A stretch of 48,098 nucleotides of DNA from an uncultured Gammaproteobacteria bacterium (GTDB lineage Bacteria > Patescibacteriota > Patescibacteriia > Magasanikbacterales > GWA2-37-8), in NCBI GenBank assembly GCA_964619625.1, contig CAZUFD010000001.1, positions 138,258 through 186,355 of the forward strand, written 5' to 3'. Of the stretch, positions 1-48,098 are shown one piece after another. The notes under the pieces were generated by a model. The model saw only the letters and a program-made list of their open reading frames with translations. It searched no databases and was not told the origin of the DNA. How positions within the stretch are numbered: position 1 is the first letter of the stretch; each line of letters starts with the position of its first letter. The position numbers and the translations under genes were made by a program.

Positions 1-48
1 TAAAGAAAACCATGGGGGATACAAAAGTGGACAACTTAAATTTTTCTA

Positions 49-77
49 TTGACTTTTATTGGAAATAGGAGTATACT
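49..77 (+). promoter_or_regulatory. Putative sigma70 promoter (TTGACT-N17-TATACT)
   Basis: Near-consensus -35/-10 with 17-bp spacer upstream of ORF 110. Confidence 0.55.
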
Positions 78-109
78 ATTATCTAGTTTTTCAAACATAA
101 TTTTTATAT

Positions 110-319
110 ATGTCAGAAGTAAGAAGGCCGGGACACGAAGAAATGTCCGAGGATGAAAGCAATGAAAGCTTGGTTTTACATGAACATGTGGACCTAGATT
201 CTCCTGAAAATGATACAGATAAGATAATCCTACCGCTTGATCCGGATGATGAGGTTTTTAACCAAGACGGTCTTCAAACTGAAGACGGTGCAGAGGTGAA
301 GGAAGACGAAGACGAGTAG
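110..319 (+). CDS. Small acidic hypothetical protein
   Basis: 69-aa Asp/Glu-rich ORF downstream of a promoter-like site. Confidence 0.55.
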   Translation: MSEVRRPGHEEMSEDESNESLVLHEHVDLDSPENDTDKIILPLDPDDEVFNQDGLQTEDGAEVKEDEDE

Positions 320-396
320 GAATTAATTTACAAATATCCAGGTGGAAAATTAGTCGGTTTTTACCCGCGATTAATTTATTCATAATTCTAAAAAAT

Positions 397-597
397 ATGA
401 CAGGTACAATTAAAACTTTAGTTGTAGACAAAAATTTTGGATTCATTACTCCAGACGATGGCTCAAAAGATATTTTCTTTCACGCCTCTGCCTTGAGTGG
501 TCTCCAGTTTTCTGAACTACAAAAAGGTGATAAGGTTTCCTTTGATGTAGAACAATCTGACAAAGGACCTCGCGCTGCTAACGTAGTTCGCGCTTAA
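397..597 (+). CDS. cspA: Cold-shock protein (CSD)
   Basis: RNP1 KNFGFI and RNP2 IFFH motifs, KGPRAANV C-terminus. Confidence 0.95.
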   Translation: MTGTIKTLVVDKNFGFITPDDGSKDIFFHASALSGLQFSELQKGDKVSFDVEQSDKGPRAANVVRA

Positions 598-609
598 TCT
601 AAGCTATCA

Positions 610-646
610 AACAAAAAGCCGCCTCTAGGGCGGTTTTTTGTTTTTT
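610..646 (+). terminator. Intrinsic (probably bidirectional) terminator
   Basis: AAAAAGCCGCC-TCTA-GGGCGGTTTTTT between convergent genes. Confidence 0.8.
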
Positions 647-665
647 CCTCAACCTTATTTCATTT

Positions 666-1466
666 CTAAGTTTTTTTATTTATTATTAAACTTAAGACAA
701 ACAGCAGAAGCGCCGAGATAACAATTGCCGCGCCGCTGGGCAAATTCAGATAAAATGAGGCGAAAAGTCCGATAATCACCGAAAGTAAAGAAATGCCAAT
801 ACCGTAGAGAAAAGTTTTTAGGAAACTTTTGCTAAATTGCGTGGCTGTCAAAACCGGAATTACCATCAGCGCTCCCACCAGTAGCGCGCCCACGATGCGC
901 ATGCTGATAGATATGGTAATAGCCGCCAAGATCATAAGTGTTATGTTTAACAGTTTTATTGGCAATCCGCTCGCTTGAGCCAGCTCCTCGTCATAGGCGG
1001 TAATAAAAAATCGTTTAAATAAAAAGTAGATTATAAGCAGGATACATAATCCAAATCCGGCCATCATTTTCAGGTCGTTTTCTGAAACCGTGGCAATACT
1101 GCCAAATAGATAACTAAAAATATTTACGTTTAAGCCTTTGTTGGCGCTAAAGATAATAAGAGATAGCGCTAAGCCGCCGGACAAAAACAGTGTTAATACG
1201 GATTCGCCGAATATTTTTTTGGCATGGCGTAATTTTTCCATGCCTAGCGCCGCAATTATGGATACGGCAATGGCAGTTAAAACCGGATTTATTCCCGATA
1301 ACAGACCGAGCGCCACGCCCACAAGCGACACATGCGACAAGGTGTCCGCAAGCAATGAATAGCGCTTTACCACCAAAAAAATACCGATAGACGGCGCCAA
1401 AACGGCAATAATAAGCCCGGCAATAAACGCGCGGATCATGAAATCGTATTGAAAAATTTCTAACAT
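666..1466 (-). CDS. znuB: Zn/Mn ABC transporter permease
   Basis: ABC-3 motifs D.LSH, YLFGSI, VG.LLV; multiple TM helices. Confidence 0.9.
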   Translation of the reverse strand: MLEIFQYDFMIRAFIAGLIIAVLAPSIGIFLVVKRYSLLADTLSHVSLVGVALGLLSGINPVLTAIAVSIIAALGMEKLRHAKKIFGESVLTLFLSGGLALSLIIFSANKGLNVNIFSYLFGSIATVSENDLKMMAGFGLCILLIIYFLFKRFFITAYDEELAQASGLPIKLLNITLMILAAITISISMRIVGALLVGALMVIPVLTATQFSKSFLKTFLYGIGISLLSVIIGLFASFYLNLPSGAAIVISALLLFVLSLIINKKT

Positions 1467-1467
1467 A

Positions 1468-2220
1468 TTATTTAGAGTGGTGAATATGCGTTATATTTTT
1501 TCCATATAATTCTTCAATCGTATTTTCTTTGTGGATGATATCCTTGGAGCCAAAACAGAACATGCCGCGATTTAAACACAGTACGGTTTTTATCTCTTCG
1601 GTGATCGTATCTATGTCGTGTGATACAAACAGAATGGTTAGGTGTTCGCGGATGTTTAAATTTTTTAAGAAAGAATAGAAGTCTTTTTGCGAAACAATGT
1701 CTACGCCTGTAAACGGCTCATCCAAGATTAAAATTTTTGGATCATTTACGAGAGCTCGCGTAACATATACGCGCTGTCTTTGGCCCCCGGAAAGGCTGCT
1801 CATCAGACGATCTTTCAAATTAATAATGTTAGCCATTTTCAAGGCCCGATCTATTTTTTCCTTATCTGCGCTGCTAATATTCCCAACCAGCCCTTTTTTG
1901 GTTATAAGACCGCTCTCCACGATCTCGTATACGGTAGCTGGAAATTCTACACTTTCTTGGGCTATGCGTTGCGGCACATACCCGATTTCCGATCGGTTTT
2001 TTAATTTTTGAAAATCCGTGCCAAAGATTTTTATGGTCCCGGATTGCGGTTTAAGCAGGCCAACCAAAATTTTAAGCAAGGTGGTTTTGCCGCCGCCGTT
2101 AGGGCCGATAATTCCCACGTAATCTCCTTTTTCCACGCTAAACGTAAGATTGTCCAGGACAGGCAGGTTATTATATGAGAAATTTAAGTTTTGTACTTCA
2201 ATAATATGGTTTACGGACAT
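1468..2220 (-). CDS. znuC: Zn/Mn ABC transporter ATP-binding protein
   Basis: Walker A GPNGGGKTT, LSGGQ signature, LILDEP. Confidence 0.92.
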   Translation of the reverse strand: MSVNHIIEVQNLNFSYNNLPVLDNLTFSVEKGDYVGIIGPNGGGKTTLLKILVGLLKPQSGTIKIFGTDFQKLKNRSEIGYVPQRIAQESVEFPATVYEIVESGLITKKGLVGNISSADKEKIDRALKMANIINLKDRLMSSLSGGQRQRVYVTRALVNDPKILILDEPFTGVDIVSQKDFYSFLKNLNIREHLTILFVSHDIDTITEEIKTVLCLNRGMFCFGSKDIIHKENTIEELYGKNITHIHHSK

Positions 2221-3134
2221 ACGAGCGCGGTCTTTAAGTTTTGTAAGTTATTTTTCATAACATGAATATAATTTTTACCGGCCCGCAGTTCTTCGTCCGT
2301 CAGTCCTTCTATAGGATTAAGCACAAGGGTTTGCGCGCCAATTTCATCTGCAATCGTGCGTGATAACTTTTGATCTATAATTGTTTCAAAGAAAATATAT
2401 TTAATATTTTTTTGCTTGGCCATGCCGGCGATCTCGGCTATTTTTTGCGGACTCGGCTCTTCGTCTGGAGACAGGCCCAAGATATAGAAGTTCGTTAAAT
2501 TATACCGCTTGGTCAAATAGCCAAACGCGTTATGAGCGGTAATAATTTCTTTTGACTTACAGGCGGCTAAACCAGATTCATAATCATTATGCAGCTCCGC
2601 CAGCTGCTGTTTAAACACAGTTCTATTTCTATTATAATCCGCGGCATGGGTATTATCAATTTGTACGAGTGTATCCGCAATAACATCAGCTTCTTTGGCA
2701 GCATTAATTGGGTCTAGCCAGAAGTGGGGGTCAAATTGTTCGTCCGGTGAATCAGGATTGGCGGTTACGATTTTTTCTACATGTTCACTCATGTTGATAA
2801 CCGAAATATTTTTAGCCCGCAATTCCGGAATGATTTTTTCTGCCCACAAATCAACACCGGCGCCGTTTATAATAAACAATTTGGCCGCGTAAATTTTTGC
2901 CAAATCTTGCGGAGTTGGTTCATAGTCGTGCGGTTCGGCGCCTGGGGGCGTAATGTTTATAACTTCCATATGCTGGCTGCCGACGCGCGCCGCAAAATCA
3001 GCCAGCGGATAAAGGGTTGTTACGATAACCGGTTTTTCTGATGGGGCGGTTTTAGGCTGGCGCAGGCTAACTATAACCAAGGCCGCAATAGCGCCAATTA
3101 AAACCAGTGTGAGTAATATATGCTTAGATTTCAT
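2211..3134 (-). CDS. znuA: Zn ABC transporter substrate-binding protein
   Basis: EPHDYEP, DPHFWLDP, HNAFGY metal ligands; N-terminal anchor. Confidence 0.92.
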   Translation of the reverse strand: MKSKHILLTLVLIGAIAALVIVSLRQPKTAPSEKPVIVTTLYPLADFAARVGSQHMEVINITPPGAEPHDYEPTPQDLAKIYAAKLFIINGAGVDLWAEKIIPELRAKNISVINMSEHVEKIVTANPDSPDEQFDPHFWLDPINAAKEADVIADTLVQIDNTHAADYNRNRTVFKQQLAELHNDYESGLAACKSKEIITAHNAFGYLTKRYNLTNFYILGLSPDEEPSPQKIAEIAGMAKQKNIKYIFFETIIDQKLSRTIADEIGAQTLVLNPIEGLTDEELRAGKNYIHVMKNNLQNLKTALVCP

Positions 3135-3178
3135 AAATCAGAACTATAATAAGTCGGGTACATTCATCCTAGCATAGA

Positions 3179-3205
3179 TTGCAAATACTTGCAAGTTAGT
3201 TGCAT
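3179..3205. promoter_or_regulatory. Candidate Zur operator (three TTGCA units; TGCAA-N5-TTGCA inverted repeat)
   Basis: TTGCAA atac TTGCAA gttag TTGCAT between divergent znuA and fur-family gene. Confidence 0.55.
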
Positions 3206-3223
3206 TTATGATATAGTGTATGC

Positions 3224-3655
3224 ATGAAATGGGACAAACATACTAAACAATCTATAGCAGTTTTGCAGGAAAACCAGCTAAAAGCCACTTCCGCGCGCGT
3301 GGAACTGTTGGATATTTTTAAGCACACCCAAAAACCATTAAGCGTGGGAGATATTTTTAAATTGTTGAAAAAAACCGGTGTAGACAAGGTTACTTTATAT
3401 AGAAACATGGAATCCCTGGTACAGTTGGGAATTATCAGGCAAGTACGCCTTAAAGACAGACAGGCATATTATGAGCTGGCTGCGCACGGACACCACCACC
3501 ATGTGGTATGCAGTACATGCGGCAAAATAAAAGATATGTCCGGATGCGGCATAAACTTTGTCAGTAAAAAATTTTTAAAACTTTCTGGGTTTGCCAAAAT
3601 CAATGAACATTCATTGGAATTTTTTGGCATCTGTACTTCATGCGCGAAAAAATAG
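3224..3655 (+). CDS. zur: Fur-family regulator, probably Zur
   Basis: TLYR helix, HHHHVVCSTCG and C-terminal CxxC; divergent from znuACB. Confidence 0.85.
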   Translation: MKWDKHTKQSIAVLQENQLKATSARVELLDIFKHTQKPLSVGDIFKLLKKTGVDKVTLYRNMESLVQLGIIRQVRLKDRQAYYELAAHGHHHHVVCSTCGKIKDMSGCGINFVSKKFLKLSGFAKINEHSLEFFGICTSCAKK

Positions 3656-3701
3656 ACGCGGGACTTTATAGTTGTGATATAATAAACACGATCTATTTTG
3701 T

Positions 3702-4844
3702 ATGCAATCTTACAGAAAAGTTATTGTGGTAAGTATATTTGCGGCGGCTTTGGCTGCTTTATTTAGTTTTGGCGCGCGGGTGAATGCTCAAACCGCCCCA
3801 GATTTATCCGATAAGTATTATCGGGCCAAAGTAGTTAAAATTTTAGAAACCGGTGAAAAAGCAGTTGAAGATAGTCAAACGCTCAAATATCAAAAATTGG
3901 AACTTCAAATATTAAATGGCGATGAAAAAGGCAAGCGGATCATTATAGATCATGGCGCCACGTTTGTGGTGTCCGATAGCCAGATGGCGCAAGAAGGCGA
4001 GCAGGTGATAATTGCTAAAACTCCGGAATTGCCCGGCGGCAAATCCGTATATTATATTACTGATAAATATAGGCTCAACAATCTAATTGCCATCGTTCTT
4101 ATATTTTTTGCGATCGCGATTTATTTTGCCCGCAAGCGCGGTGTTACTTCCATTATCGGCATGTTGTTTAGCGTATTTGTAATTTTTTATTATATTATTC
4201 CTTCAATTGCCAAAGGACATAGTCCGTTTTGGGTTTGTATTGCCGGTTCGGTCGTAATACTATTTGTATCATTATATTTTTCGCATGGATTTAATAAACG
4301 TACGAGTCTGGCTCTCCTTAGTAGTTTTATTTCCTTAGGGCTCGCGGTAATTATTAATATTATTTTTGTAAGCATTGCCAAGTTGGCGGGTAATGGCACG
4401 GAAGAAGTTTTTTATCTGCAATTTGCAAATTCCAGTATTGATATGCGCGGACTGCTCTTGGGAGGTATAATTATTGGAGTTTTGGGTGTGTTAGACGATG
4501 TAACCACTGCTCAAACCGCGGTGGTGGAAGAAATTTCTTTGGCCAATAATAGTTTTGATTTTAAAGAATTATATAAACGTGGATTATCCGTAGGCAGAGA
4601 ACATATTTCTTCGCTTGTAAATACACTCGTGCTTGCGTATGCCGGTATATCATTGCCGCTATTACTTTTATATAGCAGTCAAAAATCACAGCCAGTTTGG
4701 ATGGCGGTAAATAGCGCTTTTATTGCCGAAGAAATTGTGCGGACGCTTGTAGGTAGTACGGTTTTGGTGCTAGCCGTACCCATTACTACGGTTTTGGCCG
4801 CTTGGATATATTCACGAAAAAATTCTCTTTTATTAAATAGATAA
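3702..4844 (+). CDS. YibE/F-family membrane protein
   Basis: GVLDDVT, VGREHISSLVNTLVLAYAG, EEIVRTLVGS motifs. Confidence 0.85.
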   Translation: MQSYRKVIVVSIFAAALAALFSFGARVNAQTAPDLSDKYYRAKVVKILETGEKAVEDSQTLKYQKLELQILNGDEKGKRIIIDHGATFVVSDSQMAQEGEQVIIAKTPELPGGKSVYYITDKYRLNNLIAIVLIFFAIAIYFARKRGVTSIIGMLFSVFVIFYYIIPSIAKGHSPFWVCIAGSVVILFVSLYFSHGFNKRTSLALLSSFISLGLAVIINIIFVSIAKLAGNGTEEVFYLQFANSSIDMRGLLLGGIIIGVLGVLDDVTTAQTAVVEEISLANNSFDFKELYKRGLSVGREHISSLVNTLVLAYAGISLPLLLLYSSQKSQPVWMAVNSAFIAEEIVRTLVGSTVLVLAVPITTVLAAWIYSRKNSLLLNR

Positions 4845-5337
4845 TCCCCGCTAAAATCGCTAGCATGACAAAGTAGTAGAGTGTGTTTTTAGACAGCGGC
4901 TTTGCGGGGGTGCTTGCATCTTTCTCTATGCGTATATCGTAAGATATGGAGAAGCTTTGAAAATCGCCTTGGTTTTTTGGTTTGCCCGTAAGAATAACCG
5001 TATAGACGCCTTTGTGAGGGAAGGTATAGGGGATAGCGGGGGCAAAAATTCCTTTATAAGAAGTTTTTCCTTTAAAAACCGGTGAAGAAAATAACGTTTC
5101 TCCGTTTTCTATAACAGAGGCAGTGCAATTGCAGTTTTCAGCTTGAAAATGTTTGTCTTTATCATTAATAAGAAAAAGAATCTCGGATGGCTGCCCGGCC
5201 ACCGGATCATCATCGGGGTTTATGTGTATAAGTACGCTTATAGAACTTTCTGATTTAAGCTCGTGAGCCCGAGCCAAAGACAGAGGGAGCGAAGCATACG
5301 CTATGGGTAGTAGCAAAAGGATTAAAATTTTTTTCAT
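4786..5337 (-). CDS. Exported protein with C-terminal TM anchor; His near mature N-terminus
   Basis: Start re-set to MKKILILLL (signal peptide, ARA^H), HINPDD motif, C-terminal hydrophobic helix; overlaps convergent yibE/F 3' end. Confidence 0.7.
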   Translation of the reverse strand: MKKILILLLLPIAYASLPLSLARAHELKSESSISVLIHINPDDDPVAGQPSEILFLINDKDKHFQAENCNCTASVIENGETLFSSPVFKGKTSYKGIFAPAIPYTFPHKGVYTVILTGKPKNQGDFQSFSISYDIRIEKDASTPAKPLSKNTLYYFVMLAILAGIIYLIKENFFVNISKRPKP

Positions 5338-5417
5338 GGTTTTTCTTTTCTTTACTACATATTGTAGTACATAAAAAATAGATGTCAAGTCTATAATTTT
5401 ATAGTATAATAAATTCC

Positions 5418-6095
5418 ATGCCAAACCATGTAAGCGAATCGGCGCTCACAGATACATTAACGCCCCTGGAAGAAGTGCGCGGACAAATCCCCAGTTTGAA
5501 AGCCGGTGATATTATTTTGATACATATAAAACGTTCTCTGCTGCGAAGTTTAATTCGCCGCGTGACCAAAAGTTATTGGGATCATGTGACAGCTATAGTG
5601 TATCCTAAAGATAATGACAAATTACAACAGAGCATTATTATTGAAAATATCAATCCCGGGTTAAGCGTTGATTATTATTTTTTAAGATCAGCTATTCGAG
5701 GCACGGAAATACACCACTTAAATAAATATTTGAATAATCCAAAAAAATACGATATCGGAATCAAGCGTGTTTCTTGGCTGACCGATGCGCATCGCAAGCG
5801 CCTTTCTTCTTTTTTGGTTACAACTATTGATACGCCGTATTGGCCAATGCCGTTTTGGAAATTTTTTTTAGCGTCAATTTGGCCAAAGTTTCGCCGTTGG
5901 TTTTTACATCAACAAAGATGGAGTTGTTCAACTTTGGTGCAAATGGCATATTACGAATCCGCTGCCAATTGGGAGGAGCGTTTAAAATTAATTTTTAAAG
6001 AAGGGGATTTATCGCCGCTTGAAATGCAAAGTATCGTATCTCCGGCTGAAATAGCGAATTCTGATAAGTCCCAGTGGATTTTTAACGAACATTAA
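5418..6095 (+). CDS. Permuted papain-like amidase (YaeF/YiiX, NlpC/P60-like)
   Basis: GDIILI, YWDHV (His), PY, WSCST (Cys) in permuted order. Confidence 0.78.
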   Translation: MPNHVSESALTDTLTPLEEVRGQIPSLKAGDIILIHIKRSLLRSLIRRVTKSYWDHVTAIVYPKDNDKLQQSIIIENINPGLSVDYYFLRSAIRGTEIHHLNKYLNNPKKYDIGIKRVSWLTDAHRKRLSSFLVTTIDTPYWPMPFWKFFLASIWPKFRRWFLHQQRWSCSTLVQMAYYESAANWEERLKLIFKEGDLSPLEMQSIVSPAEIANSDKSQWIFNEH

Positions 6096-6105
6096 ATTTA
6101 TTATA

Positions 6106-6753
6106 TTGGCTTCGCCTATGGAGTTATCAGAAAAAATACAACAATGGCATTTTGTGGAAAGCCAGTTAAAATTAGCTGATATTATTCTTGTGCATGGGGA
6201 AACCCCTGTTCGCCGCGCAATTCAGAAACGAACGAGCAGTTACTGGAATCATGTGGCTTTGGTGCTGCAACCGCCCCAATTGTCTTTGGGTATGCGCGGA
6301 GCCTTTATCATTGGCGCTATCAACAAAGGCATTGAAGTGCATAGACTCCGAAAATATTCCGAGGAAAGGGATAAATTTGATATTGGCGTTAAACGCCTGC
6401 CTTGGCTAACGGATGAAATGCGAGAAGATATTCTTTCGTTTATGTTAAACAAGATTGATTCCCCGTATGATTATACGCGGCTATTTGGCTATATTTTTGA
6501 AGGCATGTTAAAATTTATTTTACCAAAAGAGATGTTTAAAAAAGTGCGCCAATCCATCGTGGCTTCTCGGCCCAATTCGTTTGTGTGCAGCACGTTTATT
6601 CAGCACGCTTTTCTTGAATCTGTGCCCCGCAAAATGCAGGCCAAGACCTTTGCTCGCGACCATTTGCGTTCACTGCTTGAAATAGAAGAGATGACGCCGG
6701 CAGATTTTGCGAGCTCGCAAAATTATGAATGGATTTTTAACCCTCATGTATAA
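6106..6753 (+). CDS. Permuted papain-like amidase (YaeF/YiiX), paralog of upstream gene
   Basis: ADIILV, YWNHV, PYD, FVCST, TPADF; true start may be ATG at 6118. Confidence 0.8.
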   Translation: MASPMELSEKIQQWHFVESQLKLADIILVHGETPVRRAIQKRTSSYWNHVALVLQPPQLSLGMRGAFIIGAINKGIEVHRLRKYSEERDKFDIGVKRLPWLTDEMREDILSFMLNKIDSPYDYTRLFGYIFEGMLKFILPKEMFKKVRQSIVASRPNSFVCSTFIQHAFLESVPRKMQAKTFARDHLRSLLEIEEMTPADFASSQNYEWIFNPHV

Positions 6754-6756
6754 AAT

Positions 6757-6851
6757 TATGAGCTAAAGCTGCATATATACTAATTATATATACTCATTCG
6801 TTCGGAAGTAATTAAGCAAGCTTATTACTTCGCTCACTCATCTCGCATATG
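6757..6851 (-). repeat. Tandem-GA hairpin element, copy 1
   Basis: Minus strand: TATGC GA g AT GA GT GA GC [GAAGTAA..TTACTTC] C GA AC GA AT GA GTATA; plus AGC-TAAA-GCT mini hairpin. Confidence 0.75.
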
Positions 6852-7280
6852 AAAAAAATTCTTCTATCTATACTTACAATCTCGGCCTTTGCATTTTATG
6901 TAGTGTATCAGCGTATGGGCTGGGGATCTTCCGTGGGTCCGCAGCTGCCCGGCCAGAATCCGGCTTTCACTTTTCCCGCATTCAGTACTGTGTTTGGAAA
7001 TTATAAAGACGGCAGATACCAAGGAATAAGTGTGGATGCGTATTATGGCCGAGTAGAAGTTTTAGCCATCATAGAAGGCGGCAGGATTGTTGATATAGAA
7101 TTTTTAGATTATCCGCACGAGCAGCCAACCTCCAAACAAATAAATGCCGAGGCCGTGCCAATGCTTGAGACCGAAGCAATTGTCGCGCAAAGCGCTGAGG
7201 TGGATATTGTATCCGGAGCTACCCAAACAAGCAGGGCATTTAAAGAATCGCTTGCCTCGGCGCTCGCTAAAGCCAAATAG
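6849..7280 (+). CDS. Membrane-anchored FMN-binding (flavinylated) domain protein
   Basis: YKDGRYQG, VDIVSGATQTS flavinylation motif, N-terminal TM. Confidence 0.88.
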   Translation: MKKILLSILTISAFAFYVVYQRMGWGSSVGPQLPGQNPAFTFPAFSTVFGNYKDGRYQGISVDAYYGRVEVLAIIEGGRIVDIEFLDYPHEQPTSKQINAEAVPMLETEAIVAQSAEVDIVSGATQTSRAFKESLASALAKAK

Positions 7281-7281
7281 C

Positions 7282-8025
7282 ATGCGAGATACGAGAATTT
7301 TAATGGGCATGCCTATTACGGTAGAAATCACCGATCAGACCGGCGCTCAAGAATCAATCAGTCAAGTGTTTAACTACTTTGATTATGTAGATAAAAAATT
7401 TAGTTTGTATAAACAGGCAAGTGAAATAAACAAAATAAATAGGCATGAAATTGATGAAACGGATTATACTAGTGACATGAAAGAAGTGTTGCGACTGTCC
7501 GAAGATACGAAAAATAAGACAAGTGGATATTTTAATATTAAAAATAGAAACGGCAACCTTGATCCGTCAGGGCTGGTAAAAGGATGGGCAATTTATAAGG
7601 CCGCGGAAATGCTTTTCAAAGCCGGATATAAAAATTTTTACGTGGAAGCCGGTGGTGATATTCAGGCTTCCGGTAAAAATAATTCTGGCCAAGATTGGCG
7701 GGTGGGGATACGTAATCCGTTTAATCAAGAAGAAATTGTAAAAGTAGTTCAGATCAGCAATATGGGCATGGCCACTTCCGGCACGTATATCCGCGGCCAG
7801 CACATCTATAATCCGCATAATATGGCAAACAATATTACGGAAATTACAAGTTTAACCGTGATCGGCGCCAGTGTTTATGAAGCTGACCGATTTGCCACGG
7901 CTGCCTTTGCCATGGGACAGCAGGGGATTAATTTTATTGAAAATATGCCAGGGCTAGAAGGGTATATGATGAATGTACATGGCGTGGCAACCATGACCAG
8001 CGGTTTTAAAAAGTATGTTGTATAA
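7282..8025 (+). CDS. apbE: FAD:protein FMN transferase
   Basis: MG start motif, DPSGLVKGW, EAGGD, ATSG.Y, HIYNP, ADRFATA; start re-set to ATG 7282. Confidence 0.9.
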   Translation: MRDTRILMGMPITVEITDQTGAQESISQVFNYFDYVDKKFSLYKQASEINKINRHEIDETDYTSDMKEVLRLSEDTKNKTSGYFNIKNRNGNLDPSGLVKGWAIYKAAEMLFKAGYKNFYVEAGGDIQASGKNNSGQDWRVGIRNPFNQEEIVKVVQISNMGMATSGTYIRGQHIYNPHNMANNITEITSLTVIGASVYEADRFATAAFAMGQQGINFIENMPGLEGYMMNVHGVATMTSGFKKYVV

Positions 8026-8031
8026 AAAAGT

Positions 8032-9546
8032 ATGTTGAAATATATTGATGATTTGCTTAATCGCGTGACAATGTATCGGCTGGTGCTCTATTATGTAACT
8101 GGCTTGTGGTTGGCAGCGTTTATCTTAAGTTTTTTTAAACTACTTCCATACACCCCGCTTGAATTTTTTATTTCGGCGGCGCTTATCGTGGGGGTTTGTT
8201 TATCGGTAAATTCAATTTTCGCGCGCGTGTTTGGCGCGCCGACCAACCTTGAATCTGTCTATGCTACGGCGTTTATTTTGATCCTGATAGTCCCGCCCAT
8301 GAGATCCGCCGGCCTTTTGCCGTTTTTGGCCTGGGCTGCGCTTTGGGCCATGGCTTCAAAATATATTTTTGCCATTTGGAAAAAACATATTTTTAACCCA
8401 GCAGCGTTTGCCGTGGGATTAACCGCTCTGACGCTTAACCGTTCCGCCAACTGGTGGGTGAGTAGCGTATATTTATTGCCATTTGTGGTAATTGGCGGAC
8501 TGCTTGTAGTACGAAAGATCCAGCGATTTGATTTGGTGATTAGTTTTTTGGTGGTGGCCTTTTTCTCTATTTCCGGTTTTAGTTTTCTAAAAGGCGCCGA
8601 TCCCTTGTCTGTGGTAGAAAAAATCATGCTTTATTCGCCGCTGTTATTTTTTGGTTTTGCCATGCTTACCGAACCGTCCGGCACGCCGCCTACCCGCAAG
8701 TTGCGCATCATGTATGGAGCTTTGGTCGGTCTTTTATTTAATCCCAATGCCCATATTGGATCTTTTTACTTTACGCCTGAGTTCGCATTGCTTACCGGTA
8801 ATATTTTTTCCTATTTAGTCAGTCCTAAACAAAAATTAGTTTTGCGGTTAAGAGAAAAAATTTCTTCGGCCAAGGATGTATATGATTTTTGGTTTACATC
8901 TGATAAAAAAATGAATTTTAAAGCCGGACAGTATATGGAATGGACCTTAGGGCACGAGTCTCAAGACAAGCGCGGTATTAGGCGCTATCTAACGATTTGT
9001 TCGTCTCCGACGGAAAAGGATATTATGGTTGGCGTAAAGTTCCCTCCCAATTCCAGCAGTTTCAAGCAATCAATGATTTCTTTAAAGAAAGGAGACACAA
9101 TCGTGGTTTCTCAACTGGCCGGAGAATTTGTCTTGCCTCGTGACGCAAGCAAAAAACTGGTTTTTATCGCCGGCGGGATTGGGGTGACGCCGTTTAGAAG
9201 TATGGTAAAATATTTGTTGGATAAAAAGGAGCAGCGAGATATAGTTTTACTCTACTGTAATCATACGCCGGATGATGTTGCTTATAAAGACATTTTTGAC
9301 GAGGCCAAAGCAGTGTTAGGAATGAAAACCGTCTACACGATTACCGATGAGCCGTTTCCAAAAAATTGGAAAGGAGCCACCGGATTTGTGGATGAAGCAA
9401 TGATTAAAAAGGCTGTGCCGGATTATAAGGAAAGGATGTTTTATATTTCTGGTACGCATGCCATGGTTGTGGCGTTTGTAGAGATTTTACAGAAAATGGG
9501 AGTGCGAAAAAAACAGATCATCCAAGATTTTTTTCCTGGCTTTTAA
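8032..9546 (+). CDS. RnfD/NqrB-like membrane domain fused to FNR-type NAD(P)H oxidoreductase
   Basis: KHIFNPAA and MLTEP in TM region; AGQY, RRYLTICS, FIAGGIGVTPF in cytosolic domain. Confidence 0.85.
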   Translation: MLKYIDDLLNRVTMYRLVLYYVTGLWLAAFILSFFKLLPYTPLEFFISAALIVGVCLSVNSIFARVFGAPTNLESVYATAFILILIVPPMRSAGLLPFLAWAALWAMASKYIFAIWKKHIFNPAAFAVGLTALTLNRSANWWVSSVYLLPFVVIGGLLVVRKIQRFDLVISFLVVAFFSISGFSFLKGADPLSVVEKIMLYSPLLFFGFAMLTEPSGTPPTRKLRIMYGALVGLLFNPNAHIGSFYFTPEFALLTGNIFSYLVSPKQKLVLRLREKISSAKDVYDFWFTSDKKMNFKAGQYMEWTLGHESQDKRGIRRYLTICSSPTEKDIMVGVKFPPNSSSFKQSMISLKKGDTIVVSQLAGEFVLPRDASKKLVFIAGGIGVTPFRSMVKYLLDKKEQRDIVLLYCNHTPDDVAYKDIFDEAKAVLGMKTVYTITDEPFPKNWKGATGFVDEAMIKKAVPDYKERMFYISGTHAMVVAFVEILQKMGVRKKQIIQDFFPGF

Positions 9547-9575
9547 TTTTCGTCTGCCGGTTGATAATTACATAT

Positions 9576-10067
9576 ATGCAATTTCATACTGAAGCAATAA
9601 TTCTACGGCCTTCTCTGCAAGATATCTTTTCTTTGCCGCCCCTATTTACCCAGGCGGTTCATACGGATTTTTCTTTTTATAATGAACCGGTAAAACAGCG
9701 TATCATGAAAAAAAATTCCCTGCTGCGATTATTTTTTGCCCGCCTGAGAAAGAGAAGAGTGTTACTCGTTGCAAAAATTAGCGACAAATGCGTGGGCGTG
9801 GTTATCGGAAGCCATACGGCCAGTATCGGCAATATTCATTGGTTGTTTGTGCTGCCCGAGTATCGGGGAAATAAAATCGGTTCGGCGCTACTGGCGCGCG
9901 CCGAAGCGGCTTTGGAAAAATTTGGTTGCCATAAGGTGGCACTCACCACGGAAATCGCCCCGGAATTTTATAAAAAATTAGGATATACGGTTGAAGGATT
10001 TTTAAAAAAACATTGGTGGAAAAAAGACTTCACGATTTTGAGTAAGAGTTTTGAGAAAATTGGGTAA
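9576..10067 (+). CDS. GNAT-family acetyltransferase
   Basis: LFVLPEYRGNKIGSALL acetyl-CoA motif, FYKKLGY. Confidence 0.85.
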   Translation: MQFHTEAIILRPSLQDIFSLPPLFTQAVHTDFSFYNEPVKQRIMKKNSLLRLFFARLRKRRVLLVAKISDKCVGVVIGSHTASIGNIHWLFVLPEYRGNKIGSALLARAEAALEKFGCHKVALTTEIAPEFYKKLGYTVEGFLKKHWWKKDFTILSKSFEKIG

Positions 10068-10163
10068 AAAAACAGAGCCTATTTTAGACCCGGCTCACAA
10101 CGAGGGTCCGCTGGGTGTGCTCTCCTAGACTTTAGCGAAAGTATTAGGAGTGTTGCGGTGGGG

Positions 10164-10442
10164 TTACCGCGGGCAGAAACAGCAAGCGCCTCGTCGGCAG
10201 TTGGTACAGCCGTTGTGCGCCTGCATACGCCGATCGGTGCAATATGCGCATCCGTTGGTGCAGTAGCCGCACCCCCGCCCCTGCTTGTCGCTCACAGGTT
10301 GCTGAGCCAGCTGTTTGGGCCGGCCTTTGGCTGCGAAGTACCGAAGCAGGAATATGGTGCAGACGAAGACGGCCACCCCCACAATCAGAAGCAGCGCCAG
10401 AACCGGGGTTCCGAGGCCGCTAAACGGGTTGTCTGGACTCAT
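10164..10442 (-). CDS. Small single-TM protein with Cys-rich C-terminus
   Basis: TM helix plus CxxC repeats; upstream AGAGGT SD-like site and TTGACA-N17-TATATA promoter on minus strand. Confidence 0.6.
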   Translation of the reverse strand: MSPDNPFSGLGTPVLALLLIVGVAVFVCTIFLLRYFAAKGRPKQLAQQPVSDKQGRGCGYCTNGCAYCTDRRMQAHNGCTNCRRGACCFCPR

Positions 10443-10603
10443 CTTTTCTATACCTCTTTTGCTAGACCCTATTGATTATAGGGGTATTTCTGGTGAAGAA
10501 AACCAGAATAATATATATCATTTTTAGCCATTTTTGTCAACCTTAAAGGTAGGGTAATTGCGGAATTTTGTTAGGTGTGCTACCATACTTTTTGTATAAA
10601 AAT

Positions 10604-10894
10604 ATGCCATTAGATGAAAAAATCTTAAGTAAAATCATGGAGCGGATAATGTTTGAATCCGTAGAGCAGGGAATAGACAGGTCTGATCCAAAAGAGATGC
10701 GGGATTTTATCAATCAAATCGTGGAGAAAGTCCTCGGAAAAGATCATCAGCAACAACAAGAATATGAAGAAACCATCGTTTCGGATATGTATAGGGAAGC
10801 AACGTTAGATCAGACAGGCAGTAAAGGTTATCACGAGAGGATGAAAGGCGCGCGCGCCAACGAATACAGAAATTTAGACGCCACCAGAAAATAA
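10604..10894 (+). CDS. Hypothetical protein
   Basis: ORF with plausible composition; start re-set to MPLDE. Confidence 0.6.
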   Translation: MPLDEKILSKIMERIMFESVEQGIDRSDPKEMRDFINQIVEKVLGKDHQQQQEYEETIVSDMYREATLDQTGSKGYHERMKGARANEYRNLDATRK

Positions 10895-10917
10895 TTTTTA
10901 ATTCATTTAACCCCAGT

Positions 10918-11454
10918 ATGCAAGACCTGCAACAAAAGATAAAAAGTGTGCCAAGAAAATATATCTACATCGGCTTGGCGATTATTTTACTTATAATTAT
11001 TTTCGCTTTTGCTTTTAGAAATAACGGGGCCGATCAAACAGATTCAGATAGCGCGGACTCCCAGGAAAATTTAACATCTGCTGATGGATCAGCAACTTCA
11101 ACTACATCCACGGCTGATACGACGAAAAAATCAACCAGCCCGACTAAAGCCCCCCCTGCTCCGCTTTCCGCCACCCAACGATATTTAGATGCCATCAAGA
11201 TTTATAAAACCTCGGGGTATTATTTTCAATTTGTTGATTGCCATGGTTTGCCAGGCAGCTTAACCCTTAAAAAAGGTAAAAAATTTATGCTTGATAACCG
11301 AGATGCTAAAACGAGAAAAATTGCGATTAAGGGCGGTCAAAGCTTCACTATTACTGCATATAACTTCGCGATTGCTACTGCCCCTTCCAAACCGGGCACT
11401 TATTATATAACCTGTGATGGCGGCGGCGCAGCTTCAATCTTGGTGCAGCAATAA
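10918..11454 (+). CDS. Membrane-anchored protein with S/T-rich linker and possible cupredoxin-like domain
   Basis: N-terminal TM, low-complexity linker, PGSLTLKKG...N.D...GTYYITC pattern. Confidence 0.65.
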   Translation: MQDLQQKIKSVPRKYIYIGLAIILLIIIFAFAFRNNGADQTDSDSADSQENLTSADGSATSTTSTADTTKKSTSPTKAPPAPLSATQRYLDAIKIYKTSGYYFQFVDCHGLPGSLTLKKGKKFMLDNRDAKTRKIAIKGGQSFTITAYNFAIATAPSKPGTYYITCDGGGAASILVQQ

Positions 11455-11473
11455 TTTTCAAAATGTTAAACAT

Positions 11474-11504
11474 AAAAAAACAGCCTTCTCAAGAGGCTGT
11501 TTTT
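11474..11504 (+). terminator. Intrinsic terminator
   Basis: AAAAACAGCCT-loop-AGGCTGTTTTT. Confidence 0.8.
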
Positions 11505-11506
11505 GA

Positions 11507-11535
11507 TTGACAGGACAAGGCTTTCTCGGTAGGCT
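11507..11535 (+). promoter_or_regulatory. sigma70 promoter of putative ncRNA (TTGACA-N17-TAGGCT)
   Basis: Perfect -35, 17-bp spacer, TA..T -10. Confidence 0.65.
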
Positions 11536-11540
11536 TGTTT

Positions 11541-11895
11541 TTAGTCGGAGAAAAGGCCTTCGGGCTGAAAGAAGGTTGGGTAGCAGGGGCAGCAAACCAG
11601 CAGACCTGCTCGGTAACAATCTGTGGTTTGTGGAAACACAAATCGGCCTAGTCAATCGTTGCCTATATCCCAAAAGGTGAGGCACGGTTATCCGGCTAAT
11701 AGCAAGGGAGTCGCTCCCGGTGGTTCTTTTTAATACGCAGAGATAGTTTTGGTGTCGCGGGGCGATGCCAGGATAAAGGCTGTGATATTAAAAGGGTGTA
11801 AAATTTGCGCTCCTCAGTGGTTGGGGAGTACTTCATACCTTGTCCACCGCAAGATCCCACCCTGTAAGAATGCTGGTATTCTTACAGGTTTTTTT
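11541..11895 (+). ncRNA. Unidentified highly structured ncRNA (~350 nt including terminator)
   Basis: Many nested helices with G-U pairs, UUCG and GAAA tetraloops, own promoter and terminator, no credible ORF. Confidence 0.7.
11861..11895 (+). terminator. Intrinsic terminator of the putative ncRNA
   Basis: CCTGTAAGAAT-loop-ATTCTTACAGG followed by T7. Confidence 0.85.
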
Positions 11896-11935
11896 AATTT
11901 GCCAATAACCTTTGTTTTTAGTAGAATAACGACAT

Positions 11936-12238
11936 ATGTCCCTCTCCACTCAAGAAGTAAAAAAAATTGCGCAGCTCGCGCGAATCAAACTAACGCCGGA
12001 AGAAGAAGCCAGACATGCCGAAACTATTTCGGCCGTTTTAGATTACATGAATATCTTAAATGAAGTAGATATAAGCGGGGTGGAACCAACCTTTCAGGTA
12101 ACCGGACTGGAAGATGTAACCCGAATAGATGAACCAAGAGACTGTAAAATAACAAAAGAATTAATGGCACAAATGCCGGAAGTGGAAAATGCCGAGCTGG
12201 TCGTGCCGGGCGTATTTGCCGGAACCGAAGAAGAATAA
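11936..12238 (+). CDS. gatC: Asp/Glu-tRNA amidotransferase subunit C
   Basis: VKKIAQLARI, LNEVDISGVEPT; adjacent to gatA. Confidence 0.92.
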   Translation: MSLSTQEVKKIAQLARIKLTPEEEARHAETISAVLDYMNILNEVDISGVEPTFQVTGLEDVTRIDEPRDCKITKELMAQMPEVENAELVVPGVFAGTEEE

Positions 12239-12240
12239 GT

Positions 12241-13674
12241 ATGTCAACATTAAATGAATTAACAATCAAAGAAGCGCAGGAAGGGTTGCGAAGCAAAAAA
12301 TTTACCGCCGTGGAATTAACGCAGGCGTGTTTGAATAGGATTAAAGAAAGAAATAAGGATATAAATGCGTTTATTACGGTTTGTGAAGAGTCCGCACTAG
12401 AAGAAGCCCGTATTGCCGACGGACTACTCGCTTCAGGCCAAGACGCGCCGCTCACCGGTATTCCGTTTTCCGTAAAAGATGCAATTTGCACAGCCGGTGT
12501 GCGCTCTACGGGTTCGGCCAAAATTTTGGATAATTATATGCCGCCGTTTGACGCAACGGTGATTGGCAAAATTAGAAAACAAGGCGGAGTACTTCTTGGT
12601 AAAAATAATTGCGATGCTTTTGGCCATGGCGCCAGCAATGAAAACAGCATGTATGGGCCGGTGCGCAACCCGCATGATTTATCTAAAGTTGCGGGTGGAT
12701 CATCCGGTGGTTCGGCCGCGGCAGTTGCCGATAACATGTCTATTTTTTCAATTGCCGAAGATACGGGCGGCTCTATTCGTCAGCCTGCCAGTTTTTGTGG
12801 TATGGCCGGTTTTCGTCCAACATATGGCCGCAATTCCCGATATGGCATTATGCCTATGGCTTCATCGCTTGATACGGTGGGTCCGATAACCAAAACTGTC
12901 TATGACAGCGCGCTCGTAATGCAGCAAATCGCCGGCGCTGATTTGCTAGATGCCACTACTATTGTTGATTCAGTACCGGATTATTTAAAAAATTTTGAAC
13001 AAGATTTAAAAGGCATGCGTGTCGGTATTCCCAAAGAATACTTTGAACTGGAGGGATTAAATGATGAAATAAAACAAATCACGCAAAAACAAATTGAGGC
13101 GCTAAAAAATTTAGGTTGCACAATTGAAGAAGTCAGTTTGCCGCATACCAAATATGCGATTGCGGTTTACTATATTTTAGTTCCCAGTGAAGATAGTTCA
13201 AATTTGGGAAGATTGGACGGTATTCGGTACGGCTCCAGACAAAAAGGAAAAGACCTGTATGATTTATATGCCACCTCTCGCGCTGAAGGTTTTCCTGAAG
13301 AAGTGAAACGCCGAATTTTAATTGGCACCTATGCGCTTTCGGCCGGATATTATGATGCCTATTACAAAAAAGCACAGACCGTGCGTACGCTGATTAAAAA
13401 AGATTTTGATGAAGCATTTAAAAAAGTAGACGTGCTCATTACGCCCACGTCGCCATTTGCCGCTTTCGGCGTGGGAGAAAAGAAAGACGATCCGTTGGCC
13501 ATGTATTTGGCTGATGTGATGGTTTCTCCGGCGGCGATTGCGGGTGTGCCGGCACTGTCGGTTCCATCCGGCAAAAATGCCGCCGGTTTGCCGATTGGCG
13601 TGCAGATTATCGGTTCACGAAAAAATGAAGAAGCAATTTTCAGAGTAGGAAATAAAATTGAAATAAGAGGGTAA
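12241..13674 (+). CDS. gatA: Asp/Glu-tRNA amidotransferase subunit A
   Basis: Amidase signature GGSSGGSAAAVA, DTGGSIRQPA, EVKRRILIGTYALSAGYYDAYY. Confidence 0.96.
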   Translation: MSTLNELTIKEAQEGLRSKKFTAVELTQACLNRIKERNKDINAFITVCEESALEEARIADGLLASGQDAPLTGIPFSVKDAICTAGVRSTGSAKILDNYMPPFDATVIGKIRKQGGVLLGKNNCDAFGHGASNENSMYGPVRNPHDLSKVAGGSSGGSAAAVADNMSIFSIAEDTGGSIRQPASFCGMAGFRPTYGRNSRYGIMPMASSLDTVGPITKTVYDSALVMQQIAGADLLDATTIVDSVPDYLKNFEQDLKGMRVGIPKEYFELEGLNDEIKQITQKQIEALKNLGCTIEEVSLPHTKYAIAVYYILVPSEDSSNLGRLDGIRYGSRQKGKDLYDLYATSRAEGFPEEVKRRILIGTYALSAGYYDAYYKKAQTVRTLIKKDFDEAFKKVDVLITPTSPFAAFGVGEKKDDPLAMYLADVMVSPAAIAGVPALSVPSGKNAAGLPIGVQIIGSRKNEEAIFRVGNKIEIRG

Positions 13675-13703
13675 ATTATTTACATATAATTTAAATTCAA
13701 CAT

Positions 13704-15071
13704 ATGCCTAAATCTGATTTGATCAAAGAATCAATGCCGGTTACCGGAGCCTCGGTAAAACCAGATTTAACCGTTGCCGCCCACACTTCCGGTGAAATGA
13801 TAAATTATAGGGACAGCTGGCGCATTTTTAGAGTTGTATCCGAATTTGTGGAAGGATACCAGCTCTTGGGCGAATTAACCAAAGAAGTAACTATTATGGG
13901 TTCGGCGCGATTGCCTGCCAATAGTAAATATTATCACATCGCTGAAGAACTAGGTTATTTGCTGGGAAAGAATGGTTTTACCACCATCACCGGCGGCGGT
14001 CCGGGTATTATGGAAGCGGCCAATAAAGGGGCTTTTGAAGCAGGTGGAGAATCTGTAGGTATAAACATCCAATTGCCCATGGAGCAGCGCATTAATCCGT
14101 ATGTAAAAAAATCAGCGGCATTTTTCTATTTCTTTTCCCGCAAAGTAATGTTAACGGCTCCGGCCAACGCCTTTGTGTTTTTTCCTGGCGGTTTCGGCAC
14201 GCTGGACGAATTTTTTGAAGTTGTAGACTATATTGAAATGGGGCACATGCCAAAAGTGCCGATTATTATGGTGGGCAAAGAATTTTGGGAGCCAATTATA
14301 AATTTTTTGCGCGCCAAATCCGCTCGCGAAGTCCATTCCATAAACGAAACCGATTTAAATCAGTGGCATGTGGTAGATACAGCCAAAGAAGCTTTTGAAT
14401 TTATAAAAGATACTGAAGATCGCCCCAATCCATGGGTAAAAGATCCGAGCAGTCCGTTTTACCAAGGTGATTTGAACTGGAGAATTTTTAGAATCATGGC
14501 GGAAATGGTAGATGGTTTTGAATTTCTTACCAAGATCCAGCGTGATGTGACCGTGCTTGGCACCAGCAGCATTCTGCAAGGCAGCCCGTATTACCAAGCA
14601 GCCTATGAACTGGGTAAAATTTTGGCAGACCAGCAATACACCACCATCACCGGCGGCGGTCCGGGTATTATGGAAGCGGCCAATAAAGGGGCTTTTGAAC
14701 GCGGTGGGCAAAGTTTGGGTATCAATATGCGCACGGAACGGGGAGAACGCATAAACAATTATGTTACCCAGTCTATTGGTTTTTTCTTCCCATATATTCG
14801 CAAACTTATAATTACCGCGCCTTCGGAAGCATTTGTATTTTTCCCTGGCGGTTTCGGCACTTTGCATCAGCTGTTTGAAATTTTAACGCTGCAGGAAACA
14901 AATAAAATAAAACCGATCCCGACGCTTCTCTATGGCCGTGAATTTTGGCAGCCGCTGCTAGATATTGTCCACAACTTACATGATGAATTTAAAACCATTA
15001 CCAGAATTGACGAAGACTTTTTGAAACTGATGGATACGCCCCAGGATATTCTGGAGCATCTAAAAAAATAA
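13704..15071 (+). CDS. Tandem two-domain LOG-family (Rossmann-fold, TIGR00730-like) protein
   Basis: Two copies of TGGGPGIMEAANKGA and PGGFGTL. Confidence 0.88.
   Translation: MPKSDLIKESMPVTGASVKPDLTVAAHTSGEMINYRDSWRIFRVVSEFVEGYQLLGELTKEVTIMGSARLPANSKYYHIAEELGYLLGKNGFTTITGGGPGIMEAANKGAFEAGGESVGINIQLPMEQRINPYVKKSAAFFYFFSRKVMLTAPANAFVFFPGGFGTLDEFFEVVDYIEMGHMPKVPIIMVGKEFWEPIINFLRAKSAREVHSINETDLNQWHVVDTAKEAFEFIKDTEDRPNPWVKDPSSPFYQGDLNWRIFRIMAEMVDGFEFLTKIQRDVTVLGTSSILQGSPYYQAAYELGKILADQQYTTITGGGPGIMEAANKGAFERGGQSLGINMRTERGERINNYVTQSIGFFFPYIRKLIITAPSEAFVFFPGGFGTLHQLFEILTLQETNKIKPIPTLLYGREFWQPLLDIVHNLHDEFKTITRIDEDFLKLMDTPQDILEHLKK
13980..14699 (+). repeat. 60-bp exact direct repeat (13980-14039 and 14640-14699) inside the LOG gene
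   Basis: Nucleotide-identical segments 660 bp apart. Confidence 0.92.
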
Positions 15072-15151
15072 GCATTGCCATGGCAACGCTTGAAATTACG
15101 TCGAGTTTCGGAAAAGAAAATTTATTTTCTTTTCGCTCAACTCTAGTAATT
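15070..15151 (-). repeat. Tandem-GA hairpin element, copy 2
   Basis: Minus strand: AATTAC..GAGTT GA GC [GAAAAGAAAAT..ATTTTCTTTTC] C GA AACTC..GTAATT plus a second small hairpin. Confidence 0.65.
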
Positions 15152-15162
15152 ATAGAAATAAC

Positions 15163-15960
15163 ATGATTCCATATTTTGAATTCCAAACTATTCCGCTTGG
15201 CCCGATTGTCATTCAGGTTTGGGGTCTTTTTGTGGCGCTTGGCATTATCGCGGCCATTACGTTTGCTTATTTTTTGTGCAAAAAATATTTGCTGTCCGGC
15301 GAAGTTGTGCTGGATATGGCTATTTGGGTGCTAATTGGCGGTTTTGTCATGGCGCGCGTATTTCATATTGTTTTTTACAATCCAGCGTATTATATGGATA
15401 GTCCAGCTGAGATAATCAAATTTTGGCACGGCGGCGCGTCATCGCTGGGCGGGTTTGTGGGTGCGGGCGTAAGCGCGTGGCTATTTGCCAAAAAAAGAAG
15501 ATTTACATTGCGGGAGCTGTTGCCATATATTGATATCGCGGCTCTGGGTTTGTGGCTGGGATGGGGTATAGGCCGCATTGGCTGTTTCTTTATTCATGAT
15601 CATCCGGGGACGCTTACCAGTTTTATCTTGGGCGTAAAATATCCGGACGGCACCAGATTTGATCTGGGACTTATGGAATCACTTTTGGGTTTTGCTTTAT
15701 TTATAACTTTTTATCTTTTATTTAAAAAATTAATTAAAATTCATTGGGGAGTAGTAAGTATATTTTCTTTTGGGGTGTATGCGGTAGCCAGGTTTTTTTT
15801 GGATTTCTTGCGAGTGCCGCCGGATTTTCCGGGCGGAGACGCGCGGTATGCATTTTTAACCCCGGCGCAGTGGGGGATGGTGATGGTTTTAATAGGCCTC
15901 ACTCTATTAAATATTTTTCTCTTTAAGAAAAAAATATTGCGACATAATAGTGAAATATGA
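15163..15960 (+). CDS. lgt: Prolipoprotein diacylglyceryl transferase
   Basis: ARVFH, WHGG.SS.GG, IGRIGCF, ARFFLDFLR motifs. Confidence 0.9.
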   Translation: MIPYFEFQTIPLGPIVIQVWGLFVALGIIAAITFAYFLCKKYLLSGEVVLDMAIWVLIGGFVMARVFHIVFYNPAYYMDSPAEIIKFWHGGASSLGGFVGAGVSAWLFAKKRRFTLRELLPYIDIAALGLWLGWGIGRIGCFFIHDHPGTLTSFILGVKYPDGTRFDLGLMESLLGFALFITFYLLFKKLIKIHWGVVSIFSFGVYAVARFFLDFLRVPPDFPGGDARYAFLTPAQWGMVMVLIGLTLLNIFLFKKKILRHNSEI

Positions 15961-16592
15961 ACCTGCCTATGTTGGTCGTTTGGATCATCGCGCTTTCTGT
16001 GTTTTTAATTGTCGGGGGAGCTGCGGCTTCTTATCGTGTCAAAGGCGAGTCTGTTGGCATGGGGCTTGCCACGGTTTCAGCCATTACATTTTGGATGACC
16101 GGTTTGGTGTTAGGATTTTTCATCACGCTGTTTTCTTCTCCTACGCCCGAGACTTGGTGGTGGGCGCTCTCTGTTCGCGTGGCGTGGCAAGTTGGTGGCG
16201 CAGCTTTTTTTGGTCTGGCAATCTTATTCGATAGTTCTTTAATTAGAAAAGAAGATCGCAAAAAAATAGGGGGTTGGATTTTTGTGGCTGTGTGCGTAGC
16301 AATTGGTGTTTTGGTAAGTATTAATTCTCTGCGCGACCTTATCCAGGGTCCGGTAACTATGCACGGCGCTGTAAACCTCGAGGTCTTACGCCAAATGCGG
16401 CCCAAATATGGGCCTAGAATAAGTGGTGAATTAGATATCATTACTTCTGACGGTATTCATTATCAAATGAATATATTTGGCTGGCCTGTCCAAAAAGCAG
16501 AAGAAATTTTGGAACAGTGCGATAATGCAGGTGAAGTAGAAATCGTCATGCTGCAGAGGATGAACAGGCTGCTTGATGCGCGTTGCCAGTAG
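15957..16592 (+). CDS. Hypothetical membrane protein (about 4 TM plus soluble domain)
   Basis: ATGA overlap with lgt, hydrophobic segments. Confidence 0.7.
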   Translation: MNLPMLVVWIIALSVFLIVGGAAASYRVKGESVGMGLATVSAITFWMTGLVLGFFITLFSSPTPETWWWALSVRVAWQVGGAAFFGLAILFDSSLIRKEDRKKIGGWIFVAVCVAIGVLVSINSLRDLIQGPVTMHGAVNLEVLRQMRPKYGPRISGELDIITSDGIHYQMNIFGWPVQKAEEILEQCDNAGEVEIVMLQRMNRLLDARCQ

Positions 16593-16597
16593 TTACA

Positions 16598-16626
16598 TTG
16601 ACTTTATACCCGTTTTTATATAGAAT
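16598..16626 (+). promoter_or_regulatory. tRNA-Ser promoter (TTGACT-N17-TAGAAT)
   Basis: Near-consensus elements ~20 bp upstream of tRNA. Confidence 0.65.
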
Positions 16627-16645
16627 GAAACGGCAATAAACTTCG

Positions 16646-16730
16646 GGAGAGGTCGCATAGTGGCCTAGTGCGCACGCTTGGAAAGCGTGTATACAGAAAT
16701 GTATCGAGGGTTCAAATCCCTCCCTCTCCG
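16646..16730 (+). tRNA. tRNA-Ser(GGA)
   Basis: GGAGAGG/CCTCTCC acceptor, CACGC-TTGGAAA-GCGTG anticodon arm, long variable arm, TTCAAAT T-loop. Confidence 0.95.
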
Positions 16731-16880
16731 CAGAAGCGACCAAACTGCTTTGGTCGCTGGGATTTGAACGTCGGAGCGATGTTTGGCGACGCAGGCGGGC
16801 GAGTCAAACCGCGAGACGGTGGCTAGACAAAATTTTCGGAAGAAAATTTTAGTCGAAGCCAAATCCCTCCCTCTCCGCCA
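16713..16880 (+). mobile_element. ~130-bp structured insert at tRNA-Ser 3' end flanked by 19-bp direct repeats (tandem-GA family, copy 3)
   Basis: CAAATCCCTCCCTCTCCGC at 16713-16731 and 16860-16878; internal inverted copy GGGATTTG; GA.GA-containing stems. Confidence 0.75.
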
Positions 16881-17129
16881 CATATCCAAGTTAGAACTGT
16901 CTTTAATATCTTATTCTGCTTCGGCAGTTTTTTTTAGATTCAGATAACTTCAAACCAAATAGGGTTCGGTAACCAAATAAGGGGTCTGGTGTAGTATATA
17001 ATATAGAGGGGCTGATGATTTGTGATAAAGCAAATTGTCAGATATTTTGCTGTATGATACAGTAAAATATATTTAATTCACTGGGAAAAAATTAAGCACA
17101 TTTAATTTTTTCTTTCACTCAATTTGTAT

Positions 17130-17597
17130 ATGAATCAAAATACACAAAAAGTATTGCTTGCTGTTTTGGTCATAGCGCTCGTTGGTGGTGGAGTCGCGTA
17201 TGCCATTTCTCGCCGTACGCCAGTGGAAGATAATAATGCCGGACTAAATGACAGCGGTACAAATACCGCCGAAGAAAATAATGACCGCCGCATGGCTACG
17301 ACAACCACTTCTACCCCGACAGGCCAAGTAAAGACGGCTACATTTGTCGGTAAATTGGAAAAAATTGATACCGGATGTTTTGCTGATGGTGAATGTTTTG
17401 CAGAGGTAAATGGAAAACATGTTACAGTTTTGATGGGTTGGAGCCAGGGAGCCGTTGGTTCGGTAATTGGCGTAAACGGCTTTGGTGATTTGCAGCAGCA
17501 TATTGGCCGACAGGTTGAGATTTATGCCCAAGACAAGGGTGATGGCACTTATACGCTCTATGGCAGCTCGGGATTTTATATTAAGTTAATTGATTAA
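17130..17597 (+). CDS. Membrane-anchored hypothetical protein
   Basis: N-terminal TM, N/T-rich linker, small domain with CFADGEC. Confidence 0.75.
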   Translation: MNQNTQKVLLAVLVIALVGGGVAYAISRRTPVEDNNAGLNDSGTNTAEENNDRRMATTTTSTPTGQVKTATFVGKLEKIDTGCFADGECFAEVNGKHVTVLMGWSQGAVGSVIGVNGFGDLQQHIGRQVEIYAQDKGDGTYTLYGSSGFYIKLID

Positions 17598-17611
17598 TAT
17601 AAAATCTAATT

Positions 17612-18082
17612 ATGCCCCATATTCATGACAAAATTGATTTCTGTTCGGAAACTTTCATTGTTTTTGATAATAAGGTGCTCTTGCGAAAACATGATAAGTT
17701 TAAAATATGGTTGAGTGTGGGCGGGCATATTGAGCTTGATGAAGATCCCGGTTTGGCCGCAGTAAGAGAGGCGAAAGAAGAGGTTGGTTTAGATATTGTG
17801 TTATACCAAGAAGAAGGAAAACAGCCGGAGTTTCATGATGGTAAAAATATATCACTTATTCCACCTCAATACCTAAATAGGCATCAAGTAACGGAAAATC
17901 ACGATCATATTGTATTTATATATTTTGGCAGGTCTCAAACAGATGCGTTGAAGCTTTCGGAAACTGAGGTGACAGAAGATTGTCGGTGGTTTAGCAAAGA
18001 AGAGATTCTCAACAATGATCTTGGCATATCGGACATGGTTCAATTTTACGCCTTGCAAGCATTAGAAAAATTATCTGTGTAA
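17612..18082 (+). CDS. NUDIX hydrolase
   Basis: GGHIELDEDPGLAAVREAKEEVG Nudix box. Confidence 0.92.
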   Translation: MPHIHDKIDFCSETFIVFDNKVLLRKHDKFKIWLSVGGHIELDEDPGLAAVREAKEEVGLDIVLYQEEGKQPEFHDGKNISLIPPQYLNRHQVTENHDHIVFIYFGRSQTDALKLSETEVTEDCRWFSKEEILNNDLGISDMVQFYALQALEKLSV

Positions 18083-18095
18083 AAAATATAAAAAC

Positions 18096-18132
18096 AAAAA
18101 CTTCCGCTCAAGAATCTGGGCGGAAGTTTTTT
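18096..18132 (+). terminator. Intrinsic terminator
   Basis: AAAAACTTCCGC..GCGGAAGTTTTTT. Confidence 0.8.
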
Positions 18133-18188
18133 GTCCACAGGCTGAAAAGTGGGTAAAATAAGCGATTTTGTGGTAAAATTAAATATAT

Positions 18189-18764
18189 ATGTCCGACCAA
18201 ACAAGCGTAACTGTCATAGACAGATTTTTGGCAAAAGTTTTTCTCCCGGTATTTCCTCGCTGGGTGCTGCCAAACCATTTAACGGCCCTGCGTTTGTTTT
18301 TGACCCCATTTGTAATTTGGCTGTTTTGGCAAGAACAATATTTAGTTGGAGGACTATTGTTTATCCTCACTTCATTTACCGACGCGCTAGATGGTGCTAT
18401 GGCTAGAACCAGAAGTCAGGTGACGGATTTTGGCAAGGTGTTTGATCCGCTGGCCGATAAAATTTTGATTTGCACGGTCGTTTACATTATGGTTTTAAAA
18501 TATGTAAACCTGTACGCGGCTTGGGTAATTATTATTTTGGAGTTTATTATATTGTCTGCCGCCTTTATTAAAAAAACCAGTGGTAGCCAAAATATCCAGT
18601 CCAATATTTGGGGCAAGATAAAAATGAATTTACAGGTATGGGGAGTGGTAATTCTCGTGCTTTCCGTGGTCTTCAATATTGAACAGCTGTTAGCCGTGTC
18701 GCAAGGCACATTTTATCTGGCGATCGCATTCGCTATTTTGAGTTTGTTTACGTATGGTATCTAA
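18189..18764 (+). CDS. pgsA: CDP-alcohol phosphatidyltransferase (PgsA-like)
   Basis: PNHLTALR, DALDGAMAR...GKVFDPLADK motif. Confidence 0.88.
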   Translation: MSDQTSVTVIDRFLAKVFLPVFPRWVLPNHLTALRLFLTPFVIWLFWQEQYLVGGLLFILTSFTDALDGAMARTRSQVTDFGKVFDPLADKILICTVVYIMVLKYVNLYAAWVIIILEFIILSAAFIKKTSGSQNIQSNIWGKIKMNLQVWGVVILVLSVVFNIEQLLAVSQGTFYLAIAFAILSLFTYGI

Positions 18765-18796
18765 GGGCAAATTAAAGCCCATTTTTAATTTTTAAT

Positions 18797-19273
18797 ATGT
18801 CAAAAATACAGGGCATTTCTTTATTCCTGTTACGCGTGGTAATGGGCTGGTTTTATTTTTATGCGGGTATTACCAAGGTGTTGAATCCGGCTTGGACTTC
18901 GGCCGGATATGTAAAGGGAGCCGCAAGCGCAACCTGGTTTTATCAATGGCTTTTAAATCCGCAGATTTTGACCGTGGTTGATTTTATGGTGAAGTGGGGC
19001 CTGACGCTGTTGGGTATATCGTTAATCCTAGGGTTGTTTGTGCGGCTTAGTTCTTACCTTGGCGCTTTGCTCATGTTTTTGTTGTATCTGCCAGTTTTAA
19101 AGTTTCCTTTAGTCGGTCCTCACGCATATATAATTGATGACCATATAATATATATAGCCGCTTTGTTTGTCTTAGCTCAATTTAGAGCTGGACATGTTTG
19201 GGGGTTGGAAACATGGTGTTCAAACTTGCCAATTTGTTCCAAGTATCCAAAATTAAGAGCTTGGTTAGGCTAA
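18797..19273 (+). CDS. DoxX/DoxD-like membrane protein
   Basis: LRVVMGWFYFYAGITK, LILGLFVR, DDHIIY. Confidence 0.8.
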   Translation: MSKIQGISLFLLRVVMGWFYFYAGITKVLNPAWTSAGYVKGAASATWFYQWLLNPQILTVVDFMVKWGLTLLGISLILGLFVRLSSYLGALLMFLLYLPVLKFPLVGPHAYIIDDHIIYIAALFVLAQFRAGHVWGLETWCSNLPICSKYPKLRAWLG

Positions 19274-19714
19274 AGAGATTTTTCTCTGATTTGAGTTTGG
19301 CTGATGTTCAATGGAAATTGAGATGATTTTATTTTTCTTAACACTGGCGTTTTGTAGCAGCCCGCTAATTTTTTCCGGCCATTCAATAATACAAACAGTA
19401 TTGTCTTTGCCTAGGTAATCTTCTACGCCAATTTCTATCAACTCTTTTTCATCTTTGAGCCTGTAGGTATCAATGTGCACCAAGGTTTTTATCTGGGATG
19501 TTTTTTTGTTGATTTGGTATACGTTCATTAAGGTAAACGTAGGGCTGGTGATTTCGCTTTTGATGCCAAAACCCTTGGCAATGCCTTTGGTAAGAGCGGT
19601 TTTGCCTGCGCCCAAGTCTCCGGATAATAACACAATATCACCACCCTGAAGTTTTTGGAATAGTTTTATGCCGAACTTTTCTGTTTCTTGTGGTGAGTTT
19701 GTGATTTTTTCCAT
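19265..19714 (-). CDS. tsaE: t6A biosynthesis ATPase
   Basis: GDLGAGKT, SPTFTL, HIDTYRL, IIEWPE. Confidence 0.95.
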   Translation of the reverse strand: MEKITNSPQETEKFGIKLFQKLQGGDIVLLSGDLGAGKTALTKGIAKGFGIKSEITSPTFTLMNVYQINKKTSQIKTLVHIDTYRLKDEKELIEIGVEDYLGKDNTVCIIEWPEKISGLLQNASVKKNKIISISIEHQPNSNQRKISLA

Positions 19715-19779
19715 AATTAAGCATGAAATAAGTGTAGCTAAATATTAATAAAAAAACTTGTTTTAGTAAAGGTTTAAAT

Positions 19780-19814
19780 AAGGGCTCCTCATGAGTTGTC
19801 TCACGGGAGCCCTT
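19780..19814 (-). terminator. Hairpin/terminator downstream of DUF1385-like gene
   Basis: AAGGGCTCC..GGAGCCCTT inverted repeat. Confidence 0.55.
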
Positions 19815-19849
19815 GGGTCTGCCGAGCTACCGGCTTCTTAAGTTTATGA

Positions 19850-20605
19850 TTATCCGTGTGCGTTGATAAGTGTTTTCAACGCCTGTTGAGCTATTTGTAA
19901 CTCCTTATCTCCTGGTTGGCGGGTGGTAATCCGTTTTTGAAGAAAGTGAGAGGCTTGGCGTGCCAAAGGAATTCGATTCCAGCTCACCAATCCATCAATC
20001 CACAGTGTGAATTCCAATGCTGCCAGAGAGGCAATAGCTGGTTGGTGCATTCCGAGTTTGTAAGCGGCGATGTTCGCAATAGCTATCAATACCAATGTTG
20101 GCAGCAGCAGCCGTCCTCCGCAATTGTCGTCTACACGATTCTGCTGTCTGATTACTTCCATATCTCTTGAGCGGTGTTTCCTGTAAGCCGCTATGGCCAT
20201 GTGTTCAGCTCCGTGCCACGGGCCGATACATTGAAAGTGGAAGTAATACCCCACCACAAGCATCCCAGTTATAACGCACCACATCAGAAAGGGATTAGTC
20301 GGAGTGTGGAATGCTGAGCCCATGAATATCTGGGTCAATACAAAGCCCAACATCACACTGCCTACGATCAATCGTCCTGATTTGGACATTGTATCAATAA
20401 GGAACAGCGCCATTCTGATCAGTTGTAGAAGTGGAACACACTTAAGCCACTTCCGTTTATACAGGAATAGTGACAAACGACCGTGTGTGATAATTTTGTG
20501 ATGGATCTTGCCGTCTTCGCGGAAGTACGCGATAACAGTCAGTTGATCCGAAAGGATGCCTACTTGGCGAAAGGCGGATCTTCCGCCAATAATGTTGATT
20601 GACAT
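19850..20605 (-). CDS. DUF1385-like membrane protein (possible metalloprotease)
   Basis: IGG.S start, HGAEH, CG and Q..ITTRQP motifs; GGAGG SD before ATG 20605. Confidence 0.72.
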   Translation of the reverse strand: MSINIIGGRSAFRQVGILSDQLTVIAYFREDGKIHHKIITHGRLSLFLYKRKWLKCVPLLQLIRMALFLIDTMSKSGRLIVGSVMLGFVLTQIFMGSAFHTPTNPFLMWCVITGMLVVGYYFHFQCIGPWHGAEHMAIAAYRKHRSRDMEVIRQQNRVDDNCGGRLLLPTLVLIAIANIAAYKLGMHQPAIASLAALEFTLWIDGLVSWNRIPLARQASHFLQKRITTRQPGDKELQIAQQALKTLINAHG

Positions 20606-20817
20606 TTGCAAACCTCCGTTAGGTGGTAGTTTCAATCTTGCTTGAACTCTTTGCCAAAGGAAAAGAAGATATATTTTTATATCCTTTTTTTCTTTGGCAA
20701 AAGGAAATTATTATTAAAGAACGATAGAATACTCTATACTAAAAAAGAGCTTTTGTCAACCGTATGTATTATGATCGACAAAGTTAATTATATTCAAAAT
20801 TTGAACATCTAGCGTTG

Positions 20818-20890
20818 TCGGGCTAGTGAGACTTGAACTCACGGCCTCAGCGTCCCGAACGCTGCGCGCTACCAACTGCGCTATAGCCCG
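20818..20890 (-). tRNA. tRNA-Pro(CGG)
   Basis: CGGGCTA/TAGCCCG acceptor, CAGCG-TTCGGGA-CGCTG anticodon arm, TTCAAGT T-loop. Confidence 0.95.
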
Positions 20891-20999
20891 TTTGAAGTGA
20901 GAGAAATAGACAGGAAAATATTTTTGATCGCTTGCGAGCTAAAAATATTTATACTGGATATTTCCGAGCGAGAATGGGCTATATCCCAGATATAGCCCG
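20882..20999 (+). repeat. Tandem-GA hairpin element at tRNA-Pro 5' end, copy 4
   Basis: TATAGCCCG at 20882-20890 and 20991-20999 with inverted GGGCTATA between; GA a GT GA GA [stem] C GA GC GA. Confidence 0.78.
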
Positions 21000-21084
21000 A
21001 TTGAGTAAGAAAACACCTCAAACATGCTAACATGCCAAAATAACCTTTTCAAGGGGCTATTTTGTTGCTGCCAGCTTAGATAGT

Positions 21085-21732
21085 TTATATTTTTTGTTTG
21101 GGAGATAGGATAGCTGCCATTTTTAACAGCAAGACTACCAGAATGATAATCGCAGCCACCAGACTGATTGGCAGCAATCCGCCCGGCCAGCCACTTGGTT
21201 TTAACCAGCCTTCAAAGCCCATAATAAATACGTGCGCTAAAACAGCGACAAGTCCGAGATAGCCCAAACGTTGGATTGCGAACCACTTTTCTTGTTCGGT
21301 TGGTTGGATTACTCCCGGAATTGAAGAGCTCGCGACGCATGTAAAAAGAAAAAAAGATAATACGCCAAAGAGCATTGATAACCCGCCCGTAAGATTAACT
21401 CTGCCGTTTTCCAAAAAGAATCTAGAATAGTAAGCCGGACTAAAAATAAGCAGAGATAATACGCCGTGAAAAGCCGATAAGCCAAACCCGGTTAGGCCAA
21501 AGAATTTGCGTGTGCCTAGAGCCGGAACAAAAATTTTTGGCCAAAATCTGGCTAAAGAGCCAAGGGCGTATGAAATGGCGATAAATATAACTGCCGCCAG
21601 CGCGATGGCCTTATTGGAAATAAAAAGCGGCAGATCAATCCAGGACACACCTCTGATGACATTGTATCTAATGATCGCGTACCCGAAAGCAATAAGTAGA
21701 ATTACCGTTGAGGACAGGACGTATTTTTTCAT
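21085..21732 (-). CDS. Ferric reductase-like (MsrQ/STEAP-type) heme-binding membrane protein
   Basis: RKFFGL.GF..S.FH, SS.P, W..IQRLGY...H; about 6 TM. Confidence 0.75.
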   Translation of the reverse strand: MKKYVLSSTVILLIAFGYAIIRYNVIRGVSWIDLPLFISNKAIALAAVIFIAISYALGSLARFWPKIFVPALGTRKFFGLTGFGLSAFHGVLSLLIFSPAYYSRFFLENGRVNLTGGLSMLFGVLSFFLFTCVASSSIPGVIQPTEQEKWFAIQRLGYLGLVAVLAHVFIMGFEGWLKPSGWPGGLLPISLVAAIIILVVLLLKMAAILSPKQKI

Positions 21733-21858
21733 ATAGAAAAAATAGAAGTTAGTAAATTAATAAATGTATGGCTATTTTATCATAACCCAAACTCCTTTTC
21801 AACAGGAGTAATCCGTGGTATAATTTAAGACATAAGTCAAAATTACTTTTTAAATTTT

Positions 21859-22893
21859 ATGTTAAAGTTGAGCGCGTATTTTAAGGAGGCTATCAAGCAA
21901 GAAGCTTCGGATTTGCATTTGGTAGGCGGGGAATTGCCAATGCTTCGGGTGGAAGGAGAATTAAAACAGCTTGACGACAAGCCGCTTAATAATAAGGAGT
22001 TGCTAGCCGAGATAAATGAACTGCTTACCAAAGAACAGCAGGAAAAATATCAGCAAGATAAGGATTTGGATATCAGTTATGCCGATGGGGAAATTCGTTT
22101 TAGAGTAAACCTGCATCAGCAAGTTGAAAATGTTGGGCTCACAGCTCGCGTGGTGCCAGCCGAAATTCCGACTCCGGAAGATTTGCATTTTGAACCGATG
22201 CTGCTGGAAATGACAAATTTGCTGGACGGCTTAGTGCTTGTTACCGGTCCAACTGGCTGCGGAAAAACCACTACCATTGCCGCTATGATTGAGGAAATAA
22301 ATAAAACTCGCAAAAGTCACATTATTACGATTGAAGATCCGATTGAATTTGTGTTTAAAGATAAGCAAAGTTTGATAGAGCAGCGCGAAGTGGGGATGGA
22401 CACGAATTCTTTTGCCAGCGCCTTAAAATATGTATTGCGCCAAGATCCAAACGTAATTTTTGTGGGGGAAATGCGCGATCCGGAAACAATCGCCACCGTA
22501 CTTACGGCCGCTGAAACCGGACATTTGGTATTTTCCACGTTGCATACGCCAACGGCTGCTGAAGCTGTAGAGCGTATCGTGGATGTCTTTGAGGGCGCGA
22601 AACAAAAGCAGGTGCTTATTCAATTGTCTTCCGTATTGCGCGGTGTGGTAGCCCAACAGCTGCTGCCAGCTAAAGACGGCGGTCGTGTACCGGCCAGAGA
22701 AATTTTGATTAATACTCCGGCTGTGGCCAATCTGATTAGAAATAACGAAGTTGGTCAAATAAAATCCGCAATTCAAACGAGCGCCAAAGACGGTATGGAA
22801 ACTATGGAAAATTCAGTTAAAAGACTGCTTAAGGAAGGCTGGATAACCGAAGAGGTGGCGGAAAACAGGGTGGGCCGAAGTAAAAAAGCTTAG
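21859..22893 (+). CDS. pilT: Type IV pilus retraction ATPase
   Basis: ASDLHL, GPTGCGKTTT, TIEDPIE, LRQDP, GEMRD, ETGHLVFSTLH, NLIR. Confidence 0.93.
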   Translation: MLKLSAYFKEAIKQEASDLHLVGGELPMLRVEGELKQLDDKPLNNKELLAEINELLTKEQQEKYQQDKDLDISYADGEIRFRVNLHQQVENVGLTARVVPAEIPTPEDLHFEPMLLEMTNLLDGLVLVTGPTGCGKTTTIAAMIEEINKTRKSHIITIEDPIEFVFKDKQSLIEQREVGMDTNSFASALKYVLRQDPNVIFVGEMRDPETIATVLTAAETGHLVFSTLHTPTAAEAVERIVDVFEGAKQKQVLIQLSSVLRGVVAQQLLPAKDGGRVPAREILINTPAVANLIRNNEVGQIKSAIQTSAKDGMETMENSVKRLLKEGWITEEVAENRVGRSKKA

Positions 22894-22916
22894 CTAGGAA
22901 TCGCAACCCTTAACCT

Positions 22917-24392
22917 ATGAATTCACTGAACAGAATATTTAAGCAAGTAGAGTCCGTATCGCAAAAAACAAAAACCCCCGCCTATGTGGTGGGTGGTTTT
23001 ATTCGTGATTTTTTGTTAGGCAAGGAATTGAAAAAAGATATAGATTTTGTGGTAGTAGGCAGCGGCTTGGAATTTGCCAAACAATTTGATGAGTTATTAA
23101 GACAGGCCGGCAGTTTAGTTGAGTTTCCGGATTTTGATACTGCCAGATATATCATGAAATTGGATTATGATACCGAATACGGTGAAGATATCGTGCTTGA
23201 ATTTGCGGGCGCCAGGGCAGAAAAGTATGATCCCAGTTCACGCAAACCGCAGGTAGAGCAAACAACCCTGGAAGAAGATCTTGCTCGGCGTGATTTTACG
23301 GTCAATGCGATGGCCGTGCCGGTCGCGGTTTTTGCGAGCGCTGTTTCTATAACACTGGCAAAATTAAAAAAAGAAATCAAGGATCCTTTTGATGGGCAAA
23401 AAGATTTAAAAAATAAAATTCTGCGCACGCCGCTTGATCCGAATAAGACATTTATAGATGATCCGCTGCGTATGATGCGGGCAATGCGATTCGCGGCGCA
23501 GCTTGATTTTGCCATTGACGCAAAAACTTTGGAATCTATCTATGCTAACCGCGAGCGGCTCAAGATTATTTCCGCGGAAAGAATTCAGGAAGAGCTGTTT
23601 AAAATGATGGCTTGTCCTAAGCCGTCTATCGCGCTGGTGCTTATGTGGCAGACCCATGTCATGGATCTGGTGTTACCGGAAGTTTCAAAGTTGGAAGGAG
23701 TGGAAGATGTGTACGGTCATCAGCATAAAGATAATTTAGTGCATACGTTTAAAGTAGTAGATAATGTGGCCGAGCGTTCGCAAAAGAGCTTGCTGCGTTT
23801 AGCCGGGCTATTTCACGATATTGGCAAGCCAGTCACCAAAAAATTAATACCCAAGATCGGTTGGACATTTCATCAGCATGAGCATGTAGGAAAAAAAATG
23901 GTCTATGGTATTTGTCGTCGGTTGCGTTTCTCAAAACACGATACCGACTATTTGGCAAAATTGGTGCGTTGGCATATGCAGCCAATTAGTTTAATGGATG
24001 ATGGAATTACCGATTCGGCCGTGCGGCGACTCGTCGTAAATCTGGGAGAAGAACTGGAGGACTTATTGATTTTAGGGCGAAGCGATATTACGAGCGGCAA
24101 TCCCTATAAGAAAGAAAAACGTTTAAAAAATTACGATCACCTGGAAGAAAAAATTGCCGAGGTGTTGGAAAGAGATAAATTACGGGCATTTCAATCTCCG
24201 GTCAGAGGCGAGGAAATCATGAAGCTTGCGGGATTAAGGCCGGGTCCAACCGTAGGAGAGATAAAAGAAGCGATTGAAGAAGCTATTTTAGACGGTGTTA
24301 TCCCCAACGATTACGAGGCTGCCAAAACATATTTCTTTACGATAAAAGACAAGTATTTAAACAAGGCTTCGGATTGGGAGAAAACAACATAA
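22917..24392 (+). CDS. cca: CCA tRNA nucleotidyltransferase (HD domain)
   Basis: VVGGFIRD, DIDF, RRDFTVNA, DDPLR, FHDIGK. Confidence 0.88.
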   Translation: MNSLNRIFKQVESVSQKTKTPAYVVGGFIRDFLLGKELKKDIDFVVVGSGLEFAKQFDELLRQAGSLVEFPDFDTARYIMKLDYDTEYGEDIVLEFAGARAEKYDPSSRKPQVEQTTLEEDLARRDFTVNAMAVPVAVFASAVSITLAKLKKEIKDPFDGQKDLKNKILRTPLDPNKTFIDDPLRMMRAMRFAAQLDFAIDAKTLESIYANRERLKIISAERIQEELFKMMACPKPSIALVLMWQTHVMDLVLPEVSKLEGVEDVYGHQHKDNLVHTFKVVDNVAERSQKSLLRLAGLFHDIGKPVTKKLIPKIGWTFHQHEHVGKKMVYGICRRLRFSKHDTDYLAKLVRWHMQPISLMDDGITDSAVRRLVVNLGEELEDLLILGRSDITSGNPYKKEKRLKNYDHLEEKIAEVLERDKLRAFQSPVRGEEIMKLAGLRPGPTVGEIKEAIEEAILDGVIPNDYEAAKTYFFTIKDKYLNKASDWEKTT

Positions 24393-24461
24393 AACAAGGT
24401 TTGACGCGGGCTGCAAAAAGGCGTAGTATGATAAGTATGAAAAATCATATTTATTAAGATT

Positions 24462-24689
24462 ATGTCAAAAGCCAAGCCCGATTTTTTTGGTAAAAATAGT
24501 ATGCGCGTTTGCGGTACCGCTGTCTTGGGAGAGCGCGGACAGATTGTCGTGCCCAAAGAAGCGCGCAGTCGCTTAAAATTAAAAAATGGCGATCAGTTTT
24601 TGGTCGTGGAACATTTTGGTAAATTAATACTTGTTCCACAAAAAATGATGCGCGATTTGCTTGCTATATTAAATAAACATCTAAAATAA
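24462..24689 (+). CDS. AbrB/MazE/SpoVT-family DNA-binding protein
   Basis: GERGQIVVPKEARSRLKLKNGD motif. Confidence 0.85.
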   Translation: MSKAKPDFFGKNSMRVCGTAVLGERGQIVVPKEARSRLKLKNGDQFLVVEHFGKLILVPQKMMRDLLAILNKHLK

Positions 24690-24693
24690 CTGT

Positions 24694-26253
24694 ATGAGCT
24701 TTTTTAAAACAAAGAAATTTTTTATTATCCTTGGTATCGCGGCGGTGGGCGGTTTGATTGCATATGGCCAAGTTAAAAAAGCCAATAAACCGCCGGAATA
24801 TGAAACCGTTACAGTTCAAAAAGGGGATTTAACTCAAACCGTGGAAGCAACCGGAAAGGTAGAGTCGCAAAGCGATCTATCTTTGCGTTTTGAAGTGCCG
24901 GGCGTGGTAGAACGAGTAAATGTCGCGGCTGGAGCCAAAGTAAAAGCCGGAGACATTTTGGCCAGCTTGAAATTGTCTGAATTAAATGCGGCTGTGGCCC
25001 AGGCGCAAGCCAACCTAAACCAAAAAATTGCCGGAGCCACGCAGGCGGAAAAGGATTATTATAAAGCCGTCCTAGATCAGGCCGCGGCTGATTTGGAAAA
25101 TAGCCAGGTAGTGGTTAATGCGTATGAAGATGTGGTTGTGGTGCTGCAAGCTTCAATAATTAAATTAGATGACGGGCTGGTACAGGCCGATAATATTTTG
25201 GGCATAGACAATGCGAGCGCTAACGATCAATTTCAATCCCTATTAGCCGTATCCGATTTAAATAAATTAAATATTGCTAATTCGCAATATTTAATTGTTA
25301 AAAATTTAGTGGCTCAAGCTAAGCTTAAAATCGTGCCGCTTACCAGTTTGAGCGCTTCTGCCGATATTGACGCAGCGTTGCTTGCGGCAATTGATGCGCT
25401 TGTGCAAATGAATCAATTGTTAATTACAGTTGGAGATGCGCTAAGCGCTTCGCAAACAGGCATTAATTTATCTCAAACTGAATTAGCTGCCAAAAAAACT
25501 ACTATAGATACGACCAGAACCTCGGTAAACACACAATTTGTGGCTGTAACCAATGCCAAGCAAACAATCGCGGATGCCAAGGTATCGCTTAAAGTAAAAG
25601 AAGCCGTATATAACCAAGCGCTCGCTAATTATAAAAATAAGAGCAATCCGGTTCGTGAAGTGGATGTGGCTGCTCTGAGAGCGGCTTTATCTCAAGCTGT
25701 AGCCAATCGTAATAAAGCGATTATTAGAGCGCCGATAGCCGGCGTGGTTACTTCTATAAGCAAGAAAGCCGGTGAATTTGCCGTTTCCAGCGAAGAAATG
25801 GTGCGAATGTTTGTGCCGCACTATGAAGTAAAAGTAGATATCCCGGAAACAGATATATCAAAATTAAAGATGGGTGATACGGCCCAAATCACGCTTGACG
25901 CGTTTGGCGATGAAACAAAATTTTCCGGCAACGTAATAAATATGGAGCCAGGCTCCACCGATATTTCCGATGTTGTGTATTATAAAGTTACGATTACTAT
26001 TAATGATTCTGATAAAGACATCAAGCCCGGTATGACCGCCAATGTAAAAATAAACACCGATTTTAGAACGTCTACTTTATCTGTGCCGCTTAGGTCTGTG
26101 CGTACCAATGATGAAGGTAAATTCGTAAAAGTTTTAAAAGACGGGCAATCTGTTGATATGAAAGTTAAATTAGGAATGCGCGCAGACAATGGCCGGGTAG
26201 AAATTCTAGAAGGTTTGGATGAAGGCACCGAAGTGATTATAAGCACAAAGTAA
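24694..26253 (+). CDS. Efflux periplasmic adaptor (MacA-like) with long helical hairpin
   Basis: TM anchor, lipoyl half-motifs (G.V.RVNV; IRAPIAGVV), KPGMTA. Confidence 0.88.
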   Translation: MSFFKTKKFFIILGIAAVGGLIAYGQVKKANKPPEYETVTVQKGDLTQTVEATGKVESQSDLSLRFEVPGVVERVNVAAGAKVKAGDILASLKLSELNAAVAQAQANLNQKIAGATQAEKDYYKAVLDQAAADLENSQVVVNAYEDVVVVLQASIIKLDDGLVQADNILGIDNASANDQFQSLLAVSDLNKLNIANSQYLIVKNLVAQAKLKIVPLTSLSASADIDAALLAAIDALVQMNQLLITVGDALSASQTGINLSQTELAAKKTTIDTTRTSVNTQFVAVTNAKQTIADAKVSLKVKEAVYNQALANYKNKSNPVREVDVAALRAALSQAVANRNKAIIRAPIAGVVTSISKKAGEFAVSSEEMVRMFVPHYEVKVDIPETDISKLKMGDTAQITLDAFGDETKFSGNVINMEPGSTDISDVVYYKVTITINDSDKDIKPGMTANVKINTDFRTSTLSVPLRSVRTNDEGKFVKVLKDGQSVDMKVKLGMRADNGRVEILEGLDEGTEVIISTK

Positions 26254-26255
26254 TT

Positions 26256-26978
26256 ATGTCTTTAATTGAAGTAAAAAATTTGACCAAGAGTTATGAAAAT
26301 GACGGTGTATCCACCTCGGTGCTTTACGGTTTGAATTTTAAAATAGAAAAGGGTGAGTTTGTAGCAATTATGGGTCCTAGCGGATCTGGCAAATCTACGC
26401 TCATGCATATTTTAGGATTTTTAGACAAGCTTAGCTCCGGCTCCTATATTTTTGATGGCAAAGATGTGAGCGGATTAACCGATGATCAGCTGGCCGAAAT
26501 GCGCAGCAACCAAGTAGGGTTTGTTTTTCAAGCGTTTAATCTATTGCCGCGCACCACTGTGCTAGAAAATGTAATGCTGCCTCTTACGTATGTAAAAATG
26601 GATCAGGCGGAGAGAATTAAAAAATCAAAAGAAGCTCTAATTGCAGTTGGTCTGGAGCATAGATTAAATCATTTTTCCAATCAATTGTCGGGTGGAGAAA
26701 AGCAGCGCGTAGCCATCGCTCGGTCGCTCGTTAATAATCCGTCCGTTATTTTTGCCGATGAGCCAACCGGCAATCTTGATTCAAAATCCGGTTTGCAGGT
26801 AATGAGAATTCTGCAAAATTTAAATGAACAGGGCCATACAATTATTTTGGTTACCCATGAAAAATATACAGCCGATCATGCCAGACGAATATTGAGAGTA
26901 AAAGACGGCTTAATTATAGAAGATGTAGAGGTGGCAAAAAGATTATTTGCCAAGGATGGAGAAGAATTAATGAAATAG
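26256..26978 (+). CDS. MacB/LolD-like ABC ATP-binding protein
   Basis: [41 protein letters not shown]. Confidence 0.93.
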
Positions 26979-26985
26979 AGCTAAA

Positions 26986-27100
26986 TAGGGGCTAAAGCCG
27001 CTACTCATTTCGATTATATGGGCTAAAGCCACATATAATCTCGCTCGCTCGAAATTAAATTAAAACATTTAATTTAATTCTCTCGCTCGCTTCGATTATG
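26986..27100 (-). repeat. Tandem-GA hairpin element, copy 5 (composite, two GGC-TAAA-GCC hairpins)
   Basis: Minus strand: ATAATC GA a GC GA GC GA [stem] GA GC GA GC GA GATTAT; TTCGATTAT direct repeat. Confidence 0.8.
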
Positions 27101-28336
27101 AACATCCTAAAAGAAATTCACAATGTTTGGAATATTGTGGGTCGTAATAAAGTACGATCTTTTTTAACTATGCTTGGCATTGTTATAGGCATCATGTCTG
27201 TAATTGTTGTAATGTCTGTGGGAGCCGGCGCGCAAAGCTTAATCCTTAATCAGGTAAGCAGCCTGGGTTCAAATTTAGTCGGTATTCTCCCCGGCCAATC
27301 CGAAGACGAAGGACCCCCAGCTTCGGCTATGGGCATAGTAATTACCACCCTAAAGTACGAAGATTTAAAATCCCTTGTGGGGCCTGAATTCCCTTATATA
27401 GTGGCGGCCACAGCCTATGTGCGAGGCGTTGATACAGTTAACTGGGGTGATAATAAAACAGACACCAATTTTGTGGGCGTATCGGCAGCTTTGCCAGAAG
27501 TAGAAGATACAGATGTAAGCATCGGAAGATTTTTTTCGGAAGAAGAAGAGAAAAGTTTGGCTAGAGTCGCGGTCTTGGGAAGTCAAACGGCCAAGGATTT
27601 ATTTGGGGACACAGACCCGATAGGGAAACAAATTAGAATTAAAAAAACCTCTTTTACGGTTATCGGGGTGATGGGAGAGAGAGGAAGCAGCGGTTTTCAA
27701 AATCAGGATAATCAAATTTATACACCCATTACCACTGCGCAAAAATTATTGCTCGGCATAGACTATGTTAGTTTCGGACGTGTAAAGGTAGATAGCGCAG
27801 AAAATGTAGATAAAACTGTAGAATATGTTAAGCAAGTTTTGCGAGAGCGACATAAAATAACTAATCCGGAAGAGGATGATTTTTCTGTGCGCACAACCGC
27901 TCAAGGATTAGACGCTCTTACCAATATTACCAACGCGCTCAAGATTTTCTTGTCTGCAATCGCAGCCATTTCTTTAATTGTGGGCGGAATTGGAATTATG
28001 AACATTATGCTTGCAGCCGTGCAAGAGAGAACCAGAGAGATTGGTTTGCGCAAAGCAGTGGGCGCAAAAAACAGTAATATTATTACTCAATTTCTAATCG
28101 AGACAGTAATGATTACTTTTATGGGCGCGTTGATGGGGATATTGCTGGGGACTTTAATTTCTTTTGCCGCTGGTAAAGTTGCGCAAAGTTTAGGTTATCA
28201 CTGGGATATAGTTGTTTCTCTATCGTCTGTTTTAGCCGCTTGTGTGGTGGGCGTTAGTATTGGACTTGTGTTTGGCATAGTGCCGGCGCGCAGGGCTAGC
28301 AAATTAAACCCAATTGAAGCATTGCGATATGAATAG
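27098..28336 (+). CDS. MacB-like ABC permease
   Basis: RSFLTMLGIVIG, GGIGIMNIML..V.ERTREIGLRKAVGA, NPIEALRYE. Confidence 0.93.
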   Translation: MNILKEIHNVWNIVGRNKVRSFLTMLGIVIGIMSVIVVMSVGAGAQSLILNQVSSLGSNLVGILPGQSEDEGPPASAMGIVITTLKYEDLKSLVGPEFPYIVAATAYVRGVDTVNWGDNKTDTNFVGVSAALPEVEDTDVSIGRFFSEEEEKSLARVAVLGSQTAKDLFGDTDPIGKQIRIKKTSFTVIGVMGERGSSGFQNQDNQIYTPITTAQKLLLGIDYVSFGRVKVDSAENVDKTVEYVKQVLRERHKITNPEEDDFSVRTTAQGLDALTNITNALKIFLSAIAAISLIVGGIGIMNIMLAAVQERTREIGLRKAVGAKNSNIITQFLIETVMITFMGALMGILLGTLISFAAGKVAQSLGYHWDIVVSLSSVLAACVVGVSIGLVFGIVPARRASKLNPIEALRYE

Positions 28337-29594
28337 TATTTTTTTAGATACAATTAAGGATAATTTAAAATTAGCCAGCCATTCTTTGCTTGCTCAAAAA
28401 ACCAGATCGGTTTTAACTATTTTAGGCATCAGTATTGGTGTGGCAGTGGTAATTACCATTTTGGCAGCTGGCCGTGGACTCGATAAATTTATCATGAGCC
28501 AATTAGAAATTTTTGGTTCCGATACTCTTAGTATAGAGGTGAAAATCCCTAACACCAAAGACACTTCCACCGAAAATGCTTTTGGTCAGGCCACCGGTGT
28601 AACTATAACTACTCTAAAAAATTCAGACACAGACGATGTGGGCAAACATCCAAATATTGTCGCTGCTTATGGTTGGATGATCGGGCAGGCTGTAGTTACT
28701 TATCAAGGGCAAATCAAAACAGTTACTTTGTTTGGTCAAGGATATAATATGCCGGAGGTAGAAAAATTTTCTTTGTCAGAAGGTAGAATGTTTACCAAAG
28801 AAGAAGAGGATTCTCTTTCGCAAATAGTAGTACTTGGGTCGGTTGTAAAAGAAAAATTATTTGGCGATGATACTGCTTCGGGCAAAACTATTTACATAAA
28901 AGGCAAGCCATTTAAAGTGGCAGGCGTATCTACCAAGCGTGGCGCTACATTTGGTATGGATATGGATAATATGATAATCGTGCCGACCAAGACCATGCAA
29001 AAAAGAATTTTGGGCATAGATTATATTCACAACATTATGGCCAAAATGAAAGATACGAGCATTTCCAAGCAAACCGTAGAAGAATTAAACGAAATTATTC
29101 GCGCCAATCACGATATCACCGATCCAAATAAAGATGATTTTACTATAAACACTATGGCTGAGGCGGTTTCTATTTTAGGTAGCGTGGTAAGCGGCATTAC
29201 TTTTCTGCTGGTGGCGCTTGTCTGCATATCGCTTGTGGTAGGCGGTGTTGGAATTATGAATATAATGTATGTATCTGTTTCGGAGCGAGTATTTGAAATT
29301 GGTTTGCGCAAAGCTTTGGGTGCAAAAGCCAGCGATATTTTGTGGCAATTTTTATTAGAATCAATTTTGCTCACCTCTATTGGCGGTGTGGTAGGCGTAG
29401 CTATGGGCGCGCTTATGGCGCTGATAGTATATTTTGTAGCAGTTTCCAACAATTTTAATTGGGTCTATAGCATCCCGCTTTTTTCTGTTTTGTTATCTGT
29501 TGGCTTCTCGGCATTTATTGGTGTTTTATTTGGTATTTATCCTGCCAAAAAGGCAGCTGCGCTTAACCCGATTGAGGCTTTGAGAAGGGAATAG
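28329..29594 (+). CDS. MacB-like ABC permease (second paralog)
   Basis: RSVLTILGISIG, GGVGIMNIM..SVSER..EIGLRKALGA, NPIEALRRE. Confidence 0.92.
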   Translation: MNSIFLDTIKDNLKLASHSLLAQKTRSVLTILGISIGVAVVITILAAGRGLDKFIMSQLEIFGSDTLSIEVKIPNTKDTSTENAFGQATGVTITTLKNSDTDDVGKHPNIVAAYGWMIGQAVVTYQGQIKTVTLFGQGYNMPEVEKFSLSEGRMFTKEEEDSLSQIVVLGSVVKEKLFGDDTASGKTIYIKGKPFKVAGVSTKRGATFGMDMDNMIIVPTKTMQKRILGIDYIHNIMAKMKDTSISKQTVEELNEIIRANHDITDPNKDDFTINTMAEAVSILGSVVSGITFLLVALVCISLVVGGVGIMNIMYVSVSERVFEIGLRKALGAKASDILWQFLLESILLTSIGGVVGVAMGALMALIVYFVAVSNNFNWVYSIPLFSVLLSVGFSAFIGVLFGIYPAKKAAALNPIEALRRE

Positions 29595-29638
29595 GTATAG
29601 TTGTTATTTCGCTTGAAATTATGATAATGTAGCTTCGT

Positions 29639-31441
29639 ATGACCGATACTCAGGCCATTAAAGATAGGTTGGACATTGTGCAGATAATCGGAGAATATGT
29701 GCGCCTGAAAAAGGCGGGCATAAATTGGAAAGCTAATTGTCCGTTCCATAACGAAAAATCACCTTCGTTTATGGTGCAGCCGGAAAAACAGTTCTGGCAT
29801 TGTTTTGGTTGCGGCAAAGGCGGCGATATTTTTTCTTTTATCCAAGAAATGGAAGGGCTGGACTTTCCCGAAGCTTTAAAAATTTTGGCAAACCGAGCCG
29901 GAGTAAAGTTGGATACATATGCCAGCGAAGTAAATAAAAGCCAAAAAAATAGAATTATAGAAATAAATACTAAGGCCGCGTATTTTTTTAATCATTTTTT
30001 GTCCGAGATGCCGGCTGCGGAAATGGCCAGAGACTATCTAAAACGCCGCGAACTAACTAGCCAAACAATTTCCGATTGGCAAGTTGGTTTTATTCCAGAG
30101 CAATGGGACTTGCTTACAAAATATTTATTACAAAAAGGCAATAGCATAGACGATTTGATTGCTTCGGGTTTGACCATAAAAAAAGACGGCGGCGGTTTTT
30201 ATGATCGCTTTCGCGGCCGAATCATGTTTCCAATTTGGGATGCGCACGGCAATGCGGTTGGGTTTACGGGCAGGGTACTTGTGGAAACAGAGAAATCCGG
30301 CGGGAAATATGTAAATACGCCGCAAACTTTAGTATTTGATAAATCTAGAATTTTATACGGATTAAACAAGGCCAAAACCGAAATCAAGGCCAAGGATTTG
30401 GCCGTGCTGGTGGAAGGGCAGATGGATGTGATCGCCTGTCATCAAGCTGGCATGAAAAACGTTGTAGCTTCTAGCGGTACAGCCTTAACACTTGAGCAAA
30501 TTAAATTATTAAAAAGGTATTCCAACAATATTGCCATTGCCTTTGATGCGGATACAGCCGGGCAAAATGCGGCTAAGCGCGGCATAGATGTGGCGTTGGA
30601 ACAGGGGATGAGTATAAAAATTATCCAAATTCCGGCTGGAGCGGGTAAGGATGCCGATGAATGCATAAAAAAAGATTCGTCTATTTGGTTTAAAGCTGTA
30701 GAAACCGCTAAAGAAGTAATGGATTGGTATTTTGCCAGTGCGTTTAATGGAATAGATAAAAATGATCCTAAACAAAAACAAAAAATTGCCGAAACGCTTT
30801 TGACCGAGATAGCCAGATTGCCATATGCGGTAGAGCGAGACCATTGGTTGAAAAAATTAGCGGATGAAATAGGTGTTGACCGCTCTGTTTTGGTAACAGA
30901 AATGAGCAGGGTAGTAGCTCAGACAAAAAGGTACCCGGACAATAATTATGCTAATTTAACCAGTAAGCCCGCGAGCTCTAGCATAGCCGCTGCAAGCCAG
31001 GAAAATTGGGAAGAAAAAGGTAAGATTCACCTGCTTGCCGAAAACTTTTTTGCCCTGCTTTTAAAGTTTCCTCAGTTGTTCGCTCAGCATGCCCCTGGCC
31101 TAAAGTCTGAATTTTTTGAACATACCCCCCTGGCCGGGCTTTACGAATCGCTAAAAAAGCACTATAATGGCAATATAGATATAGCGGTGGTTAAAAACAG
31201 TTTAACCAAGGAAGAGCAATCTGCCATTGATATTTTAGTATTAAAAACAGACAAAGATTATAGCGGTTTTGATGCCCAGCAGACCAGCAAAGAATTGTCT
31301 ATTTTGCTTGGCGCAATAAAAAGCGAGTGGCAAAAAAATAAACGCCAGAAATTATTTGTGGAATTAAAAGAAGCAGAAAAAAGCGGCAATCCGGAATCGG
31401 TGCAGAAAATTTTGAAAGAAATAATGGAATTAGAGAAATAA
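29639..31441 (+). CDS. dnaG: DNA primase
   Basis: CPFHNEKSPS..CFGC zinc finger, DRFRGRIMFP, VEGQMD TOPRIM, FDAD. Confidence 0.97.
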   Translation: MTDTQAIKDRLDIVQIIGEYVRLKKAGINWKANCPFHNEKSPSFMVQPEKQFWHCFGCGKGGDIFSFIQEMEGLDFPEALKILANRAGVKLDTYASEVNKSQKNRIIEINTKAAYFFNHFLSEMPAAEMARDYLKRRELTSQTISDWQVGFIPEQWDLLTKYLLQKGNSIDDLIASGLTIKKDGGGFYDRFRGRIMFPIWDAHGNAVGFTGRVLVETEKSGGKYVNTPQTLVFDKSRILYGLNKAKTEIKAKDLAVLVEGQMDVIACHQAGMKNVVASSGTALTLEQIKLLKRYSNNIAIAFDADTAGQNAAKRGIDVALEQGMSIKIIQIPAGAGKDADECIKKDSSIWFKAVETAKEVMDWYFASAFNGIDKNDPKQKQKIAETLLTEIARLPYAVERDHWLKKLADEIGVDRSVLVTEMSRVVAQTKRYPDNNYANLTSKPASSSIAAASQENWEEKGKIHLLAENFFALLLKFPQLFAQHAPGLKSEFFEHTPLAGLYESLKKHYNGNIDIAVVKNSLTKEEQSAIDILVLKTDKDYSGFDAQQTSKELSILLGAIKSEWQKNKRQKLFVELKEAEKSGNPESVQKILKEIMELEK

Positions 31442-31493
31442 AACATATTAACTTTATTATTAAAGTAAGATTTAATTAATCCCTAGTATACTT

Positions 31494-32792
31494 ATGGTCA
31501 AAAAAAAGGGGACAATTAAAAAATCTTCCAAGCCATTGCGCGTTAAACATACGCGTAAGCAAAAAGAGAAGAAAAAAGTTTTGGTAAAAAAATCACAAAA
31601 AAAATCGGTAAAAAAGTTTCTTCAACCTAAAAAAAACCAGCACTTCAAGCAAAAAGGCAAGCATCATAAAAAAAATCAAGAAGAGGAAATCGTAGCCGAG
31701 CCTTCGCTTAAAGATATTTGGGCGCTTGTTGCCAAGGGACGTACTCGCGGTTTTATTACCCAAGTAGAAGCTGAGGGTGTTTTTTCTCGTCCGGAACGGT
31801 ATCTGGATCTTTATGAGGGCTTTATGGATCTGCTGGATAAAAATGGTGTAACTATTGTAGAAACTGTCGGTAACTTGCTTGGCCGTAAAACAGAAAGCGC
31901 TCAACTTCTCCACCAGTTCCAGGGTAAACAGCCCGATATGGACACTCCATTTGATTTGGGTCAGATTTCTTCTGATTCTATACAGATGTATTTGCGTGAA
32001 ATTGGTAGAATACCATTGCTTAAATCCGCGGAAGAGATCGCTCTGGCCAAACGCAAAGAAAGAGGCGATAAAGAAGCGGACAGAAAACTGATAGAAGCGA
32101 ATTTAAGATTAGTCGTTTCTATTGCCAAAAAATTTGTAGGAAAATCTTTGTCATTGTTGGATTTAATCCAAGAAGGAAACATCGGCTTGTTTAGAGCTGT
32201 AAAAAAATTTGATTATCGCAAAGGGTTTAAATTTTCTACTTACGCCACTTGGTGGATACGCCAGGCCATTACTCGCGCCTTGGCCGACCAGTCGCGCACC
32301 ATTCGTATTCCGGTGCATATGGTAGAAACCATCAACCGCTTCCAGCAGGTACAGCGCCGACTACTGCAAGATTTGGGACGCGACCCAACCCCGGAAGAAT
32401 TAGCCGCGGAAATGGGCGAAGAAGTAGAAAAAATCAATCATATTATCAAAATTTCCCAAGACACCGTATCTTTGGAAATGTCTGTGGGCGACGATGACGA
32501 CGACGATTCTTCTTTGCAAGATTTTGTGGAGGATGTAAAAAATATGTCTCCGGACAGAGTGGCCGGTCTGCAAATTTTACGCGATTACGTAAAAGATGCC
32601 ATAAAAGACTTATCGCCGCGCGAGCAAAAGATTTTGGAAATGAGATTTGGCCTGACCGATGGCGTTACCCATACTTTGGAAGAAGTAGGCAAAGAATTTG
32701 ACGTTACCCGCGAACGTATTCGTCAGATTGAAGCCAAAGCTTTGGAAAAGATTCAGCACATGGATATTATCGCCAAGCTGAAGGATTATTAA
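31494..32792 (+). CDS. rpoD: Primary sigma factor with Lys-rich N-terminal extension
   Basis: [46 protein letters not shown]; follows dnaG. Confidence 0.95.
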
Positions 32793-32827
32793 TTTGCGAA
32801 ATGAGTGAGTGAAGAGCAAATATTATG
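32790..32827 (+). repeat. Collapsed tandem-GA element, copy 6
   Basis: ATTTGC GA a AT GA GT GA GT GA A GA GCAAAT; inner stem missing. Confidence 0.6.
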
Positions 32828-34045
32828 ACGATAGAAAATTTTAATCCTAGGGCCGCAGGACTTCCCCGAGAAAAAAACCTAGAGGATAAAATGATCCGGC
32901 AAGACGTGATAAGCCACGAAGAAGTAAAAGAATACGCTGATTTTATAATCAGCAAACTCAAATCTTTATCAGAAAATAATCAGGAAAAAGTAACTTCTTT
33001 TTTAGTTGACGCGTTTAGCGATGATACTATTTTGCACAAAGCCGGAGTGCGTATGAGCAAAGATTTATTTTTGTTGGACGAAAAAGAAGCCCTTGGCGCG
33101 ATAAAAAGAGTTAGAAAGGCGTTGATGGACGAATTAAAAGGGAAATTAGACAGAAAAATCTATTTACTTGTTGAGAATATCGTAAAAGACATTCCTAATA
33201 AAAACGCATCTGCTGGCAATCCGTATAACCCGGAACGTAAAAATATAATCAGCCAGGTAGTAGATGTGGATAATGATCGGGAAAAAATATATAAAGAGCA
33301 AGGTGCGTGGGGGGAGCAGAAATATACAGAAGAGGCTTTTTTGGTATTTAATAGACTGGCTCCTCATCCAAATATCGCGCAAGTGAAAGAGTATGATAAA
33401 GAAAATCATAAATTTATTTATGAAAAATTAAATTTTGTCTCGCTAGATAAGTATTTAGAAAGAGGAAAAGATTCCGCCGAAGTTAAATTGATTACAAGTC
33501 TAAAAGTTTTAAGAGATTGCATAAAGGGCGCAGCGTATTTGGCAGACAACGGTTTAGTGCTTGAAGATATTGAACCTACTAACGTGGGTGTAGAAAAAAC
33601 AGGCCCAGAAGTAAAAGGCATTTTATTTGACCTTGAAGGACTGATAAAGGCAGGAGTTGTAAAAAAGCCGCGTAAGCATAAAGAAGGTTATTTAGATTGG
33701 CAAACTTTTGATTATCGTCAAGCAGATAAATTTGCAGTTAGTCCTTATGAAACGGTCTGGCAGTTCGGTCTTTGTTTGGGCTATGTGCAAAAGTATTATT
33801 CCGGGAAAAATGATTTAGAGTCCAAAGGACCGGGTAAAGAAAAGATAAAAAAAATAATTAGCGATTTAAGAAATTTAGCTGAAGATATGGTTGAGTGGCG
33901 TAGCAGTAAGCCTGTGGATTCTGAAAAAGAAGATTGGAGAAAAAGAAAAGGCGCGCGTGCGCAAAGCAGGATAGATTTGAAAGAAGCGGAGGAAAGGCTA
34001 AGTAAAATTATTGATGATATAGAGAAGGAAAAAGATTTTGTATGA
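32825..34045 (+). CDS. Divergent protein-kinase-like protein
   Basis: IYK, EE helix, HPNIAQV, EDIEPTNV catalytic-loop-like, FDLEG (DFG-like), WQFG. Confidence 0.65.
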   Translation: MTIENFNPRAAGLPREKNLEDKMIRQDVISHEEVKEYADFIISKLKSLSENNQEKVTSFLVDAFSDDTILHKAGVRMSKDLFLLDEKEALGAIKRVRKALMDELKGKLDRKIYLLVENIVKDIPNKNASAGNPYNPERKNIISQVVDVDNDREKIYKEQGAWGEQKYTEEAFLVFNRLAPHPNIAQVKEYDKENHKFIYEKLNFVSLDKYLERGKDSAEVKLITSLKVLRDCIKGAAYLADNGLVLEDIEPTNVGVEKTGPEVKGILFDLEGLIKAGVVKKPRKHKEGYLDWQTFDYRQADKFAVSPYETVWQFGLCLGYVQKYYSGKNDLESKGPGKEKIKKIISDLRNLAEDMVEWRSSKPVDSEKEDWRKRKGARAQSRIDLKEAEERLSKIIDDIEKEKDFV

Positions 34046-35115
34046 AGATACTTTTTTCCGGCGGCGGAACTCTGGGGCCGGTCGTGCCGCTGCTGGCTGT
34101 TGCTGAAATTTATAAAAAACACAACCCCAAGGCGGAATTTCTTTGGGTAGGCACGCAAAACGGTCCGGAAAAAGAATTAATTTCTCAATATAATATTCCT
34201 TTTTTCACCTTAACTTCCGGAAAATGGCGCCGCTATATTTCGCTGTGGAATTTTTTTGATTTGTTTAAAATAACTTTTGGTTTTTTTCAGTCTTTATTTT
34301 TATTATGGCAGAAAAAACCGGATATGGTGGTAACAGCCGGAGGATTTGTAAGCGTGCCACTTCACGCCGCGGCTTTTGTGCTGGGGATACCAGCGTGGGT
34401 GCATCAGCAGGACGCGCAAGTTGGCCTGGCTAATAAGATTATGTCGCATACGGCCAAAAAAATTACCACGGCTTTGCGCGATAGTCAAAAATCATTTCCG
34501 GAAAATAAAACCGAATGGATAGGCAATCCGGTACGCGATCTGTTTGTAAAAGATATATCTGAGTCTAGACAGAAGCTTGGTATACCACCCGAAGCCCATG
34601 TAATTTTGGCTATGGGCGGTGGGACCGGCTCTAGTAGTATAAATAAATTAGTAATGGAAGCATTGCCAGCCTGGCCCAGAGATTGGCATATTATTCATTT
34701 GGTAGGACGCGAGCGGCCAAGGGCTTTACAAGAAAATGCGACAAAAGTATTTCCTAATTATCATGTGTTTCCATTTTTAAAAGAAGAAATGAAGGATGCT
34801 TACGCCATTGCCGAGGTTGTTATTACCCGAGCCGGTTTTGCCAGTATTACCGAACTGGCAGCCCTGGGCAAGGCGGCGATTCTACTCCCTATGTCGCATA
34901 CTCATCAAGAGGTAAACGCAAGGCTGCTCGCGGAAAATAAGGCAGCTATAGTCTTGGATGAAAGAATAGATAGCGGCTTGAAGTTGGCCAAAATCGTAGC
35001 CGAACTCATAGAATTTAAAGAGACCAGAGATTACTTGGGTAAACGATTACAGACGGTTTTACCTCCGGCCAAATCAGAGAAAATCATCCAAATTGTGGAT
35101 AGTCTTGCCTCTTGA
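34042..35115 (+). CDS. murG: UDP-GlcNAc:lipid I GlcNAc transferase
   Basis: GGGTLGPV, GGFVS.P, HQQD, GNPVR, GGGTG, RAG, HQ..NA. Confidence 0.92.
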   Translation: MKILFSGGGTLGPVVPLLAVAEIYKKHNPKAEFLWVGTQNGPEKELISQYNIPFFTLTSGKWRRYISLWNFFDLFKITFGFFQSLFLLWQKKPDMVVTAGGFVSVPLHAAAFVLGIPAWVHQQDAQVGLANKIMSHTAKKITTALRDSQKSFPENKTEWIGNPVRDLFVKDISESRQKLGIPPEAHVILAMGGGTGSSSINKLVMEALPAWPRDWHIIHLVGRERPRALQENATKVFPNYHVFPFLKEEMKDAYAIAEVVITRAGFASITELAALGKAAILLPMSHTHQEVNARLLAENKAAIVLDERIDSGLKLAKIVAELIEFKETRDYLGKRLQTVLPPAKSEKIIQIVDSLAS

Positions 35116-35162
35116 TTTTTTTATTACATTAGTATAGAATAATTAACACTTAGTTAAAATTT

Positions 35163-35235
35163 GGGTCGGTAGCTCAGCTGGTAGAGCAATGCCCTTTTAA
35201 GGCAGTGGTCCTGGGTTCGATCCCCAGCCGACCCA
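35163..35235 (+). tRNA. tRNA-Lys(TTT)
   Basis: GGGTCGG/CCGACCC acceptor, CT-TTT-AA anticodon loop, TTCGATC T-loop. Confidence 0.93.
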
Positions 35236-35295
35236 CGACGCGATGCGTTGTGGTAAAAAGATACATAGTCTTTATAATACAGTTATATACAATTT

Positions 35296-35369
35296 GGGCG
35301 TTTAGCTCAGCTGGTTAGAGCGCCTCGTTTACACCGAGGAGGTCTAGGGTTCGAATCCCTAAGCGCCTA
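35296..35369 (+). tRNA. tRNA-Val(TAC)
   Basis: GGGCGTT/AGCGCCT acceptor, CCTCG-TTTACAC-CGAGG anticodon arm. Confidence 0.95.
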
Positions 35370-35425
35370 CATAAGAGCGAGCAAATAGTTTTGCTCGCGA
35401 CAAGGGATGAGAATACAAAAGAAAT

Positions 35426-35456
35426 AAAAAACAACCCTGATAAGGGGTTGTTTTTT
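35426..35456. terminator. Bidirectional terminator
   Basis: AAAAAACAACCC-loop-GGGTTGTTTTTT between convergent units. Confidence 0.8.
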
Positions 35457-35571
35457 ATTATTTATTTTTTCTCCTCCCGGTATCCATAATTTCAATCATT
35501 GAAACTATAGATACGGCGGGAGGAGGGTGTTGAGTTCTCTGTAGCCGAAACGGTCTCGGCTAGTCCGGCTA

Positions 35572-36099
35572 CTAGCGCGGTAGCCAGAAGAACATGCGCA
35601 GCCGGCAGTTCGGCCCGTCCTCGCTGCCGAAGCCAGCTGGTTCGTTGTTCACCCAGGCCGTGACGCCCTTCATGGAACAGAGTGGCACTCGGTTGCCGGT
35701 CTCCTCGTCGATGTAGGTGACGAACACGATGTCCGGGTTCTGCACGGCGGTGAAGGAGAACCGGTCGCCATCAGCGTTACTGGGCATCACACGGACGGGG
35801 TGGCCTTCGCCGGGCCTCATCTGGTAGATCTGGAGGCCCCGATAGTTGGAAGCGAACAGGTACGAGTACCTTGCCCCCCACTTCGTTCCCCACTGCGCGT
35901 TGATTTCTTGGATTGTGGGGATGTTGTTGGCGCCCATCATGGGCATGGTCGTCGACTGGTCGCTGCTCTGGACCGTCAGGGTCTGGTGGTCCTGTATCAC
36001 GATCGGCATGCCCTTGGGGCGGTCGATCGTGGTGCTGCGGCCGGCGCAGCCGATGAGAACGAGGATGAGAGCAGTGACAGAAACAATTCTGAGCAACAT
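35572..36099 (-). CDS. GC-rich putative lipoprotein
   Basis: AGGAG SD before ATG 36099, signal peptide with LIGC lipobox; strongly elevated GC. Confidence 0.72.
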   Translation of the reverse strand: MLLRIVSVTALILVLIGCAGRSTTIDRPKGMPIVIQDHQTLTVQSSDQSTTMPMMGANNIPTIQEINAQWGTKWGARYSYLFASNYRGLQIYQMRPGEGHPVRVMPSNADGDRFSFTAVQNPDIVFVTYIDEETGNRVPLCSMKGVTAWVNNEPAGFGSEDGPNCRLRMFFWLPR

Positions 36100-36364
36100 A
36101 GCACGAGCTCCTGTCGTTGACTTCTTGGGTCTGCTGTATCCTCTCCCGGATACTGGGTTGCAGGGGATCCTGCCGAGAATTCTAGATAGAGGGACTATCC
36201 ACAATACTCGGCATTTCCCGATTTTAAAGGGCAAATAGGCTGTTTATATAAAATTTAACTTTTGTTTATCTGCTTTTAAGCAAACCATAAAATTCAACTT
36301 TTGTCAAGTTTAGGAGGTTAATCCGTTTGTATGATATAATTTATAGTAAGCAATTAAAATTATT

Positions 36365-37546
36365 ATGTCCAGCGGTTTTGAAGATAAAAAAATTATTTTA
36401 CATCAGGGAGTCTATAAAAGACCGGTATCGGTAGGCGACGCGATTTTTATGATTACGGGCATGAGTATTGGCGCCGGGATCTTGGGTATTCCCTATGTAG
36501 TGGCCCAAGTTGGTTTAAAAATCGGTATTGTCTATATTTTAGTACTGGGACTGGTGATGTTGTGTTTAAATTTAATGCTCGGAGATATAGCTGTGCGCAC
36601 CAGTGAACCTTTGCAAATTCCGGGACTGGTTGGCAGGTATTTAGGTAAGGGGCCAAAATATATTATCAATATTTTAGTTGTTTTCGGTTCGTATAGCACG
36701 TTGCTCGCCTATATATCGGGTGAGGGGCAGGCACTATCAGCTTTATTTGGGGGGAGCCCGGTAGTTTGGAGTTTGGTATTTTGGACTGTTGGGAGCGCTA
36801 TAGTATGGCGAGGGCTGCAAACAATCAAAAGCGTAGAAAAGGTGTTAAGCCTTATCGTCATGAGTATAGTTATCGGAGTTTCTTTTTATATTCTACGGGA
36901 TTTTGACATGACAGCCTGGGCCTATACGGATGTAAGTAAGATTTTCTTGCCGTACGGCGTGATTTTGTTCGCGTTAAACGCCACGCCAGCCATTATTGAA
37001 GCACATGCTTTATTGCCAAAAGATCAAAAAAGTTTTAAGAGAGCGCTCATTATTGGCTCGCTTATACCCATGACCATTTATATTATTTTTGCTATAGCCG
37101 TAGTCGGGGCAACCGGACTGCAGACCACGGAGGTGGCAACCATTGGTTTGGGAGAGAAATTTGGCAAAGGGATTCTAGTTTTAAGTAATATTTTTGCGGT
37201 TCTGGCCATGAGCGCGGGTTTTATCGGTTCAGGAATTGCGTTAAAACAAAATTTTGTTTGGGATAATAAAATACCTAAGATGATAGCAGAATTTTTAGTA
37301 ATCTCGGTTCCTATTTTTTTGTTTTTAATGGGGCTACGACAATTTATTGTAATTTTGAGCGTAGCTGGAGGACTCGTAATCGGCGTAGAGGCGGTGTTCC
37401 TTGTGTTAACCTGCTGGCAGGCTAGAAGAAAAGGTTATGTTAATGCCTCTGAATACGGCCTTCATCACTTTTGGCTTCTTGCCGTTCCGGTCTTTTTGAT
37501 TTTTAGTTGGGTAACGGTACAAAGCATGCTTAATTTTGTTAAATAA
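36365..37546 (+). CDS. Aromatic amino acid permease (Mtr/TyrP-like)
   Basis: GMSIGAGILGIP, LLAYISG, about 11 TM. Confidence 0.85.
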   Translation: MSSGFEDKKIILHQGVYKRPVSVGDAIFMITGMSIGAGILGIPYVVAQVGLKIGIVYILVLGLVMLCLNLMLGDIAVRTSEPLQIPGLVGRYLGKGPKYIINILVVFGSYSTLLAYISGEGQALSALFGGSPVVWSLVFWTVGSAIVWRGLQTIKSVEKVLSLIVMSIVIGVSFYILRDFDMTAWAYTDVSKIFLPYGVILFALNATPAIIEAHALLPKDQKSFKRALIIGSLIPMTIYIIFAIAVVGATGLQTTEVATIGLGEKFGKGILVLSNIFAVLAMSAGFIGSGIALKQNFVWDNKIPKMIAEFLVISVPIFLFLMGLRQFIVILSVAGGLVIGVEAVFLVLTCWQARRKGYVNASEYGLHHFWLLAVPVFLIFSWVTVQSMLNFVK

Positions 37547-37552
37547 AAATCT

Positions 37553-39292
37553 CTAAGGCACCACCTTTGAACCCAGAGAGAAGCCCCTATCATTTCTGTT
37601 TAGGATATTATTTATAGGAGAATGGGAGAGATTAAATTTCTTACCAACAAAGCTGTCTGTGGCTGAAAAGGATAGGGAGTTGGTTAATTGTATATTTTTT
37701 TCTATCTGAGATGCGGTTGGTGTAACTGCCACTTCAAAATACAAACCAGTTTGGCTGTTGGCTGGTAATGAGTCATAACTCCAAGAAATAGTTCGGCTAG
37801 AGCTGTTATATTTGAGTTGCGGGCCAATTGTGGTGCTTTGTTTTCCGCTAAATTCAACCCCGTCTGGAAGAGAAGTGGAAAAACTTGGATTGTCCACGGC
37901 ATTAGTAGTGTTGATTACCTTTACAAATATCCAGTATTTAGTCATTTTTCCGACTTGAGGCGGCAGGGATCCGCGACCAAGTTGGTCGCCTTCGTTTGTA
38001 TAATAACGGGCTTCAATATTATTAAAATTAACCTCGGTTGCCAGCGGCAGGCTAACGCGGCTGCCCTCCTGGCTAAATGCTTGGTTGCTAATTTCAGGAG
38101 CTTCAGCTTTCATTATTGGGAATATTTCCAGTTTGGCATTTTCAGTTTGCGGTAAGTTAAATTTTGGAAGTAGATATATTTTTACTCCGAATGCATCGTT
38201 ACTTTTTGGGTTTCCATTGCTTAAGCTGGTTCTGGATTGTCCGTCAAAGAATATGCCATTTGCTTCGGTTTTCGCGTGGTTTTCTTGAGCAGTTTTTTTC
38301 CAGTCTATGATACCCTGTAGGTTTGAGGTTACATGAAGAGAAAGGTTTTGCAGTGTAATACCGTTGTTATTTTTCCAGCTTACCTCAACTGGGATAATTT
38401 GTCCCGGCTCAGCATAAAGGGATGGGTTTATTAACTTGACCGCAGAATTTATTTGCGGTGAAAAAATTTGAAACTCCTGTATGTTTTTGGTTTGGAAAAT
38501 TTTGGAGTTTTGGTACGAAATAGCGGTGGCTATTTCAAAGGTGTGGTAGCCTGGTTGGCTAGGCGCAGTAAATTTTCCTTCTATAGTTTTTGAGCCATTT
38601 GGTGGAATAGAGACAATGTCTTCGTTTAGAGTGACTTCGTCTCGTTTGCTGGTTAAGATATATATATCTTTAATTTCGCGATTACCGGAATTTTTTATAG
38701 TATAGGAAAATGTAATGGGTGCGCGAGCAAAAGCCGAAGAAGGAAATTCTAGTTTGCCGGAAAGAACACTTTCGGGGAGCTTGGTGATTAATGATGACAG
38801 TTTTTGTTCGCGGCTGTTTTTATTTTCCGGTCGGTAGGATAAGTTGGCGATAATACGGGCTTCTTCGTTTGGTTCTGTCCAAAATGATCCGTATATGCTG
38901 GCCTGACCGGAAGCGCCCGCATTTAATTCCTTAACCGAGGTAAAAATTGATTGATCAGAGAAAATGTCAGTTGGTGTTTTGTCGCGGTTTATAATAAATC
39001 CTTCCGGTAAACGGAGGCCCAGCGATGCTTCTTTTAGGTTTATTTTACTATGATTGGTATAGTTTACAGTAACAATAATTTCCTCACCGCTCTTTATTCT
39101 TTCATTTCCCAAAGTCACCGATAGTTCAATTAGGCCGGTCAAGCTTGGTTTCCAAAAAAATAAAAATAAATTGCCGGCGATCATTGTAAGTGCCAAGAAA
39201 AGCAAAGCTAAATCAAAGATGAATAGTTTTTTAGCATTACGGTACACCCCGTGGTATCTGTTCAGATAGTGATGATGTAGAAATTTTAACAT
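37553..39292 (-). CDS. Membrane-anchored multi-Ig-like (DUF11-like) surface protein
   Basis: N-terminal TM, repeated V.Y.N / LP.G..F beta-sandwich patterns. Confidence 0.7.
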   Translation of the reverse strand: MLKFLHHHYLNRYHGVYRNAKKLFIFDLALLFLALTMIAGNLFLFFWKPSLTGLIELSVTLGNERIKSGEEIIVTVNYTNHSKINLKEASLGLRLPEGFIINRDKTPTDIFSDQSIFTSVKELNAGASGQASIYGSFWTEPNEEARIIANLSYRPENKNSREQKLSSLITKLPESVLSGKLEFPSSAFARAPITFSYTIKNSGNREIKDIYILTSKRDEVTLNEDIVSIPPNGSKTIEGKFTAPSQPGYHTFEIATAISYQNSKIFQTKNIQEFQIFSPQINSAVKLINPSLYAEPGQIIPVEVSWKNNNGITLQNLSLHVTSNLQGIIDWKKTAQENHAKTEANGIFFDGQSRTSLSNGNPKSNDAFGVKIYLLPKFNLPQTENAKLEIFPIMKAEAPEISNQAFSQEGSRVSLPLATEVNFNNIEARYYTNEGDQLGRGSLPPQVGKMTKYWIFVKVINTTNAVDNPSFSTSLPDGVEFSGKQSTTIGPQLKYNSSSRTISWSYDSLPANSQTGLYFEVAVTPTASQIEKNIQLTNSLSFSATDSFVGKKFNLSHSPINNILNRNDRGFSLGSKVVP

Positions 39293-39372
39293 ATATGTAG
39301 CGGTATTATTGCATTATATTATATAACTTTTACTTTGTTTTAACAACTTTTTATGTTATGTTTTTTAAACAT

Positions 39373-39398
39373 AAAACCCTCTGTAGATTGAGGGTTTT
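39373..39398 (-). terminator. Terminator after HTH gene
   Basis: AAAACCCTC-loop-GAGGGTTTT. Confidence 0.65.
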
Positions 39399-39762
39399 AG
39401 GCTGTGTTTTTTTCTGAAGATTTTTCTCGGGTTTCTGTATCATTTTTTATTTCCTTGTCGTGATTGTTTACAATTTTAGGACTAGGGGAGTACAGAGGGT
39501 TTTTTATTTTCCAGTTTCCGATAAATTGTCCGATGCCTCTATTTTCCAGTTTGTTTTTAATTGTCGTGTGTCTTTGAGACCATTTAACAAGGCTTTCAAA
39601 GTTTAGTTTATACCTACCCGCTACAACGATATAGATAATCTCCTTAGAAGTAATGGCTCGCCTGATTGTTTGGGCATTTACGCCAAACAACTTAGCAGCC
39701 TCTGAAACCGAGACCCTAATTACTTCCTTTGGTTTTTCCGTGAGTAAGTTCTGATCCGTCAT
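39397..39762 (-). CDS. Excisionase/MerR-like helix-turn-helix protein
   Basis: SVSEAAKLFGVNAQTIRRAI..GRYKL HTH_17-like pattern. Confidence 0.8.
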   Translation of the reverse strand: MTDQNLLTEKPKEVIRVSVSEAAKLFGVNAQTIRRAITSKEIIYIVVAGRYKLNFESLVKWSQRHTTIKNKLENRGIGQFIGNWKIKNPLYSPSPKIVNNHDKEIKNDTETREKSSEKNTA

Positions 39763-39781
39763 AATAAAGCTGATTTAAGTT

Positions 39782-39974
39782 TTGTATATACTTATGTATA
39801 CAATCCTAGCATAAATTTACAATTTTGTCAATATTTAATTAATATCTTCTATACCTTTAAATACCTAATTTGTATACACTAGTGTATACAAATTAAGTAA
39901 AAAAACCGCATGGTTAAGGCACTTTGTATAGTAATTCAGCATTATTTTTATTTTGTATACACCAGTGTATACAA
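39782..39974. promoter_or_regulatory. Three copies of 22-bp palindrome TTGTATACAC-NN-GTGTATACAA
   Basis: Copies at 39782-39803 (degenerate), 39870-39891, 39953-39974. Confidence 0.85.
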
Positions 39975-40135
39975 AATAATTAAATTTGTCACAGCTTATC
40001 AGAGTCGGAGTTTTTTTTGAAATTAGCTCTTAAATATGTCTTAAAATTTAGGGTTTTTAATTTGACTTTTACCTATTATATTGTTATGATGTGTATCACT
40101 GAAATTATGGTAATAGAGGCAAAAGATTGCAAAAC

Positions 40136-40162
40136 TGTAACACTTTCCTTATTCCTACGTCT
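40136..40162 (+). promoter_or_regulatory. ECF-type promoter TGTAAC-N16-CGTCT
   Basis: Matches the general ECF -35 AAC / -10 CGT pattern directly before the ECF gene ATG. Confidence 0.65.
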
Positions 40163-40168
40163 ACTATA

Positions 40169-40750
40169 ATGTCTAGAAGCAAAATCTCCGAAAAAATTCT
40201 CTTATTTAAGCTTCACGCCCGGAAAGACCCGGAAGCTTTCGCAAAGTTATACGATATCTATGCTAGACGAATCTATAGCTTTATTTTTTTTAAAGTCGGT
40301 AACAGAGAAGAAGCGGAAGATATAACGTCAGAAGTTTTCTTAAAGGCCTGGCGTTACATAAATGAAAAAAAGAACATAGAAAGTTTTAGTGGATTATTAT
40401 ATAAGCTGGCACGCAATTCCATAATTGACCTCTACAGATCCAAAGCAAGCCAGAAAGAACTTTTGTCGGTAGACCAAGAAATTGAAGCTGAACAAGAATT
40501 GGGAAGCACGGCCGTGTGGGAAGCCGGCTTTGAAAAAAAGATTGGGGATAAGATTGAAATGCAAAAAATAATTTTGGCGCTACAGAAATTAAAACATGAG
40601 TATAGAGAAGTGGTAACGCTCAGATATGTTGATGAGTTAGAGATAAGCGAGATAGCGGAAATTACCGGAAAGGGCCATATTTCAATCAGAGTTACCCTGC
40701 ATCGTGGCTTAAAAAAACTAAAACAAATATTGGAACAAGATAAAAAGTAA
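40169..40750 (+). CDS. ECF RNA polymerase sigma factor
   Basis: AFAKLYD, EAEDITSEVFLKAW, LARNSIIDLYR, EIAEITG..RVTLHRG. Confidence 0.93.
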   Translation: MSRSKISEKILLFKLHARKDPEAFAKLYDIYARRIYSFIFFKVGNREEAEDITSEVFLKAWRYINEKKNIESFSGLLYKLARNSIIDLYRSKASQKELLSVDQEIEAEQELGSTAVWEAGFEKKIGDKIEMQKIILALQKLKHEYREVVTLRYVDELEISEIAEITGKGHISIRVTLHRGLKKLKQILEQDKK

Positions 40751-40755
40751 GGGAT

Positions 40756-42090
40756 ATGTCAAAGGAAATAATCAGACAACTAAAATCTCTGAAGCATACC
40801 GAAACAGGTCCAAATGAAGCATGGTTACAGAAGAACCGTGAACTTTTGTTGTCTCAAATTTCCAATACAGTTTCACCGAAGGAACATGTTAAATTCAATT
40901 CAGAAAATTTATGGCAGGCCATGTCAATATTTCTGCCAAAGTCCGTTGTGTATACGATTGTAAGACCGGTAATGGTGGTAGTGCTTATTGCGGTGATGGG
41001 CGTAGGGAGCTGGGTTGCCACCGTAAGCGCGTCGTATGAATCATTGCCGGGTGAATGGTTGTATCCTGCCAAACGCGCTACCGAAAAAATTCAGGTAGCC
41101 GGGGCAGACGCGGTGGGAGACAAAAATAACGTCGCTAAACTTCATTCCGAATTTGCTTTAAAGAGAGCGGTGGAAATGAAAAAAATTATCTCTCAGGGCA
41201 GTCCGGATAATATTGAAGTGGCCTCCAAAACAGTAAATGATCTAAAAGAAGAAATTAACAGCGTTAATAATAAATTGGAAGAAATAAAAACAACTGCCGA
41301 TTCCGGAGCCGAAGTGGTAAAAAATATTAACCTGAAAGCTCAGGAAATTAAAGATGTATTAAAAGAAGTAAAAGTAAATTTGCTGGTTAGTAATGATGAT
41401 GTAAAGGCGAGCGATCTGTCTTCTCAAGTTTCAGAAGTAAAAAATTTAGTAAAGGATACGGCAGTTAAAGCGGTTGAAGTGATGGTAGAAAAGCATTTAC
41501 AAGGCGACGCGAGCGTTTCCAAAGATGATGTTAAACAGGCTATTAACGACCAGCTGCAATCCGCTATCAAAGACGCTGCCGATTCCAAACAAAGCATGGT
41601 AGAAGTCAACAAGGTAATTGGCATAGTAAAAACAGAAGTAACCGCTATTGCCAACGATGCCAAGGATGCCGATTCGGTAAGCAGCACTCAGGCATTGTCT
41701 GAAAAAGTAGAAGCTACCTCCAAACAAACCCAAGCGGCCGTAAATAGTTCTCAGCAATTTAATGCCGAAACAGGAAAAACCGTAACTGAAGGACAAGAAT
41801 TTTTGTCTCAAGATAACTTGACTTTGGCTGTTGGTAAAGTAAAAGAAGCGAACGCCGTCATCGCTCAAACAGAAAAAATCACGGATGATACATTAAAGGC
41901 AGTGCAAAATATTTTACCGGTTGTAGCGGTTGCGTCCGAAGGGGTGGCCATTGCTAGCAGCAGTATTATAATCGTAACTACTACTCCCATAACGAGCAGC
42001 TCAGGAAAAATTATTACTGTTTCCACGACTATAAAAGTAACTACATCCACTATTCCGGTAGTAATGCCAAAATCAACCAGTACATTCTAG
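40756..42090 (+). CDS. Putative anti-sigma factor (TM plus DUF5667-like and coiled-coil region)
   Basis: Follows ECF sigma; single TM then SLPGEWLYPAKRATE motif; T/S-rich tail. Confidence 0.7.
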   Translation: MSKEIIRQLKSLKHTETGPNEAWLQKNRELLLSQISNTVSPKEHVKFNSENLWQAMSIFLPKSVVYTIVRPVMVVVLIAVMGVGSWVATVSASYESLPGEWLYPAKRATEKIQVAGADAVGDKNNVAKLHSEFALKRAVEMKKIISQGSPDNIEVASKTVNDLKEEINSVNNKLEEIKTTADSGAEVVKNINLKAQEIKDVLKEVKVNLLVSNDDVKASDLSSQVSEVKNLVKDTAVKAVEVMVEKHLQGDASVSKDDVKQAINDQLQSAIKDAADSKQSMVEVNKVIGIVKTEVTAIANDAKDADSVSSTQALSEKVEATSKQTQAAVNSSQQFNAETGKTVTEGQEFLSQDNLTLAVGKVKEANAVIAQTEKITDDTLKAVQNILPVVAVASEGVAIASSSIIIVTTTPITSSSGKIITVSTTIKVTTSTIPVVMPKSTSTF

Positions 42091-42124
42091 TACTTTAAAA
42101 CCAAAACTATAAAAAAATAATTCC

Positions 42125-42360
42125 TATATCTCTTTCCTGCTTGAAATGAAAAAGTTTCATCTCAGACAGGAGAGAGGTATGCCCGGTAATTACCTGAATT
42201 AATTTAGGAAAATGCCGAGCCTTAGGAAATCGTTAATCACGGTTTTTGCAAAAGGTCGAGGGCTTGTAAAAGCTCGCTAAACCATTGTATCCCGACCAAT
42301 CGGGAAAAAGTTTAGTCCACTTACTTCTAACATTAGTTGGATGCGCAGCGGGCTAAATAA
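42125..42360 (+). other. Structured leader region upstream of S-layer-like gene
   Basis: Consecutive hairpins (CTCTTTCCTG/CAGGAGAGAG; CCTGAAT/ATTTAGG; CTAAAC/GTTTAG enclosing TCCCGA/TCGGGA; TCTAAC/GTTGGA). Confidence 0.55.
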
Positions 42361-42374
42361 ATTTATTTTAACTT

Positions 42375-45300
42375 ATGACTGATGTATTAAAATCCGTAAA
42401 AAAAATCTTTACGGTTAGCGTTGTCGGCGCCACCATGTTGTGGTCCGTTGGCGTTTCGGCTTTGTTGCCATCTGTTGCTGACGCAGCAGTTTGTCCAACA
42501 CTTGCCGCTGGCGACATGATCAAGGTATCTGGTAAACCAGCTATCTATTCTGTCGACAAAATGAGCAAAGTTCTATATTTCCCTTCCGGTGATGAATTCA
42601 AGAGCTGGAATGAAACTAACTCCTATGGCGGTTATGTAACCGTAACACAGGAATGTTTTGATTCCTTGCCAGTTCCTAGCACATACCCAGGCGCTGTAAA
42701 CTATCGCCCAGGTTCATACGTTGTAAAGAGACCTTCCTCTGATCAATTGTATGTTGTTGAGCCAGGAAATAAATTAGCAAAAATTTCTACAACTGATGCT
42801 GCCGCTTTATATGGCGCTAGCTACAAAGTAATGACTGTTGCCGACGCTTTCTGGCCTCACTATGTAAATAGAGGAGCCGATATTGCCGGTATGGTTCATG
42901 AAGGTATGCTCGTAAGTAAAGATGGTAAAACATGGCTTGTAGATGCCGGTAATGTACTCCGTGAAGTAACAGCTACTGGTATGACCGCTAACAGATTCAA
43001 AGCTGCTTTCGTTCATACTGTACCTGCTTCTTACTTGACAGCTACTACCGTTGGTTCTCCAGTTACTGCCCTAGAATCTGTTCTGTCTAACAGAACTCAA
43101 GATGGTGCTATCACCACTCCAGGTCCAGTAGTTGGCGGCAACCTAAGCGTTACTTTAGCCGCTGATAATCCAGCTGCTGGTAACATTGCTGACGGTTCTG
43201 CTTACAACAGCGTTTTAAAATTAAACTTAAGCGCTAGTGCAGCTACTCAAGTTACCGGATTAACCTTAACCAAGACTGGTCTTATTTCTAATACAAATAT
43301 CTCCGGTGTTAGCGTTTGGGATTCTCAGGGTAACCGCAAAGGTGATGTAATGACTTCCTTAACTTCAGACAATAAAGTAACTGTAAGTTTTGGATCAATG
43401 CCATTACTCGTAGGAGCTGGTAGCAGCGAATCTTTAACTGTTAAAGTTAATATCGCTCCTGCTGCTAACTCTGGTTTAGTAGGCTTTAGTGTGGCTGCTG
43501 CTGCTGATGTTGTAAGTAATGGTACTGTTGCCGGATCATTCCCAATCGTTGGTAACCAAATGGCTATCATTGATGGTAATGCTTCCTTAGCTTCTACTAC
43601 TATTTCTGGTCAATCAGTAGGTGGTTCCGCTACTCAACCTGCTAGCACTGCTTCTGGTAACTTAAATATTGGCGATCTACAAAAAGAAATTGCCAAGTTT
43701 AGATTCACCGAACAGACTGGCAATGAAGATGTATCTATCTCCAGACTTACTTTCTACGTAGCTGGTACTATCCAAGATAGCGACCTAGCTAACTGGAGTG
43801 TTTACGCTCCAAGCGGAGAAAAACTTGGTATGACAGCCGCAATGAGCAATCGTTACGTAACTGTTAACTTTACCACTCCTTACGTAGTACCTAAGAGTAC
43901 AAGCCGTGATCTTACTGTAAAAGTTGATGTTGTAAACGGTTCAACCCGCAACTTCAATGTTCATATTCAGAGTGATTACGATGTATTGATGAAAGGTGTT
44001 ACTACCGGATTCTACATCTTGCCTGGCTCATTCTCAGACACAACTAGTACAACTGGTTGGTTCAACATGGGTTCAGGTACACTAACAGTTAACAAGGCCG
44101 TTACTTCTCCTTCTCTAAACATTTCTTCTGGCGCACAAAATATTGTGTTAGCTAAATTTGATGTTAAAGCTGTAGGTGAGAACATGGAATTGCGCAAAAT
44201 GGGTCTTGGTATAAACCAGGCCGCTGGTTCCAAGACTAAATTAACTGGCAATGTAATTGTTCGTGACGCAACAGACGGAACTGTATACTTGACTGTAGCT
44301 GCTTCCGGTGCTGCTGTGTATGCTAACGCAACACAATATACCTTATCCAGTTACTTGACTCTTAACTCAAATCAAACAAAGACCCTTGAAGTAGTTGGTA
44401 GTGTTGATTCTACTGCTACCTCGGGAGTAAGTTATAAAGTTGGTATTGGTAACTTCTATGGTAAGAGACTTTCTACCCTAGACTTTGCCGACAACTTGCC
44501 AACTTCAGCAAACACTTCTACAGAAGCTAACCAATTAACAGTAAGCGCAACTTCGCTCACTTGTTACAAGGATACAGCTATGGGTAGTGTTACCCGTGCT
44601 CCAGGTGCTACTACCGTAATTGGTCAGTACATCTGTACAGCTGGTACATCTGAAGATGTTCGTTTGACAAACGTTGGCGTAGCCTTTGGTCTTGTTAGCG
44701 GTATTGCTGCTAACATGTTCCAGAACATGTCACTTTGGAACGGATCTACTCAATTGGGCACATCTTTAAGCACTGTTGCAAGTACATCAAACAACTTCAA
44801 CTTTGACTTAACTGTTCCAAAGAGTCAGACTGTAACCTTACAACTCAAAGCACTTGTTGTAACCGGAGCTACCGGAGTTGTAACCACATCTTTCTCCAGC
44901 TATAACTATACTGGTAAAGACAGCGGTACAAGCGGAACCGGAAGTATCGTAGCTGGTCAACAGATTACTGTTGGCGCTGGTAACTTAAATGTTACTGCCG
45001 TATCGGATGCTACTACCCTTTCAAAGGTATATGGTCCTAACCAGACTGGCGTACAATTAGGTAAATGGAAACTTGCAGCTGCTAATGATAATGTTACTTT
45101 GAGTAAATTGACATTACAGTCTGTATACTCCAACTTAAGCGGCGCTGTTACTACCCTTGGTACATATGGCAGCTTGTCATTGTATGATGGCTCAACCTTA
45201 CTGGCCACTGCTAGCTATGTAAATGGCGATGTAGTGTTCACCGGTTTCAGCTCAACAATTACAATGGATAGTTATAAAGTTTACACCTTGAAAGGTACCA

Positions 45301-46073
45301 CAAATGGTTCCGGTGTAATTACTAATAACACCTCCACTGCTTTCGTATTAAAGAGCGACAGCAACACTGACATGGAAGCTAGATCTGACGCTGGTTCACT
45401 CCTTGGTACTGCAGATATCAACTACAACTCTGCAAGTAACGCAGGTAGTGCTGAATCCAGAATTGCCACATCTACAGCTTACTTGTTCCACGATGCATAC
45501 CCAACTATGACTGCTGTGTCACTTGGAAGTGCATTACCTTTGGATAGCCAAGCTAAGATCCTCAAATTCACAGTAACCAACTCTGGTGCTCGTGACTTGA
45601 GATTGTCCAGCACAACTGTAAACCTAAGCGTTTCAGGTTTAACTGGTTCTGGTGCTAACCTTGGTAGTGTTTCTGACTTCAGATTGTATGAAGACAATGG
45701 TTCTGGTGGTTTGGGCACATACTTGGCCAACACTTCTACCATTTCTATCAGCAGCACAACTCCTAACCCAGTAGCTTTGATCTTCGGTGTAGGAAATGAT
45801 CAGAATAGTCTCTTTGACAACCTTGTGGTTGCTCCAGGAGCTAGCCGAACATTTATCGTAACCGCAGACACTACTGACATGCTTGACGGTAAGACTACCG
45901 GAAGTGTAACACTTTCCGCTAAGATTGCCGGTTCTACTGGTTGGAGCGGTACAGCCTGGAACACAGGTAACTTGTTATACTTCTACACTCCAGTCGCAGG
46001 AAGTGAACAAGGCGCCTTCTCCCACTCAGACTCCTATGATGTATCAGGTACTTCACTGACCTACACATTATAA
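42375..46073 (+). CDS. Large secreted S-layer-like surface protein
   Basis: Signal peptide, S/T/G/V/A-rich repeated beta-sandwich domains, strongly biased codon use. Confidence 0.8.
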   Translation: MTDVLKSVKKIFTVSVVGATMLWSVGVSALLPSVADAAVCPTLAAGDMIKVSGKPAIYSVDKMSKVLYFPSGDEFKSWNETNSYGGYVTVTQECFDSLPVPSTYPGAVNYRPGSYVVKRPSSDQLYVVEPGNKLAKISTTDAAALYGASYKVMTVADAFWPHYVNRGADIAGMVHEGMLVSKDGKTWLVDAGNVLREVTATGMTANRFKAAFVHTVPASYLTATTVGSPVTALESVLSNRTQDGAITTPGPVVGGNLSVTLAADNPAAGNIADGSAYNSVLKLNLSASAATQVTGLTLTKTGLISNTNISGVSVWDSQGNRKGDVMTSLTSDNKVTVSFGSMPLLVGAGSSESLTVKVNIAPAANSGLVGFSVAAAADVVSNGTVAGSFPIVGNQMAIIDGNASLASTTISGQSVGGSATQPASTASGNLNIGDLQKEIAKFRFTEQTGNEDVSISRLTFYVAGTIQDSDLANWSVYAPSGEKLGMTAAMSNRYVTVNFTTPYVVPKSTSRDLTVKVDVVNGSTRNFNVHIQSDYDVLMKGVTTGFYILPGSFSDTTSTTGWFNMGSGTLTVNKAVTSPSLNISSGAQNIVLAKFDVKAVGENMELRKMGLGINQAAGSKTKLTGNVIVRDATDGTVYLTVAASGAAVYANATQYTLSSYLTLNSNQTKTLEVVGSVDSTATSGVSYKVGIGNFYGKRLSTLDFADNLPTSANTSTEANQLTVSATSLTCYKDTAMGSVTRAPGATTVIGQYICTAGTSEDVRLTNVGVAFGLVSGIAANMFQNMSLWNGSTQLGTSLSTVASTSNNFNFDLTVPKSQTVTLQLKALVVTGATGVVTTSFSSYNYTGKDSGTSGTGSIVAGQQITVGAGNLNVTAVSDATTLSKVYGPNQTGVQLGKWKLAAANDNVTLSKLTLQSVYSNLSGAVTTLGTYGSLSLYDGSTLLATASYVNGDVVFTGFSSTITMDSYKVYTLKGTTNGSGVITNNTSTAFVLKSDSNTDMEARSDAGSLLGTADINYNSASNAGSAESRIATSTAYLFHDAYPTMTAVSLGSALPLDSQAKILKFTVTNSGARDLRLSSTTVNLSVSGLTGSGANLGSVSDFRLYEDNGSGGLGTYLANTSTISISSTTPNPVALIFGVGNDQNSLFDNLVVAPGASRTFIVTADTTDMLDGKTTGSVTLSAKIAGSTGWSGTAWNTGNLLYFYTPVAGSEQGAFSHSDSYDVSGTSLTYTL

Positions 46074-46113
46074 TCTGAGGTAAAGGCATAAATCTGTAAA
46101 AAGTTTACAGAGC

Positions 46114-46146
46114 AAAACCCGCCCGCAAGGGCGGGTTTTTGTTTTT
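46114..46146 (+). terminator. Strong intrinsic terminator
   Basis: AAAACCCGCCC-GCAA-GGGCGGGTTTTT. Confidence 0.9.
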
Positions 46147-46231
46147 GTCTTGACAAATTGCCCATTTTATAGTATATTTTCAGCAGATTCTGCCGTTTCT
46201 GTGGCAGAATTTTAAATTAGAAATACGGTAT

Positions 46232-48037
46232 ATGAACATCCGCAATGTCGCCATCATCGCCCACGTAGACCATGGCAAAACCACTTTAGTGGATGCTTTG
46301 TTGCGCCAATCCAAAACCAAGCTTTCCAAAGAACAAGATAGCCAGATTACCATTATGGACAGCAACGATTTGGAACGCGAACGCGGCATCACTATTTTTT
46401 CCAAAAATGCTTCCGTAGAATGGCATGATACAAAAATAAATATTATTGATACTCCCGGTCACGCCGATTTTGGCGGCGAAGTAGAGAGAGTTTTAAAACT
46501 AGCCGACGGCTGTTTGCTGCTGGTAGATGCCAAAGAAGGCCCGATGCCGCAAACTAGATTTGTGCTCAAAAAGGCTTTGCAAATGGGGCACAAAGTAATT
46601 GTAGTAATAAATAAAATTGACAAACCGGGCGCCAGACCAAATTGGGTGTTAGATAAAACTTTTGATTTATTTGTAGAGCTGGGCGCCAGCGACGAAGTAG
46701 CCGAATTTCCGGTTATTTATGCTTCAGCCAAAAATGGCAAGGCTGGCATGTCTCCAGATTTGGAATCAATGACTGATATTACTCCTGTTTTTGATACTGT
46801 TTTAAAATTTATTCCAGAACCAAAAACAGATGTAAACGCGCCCTTGCAAGTTTTGATTACCACTATTACCGGCGATAACTTTAAAGGCAGAATTGCGACT
46901 GGCAGAATTTATAATGGCACCATTAAAACCGGACAAGATGTGATGCACATAAACAGAGAAGGCGTTATGAAAAAATGCCGCGTCATGGCGCTGATGACTT
47001 TTGCCGGTTTGGAAAGAATAGAAGTAAAAGAAGCCTTTGCCGGAGATGTGGTAGCGATTGCCGGGATTGGGGACATAAATATTGGTGAAACTGTGGCTGA
47101 TGTTGTTAGTCCGGTTGCTTTGCCACTTCTGACAATAGAAGAACCGACTGTTAAAATGACTTTTAGCGTAAATAATTCCCCGTTTGCCGGCAAAGAAGGC
47201 GAGTTTACCACTTCCAGACAGATTCGTGATAGATTGTTTAAAGAATTAGAAACAGATATGGCCTTAAAGGTAGCCGATGGCACCGAAGGAAATTGGATTA
47301 TTTCCGGCCGCGGTGAATTGCATCTGGCTATTCTTATAGAACGTTTGCGCCGAGAAGGTTTTGAATTTCAAGTTTCCCGTCCGCAAGTTATTATCAAAGA
47401 AATTGACGGCCAAAAAATGACCCCTTATGAACAGGTGTTCATAGAAGTTCCCGAAGCTCACTCCGGAGCGGTTATTCAAAAATTGGGCAGCCGCCACGGC
47501 GAATTGCGCGAAATGCGCACCGAAAATGGCATAGTATTTTTAGAATTTATTATTCCAACCCGCGGGTTGTTTGGTTATCGTACCGAATTTTTAACCGACA
47601 CCAGAGGTTTGGGAATTATCAACACAATTTTTTATCAATATATGCCGGATCCGGCCAATTGGCGCGAACGCGATCAAGGGTCGCTCGTGGCTCATGAAAC
47701 CGGCACCAGTAATTTGTACGGTTTGCTTAATGTGCAAGATAGGGGAGTTATGTTTATTGGCCCCGGTGTGCAGGTTTACAAAGGCCAAGTGGTTGGACAA
47801 AACGCGCGCAGTGAAGATATTAGTGTAAATGTTTGTAAAGAAAAACAACTTTCCAATATGCGTTCCAAAGGCGATGGCGTGAGCGAGCATTTTAACGCGC
47901 CAAAGGTTATGGATTTGGAAGAAGCGATGGAATATATCGGCGACGATGAACTTGTAGAAATTACTCCAAAAAGTATTCGTATCAGAAAAGTAATCTTGGA
48001 CGAAAGCGAAGCTAAACGAAAAGCTAGGGGAATGTAA
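46232..48037 (+). CDS. typA: Translational GTPase TypA/BipA
   Basis: AHVDHGKTTL, DTPGHADFGGEVER, NKID, GRGELHL, EITPKSIRIRK. Confidence 0.97.
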   Translation: MNIRNVAIIAHVDHGKTTLVDALLRQSKTKLSKEQDSQITIMDSNDLERERGITIFSKNASVEWHDTKINIIDTPGHADFGGEVERVLKLADGCLLLVDAKEGPMPQTRFVLKKALQMGHKVIVVINKIDKPGARPNWVLDKTFDLFVELGASDEVAEFPVIYASAKNGKAGMSPDLESMTDITPVFDTVLKFIPEPKTDVNAPLQVLITTITGDNFKGRIATGRIYNGTIKTGQDVMHINREGVMKKCRVMALMTFAGLERIEVKEAFAGDVVAIAGIGDINIGETVADVVSPVALPLLTIEEPTVKMTFSVNNSPFAGKEGEFTTSRQIRDRLFKELETDMALKVADGTEGNWIISGRGELHLAILIERLRREGFEFQVSRPQVIIKEIDGQKMTPYEQVFIEVPEAHSGAVIQKLGSRHGELREMRTENGIVFLEFIIPTRGLFGYRTEFLTDTRGLGIINTIFYQYMPDPANWRERDQGSLVAHETGTSNLYGLLNVQDRGVMFIGPGVQVYKGQVVGQNARSEDISVNVCKEKQLSNMRSKGDGVSEHFNAPKVMDLEEAMEYIGDDELVEITPKSIRIRKVILDESEAKRKARGM

Positions 48038-48098
48038 TTTATAAATTGACCCGAGCTATAGTTTTTGTTACAATTTTTTAACAAGTGCGGCCCCATCG

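Follow-up and report, generated by a model that had tools for sequence, protein, structure and literature searches.

The intergenic repeats dispersed through the window, the whole 48,098-nucleotide stretch of DNA analysed here, belong to a family with a repeat unit of about 90–130 bases that we are inclined, on balance, to regard as a non-autonomous, MITE- or REP-like mobile DNA element of Patescibacteria. The host is a tiny groundwater bacterium, and its 0.98 Mb genome (G000; completeness 94%, with contig breaks falling at element copies) holds 57 copies by covariance model (CM). The original prediction, made from the letters of the window, had listed at least six segments as a dispersed family defined by architecture rather than sequence. 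The dispersed family was borne out, with structure counting for as much as sequence in its definition, and is larger than claimed, but some of the listed segments proved to be a variant, a fragment or members of another family. The features in the window are given below; X denotes the host flank, X′ its inverted copy and L the small hairpin or loop.

6757..6852 (−), copy 1, canonical, upstream of an FMN-binding-domain gene (Pfam; ATG 6849–6851); CM 78.4 bits. On the + strand: GAGCTAAAGCTG hairpin 6760–6771, X(dup) 6772–6780, loop TAATT 6781–6785, X′ 6786–6793, distal arm 6794–6804, inner hairpin 6805–6831, proximal arm 6832–6845, X + ATG 6846–6851.
15070..15157 (−), copy 2, variant, upstream of lgt (ATG 15163); CM 18.4 bits, E = 0.12. 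Hairpin AAGCATTGCC-ATGG-CAACGCTT, X′ GAAATTAC, X GTAATTAT; one GA.GA step plus a 5-bp Watson–Crick stem; junction GAGCGAA...TTCCGA.
16713..16880 (+), type-2 element of another family, at the tRNA-Ser 3′ end: X 16713–16731, hairpin L 16733–16759, X′ GGGATTTGAAC 16760–16770, GC-rich core 16771–16859, second X (with CCA) 16860–16880.
17049..17133 (−), decayed copy ending at the in-frame ATG 17130–17132 of ORF 17124–17597; 31.1 bits, E = 2e-4.
20882..20999 (+), copy 4, with a long inner hairpin, abutting the 5′ end of tRNA-Pro (minus, 20817–20890); GA strand +. X 20882–20890 (reverse complement of tRNA nucleotides 1–9), 5′ arm with two GA steps 20891–20903, inner module of 66 nt ~20896–20961, 3′ arm 20964–20975, X′ GGGCTATA 20976–20983, loop TCCCAG 20984–20989, X(dup) 20990–20999.
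26979..27100 (−), copy 5, canonical, between an ABC ATPase gene (stop 26976–26978) and a MacB/FtsX permease gene (ATG 27098–27100; Pfam); CM 96.5 bits; GA strand minus. On the + (sense) strand: older remnant ~26988–27020 (H2-like hairpin, arm and X), X(dup) 27012–27020, loop L GGCTAAAGCC 27021–27030, X′ 27031–27040, distal TC arm 27041–27051, inner hairpin ~27052–27081, proximal TC arm 27082–27093, X + ATG 27094–27100.
32793..32826 (+), fragment of 34 nt between the rpoD stop codon and an ATG at 32825: 5′ arm CGAAATGAGTGAGTGAAG inside a TTTGC/GCAAA hairpin; GA strand sense; CM 15.1 bits, E = 0.62.
35371..35412 (+), partial type-2 element after tRNA-Val: L hairpin and X′ only, without core and second X.

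Three of these copies (6757–6852, 20882–20999 and 26979–27100) show the predicted architecture: GA opposing GA in alternation with 2-bp Watson–Crick steps, a bulged purine following the outermost GA, and an AT-rich inner stem entered through a GA-G-N-GAA...TTC-C-GA junction. The segment predicted at 15070–15151 is a related variant with only one GA.GA step, and is one of a three-copy subfamily in G000. That at 32790–32827 is not a full copy but the fragment listed above, in the opposite orientation; the relative G011 reads 'TAG T ATG' at its site. The segments at 16713–16880 and 35375–35412 had been counted as GA-zipper copies and belong instead to a second family, found at tRNA 3′ ends and built on a GC-rich core of ~90 nt, which has only the X-L-X′-core-X layout in common with the first. 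The orthologous tRNA-Val of G011 carries a full type-2 element, and Rfam holds no family matching the tRNA-Ser element. We note that the decayed copy at 17049–17133 was absent from the original list.

The zipper is supported by covariation between copies. The GA strand carries three invariant 5′-Y-GA-R-3′ steps opposite GA steps, which alternate with covarying 2-bp Watson–Crick steps around a variable AT-rich hairpin at the centre. When 22 copies were aligned, none of the six GA dinucleotides varied (22/22), and the 23 Watson–Crick pairs are paired in 92.9% of cases compared with 80.0% in shuffles, a value reached by none of 500 shuffles. Compensatory changes occur in 17 of the 23 pairs, and pairing falls to 26–57% when the partner is slid by 1–3 columns. 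A second alignment, A2, of 97 distinct copies from many genomes showed double changes in 26/35 pairs (reached by 0/500 shuffles), although its loci were retrieved with a pattern already containing the GA arms and the alignment was fitted to the model. Over the five Watson–Crick-step pairs of A2, 484 of 485 cells are standard on the GA strand, 73 of them G.U and one cell non-standard; these counts are not independent events because the copies are related by descent. The confinement of G.U-type pairs to the GA strand agrees with the predicted strand specificity. Among the 34 canonical copies of G000, the 136 zipper-step pairs comprise 110 Watson–Crick, 24 G.T and 2 A.C, and the 204 X-stem pairs comprise 185 Watson–Crick, 8 G.T, 1 A.C and 10 mismatches. 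The greater stability foreseen for the GA strand was found with RNA parameters (33/34 copies; mean −18.9 versus −13.6 kcal/mol), whereas with DNA parameters, a set without a tandem-GA term, the GA strand was more stable in only 22/34 copies (−9.1 versus −8.6). The strand difference depends on the energy model, and the lack of support for the GA strand from DNA nearest-neighbour parameters counts against the mobile reading.

Copies extend far beyond the window, and the pattern is far more frequent than chance. A strict pattern search gave 22 matches in G000 and was positive in 19 of 41 genomes, and the reversed-pattern control gave none in any of the 41. By CM, many further copies were found: every one of the 15 other genomes of the genus carries the element, at 1–83 copies each, and family f1 had a CM match in 23/24 genomes. 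True copies also occur in records titled Candidatus Magasanikbacteria, Uhrbacteria, Portnoybacteria and Berkelbacteria, and members of a single inner-hairpin subfamily precede unrelated genes in different genomes. The searches made matched the repeat to no described family, including any in Rfam.

The predicted preference for gene starts and tRNA ends was confirmed. Copies sit flush with start codons or tRNA 5′ ends; in 36/44 copies the element stops exactly at the start ATG of an ORF encoding 60 or more amino acids, with GroES, L20, NusG, Adk, DnaK and a MreB-like protein among the genes concerned. The GA strand is always antisense to the adjoining gene. The replication-strand bias suggested as a check was not seen: orientation tracks the neighbouring gene and not the replichore, and one replichore arm on contig C5 of G011 holds 14 '+' and 19 '−' copies. 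In about 20 of 42 co-directional cases the upstream ORF ends within 20 nt of the element, which therefore makes up the entire intercistronic region. Copying of the flank is likewise real. X is repeated in the arrangement X–loop–X′–core–X, over 9 nt at tRNA-Pro, 12–15 nt at two other tRNAs and 10 nt, including two codons, at the MreB-like gene, and ATG contexts are copied in the same way; either X is a possible pairing partner for X′. The duplicated ATG leads into GGC TAA in 14/29 H2-bearing copies in G000 and 11/33 in G011.

Empty sites, expected of a mobile element, were often found at orthologous loci and also in co-occurring strains. The site of copy 5 is empty in five relatives (G011, G010, G009, G008 and G003). 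We mapped 17 G000 sites in G011 (3 filled, 7 empty, 7 other) and 25 G011 sites in G000 (4 filled, 14 in the empty class). In contigs from runs X1, X2 and X3, just 'AG' separates 15071 from 15158, an empty allele of copy 2. Contigs of a ~93%-identical strain lack this copy, and in others the inner module of copy 4 differs, a short inner hairpin standing in place of the 66-nt module in X1–X3. Remnants persist at several 'empty' sites, so some of these polymorphisms are deletions and not never-occupied sites. Insertion leaves the gene's start intact, and two genes have gained an ATG where the relative has GTG.

The element was predicted to be non-autonomous, with no mobilising enzyme in view, and no autonomous partner was detected genome-wide in G000: no member of the families tested (Y1_Tnp, RVT_1, TnpB, rve and DDE_Tnp_1) and no multi-copy ORF. 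That no transposase of these families was found in G000 is itself a point against mobility. The proposed link to HUH/Y1 enzymes was not supported. PF01797 gave no hit in G000 and hit only one of the 15 other genus genomes, all of which carry the element; among control genomes the same search matched 6 of 14. A REP/REPIN-type or IS200/IS605-derived (PATE) element moved as single-stranded DNA by a Y1 (HUH) transposase would explain a strand-specific imperfect hairpin that is extragenic, present in many copies and lacks an autonomous partner nearby, but this reading is already weakened and we consider it very improbable. Besides the enzymes not found, copies show no replication-strand bias, a GTAG foot is missing from the consensus and the element's flanks are duplicated. 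To our knowledge, IS200/IS605 insertion makes no target duplication.

The insertion mechanism that we favour, and any RNA-level role of the element, are ones that we infer. Read antisense to the gene, the layout is X (gene start), 5′ arm (GA-A-AT-GA-GT-GA), G-N and the variable AT-rich hairpin, followed by C, 3′ arm (GA-GC-GA-AT-GA), X′, the small hairpin or loop L, and X. The arms on the GA strand are predicted to zip through three tandem G·A/A·G pairs in Y-GA-R context, alternating with 2-bp RY Watson–Crick steps. The complementary (mRNA) strand only opposes TC to TC, so the long hairpin would be a property of one DNA strand. The inserted unit is probably L–X′–core, placed between direct repeats of a 3–19-nt target X, in most cases the T-ATG context of a start codon or a TATA-containing 5′ end of a tRNA. 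Recognition or copying may act on the GA hairpin in single-stranded form, fold-back (quasipalindrome) template switching may turn the spacer that separates the two hairpins into inverted X, and the only tolerated orientation may be that which puts the non-folding pyrimidine strand in the transcript. A duplication of variable length (3–19 nt) is unlike any transposase known to us.

Position flush with the ATG or tRNA +1, together with gene-coupled orientation, is as expected of a cis-acting expression signal and speaks against mobility. A cis-acting expression cassette working in the sense mRNA or pre-tRNA, with a pyrimidine-rich unstructured leader and a T-ATG end for Shine–Dalgarno-independent initiation, is unlikely but has a real chance of being right. 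Its small hairpin X-L-X′ would compete with X′...X(AUG) pairing as a switch or insulator, and the family might owe its spread to recombination or represent a mobile element since domesticated. The ATG-flush ends, the gene-tracking orientation, the copies that fill whole intercistronic regions, the ATG-GGC-TAA repeats and the alternative pairing of X′ all fit, as does a genome that scarcely uses Shine–Dalgarno sequences (78/706 starts SD-like). The conserved GA.GA and G.U geometry, however, suits only the antisense strand, the mRNA strand having UC.UC and C.A; the downstream genes share no common function; sites turn over fast between species; and no sigma-70-like promoter was detected inside copies 1 or 2. 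Folding showed no difference in AUG accessibility (0.49 sense, 0.45 without the upstream X, 0.47 GA strand), so that the upstream X had no effect.

Transcription of the GA strand might instead yield a family of cis-antisense small RNAs, each masking the start codon or tRNA 5′ end of the gene opposite with a K-turn-like helix of tandem G·A pairs. The RNA parameters favour this strand, on which the small hairpin is followed by T-rich sequence and in copy 2 scores terminator-like (15091..15070). Such RNAs are nevertheless improbable: because the 5′ arm abuts the gene, their promoter would have to sit inside 57 unrelated coding regions, and Rfam has no matching family. The least probable reading, barely credible to us, takes the repeat as an operator in double-stranded DNA through which a global regulator acts, with the arms as direct repeats bound by a dimer. 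Read on the sense strand, the arms do repeat one another directly (ACTCATT(T)CG, twice) and are conserved across distant Patescibacteria. Yet covariation joins them in antiparallel register (columns 16-56, 17-55, 12-60 and 20-52), not in that of direct repeats, copy number runs from 1 to 83 within one genus and the downstream genes are unrelated.

The reading as a mobile element invites comparison with known systems. MITEs of the Correia, ERIC, BOX and RUP type are co-transcribed with their neighbours and alter their expression. The element resembles them in its ~100-nt palindromic form, strain insertion polymorphism, flanking duplications and intergenic or intercistronic position, and differs in having no ordinary terminal inverted repeats, a 3–19-nt duplication, no parent IS found, an inverted target copy within it and a hairpin on one strand only. 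The integron attC site is a structure-defined recombination site that lies 3′ of the cassette ORF and has R/L boxes (GTTRRRY), which the element's consensus lacks. The element shares with it the one-strand hairpin defined by structure rather than sequence, the extrahelical bases and an orientation tied to the adjacent gene. REP/REPIN sequences with RAYT transposases (PMC3116915) are short extragenic imperfect palindromes in tens of copies per genome; like the element they are non-autonomous, hairpin-forming and often within operon transcripts. Here, by contrast, no RAYT/Y1 gene was found in G000 or in 14/15 other genus genomes, there is no GTAG foot, mismatches are systematically GA.GA, copies are flush with gene 5′ ends and not after 3′ ends, and the target flank is both duplicated and copied inverted. 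Stable DNA hairpins with sheared G:A pairs are built from consecutive Y-GA-R blocks (CGAG; PMC10085684, whose reference list includes a title on d(GCGAATGAGC)2). The alternation of 2-bp Watson–Crick steps with tandem G·A in pyrimidine-GA-purine context is the same, and the element's 3′ arm contains the letters GCGAATGAG; those molecules are oligonucleotides or human promoter and centromere sequences in vitro and not a dispersed bacterial repeat, and the zipper of the element is a predicted one. Quasipalindrome-associated template switching (PMC7202029) is a known route by which imperfect inverted repeats become more perfect during replication. It would explain why X′ is the complement of X; it is a mutational process and not an element, and its putative action here is read from end products only. 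Reused or mobile promoters and 5′ regions (PMC3575422) are, like the element, highly similar upstream regions before unrelated genes within and between genomes. The element differs in that no sigma-70-type promoter was detected in copies 1 and 2, and in that its conserved part reaches the start codon and also stands at tRNA 5′ ends.

Reading and folding the seven intergenic segments of the original prediction revealed a precise common plan in four, each a hairpin repeat in which GA steps in one arm oppose GA steps in the other. We refer to the purine-rich strand, which is antisense to the adjoining gene, as the GA strand. The four copies occupy the following window positions:

6757-6852, GA strand antisense to the adjoining gene, copy 1
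15070-15157, GA strand antisense to the adjoining gene, copy 2
20882-20999, GA strand antisense to the adjoining gene, copy 4
26979-27100, GA strand antisense to the adjoining gene, copy 5

The window is C1:138258-186355 of the source genome, G000 (0.98 Mb, 42% GC, 28 contigs and 94% complete), which holds many more. A regular expression for the junction gave 52 matches, about 40 of them clearly one family, pairing nhmmer matches of both arms yielded 44 elements, and a covariance model (R1) built on 22 aligned copies (alignment A1) found 57 matches at E<=1e-3. The element is present in all 15 other genomes of the genus, at 1 to 83 copies per genome. Several G000 contigs end inside a copy (C8:1-121, C17:20-128 and C22:5165-5195), showing that the element breaks assembly and that copy counts in fragmented genomes are lower bounds. 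From A1 we derived the GA-strand consensus TCATATTC-GA-A-AT-GA-GT-GA-G-n-[GAAAT..variable hairpin..ATTTC]-C-GA-GC-GA-AT-GA-GTATATATG-n-GGCTTTAGCC-CATATA. All six GA dinucleotides are invariant in 22/22 copies and every intervening 2-nt step is purine-pyrimidine, so that each GA lies in a Y-GA-R context. A strict version of this pattern matched 22 times in G000 and was present in 19 of 41 related genomes; reversed, it matched nowhere in the 41. These searches bear out the original prediction of a dispersed family. Pairing was assessed in the alignments: across 23 proposed Watson-Crick pairs in A1, 92.9% of cells were paired compared with 80.0% after column shuffling (0/500 shuffles reached the observed value), 17 of the 23 showed double-sided changes, and pairing fell to 26-57% when the 3' partner was slid by 1-3 columns. 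A second alignment (A2), fitted to the model, brings together 97 distinct copies found across many genomes, most of them retrieved by a pattern that itself included the GA arms; in it, double changes occurred at 26 of 35 pairs and none of 500 shuffles equalled this.

The long helix of the element is coherent solely on the antisense DNA strand. Across 34 canonical G000 copies we counted 110 Watson-Crick, 24 G.T and 2 A.C among the 136 zipper-step pairs; of the 204 outer-stem pairs, 185 are Watson-Crick, 8 G.T, 1 A.C and 10 mismatched. Read on the GA strand, 484 of 485 cells at the five step pairs of A2 are standard, including 73 G.U that would read C.A on the opposite strand; these G.U cells are not independent events because the copies are related by descent. 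Greater stability of the GA strand had been predicted, and this held with RNA nearest-neighbour parameters (33/34 copies; mean -18.9 versus -13.6 kcal/mol) but not with a DNA parameter set that has no tandem G·A term, which favoured the GA strand in 22/34 (-9.1 versus -8.6) and did not separate the strands. The latter outcome probably reflects the limits of that parameter set and counts neither for nor against strand specificity. NMR has shown that runs of pyrimidine-GA-purine blocks fold into stable DNA hairpins through sheared G:A pairs (PMC10085684), and the title of a study cited therein states that d(GCGAATGAGC) forms such a sheared G:A duplex. The letters of d(GCGAATGAGC) are those of the 3' arm of the element.

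Elements lie flush with genes. Read in reverse complement, the leftmost CAT of the consensus gives a start codon, and in 36 of the 44 G000 elements the ATG of an open reading frame (ORF) of at least 60 aa forms the element's end. The N termini behind these ATGs look genuine (GroES, L20, NusG, adenylate kinase, DnaK, an MreB-like protein and HPF); of the other eight elements, one is at a contig end, four have no ATG and three have short ORFs. Further copies adjoin position +1 of a tRNA: that of tRNA-Pro in the window, those of two other G000 tRNAs, and two within records titled Berkelbacteria. Of 50 upstream ORFs, 42 are co-directional, and about 20 of these 42 end no more than 20 nt from the element, which there makes up the entire spacer. 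On the positive-skew arm of contig C5 of the related genome G011, the GA strand is on '+' in 14 copies and on '-' in 19; orientation tracks local gene direction rather than the replichore, and the proposed check for replication-strand bias thus found none. One element (G000:C1:131459-131550) precedes a 16-codon ORF (MEFFERTKGKFTEGEK), the start of which is kept in G012 (locus L062), where the frame then meets several stops; it may encode a short peptide or be a broken or recoded gene. L062:1-99 also gave a partial match resembling an AdoCbl riboswitch (34.8 bits, E=0.0014, sub-gathering and cut at the locus end).

G000 makes little use of Shine-Dalgarno sequences: a motif resembling one precedes 78 of 706 starts. 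G000 has no assembled 16S, and the 16S 3' ends of its relatives G010, G011 and G012 are the ordinary GGAUCACCUCCUUU with a canonical anti-Shine-Dalgarno; we therefore rejected the idea that the conserved ACUCAUUUCG leader pairs with an altered anti-Shine-Dalgarno. A preference for targets with T before ATG is uninformative, since 502 of 666 long element-free ORFs in G000 already have T at -1 of their first ATG. A sigma-70 consensus scan of the gene strand over window 6500-21500 found no site inside copies 1 or 2.

The element sits between direct repeats of its target and holds the target's complement inside. On the gene strand the order of parts is X – L – X' – distal arm – inner hairpin – proximal arm – X – gene, where X is host flank, X' its inverted copy, able to pair with either X, and L a small hairpin or loop, mostly GGGCTAAAGCCC and sometimes CTAAGG or others. 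At most ORFs X is TATATG-like; at the MreB-like gene it extends to 10 nt, two codons included, and at tRNAs it comprises 9 nt of tRNA-Pro or 12-15 nt of two others. Wherever X is longer, X' and the distal X match it accordingly. Duplicated flanks range from about 3-4 nt at copy 2 through 5-8 nt in ATG contexts to 9-15 nt at tRNA 5' ends. In several copies a piece of the proximal arm precedes the distal X, and the distal ATG continues as GGC TAA in 14/29 (G000) and 11/33 (G011) of the copies with the small hairpin.

Two segments predicted to be GA-zipper copies, 16713-16880 and 35375-35412, belong instead to a second family (type-2) with a GC-rich core and hardly any GA.GA. Its members lie directly 3' of tRNA genes:

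window 16713-16880, directly 3' of a tRNA gene, type-2 element (copy 3)
window 35371-35412, directly 3' of a tRNA gene, type-2 element
G000:C12:22199-22289, directly 3' of a tRNA gene, type-2 element
G000:C12:11648-11704, directly 3' of a tRNA gene, type-2 element
G000:C1:107717-107746, directly 3' of a tRNA gene, type-2 element

In this family a hairpin, an inverted T-loop copy and a conserved core of about 90 nt with compensatory stem changes (GGAGCGATG..CGACGCAGG..GGGCGAG..CCGCGAG..GGTGGCTAGAC..GTCGAAGCC) lie between direct repeats of some 19 nt taken from the tRNA 3' end, giving the layout X – L – X' – core – X as in the GA element. In copy 3, CCA is found on the second repeat only. We counted two full and two partial copies in G000 and six matches in the fetched parts of G011; the copy at tRNA-Val of G000 has only L and X', and G011 has a full element at the same place. 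No Rfam family matched type-2. Joints that skip a type-2 element (16732 to 16858 and similar) were set aside, as their sides of 26-31 letters at 85% likeness may be tRNA-Ser of other organisms. Elsewhere in the window, between rpoD and murG, lies a 406-aa ORF (32825-34045) that weakly matches the protein-kinase family PF07714 (23.7 bits); DNA comparison found no counterpart in the metagenome relatives L037, L042 and L046, where rpoD and murG are adjacent.

The GA element is a dispersed family that is turning over between genomes. At the site of copy 5, an ATPase/permease junction, five relatives (G011, G010, G009, G008 and G003) have 4-24 nt and no element, and G012 has a different copy of the family. 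The permease starts with GTG in G011 compared with the element's ATG in G000, and there is one second such case. Three further relatives carry unrelated palindromic inserts in the orthologous spacer, between the orthologues of window 26256-26978 and 27098-28336:

G005 (locus L017), palindromic insert with GTCATTCTGA...TCAGAATGAC-type ends
G002 (locus L021), palindromic insert with GTCATTCTGA...TCAGAATGAC-type ends
G013 (locus L022), palindromic insert without these ends

The spacer seems to be a hot spot for small insertions. Comparison with 810 kb of G011 classified 17 mappable G000 sites as 3 filled, 7 empty and 7 unclear, and 25 G011 sites mapped in G000 as 4 filled, 14 of the empty class (4 with doubtful mapping), 6 unclear and 1 far. 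Remnants such as TATATGGGCTT-ATG persist at some empty sites, indicating that deletions occur too. One inner-hairpin subfamily is found upstream of unrelated genes in G000, G003, G011, G012 and G013, as is a long-hairpin subfamily in G000, G005, G007, G011 and G012. In contigs from three sequencing runs of one study, window positions 15071 and 15158 are separated by AG alone, and copy 2 is therefore absent from a strain that is about 93% identical; together with the copy-5 site, this supplies the empty alleles in relatives that the original prediction anticipated. At the copy 4 site, contigs of the same runs, from a co-occurring strain, have a short inner hairpin in place of a 66-nt module, and inner modules thus appear exchangeable. 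We note that this module of the long subfamily (window 20896-20961; GAAATAGACAGG...CTGGATATTTC) is itself a nested hairpin. The metagenome collection held no near-identical strains, the best relative by marker protein being 86% identical. Carriage by phage was rejected: three IMG/VR matches were coding-sequence coincidences without the hairpin.

How might such a structure arise? The element is most likely mobile DNA, with the single-stranded GA hairpin proposed as its active or recognised form. Insertion with a duplicated flank would leave both hairpins with X at the outer foot, and fold-back (quasipalindrome) template switching, a known process (PMC7202029), could then make the spacer that the two hairpins share complementary to X. 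Insertion itself might, speculatively, proceed by microhomology-mediated template switching from a donor copy, with which the variable duplication length, the lack of known transposases and the distal arm fragments beside the distal X are compatible. Perhaps only the orientation that places the non-folding pyrimidine strand in the transcript survives; such selection would explain the gene-coupled orientation, although the one computational test, AUG accessibility by partition-function folding of 28 copies, showed no difference (0.49, 0.45 and 0.47) and gave no support either way for orientation or upstream X. The furthest-reaching reading would be a new class of mobile element, widespread in Patescibacteria and without its own transposase, which would form a strand-specific sheared G·A zipper in single-stranded DNA, insert at the 5' boundary of a gene or tRNA, provide a new leader and start codon, have its spacer rewritten to an inverted target copy by fold-back template switching, and spread either through the host's replication and repair, with microhomology-mediated template switching, or with the help of an unrecognised structure-specific enzyme. 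We regard this reading as tentative and rather unlikely.

According to the main rival, the element now functions as a cassette supplying leader and start codon, irrespective of how it originated, in an organism that does not use Shine-Dalgarno sequences. The flush ATGs and the gene-coupled orientation are consistent with this reading, and the AUG accessibilities are neutral towards it; it is not mutually exclusive with mobile DNA. A related candidate, a hammerhead-like 5' processing cassette in which X' pairs with the first downstream RNA bases, was considered because of the layout and rejected, as the sense strand has no such core and no Rfam ribozyme matched. If the element moves, it offers a way into the spread of DNA among Candidate Phyla Radiation bacteria without known mobile-element enzymes, and it may reveal how start codons and leaders come to be exchanged where Shine-Dalgarno sequences are not used; as a regulatory cassette, it would instead be a lineage-wide translation or processing signal. 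It is the dominant repeat of very small, transposase-poor genomes.

The enzymes that mobilise related repeats were sought in these genomes. The Y1/IS200-like transposase family PF01797, which includes RAYT and matched 6 of 14 known genomes in a control search, had no match in G000 and matched only one of the 15 other genus genomes (G014), though all 15 carry the element, and the suggested link to HUH/Y1 enzymes is therefore not supported. Neither TnpA (Y1) nor TnpB was found in G000 (94% complete), and rve, DDE_Tnp_1, RVT_1 and TnpB had no match there. G000 has no multi-copy ORFs: six paralogue pairs at >=60% identity were seen, none IS-like in copy number. An Rfam gathering-threshold scan of the window returned four tRNAs only, and an E-value scan of 16 copies from 7 genomes just two unrelated weak matches. 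Literature searches on MITEs and repeats in Patescibacteria/CPR and on G·A pairs in REP elements gave nothing relevant. No described family matched in these searches. We could not find described, in the literature retrieved, the G·A zipper, whose conserved mismatches within a helix allow only one DNA strand to fold, in combination with a position flush with gene 5' ends and the threefold copying of the flank.

Many bacteria have small palindromic repeats, and to our knowledge nearly all that are understood are explained by a transposase. REP and REPIN palindromes carry a conserved tetranucleotide of the GTAG type at their 5' foot and are expected to share their genome with a RAYT gene, whereas the feet of the 22-copy consensus are CATAT../..ATATG, without GTAG, and carrier genomes mostly have no PF01797 match. 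IS200/IS605-derived PATE are oriented by replication strand, with the active strand on the lagging-strand template, and make no target duplication; here orientation follows genes and flanks are duplicated. Integron attC sites have R''/R' core sites (RYYYAAC / GTTRRRY), lie 3' of the cassette ORF and depend on the IntI integrase, but the conserved parts of the consensus have no such boxes and the elements are 5' of ORFs. A K-turn is a feature of transcribed RNA in which a C-stem and a 3-nt bulge precede tandem G·A pairs; the GA strand, if transcribed, would have tandem GA steps, with junction asymmetries of 1 nt and 1-2 nt in place of the 3-nt bulge. Classical MITEs share presence/absence polymorphism at orthologous sites; they differ in having terminal inverted repeats that match an autonomous IS, for which G000 offers no partner among rve, DDE_Tnp_1, RVT_1 and TnpB, and a target-site duplication of fixed length, which in the element varies from about 3-4 to 15 nt. 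The element is real and unusual, and we place it, as a variant, among the small palindromic mobile repeats.

Follow-up and report, generated by a model that had tools for sequence, protein, structure and literature searches.

A structured, lineage-restricted non-coding RNA gene upstream of gatC in Magasanikbacteria

Organization of the locus

The RNA element described here (11507-11895) lies in the window, the whole 48,098-nt stretch of DNA analysed from genome G000, between a gene of unknown function coding for a 178-aa product (10918-11454) and gene gatC (11936-12238, + strand; Pfam GatC, E 1.1e-13). The upstream gene is followed by a terminator hairpin (AAAAACAGCC...GGCTGTTTTT; 11476-11504, + strand), which the first-pass annotation had correctly seen ahead of the RNA, and which delimits the RNA unit on its 5′ side and exists at the empty sites of relatives too; the scanner placed this symmetric hairpin on the - strand. 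Next comes a putative promoter (11507-11535, + strand) with TTGACA (11507-12), a 17-nt spacer and TAGGCT (11530-35). This sequence is present as annotated, but its -10 hexamer matches only three of the six consensus positions and the promoter scanner made no call. In G004, one of the two other genomes that carry the RNA, the counterpart reads TTGACA, 17 nt, TAGTGT, and in both species the predicted start, ca. 7 nt past the -10 at about 11541, coincides with the first base of helix P1. The unit ends in an intrinsic terminator (11861-11895, + strand), consisting of an 11-12 bp stem followed by U7; the scanner recognised 12 pairs (11861-88) and T7, in agreement with the strong terminator noted earlier. 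From these promoter-like and terminator sequences we infer transcript ends at ca. 11541 and ca. 11895.

Downstream of the RNA terminator, and again as first annotated, there is a putative promoter for gatC (TTGCCA-17-TAGAAT, 11899-11927, + strand), called by the scanner with 10 of 12 consensus positions. Its -10 hexamer (TAGAAT) ends 8 nt 5′ of the ATG, with no Shine-Dalgarno sequence in between (11922-11938), so that a gatC transcript would have little or no leader; the same short distance between -10 and ATG is also found in relatives. Gene gatC is followed by gatA (12241-13674, + strand; Amidase, E 3.1e-141) and then, instead of gatB, by a gene for a 455-aa protein (13704-15071) with two LOG/SLOG-type domains (Lysine_decarbox, E 5.4e-57; LDcluster4, E 6.5e-37). 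Elsewhere in the window, the adjacent ORFs 5418-6095 (225 aa) and 6106-6753 (215 aa) are paralogous, with common motifs and a similar C-terminal end, W-I-F-N-x-H.

Three layouts occur 5′ of gatC within this single genus: the RNA gene, a terminator and promoter only, or gatC abutting an ORF. The second is found in seven genomes lacking the RNA (G011, G007, G006, G001, G010, G008 and G009), where the terminator of the upstream gene is followed directly by a TTGCCA-17-TAGAAT/TAAAAT promoter and gatC. There is no spacer between gatC and the upstream ORF in G002, G005, G014 and G013, and in G015 a different gene lies upstream of gatC. The carriers retain the ancestral gatC promoter between the RNA terminator and gatC.

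Secondary structure of the RNA

The + strand of 11535-11895 folds with a minimum free energy of -136.3 kcal/mol, as compared to a mean of -108.6 (sd 5.06) for dinucleotide shuffles (z -5.47), and none of 100 shuffles equalled it; the fold of the - strand is weaker (z -2.60), with one of 100 shuffles being as good. Inspection of the sequence found every helix listed in the first-pass annotation at its given position, although that inventory had overlooked P3.

Domain 1 (11541-11699, + strand; 42 pairs) is a four-way junction closed by P1 (TTAGTCGGA / TCCGGCTAA, 11541-49 / 11691-99, + strand), from which P2 (GGCC-UUCG-GGCU, 11555-66, + strand), P3 (GGUUGG / UCAAUC, 11574-79 / 11652-57, + strand) and P6 (TGCCT / AGGCA, 11660-84, + strand) depart. 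The third arm, P3, branches again, and encloses P4 (AGCAGG / CCTGCT, 11582-87 / 11605-10, + strand), a small hairpin CGG/CUG and the GNRA hairpin P5 (GGTTTGTG-GAAA-CACAAATC, 11625-44, + strand), whose loop is GAAA in G000 and GUAA in G004, both of them GNRA. The 17-nt loop of P4 (11588-11604, + strand) is nearly invariant, being GGCAGCAAACCAGCAGA in G000 and UGCAGCAAGCCAGCAAA in G004.

A linker hairpin between the domains, GGGAG-UCG-CUCCC (11706-11718, + strand), is not retained as such in G004. It leads into domain 2 (11718-11849, + strand), closed by CGGUGG/CCACCG (11718-23 / 11844-49); in G004 the closing helix is formed by different complementary strands, GGAUAGAG/CUCUAUCU. Domain 2 contains a long hairpin of 72 nt (11725-96, + strand) that is absent from G004, in the manner of an expansion segment. 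It also contains a conserved hairpin, CTCCTCA / TGGGGAG (11810-28, + strand), kept in G004 with three of its seven pairs altered on both sides. The conserved single strand UACUUCAUAC (11829-38, + strand) comes next, and the single strand UACUUNAUAC that follows the hairpin is retained in G004.

Two of the conserved loops are complementary to each other. The loop of the terminator (GCUGGU, 11872-77, + strand) is conserved in G004, and G000, G012 and G004 all have GCUGGUA in the terminator loop, with the stems of G000 and G004 sharing nothing. In G000, ACCAGCA of the P4 loop (11596-602) is complementary to the terminator loop over 7 bp; in G004, GCUGGUA pairs over 6 bp with GCCAGC of the P4 loop, an A-to-G change turning a U-A into a U-G pair. 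Groundwater sequencing runs show no difference at either contact site (11596-602, 11871-77), runs X3 and X4 covering both sites, X5 the P4 loop only and X6 the terminator loop only. The P4 loop probably pairs with the terminator loop in a kissing contact tying together the two ends of the molecule, a proposal based on conservation and on the single U-A to U-G change, with zero two-sided changes; chance alone would match 6 nt to a loop of 17 nt in ca. 0.3 % (Watson-Crick only) to 3 % (with G-U) of loop pairs. If so, the terminator hairpin may be read as part of the folded RNA.

Homologs and covariation

A BLAST search of 61 genomes (G000 and 60 relatives) gave, besides G000 itself, a single match, a 98 % identical copy in G012. 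DNA upstream of gatC was also taken from 30 loci, that of G000 included, and nhmmer matched part of the RNA in G004, at the corresponding site upstream of gatC (E 1.1e-9). A covariance model of domain 1 (R1; 11541-11699, 42 pairs), built from G000 and G012 only, matched the G004 copy, unseen by the model, over its full length with 64.3 bits (E 1.8e-14). In the alignment of G000, G012 and G004, 97.6 % of the pair cells are standard pairs and 12 of the 42 domain-1 pairs are altered on both sides, and none of 500 shuffles reached either value. When the partners were slid by 1-3 columns, 27-46 % of the cells paired and 0-2 pairs were altered on both sides. These counts come from just three reference sequences, of which G000 and G012 share 98 % identity, so that the covariation in the counted alignment amounts to one comparison (G000/G012 vs G004), in an alignment fitted to the model and of a size at which a formal covariation test has no power. 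RNAalifold, applied to the same three-sequence alignment, returned the same six helices plus the small CGG/CYG hairpin. MAFFT alignments shift the 3′ strand of P3, P6 and the domain-2 hairpin by 1-4 columns and were excluded from the pair counts, and domain 2 was examined one helix at a time instead.

A further comparison came from a contig of a public groundwater run from a different study (X4), which holds a ca. 92 % identical variant spanning the whole RNA and reaching into the start of gatC. It differs by 22 substitutions over 11541-11895; 13 of these are at paired positions (including 11611, in the small hairpin) and 11 of the 13 keep a standard pair, mostly via G-U. Examples are G-U to G-C at 11643, A-U to G-U at 11735, G-U to A-U at 11737, C-G to U-G at 11738, U-G to U-A at 11767, G-C to G-U at 11769 and U-G to U-A at 11824; the other two substitutions, at 11771 and 11772, disrupt the inner helix of the long hairpin at its base. 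On the opposite strand, every G-U pair in such a change would become a C-A mismatch, so these changes fit only the + strand, which is thus the RNA strand; this agrees with the better fold of the + strand and with the orientation proposed in the first-pass annotation. The copies also differ by indels, the P2 loop having 11 vs 4 bases and others being of +1, -4 and -5; none has a length divisible by three, and the region is therefore not coding. The fold of the RNA and its upkeep by compensatory change are thus seen directly in these sequences.

Comparison with known RNA families

At gathering thresholds, the 4227 models of Rfam 15 found four tRNAs in the whole window and nothing more. Searched at E values up to 10, the region 11400-12000 gave nine rows, all far under threshold and most of them falling on the upstream terminator; GlsR19 (12.8 bits vs 100) is the only one wholly within the element, and SQ2397 and ZFAT-AS1_3 (minus strand), likewise far under threshold, overlap its first bases. 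The G004 copy gave five rows against Rfam 15, none of them close to threshold. No family thus reaches threshold on either copy in the Rfam scan that had been proposed as a check and, together with a homolog carrying compensatory changes, this bears out the initial description of a novel or highly diverged large non-coding RNA.

RNase P RNA can be discarded, as no RNase P row appeared on the element at E up to 10 and rnpB is elsewhere in the genome (G000:C7:2410-2795), matching the type-A model over its full length (model positions 1-367) with 94.3 bits. This score is below the Rfam gathering score of 100, and standard annotation would overlook rnpB in this genome. The element is not a tmRNA either, since ARAGORN found none in the window and ssrA is at G000:C16:4542-4939 (134.7 bits). 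No T-box row appeared at E up to 10 on the copies from G000 and G004; reading of both sequences found no common alternative pairing against the 5′ strand of the terminator, and, unlike a T-box leader, the element is separated from gatC by the predicted promoter TTGCCA-17-TAGAAT. The 6S RNA model gave no match, and the element has two closed multi-helix domains rather than a single hairpin with a central bubble. There was likewise no match to signal recognition particle (SRP) RNA, and of its partner Ffh neither the SRP54 M domain (searched in the 16 genomes of the genus) nor the SRP54 GTPase domain (searched in G000) was detected. Among the housekeeping RNAs that were to be accounted for elsewhere in the genome, rnpB and ssrA were located on other contigs, but SRP RNA and 6S RNA were not detected in G000. 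Full-text literature searches, with the papers judged by title or abstract, found no account of the RNA. It belongs to a new, previously undescribed family, the newness being that of an RNA family lacking any detectable relative and not of a demonstrated new mechanism.

Distribution and history

Covariance models R1 and R2 found the RNA only in G000, G012 and G004, that is, in three of the 16 genomes of the genus. There were three real matches among 100 genomes of the family, three among 151 in a sample of the order and two among 151 in a sample of the class that does not include G012. Two weak matches were discarded: that in G024 (18.3 bits) lies within a 442-aa ORF resembling, by eye, a MiaB-type enzyme, and that in G337 (15.5-16.7 bits) within a 624-aa ORF. 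A pattern of the conserved core retrieved four loci from genome contigs, comprising G012, G004 and two chance matches, in Wenzhouxiangella and Sulfurimicrobium, that fail the covariance model; it retrieved no loci from viral contigs. From metagenome contigs, the first, stricter version of the pattern retrieved no loci and a looser one 15, none of which matches model R2 at E up to 1. The RNA was thus found restricted to three species of one genus, plus the ca. 92 % variant and closer copies in groundwater assemblies. Collecting homologs from CPR genomes and testing them for covariation had been proposed as a check; there is a homolog with many compensatory changes, but the family is far narrower than the CPR.

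The RNA is single-copy in the 978-kb genome. In a tree of gatC and gatA, the neighbours of G004 are G006 and G014, two genomes lacking the RNA, and G000 and G012 are placed elsewhere, so the carriers do not form one clade; the tree represents a single locus, its support values are modest and its outgroup is arbitrary. This split implies several losses or an old transfer. An imperfect direct repeat of 18 nt (83 % identity) at 11535-52 and 11912-29, with a spacing of 377, brackets the RNA unit; its first copy spans the predicted start and the 5′ strand of P1, and its second the -10 region of gatC. The repeat may have been left by a local duplication that involved the gatC promoter region, or may be a chance occurrence in T-rich DNA.

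Proposed function and alternative explanations

A real, novel and lineage-restricted gene for a structured non-coding RNA is located upstream of gatC. To the reading that it is an independent gene for a compactly folded RNA acting in trans, as a scaffold or by binding protein, we give about half of our confidence. The gene would produce an RNA of ca. 354 nt, from about 11541 to about 11895 of the + strand, running from its own promoter-like site to its own terminator. The transcript would fold into two multi-helix domains, with the P4 loop of domain 1 pairing with the loop of the 3′ terminator and joining both ends, and it would work as a folded scaffold or protein binder, being neither an antisense RNA nor a leader of gatC. 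It would be an accessory gene, kept by a few Magasanikbacteria species and lost from, or never present in, most. An action in trans is inferred, and the fact that in each of the three carriers the RNA lies directly ahead of gatCA and points the same way also fits a role in cis. The carriers do not form a single clade in the gatCA tree, and it is not obvious what function would be under steady selection. An antisense regulator was considered and rejected, as no convincing target of its conserved single strands turned up in the genome and selection acts on helices and tertiary-type loops; the complement of the P4 loop, allowing up to two mismatches, has only two scattered matches in the 978-kb genome besides its own site.

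The signals for its own start and termination, the presence of the gatC promoter in relatives without the RNA and the lack of any competing pairing found favour an independent gene, and the promoter after the terminator, shared with RNA-less relatives, sustains the first-pass view of a free-standing gene rather than a leader. The fixed place beside gatCA nevertheless keeps a cis role as the main rival, although we consider it rather unlikely. According to this explanation, the RNA would be a riboswitch-like or tRNA-sensing leader of gatCA, with domain 1 as the sensor and the 3′ hairpin as the expression platform, and read-through of the terminator would add to gatCA transcription. Its orientation and its position directly ahead of gatCA, shared by the three carriers and the X4 contig, would be as expected, as would an intrinsic terminator whose conserved loop is complementary to a conserved loop of domain 1. 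T-box control of gatCAB has been described in Clostridium acetobutylicum, and the P4 loop contains CAG and CAA triplets, which are Gln codons. However, no T-box or any other riboswitch family appeared at E up to 10 with either copy, no conserved pairing rivalling the terminator was found in both G000 and G004, and gatCA runs without the RNA in 13 of the 16 genomes of the genus. With the ancestral promoter between terminator and gatC, its -10 at 8 nt from the ATG, gatC would have no need of a promoter upstream. Additionally, duplex predictions for the P4 loop against tRNAs did not single out tRNA-Gln or tRNA-Asn. The element could also be a relic or passenger of mobile-element or local-duplication origin, drifting without cellular function, an explanation we find improbable. 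It would agree with the patchy spread (three of 16 in the genus and, beyond it, in the samples of 100, 151 and 151 genomes, two weak matches, both in coding genes), with carriers that are not monophyletic in the tree of the adjacent gatCA, with the flanking 18-nt repeat and with the clean empty sites of relatives. Yet helices are kept through compensatory and G-U changes across ca. 30 % divergence and two loops are invariant beside changing stems, which amounts to purifying selection on the RNA; moreover, the RNA is single-copy and lacks terminal inverted repeats, its neighbourhood contains neither a recombinase nor a transposase, and the core pattern had no match in viral contigs.

A diverged housekeeping RNA, be it SRP RNA or 6S RNA, is nearly excluded and is by far the least probable of these explanations. 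It is suggested by model searches of G000, which found neither a small or large SRP RNA nor 6S RNA. The RNA is nevertheless present in only three of the 16 genomes of the genus, yet a detectable small SRP RNA is missing from all 16. The SRP proteins are missing too, and no SRP RNA is therefore to be expected: the SRP54 M domain was found in none of the 16 genomes, no SRP54-type GTPase domain was found in G000, and in 61 relatives of the order the model of this GTPase domain gave only partial matches, with 18-25 bits and ending at or before position 112 of its 196. Nor did any open frame of G000 contain a DTAGR-type G3 motif. The architecture of two closed multi-helix domains differs from a long rod with a GNAR-capped helix 8 and from a 6S-type bubble, and no SRP or 6S rows appeared at E up to 10 on either copy. 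If the absence is real, Ffh, FtsY and 4.5S RNA would all be lacking throughout this CPR order; our search of titles and abstracts found no paper on the absence of SRP in this order.

The element might also be the first representative of a whole new class of large structured RNAs in CPR bacteria, performing a particular biochemical task linked to its fixed place beside gatCA and being more than a lineage-specific sRNA. This is a long shot; such an RNA might bind tRNA-Gln/Asn or the GatCAB complex, or might adopt a ribozyme-like fold held by the contact between the P4 and terminator loops. Few bacterial RNAs combine a length of more than 300 nt with an intricate, conserved fold, and the known large structured RNAs have repeatedly proved to be ribozymes, scaffolds of ribonucleoproteins or unusual assemblies. 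Since CPR genomes are tiny, ca. 1 Mb in this case, and the structure is under selection, a non-coding gene of 350 nt is unlikely to be idle. The RNA offers a concrete target, with clear domains and a testable long-range loop-loop contact, and its presence or absence among close species can be used for finding its partner; its narrow distribution limits the generality of any result.

Relationship to known systems

The RNA resembles type-A RNase P RNA (RF00010) in its similar size, its two-domain multi-helix fold and its GNRA loops. The AGUCGGA / UCCGGCU strands of its P1 loosely recall the P4 strands of RNase P, but they form a simple closing helix, unlike the long-range pseudoknot of RNase P. 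With T-box leaders (RF00230) it shares a position upstream of a tRNA-linked operon, a length of ca. 300 nt, several stems and an intrinsic terminator at the end, and it differs from them in having neither a T-box sequence nor an antiterminator alternative, nor a Specifier-loop or K-turn arrangement.

The raiA motif, OLE, ROOL and GOLLD RNAs are likewise large, contain multiple junctions and have a promoter and a terminator of their own; they are often situated beside one particular gene without being its riboswitch, and their function is unknown or only partly known. The RNA from this locus has no match in sequence or structure to the raiA motif (RF03072), OLE, ROOL or GOLLD, and it has no phage or tRNA-cluster context. 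Whereas those RNAs span many genera or phyla, this one was detected in three species of a single genus.

Follow-up and report, generated by a model that had tools for sequence, protein, structure and literature searches.

A 147-bp 'insert' behind a serine tRNA gene is probably a copy of a new Patescibacterial family of tRNA-linked repeats

We analysed a 48,098-nucleotide stretch of a Patescibacterial genome, referred to as the window, in which a tRNA-Ser(GGA) gene lies on the + strand at 16646-16731 as called by ARAGORN, or at 16646-16730 as called by the Rfam tRNA model (56.9 bits). CCA is unencoded: after the discriminator G at 16730 the sequence continues with CAG. Upstream of the gene, the + strand carries a promoter-like site at 16598..16626 (TTGACT-17-TAGAAT, 10/12). 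The end of the gene is repeated downstream on the same strand, beginning with the T-loop C at position 56 and extending one base past the discriminator. The proximal copy of this 19-nt repeat (tRNA positions 56-73 plus 1) occupies 16713-16731, and the distal copy, the tRNA tail of the module described below, occupies 16860-16878 (feature 16860..16880). A sequence-only reading of this DNA had reported a duplication of the tRNA 3' end 147 nt downstream, with CCA solely on the distal copy. Both observations were borne out: the direct repeat is exact over 19/19 nt with a spacing of 147, and CCA follows the discriminator only in the distal copy (16878-16880). The first terminator-like signal 3' of the tRNA, as judged by eye, lies on the + strand at 16916..16935 and consists of a 4-bp GC stem, a TTCG loop and then T8; it falls under the 5-bp threshold of the scan tool and was hence uncalled.

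The module begins 4 nt past the tRNA gene, lies on the + strand throughout and is present as one unit at this locus. It opens with a hairpin, H0 (16735-16744/16749-16758; 10-bp stem, 4-nt loop), whose sequence is conserved family-wide and whose good matches in this genome are restricted to positions behind tRNA genes. The left arm follows at 16759-16769; its 11 nt are antisense to the T-loop and T-stem of the tRNA (positions 53-63). The first 8 nt of the arm also pair with the first 8 nt of the distal copy to form helix P1; the remainder of the distal copy has no conserved partner within the module. The AAC at the 3' end of the left arm (16767-16769) is near-invariant, and its C opens helix P2a. 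Arm P2 (16769..16818) is made up of P2a, a GGA/GA internal loop, P2b, an AU bulge and P2c, a covarying 6-7-bp helix, and its tip is a 15-nt loop closed by GA...GA. A junction strand, GUG (16819..16821; present in 80/86 copies), leads from P2 to arm P3 (16822..16859), in which a GCU/AGC closing helix, an A/GA internal loop and a covarying stem are capped by a GGAA tetraloop. In the window, the GGAA is flanked by the 9-bp arms AAAATTTTC/GAAAATTTT.

The + strand folds as a three-way junction at -60.5 kcal/mol compared with -44.6 +/- 3.8 in 200 shuffles (z -4.14; 0/200 shuffles as good), and the fold of the reverse strand gives z -3.44. Inverted repeats and fold together confirm the hairpin, the antisense copy of the T-arm and the three-way junction that had been described from the sequence, and the GA-containing internal loops pointed out with them are conserved unpaired positions (GGA in 83/86 and GA in 82/86 copies). 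Additionally, the window holds a second, truncated copy at 35375..35413 on the + strand, behind tRNA-Val(TAC) (35296-35370). This copy keeps H0 and the left arm, with the core and distal repeat gone; two relatives carry full copies at this position.

A core of ~108 nt is common to three or four tRNA-Ser genes of this genome, where further copies lie behind tRNA-Ser TGA, CGA and (truncated) GCT. Within the order, 39/151 genomes have matches to the covariation model, as many as 15 in a genome of ~1 Mb; in a phylum-wide sample, 6/151 genomes do. A same-strand tRNA lies nearby in 37/39 BLAST rows in relatives and upstream in 50/54 model matches. The latter cover 11 amino-acid types, to which the BLAST set adds Val, giving at least 12 tRNA types. 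When a genome collection was searched with a 16-mer seed, 80 of the 120 loci found were model-searched and gave 18 strong and 2 weak matches; many of the seed matches are due to chance in GC-rich genomes. Miniature, gene-less elements like the one at tRNA-Ser, for which the sequence-only reading had proposed a survey, thus occur at many other tRNA genes. With repeats at dozens of other tRNA genes and helices that covary, the tRNA-Ser arrangement is far more than chance. The model has no match in 4/13 congeneric genomes, themselves 97-100% complete, and by this absence the module is dispensable.

We found no description of a Patescibacterial family in the literature. Rfam 15 holds no model matching the module, and an Rfam scan of 16500-17100 at E <= 10 placed only the tRNA above threshold. 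Several named identities were tried and rejected. The sX4 model (RF02223) reached 32.1 bits, short of its gathering score of 70, and most of this came from the part of the model that resembles tRNA-Ser. An association with tmRNA at two loci (L064, L100) was dropped: ARAGORN found nothing there, and L100 holds a group I intron (RF00028, 56.8 bits), so that both loci are read as intron-containing tRNA genes. RNase P-like strings in a different core behind tRNA-Asp (L005) had no Rfam match at E <= 10, and the RNase P RNA of that genome lies elsewhere. Lastly, loop sizes and core strings, compared by eye, did not fit a K-turn, an integron attC site or a hammerhead.

How closely the tail resembles the own tRNA varies from copy to copy. 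An 18/18 copy of the own tRNA from position 56 is present in 15/30 copies of one set and 28/54 copies of another, overlapping set; in the remaining copies the distal tail has 1-11 mismatches or none was found. The repeat always begins at position 56 but ends at varying points, giving lengths of 18-41 nt. Because ~40% of copies carry 1-11 mismatches or insertions in the distal tail with the core intact, the tail part of the module may not be under selection.

Across 86 distinct copies, compensatory changes occur at 24/31 base pairs and 91% of cells are paired. None of 500 shuffles (0/500) reached the observed level, and slid controls were 26-39% paired. In the aligned helices of these copies, G-U occurs 54 times vs 26 for A-C. 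The P3 loop is GGAA in 69/86 copies, and the junction and loop bases are invariant in 79-85/86. Taken together, the compensatory changes, the GGAA loop of P3 and the near-invariant unpaired junction bases indicate that the RNA fold of the module is under selection. A tRNA-like acceptor helix was rejected as a general feature: the acceptor strand has a significant 5' partner in just 8/86 copies, which makes recognition of the module as a tRNA-like end doubtful.

Two identical units stand in tandem after tRNA-Pro (L096) and after tRNA-Met (L097), and truncated second tandem units account for the repeats of 27-41 nt. In this genome, tRNA-Leu(CAG) is an empty site: its flank is the same as the sequence that a congener has past the distal repeat. 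The cores at tRNA-Ala and tRNA-Pro differ by 1 nt and their arms are locus-specific. Throughout the family, the arms differ from locus to locus, matching the tRNA of each; the cores are common to loci and do not group by tRNA type (60 changes vs 61.6 when shuffled). Recombination alone does not account for the spread to at least 12 tRNA types, with arms to match each. The frame of antisense arm and tail copy is also home to other cores, unrelated to this one. A search with a loose regular expression for the arm directly abutting the tail copy (an 'empty frame') returned only noise. On metagenome contigs, four joints skip 119-129 nt between the repeat copies, with sides of 20-31 letters at 85% likeness; these could equally be other organisms' tRNA-Ser genes and therefore were not counted as empty sites.

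Many copies have an intrinsic-terminator-like hairpin between the tRNA and the element, and many have terminator-like hairpins 3' of the distal repeat. Since the hairpin between tRNA and element is not duplicated, the repeat is not a target-site duplication. The idea of a simple att site or target-site duplication is undermined by this hairpin, by the swapping of cores between locus-specific arms and by the lack of any tRNA-type integrase in our searches. Similarly, the argument that the distal copy is the original end of the tRNA gene, since it bears the CCA, does not generalise: at tRNA-Ser(TGA) CCA is on the proximal copy only, and at tRNA-Ser(CGA) it is on neither.

These results bear on whether the module could be a non-autonomous mobile DNA element, either MITE- or CIME-like or the passenger of a homing endonuclease. 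Such an element would enter the T-loop or 3' end of tRNA genes, duplicate or replace the tail and be moved by a protein encoded elsewhere, with the fold aiding mobility, as a guide or a structure to be recognised, or being incidental. A multi-copy, patchy distribution, the range of at least 12 tRNA types as hosts, the filled and empty orthologous sites, the fixed left edge of the repeat with its variable right edge, and the unrelated cores in the same frame are all consistent with mobility. So is a congener in which, behind each of two tRNA-Ser genes, the module frame is taken up by an 80-aa GIY-YIG ORF, with the last 17 nt and the tail copy in common. However, the unduplicated hairpin and the origin of the long repeats in truncated tandem units speak against a mobile element, as do arms that are specific to the tRNA and not to the element, with recent exchange confined to the core. 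Additionally, a function of the RNA is suggested by the GNRA loop and by unpaired bases that hardly vary. GIY-YIG was rejected as a driver: in this genome, both small ORFs of this type lie away from tRNAs and have inverted repeats of their own.

We also searched for mobility enzymes in this genome and in five copy-rich genomes (six in total). One Phage_integrase-domain ORF per genome (324-342 aa), possibly Xer-like, was found in 5/6 genomes, and none lies near a copy; genome G130 has a second, fragmentary match (an 86-aa frame with one TAG). The TnpB zinc-ribbon domain (PF07282) was found in 0/6 genomes, by a search whose control matched 8/14 reference genomes, and the DEDD recombinase (PF01548) of IS110/IS1111 systems, which use bridge or seek RNAs, had 0 matches in this genome. 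Reverse transcriptase is absent from this genome and from 2/5 copy-rich genomes; in the 3/5 where it was found, it is a stand-alone RVT_1 protein with no Rfam RNA alongside. In viral contigs, one 16-mer seed gave 39 exact matches, of which 0/39 fit the model, and no larger element bearing the core was found among them. These searches also argue against a mobile element, and we consider that explanation unlikely, if worth keeping in view. From the earlier proposal, a gene-less mini-element at the tRNA gene stands.

In the same congener, the GIY-YIG gene and then a further gene, which we take to be 2H-phosphoesterase-like, stand as cassettes between such repeats. Direct repeats running from the T-loop to the tRNA end are typical of tRNA-integrating islands. 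Both the cassettes and the resemblance of the repeats to those of such islands would suit a scar of decayed islands or prophages, once integrated at tRNA genes by tyrosine integrases and now reduced to attL and attR around a shrunken interior. Against this, the same ~108-nt interior is kept, with compensatory changes, at dozens of loci across several candidate phyla-level groups, a pattern that independent decay would not yield. Furthermore, no integrase is adjacent and the seed used gave no viral-contig match to the model. A decayed-island scar is already disfavoured on these grounds, and we find it scarcely credible.

The antisense arm raises the possibility, proposed in the sequence-only reading, that the module acts on its own tRNA. 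The arm would pair with the T-loop and T-stem, either within the precursor or in trans. Through this pairing the module would switch folding, or would be a chaperone, a sensor or a decoy for enzymes that bind the T-arm, and the distal copy would be a competing partner. In the window, all 11 nt of the arm are complementary to tRNA positions 53-63, the stretch complementary to the distal copy is 3 nt shorter, and the invariant AAC could pair with G53-U54-U55. We compared arm fit over 426 positions. Among those at which the two candidate partners differ, 21 favour the tRNA, 6 favour the distal copy and 16 match neither, with some rows of the comparison mis-registered; elsewhere both partners carry the same letters and would be matched equally well. 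However, the AAC is equally accounted for as a strand of the three-way junction, and opposite tRNA positions 57-58 the arm makes G.A or A.G, not Watson-Crick pairs, in 47-51/86 copies. Co-transcriptional folding is established, and the tRNA, transcribed first, could probably fold before the arm exists. Action on the own tRNA therefore appears improbable to us.

tRNA-linked repeats (TLRs) have been known in E. coli since 1978. On balance, and with modest confidence, we favour the explanation that the 147-bp 'insert' is a copy of a new Patescibacterial tRNA-linked repeat family, consisting of TLR-type (RttR) trailer RNAs spread and homogenised by recombination and working as set out here. The anatomy, the family, the covariation, the co-orientation, the tandem and empty sites, the core exchange and the architectural match to E. 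coli RttR are established by this analysis; transcription, processing and any cellular role are inferred. The ~130-nt non-coding module directly behind the tRNA and on its strand is most likely co-transcribed with it, from the promoter of the tRNA or by read-through of a first terminator. We counted toward co-transcription the promoter-like site before the tRNA, the result of a pattern scan, which showed none between tRNA-Ser and the module, and the terminator-like hairpins that many copies have past the distal repeat. The RNA would fold as a three-way junction preceded by H0. Helix P1 would form between the left arm, as antisense copy of the 3' side of the T-loop and T-stem, and the distal repeat, as sense copy; P2 and P3 would bear the conserved GA-rich internal loops and the GGAA tetraloop. 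Beyond P1, the distal repeat comprises the 3' strand of the acceptor, the discriminator and, at this locus, CCA, and would thereby give the module the 3' tail of its tRNA.

Processing of the tRNA 3' end would free the 5' end of the module, and the tRNA-tail copy would lead the same end-maturing enzymes to set its 3' end. The product would be a discrete, stable small RNA whose level tracks transcription of the tRNA. Against this scheme, in this 94%-complete genome RNase Z gave weak matches only (27.6 bits vs a cut-off of 293), and RNase E was not found. At the DNA level, recombination between the two tail copies could produce tandem units and clean deletions and keep the distal copy identical to the tRNA, and gene conversion could exchange cores between loci.

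The frame itself, consisting of an antisense T-arm copy ending in GAGAA(C/G), a core and a sense tRNA tail, is common to E. coli TLRs and to this unrelated family of Patescibacteria, and further cores as well as the GIY-YIG gene are set in it too. Conceivably, it is the footprint of one widely conserved process that writes sequence behind tRNA genes with the T-loop as address, the core being an active RNA. As one option, the RNA might be guided internally, by its antisense arm, to an attack or a ligation at the U55-C56 bond; as another, an unrecognised RNA-guided protein might use the scaffold plus tail as its guide. We regard such a writing process as a long shot.

The family provides evidence that selection on an RNA fold has shaped a module of the TLR type. 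Its depth yields a consensus structure that can be probed and a covariance model with which to take a census, and filled, empty and tandem alleles are naturally available for testing the origin and role of the module. That up to 15 copies are kept in a ~1-Mb genome is notable in itself.

Three kinds of known DNA or RNA element share some of these features. Integrative elements and CIMEs at tRNA and tmRNA genes use tyrosine-integrase att sites. As in the module, direct repeats of the tRNA 3' part flank the insert of a CIME, tandem accretion occurs at one tRNA and the tRNA is left intact. In contrast, the module has no cognate tyrosine integrase that we could find, its interior is a covarying RNA fold shared between loci, its repeat is tRNA-specific and terminators lie inside the 'insert'. 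IS200/IS605 TnpB omega RNA and Cas12-type guides resemble the module in having a scaffold followed by ~18-23 nt identical to an adjacent target, and in the T-loop GGTT precedes this target. However, no TnpB/Cas12-type zinc-ribbon domain was found in the 6 genomes checked, the 'target' and its flanking motif are intact in the same locus, and the tail decays in ~40% of copies while the core is kept. Bacterial MITEs, such as the Rickettsia palindromic elements and Correia elements, are likewise small, gene-less, multi-copy, hairpin-forming and patchy. Unlike these, the module has ends that copy the neighbouring tRNA in place of element-specific terminal inverted repeats, a repeat of 18-41 nt where a MITE has a target-site duplication of fixed length, a strict position and orientation behind tRNA genes, and no transposase partner found.

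For E. coli, our comparison set comprised the 178-bp tyrT/tyrV distal repeats, RttR/RtT RNA (RF00391) and the RrA/B/F sRNAs of rRNA operons. A 2021 paper (PMC8144298) reports 22 E. coli TLRs, with 1-5 per locus; the tRNA or rRNA gene upstream of a TLR has the same 3' end as the TLR over the last 18-19 bp. According to the same paper, one TLR type is made by read-through between two terminators, the authors propose that the repeat is a processing signal, and the TLRs were still without a known function. E. coli TLRs and the module agree in lying directly 3' of a tRNA (in E. coli also of 5S) in the same operon and strand, in a tail of 18-19 nt equal to the 3' end of the upstream gene, in one to several tandem units and in dual terminators, with read-through between the two in E. 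coli. The tyrV-rttR unit of E. coli has the same frame as the module: an antisense T-stem/acceptor copy ending in GAGAA, a multi-helix core and a 19-nt tail copy.

The likeness to RtT is architectural only, with no detectable homology of sequence or profile: RtT (RF00391) had no match at E <= 10 in 16500-17100, and the covariance model of the module (R1) scored E. coli units at 5.2 bits full-length at most. The repeat of the module runs from position 56, compared with a span of about 58-76 in E. coli, and is usually without CCA, since the majority of these tRNA genes leave it unencoded. RNase E, invoked for E. coli TLRs, was not among the enzymes found in this genome. Furthermore, the module forms a compact three-way junction that covaries strongly and has a GGAA loop, whereas a single E. 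coli unit folds no better than shuffles (z -0.92). The Patescibacterial family also has a much wider tRNA range and more copies relative to genome size than the E. coli TLRs. By these results, the TLR architecture extends to a distant phylum of reduced genomes, where it forms a large family in which compensatory changes are clear and the junction bases invariant.

In the window, tRNA-Ser(GGA) (16646-16731, plus strand; ARAGORN, with an Rfam tRNA match of 56.9 bits) is followed by an exact second copy of its last 19 nt, such that 16713-16731 recurs at 16860-16878, 147 nt downstream. The repeat begins at the T-loop C (tRNA position 56) and extends to the discriminator plus one base, after which the distal copy continues with CCA vs CAG at the proximal copy. 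Between the two copies lie a 10-bp hairpin, H0 (16735-16758), 11 nt that are the reverse complement of the T-loop and T-stem (16759-16769) and the hairpin AAAATTTTC-GGAA-GAAAATTTT. The plus strand folds into a hairpin and a three-way junction at -60.5 kcal/mol, compared to -44.6 ± 3.8 for shuffled sequences (z -4.14; 0/200). Every feature described in the sequence-only reading is present (the 19-nt duplication, the hairpin, the antisense T-arm copy and the three-way junction), and the finding is genuine.

The 128-nt interior of this module occurs three more times in the same 0.98-Mb genome (G000): behind tRNA-Ser(TGA) with 90% identity, behind tRNA-Ser(CGA) with 79% identity and, truncated, behind tRNA-Ser(GCT). 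Each full copy in this genome terminates with its own tRNA's tail, the tails being unlike one another in sequence. Additionally, a motif search combined with reading of the flanks identified truncated copies behind tRNA-Leu(CAA), tRNA-Pro(TGG) and tRNA-Val(TAC), as well as a module with a different core behind tRNA-Asp. The tRNA-Val(TAC) remnant lies within the window (35371-35413) and consists of H0 plus the antisense arm, after deletion of the core and tail copy; in two relatives (L039 and L024) tRNA-Val(TAC) carries full copies. Behind tRNA-Ser(GCT), the truncated module is fused to the apparent 3' end of an ORF without a start (locus L003, G000:C1, minus strand, ~1500-1390), which suggests that one deletion may have taken both the 3' half of the module and the 5' part of a gene. 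Beside tRNA-Ser(GCT), ARAGORN also places a tRNA-Ser with the unusual anticodon ACT, both in this genome and in several congeners (L003, 2122-2211; also in L009, L034, L036 and L043).

The association with tRNA genes extends to relatives. A same-strand tRNA was found near 37 of 39 BLAST rows, and the types involved (Ser, Leu, Pro, Thr, Asp, Lys, Val, Arg and Gln) indicate that the module is not serine-specific. Using a covariance model of the module, R1, with 28 copies as input, we found a same-strand tRNA upstream of 50/54 matches in 48 newly fetched loci, here of the types Pro, Ser, Lys, Leu, Arg, Ala, Asp, Asn, Met, Glu and Thr; four of these upstream tRNAs belong to matches that are second units or sit at a greater distance. 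The four matches without an ARAGORN tRNA comprise one behind an intron-split tRNA (L100), one similar to it by eye (L064), one at a contig start and one orphan. In L100, a group I intron (87-411; RF00028, 56.8 bits) splits the tRNA gene ahead of the module, and ARAGORN therefore misses that tRNA. For named-record copies with only 292 nt of flank (n=17), a tRNA was upstream in 10 and absent from the flank in 7.

To compare tails, the 18 nt following the core were matched to positions 56-73 of each module's own tRNA. In a first set, 15/30 copies matched perfectly, 13 had 1-5 errors and 2 yielded no tail; in a second set, which shares some copies with the first, 28/54 matched perfectly, 8 had a single mismatch, 11 had two or more and 7 were not scored. 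Tail repeats longer than ~23 nt (27-41 nt) run on into the start of a truncated second unit. The tails of tRNA-Pro(CGG) vary among genomes, and the distal copy tracks its own tRNA every time. The proposal of a tRNA-targeted mini-element stands in outline; its reading of the duplication as att sites and its argument that the distal copy is the original tRNA end find no support here.

Covariation was assessed in 89 model-aligned copies (86 distinct) using a hand-written structure comprising the closing helix P1, which joins the left arm to the distal tail copy, and the core arms P2 (re-registered P2a/P2b, and P2c) and P3. Paired cells reached 91.0% (74.0% in shuffles), and compensatory changes occurred at 24/31 pairs, in 488 cells vs 146 in shuffles; the score was reached by 0/500 shuffles. 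This alignment had been guided by a related model structure, which favours P2c and P3 and lacks P1, P2a and P2b in this register. When partners were slid by 1-3 columns, paired cells fell to 26-39%. The window copy itself has one compensatory change in P2a, U-A vs C-G in most copies. Unpaired positions are also conserved: the junction AA (83/86 copies) and GUG (80/86), the internal loops GGA (83/86) and GA (82/86), an AU bulge (79/86) and the P3 loop GGAA (69/86). Judged from these aligned copies, the fold is under selection. The excess of G-U over A-C pairs (54 vs 26), together with the GNRA-type loop, indicates that the module is read as RNA from the strand of the tRNA.

Within P1, the positions opposite tRNA 57-58 form G.A/A.G rather than Watson-Crick pairs in 47-51/86 copies. 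For the section of the tail copy that corresponds to the acceptor strand, a 5' partner exists in 8/86 copies (p <= 0.05); since such a partner is not general, the module is not a full acceptor/T-arm minihelix. The sequence-only reading proposed that the trailer could pair with the pre-tRNA, and the antisense arm may pair in this way.

R1 matches were present in 39/151 genomes sampled from the order, at 1-15 copies per ~1-Mb genome (29/59 genomes of family f1 and 7/58 of family f5), and in 6/151 genomes sampled across the phylum, the source genome and one congener among them. No match was found in 4/13 congeneric genomes, which are 97-100% complete. An exact 16-mer search of a species-representative collection returned 120 stretches; 80 of these loci were searched with the model, yielding 18 strong matches, and many other 16-mer matches are chance occurrences in GC-rich genomes. 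The strong matches are in records labelled Candidatus Magasanikbacteria, Kuenenbacteria, Komeilibacteria, Adlerbacteria, Parcubacteria group, Patescibacteria group and Saccharibacteria, with three labelled 'uncultured Gammaproteobacteria'. Among viral contigs, 0/39 matches to the one seed used are real module copies.

Several arrangements bear on how modules change. Identical tandem units occur behind tRNA-Pro (L096) and tRNA-Met (L097). In the source genome, tRNA-Leu(CAG) is an empty site, whose flank equals that of a module-bearing congener after the distal repeat. A core tree does not group by tRNA type (60 label changes vs 61.6 in shuffles; 93 columns, poorly resolved), and in one genome the tRNA-Ala and tRNA-Pro cores differ at a single nt, with H0 and arms that are specific to each locus and match its tRNA. 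Copies of a subfamily with an extra 28-nt hairpin occur at six separate tRNAs across two congeners and differ in their P2 stems. Because of these tandem units, the empty site, the mixed tree, the exchanged cores and the spread subfamily, unequal crossing-over between tail copies together with gene conversion among cores fits the module's dynamics.

The same frame also holds other sequences. An 80-aa GIY-YIG ORF (Pfam E 2.7e-12) fills the module slot behind two tRNA-Ser genes of a congener. These ORFs, in L043 (G011:C5, minus strand, ~3630-1690), sit in ~330-nt inserts behind tRNA-Ser(ACT) and tRNA-Ser(GCT); each insert ends in only the last 17 nt of a module core and a tail copy with imperfections. 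One of the ORFs is followed by a gene, presumably 2H-phosphoesterase/LigT-like, and another 5'-truncated core remnant with a tail copy; this arrangement is a cassette array at a tRNA. Unrelated cores between an arm ending GAAC and a tail copy occur in L169 and L026, one of those in L169 in tandem with a copy of the studied family. At tRNA-Asp of the source genome (L005, G000:C16, minus strand, ~1380-1560), the H0-plus-arm frame holds a different core with an 11-nt string that we take to be the CR-I consensus of RNase P RNA, and a GGGTGAAA string close by. This core has no Rfam match at E <= 10, and the genome's actual RNase P RNA lies at G000:C7:2410-2795. Separately, 33 nt spanning the 3' part and flank of tRNA-Ile(TAT) (G000:C17:5494-5569) recur exactly ~108 nt downstream, possibly another kind of tRNA-end duplication because the repeat starts further 5' than in the studied family.

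Our searches yielded no candidate enzyme that could move the mini-module. The source genome (94% complete) encodes one tyrosine recombinase of 324 aa, and searches for RVT_1, TnpB zinc-ribbon and IS110 DEDD domains found none. Five copy-rich genomes each have one full-length recombinase, with an RT in 3/5 and TnpB found in none. The source genome also has two small free-standing GIY-YIG ORFs, neither near a tRNA (G000:C4:23037-23252 and G000:C3:9098-9319); an inverted repeat of ~25 nt flanks the former, and the latter is followed by a similar string.

A promoter-like site (10/12) lies 20 nt ahead of tRNA-Ser(GGA), and a scan found none between the tRNA and the module. Beyond the distal repeat, a 4-bp stem followed by T8 (16916-16935) was read directly from the sequence and is under the threshold of the scan tool. 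Many copies (Asp, Lys, Arg and some Pro) have one terminator-like hairpin between tRNA and module and another after the tail copy. No RNA run was found to contain this stretch; from the sequence context we infer that the module may be expressed.

[quoted passage not shown] That account presents TLRs as being without known function, has those of rRNA operons arising by read-through between two terminators, and proposes that the repeat serves as a processing signal for RNase E. In the source genome no RNase E/G was found and RNase Z gave weak matches only, therefore this proposal is not transferable as such. RttR is described as one tyrT repeat unit (PMC3318445). In the E. coli K-12 tyrV-rttR units, the closing helix starts with a stretch antisense to the T-stem/acceptor strand of tRNA-Tyr and ending GAGAA, encloses a multi-helix core and ends with a tail copy of 19 nt; this antisense/tail helix is exactly what closes the minimum-energy fold, with an energy no better than shuffles (z -0.92). 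Thus, the window module shares the frame of antisense arm, core and tail copy. Homology to E. coli RtT is undetectable, with no RtT match at the window module and R1 scoring 5.2 bits on the E. coli units. Literature listings and abstracts yielded no description of a Patescibacterial module family. The window module is a family member and not a scar, and the family is best filed as a new, large and structurally well-supported group of TLR-type tRNA-trailer modules in Patescibacteria.
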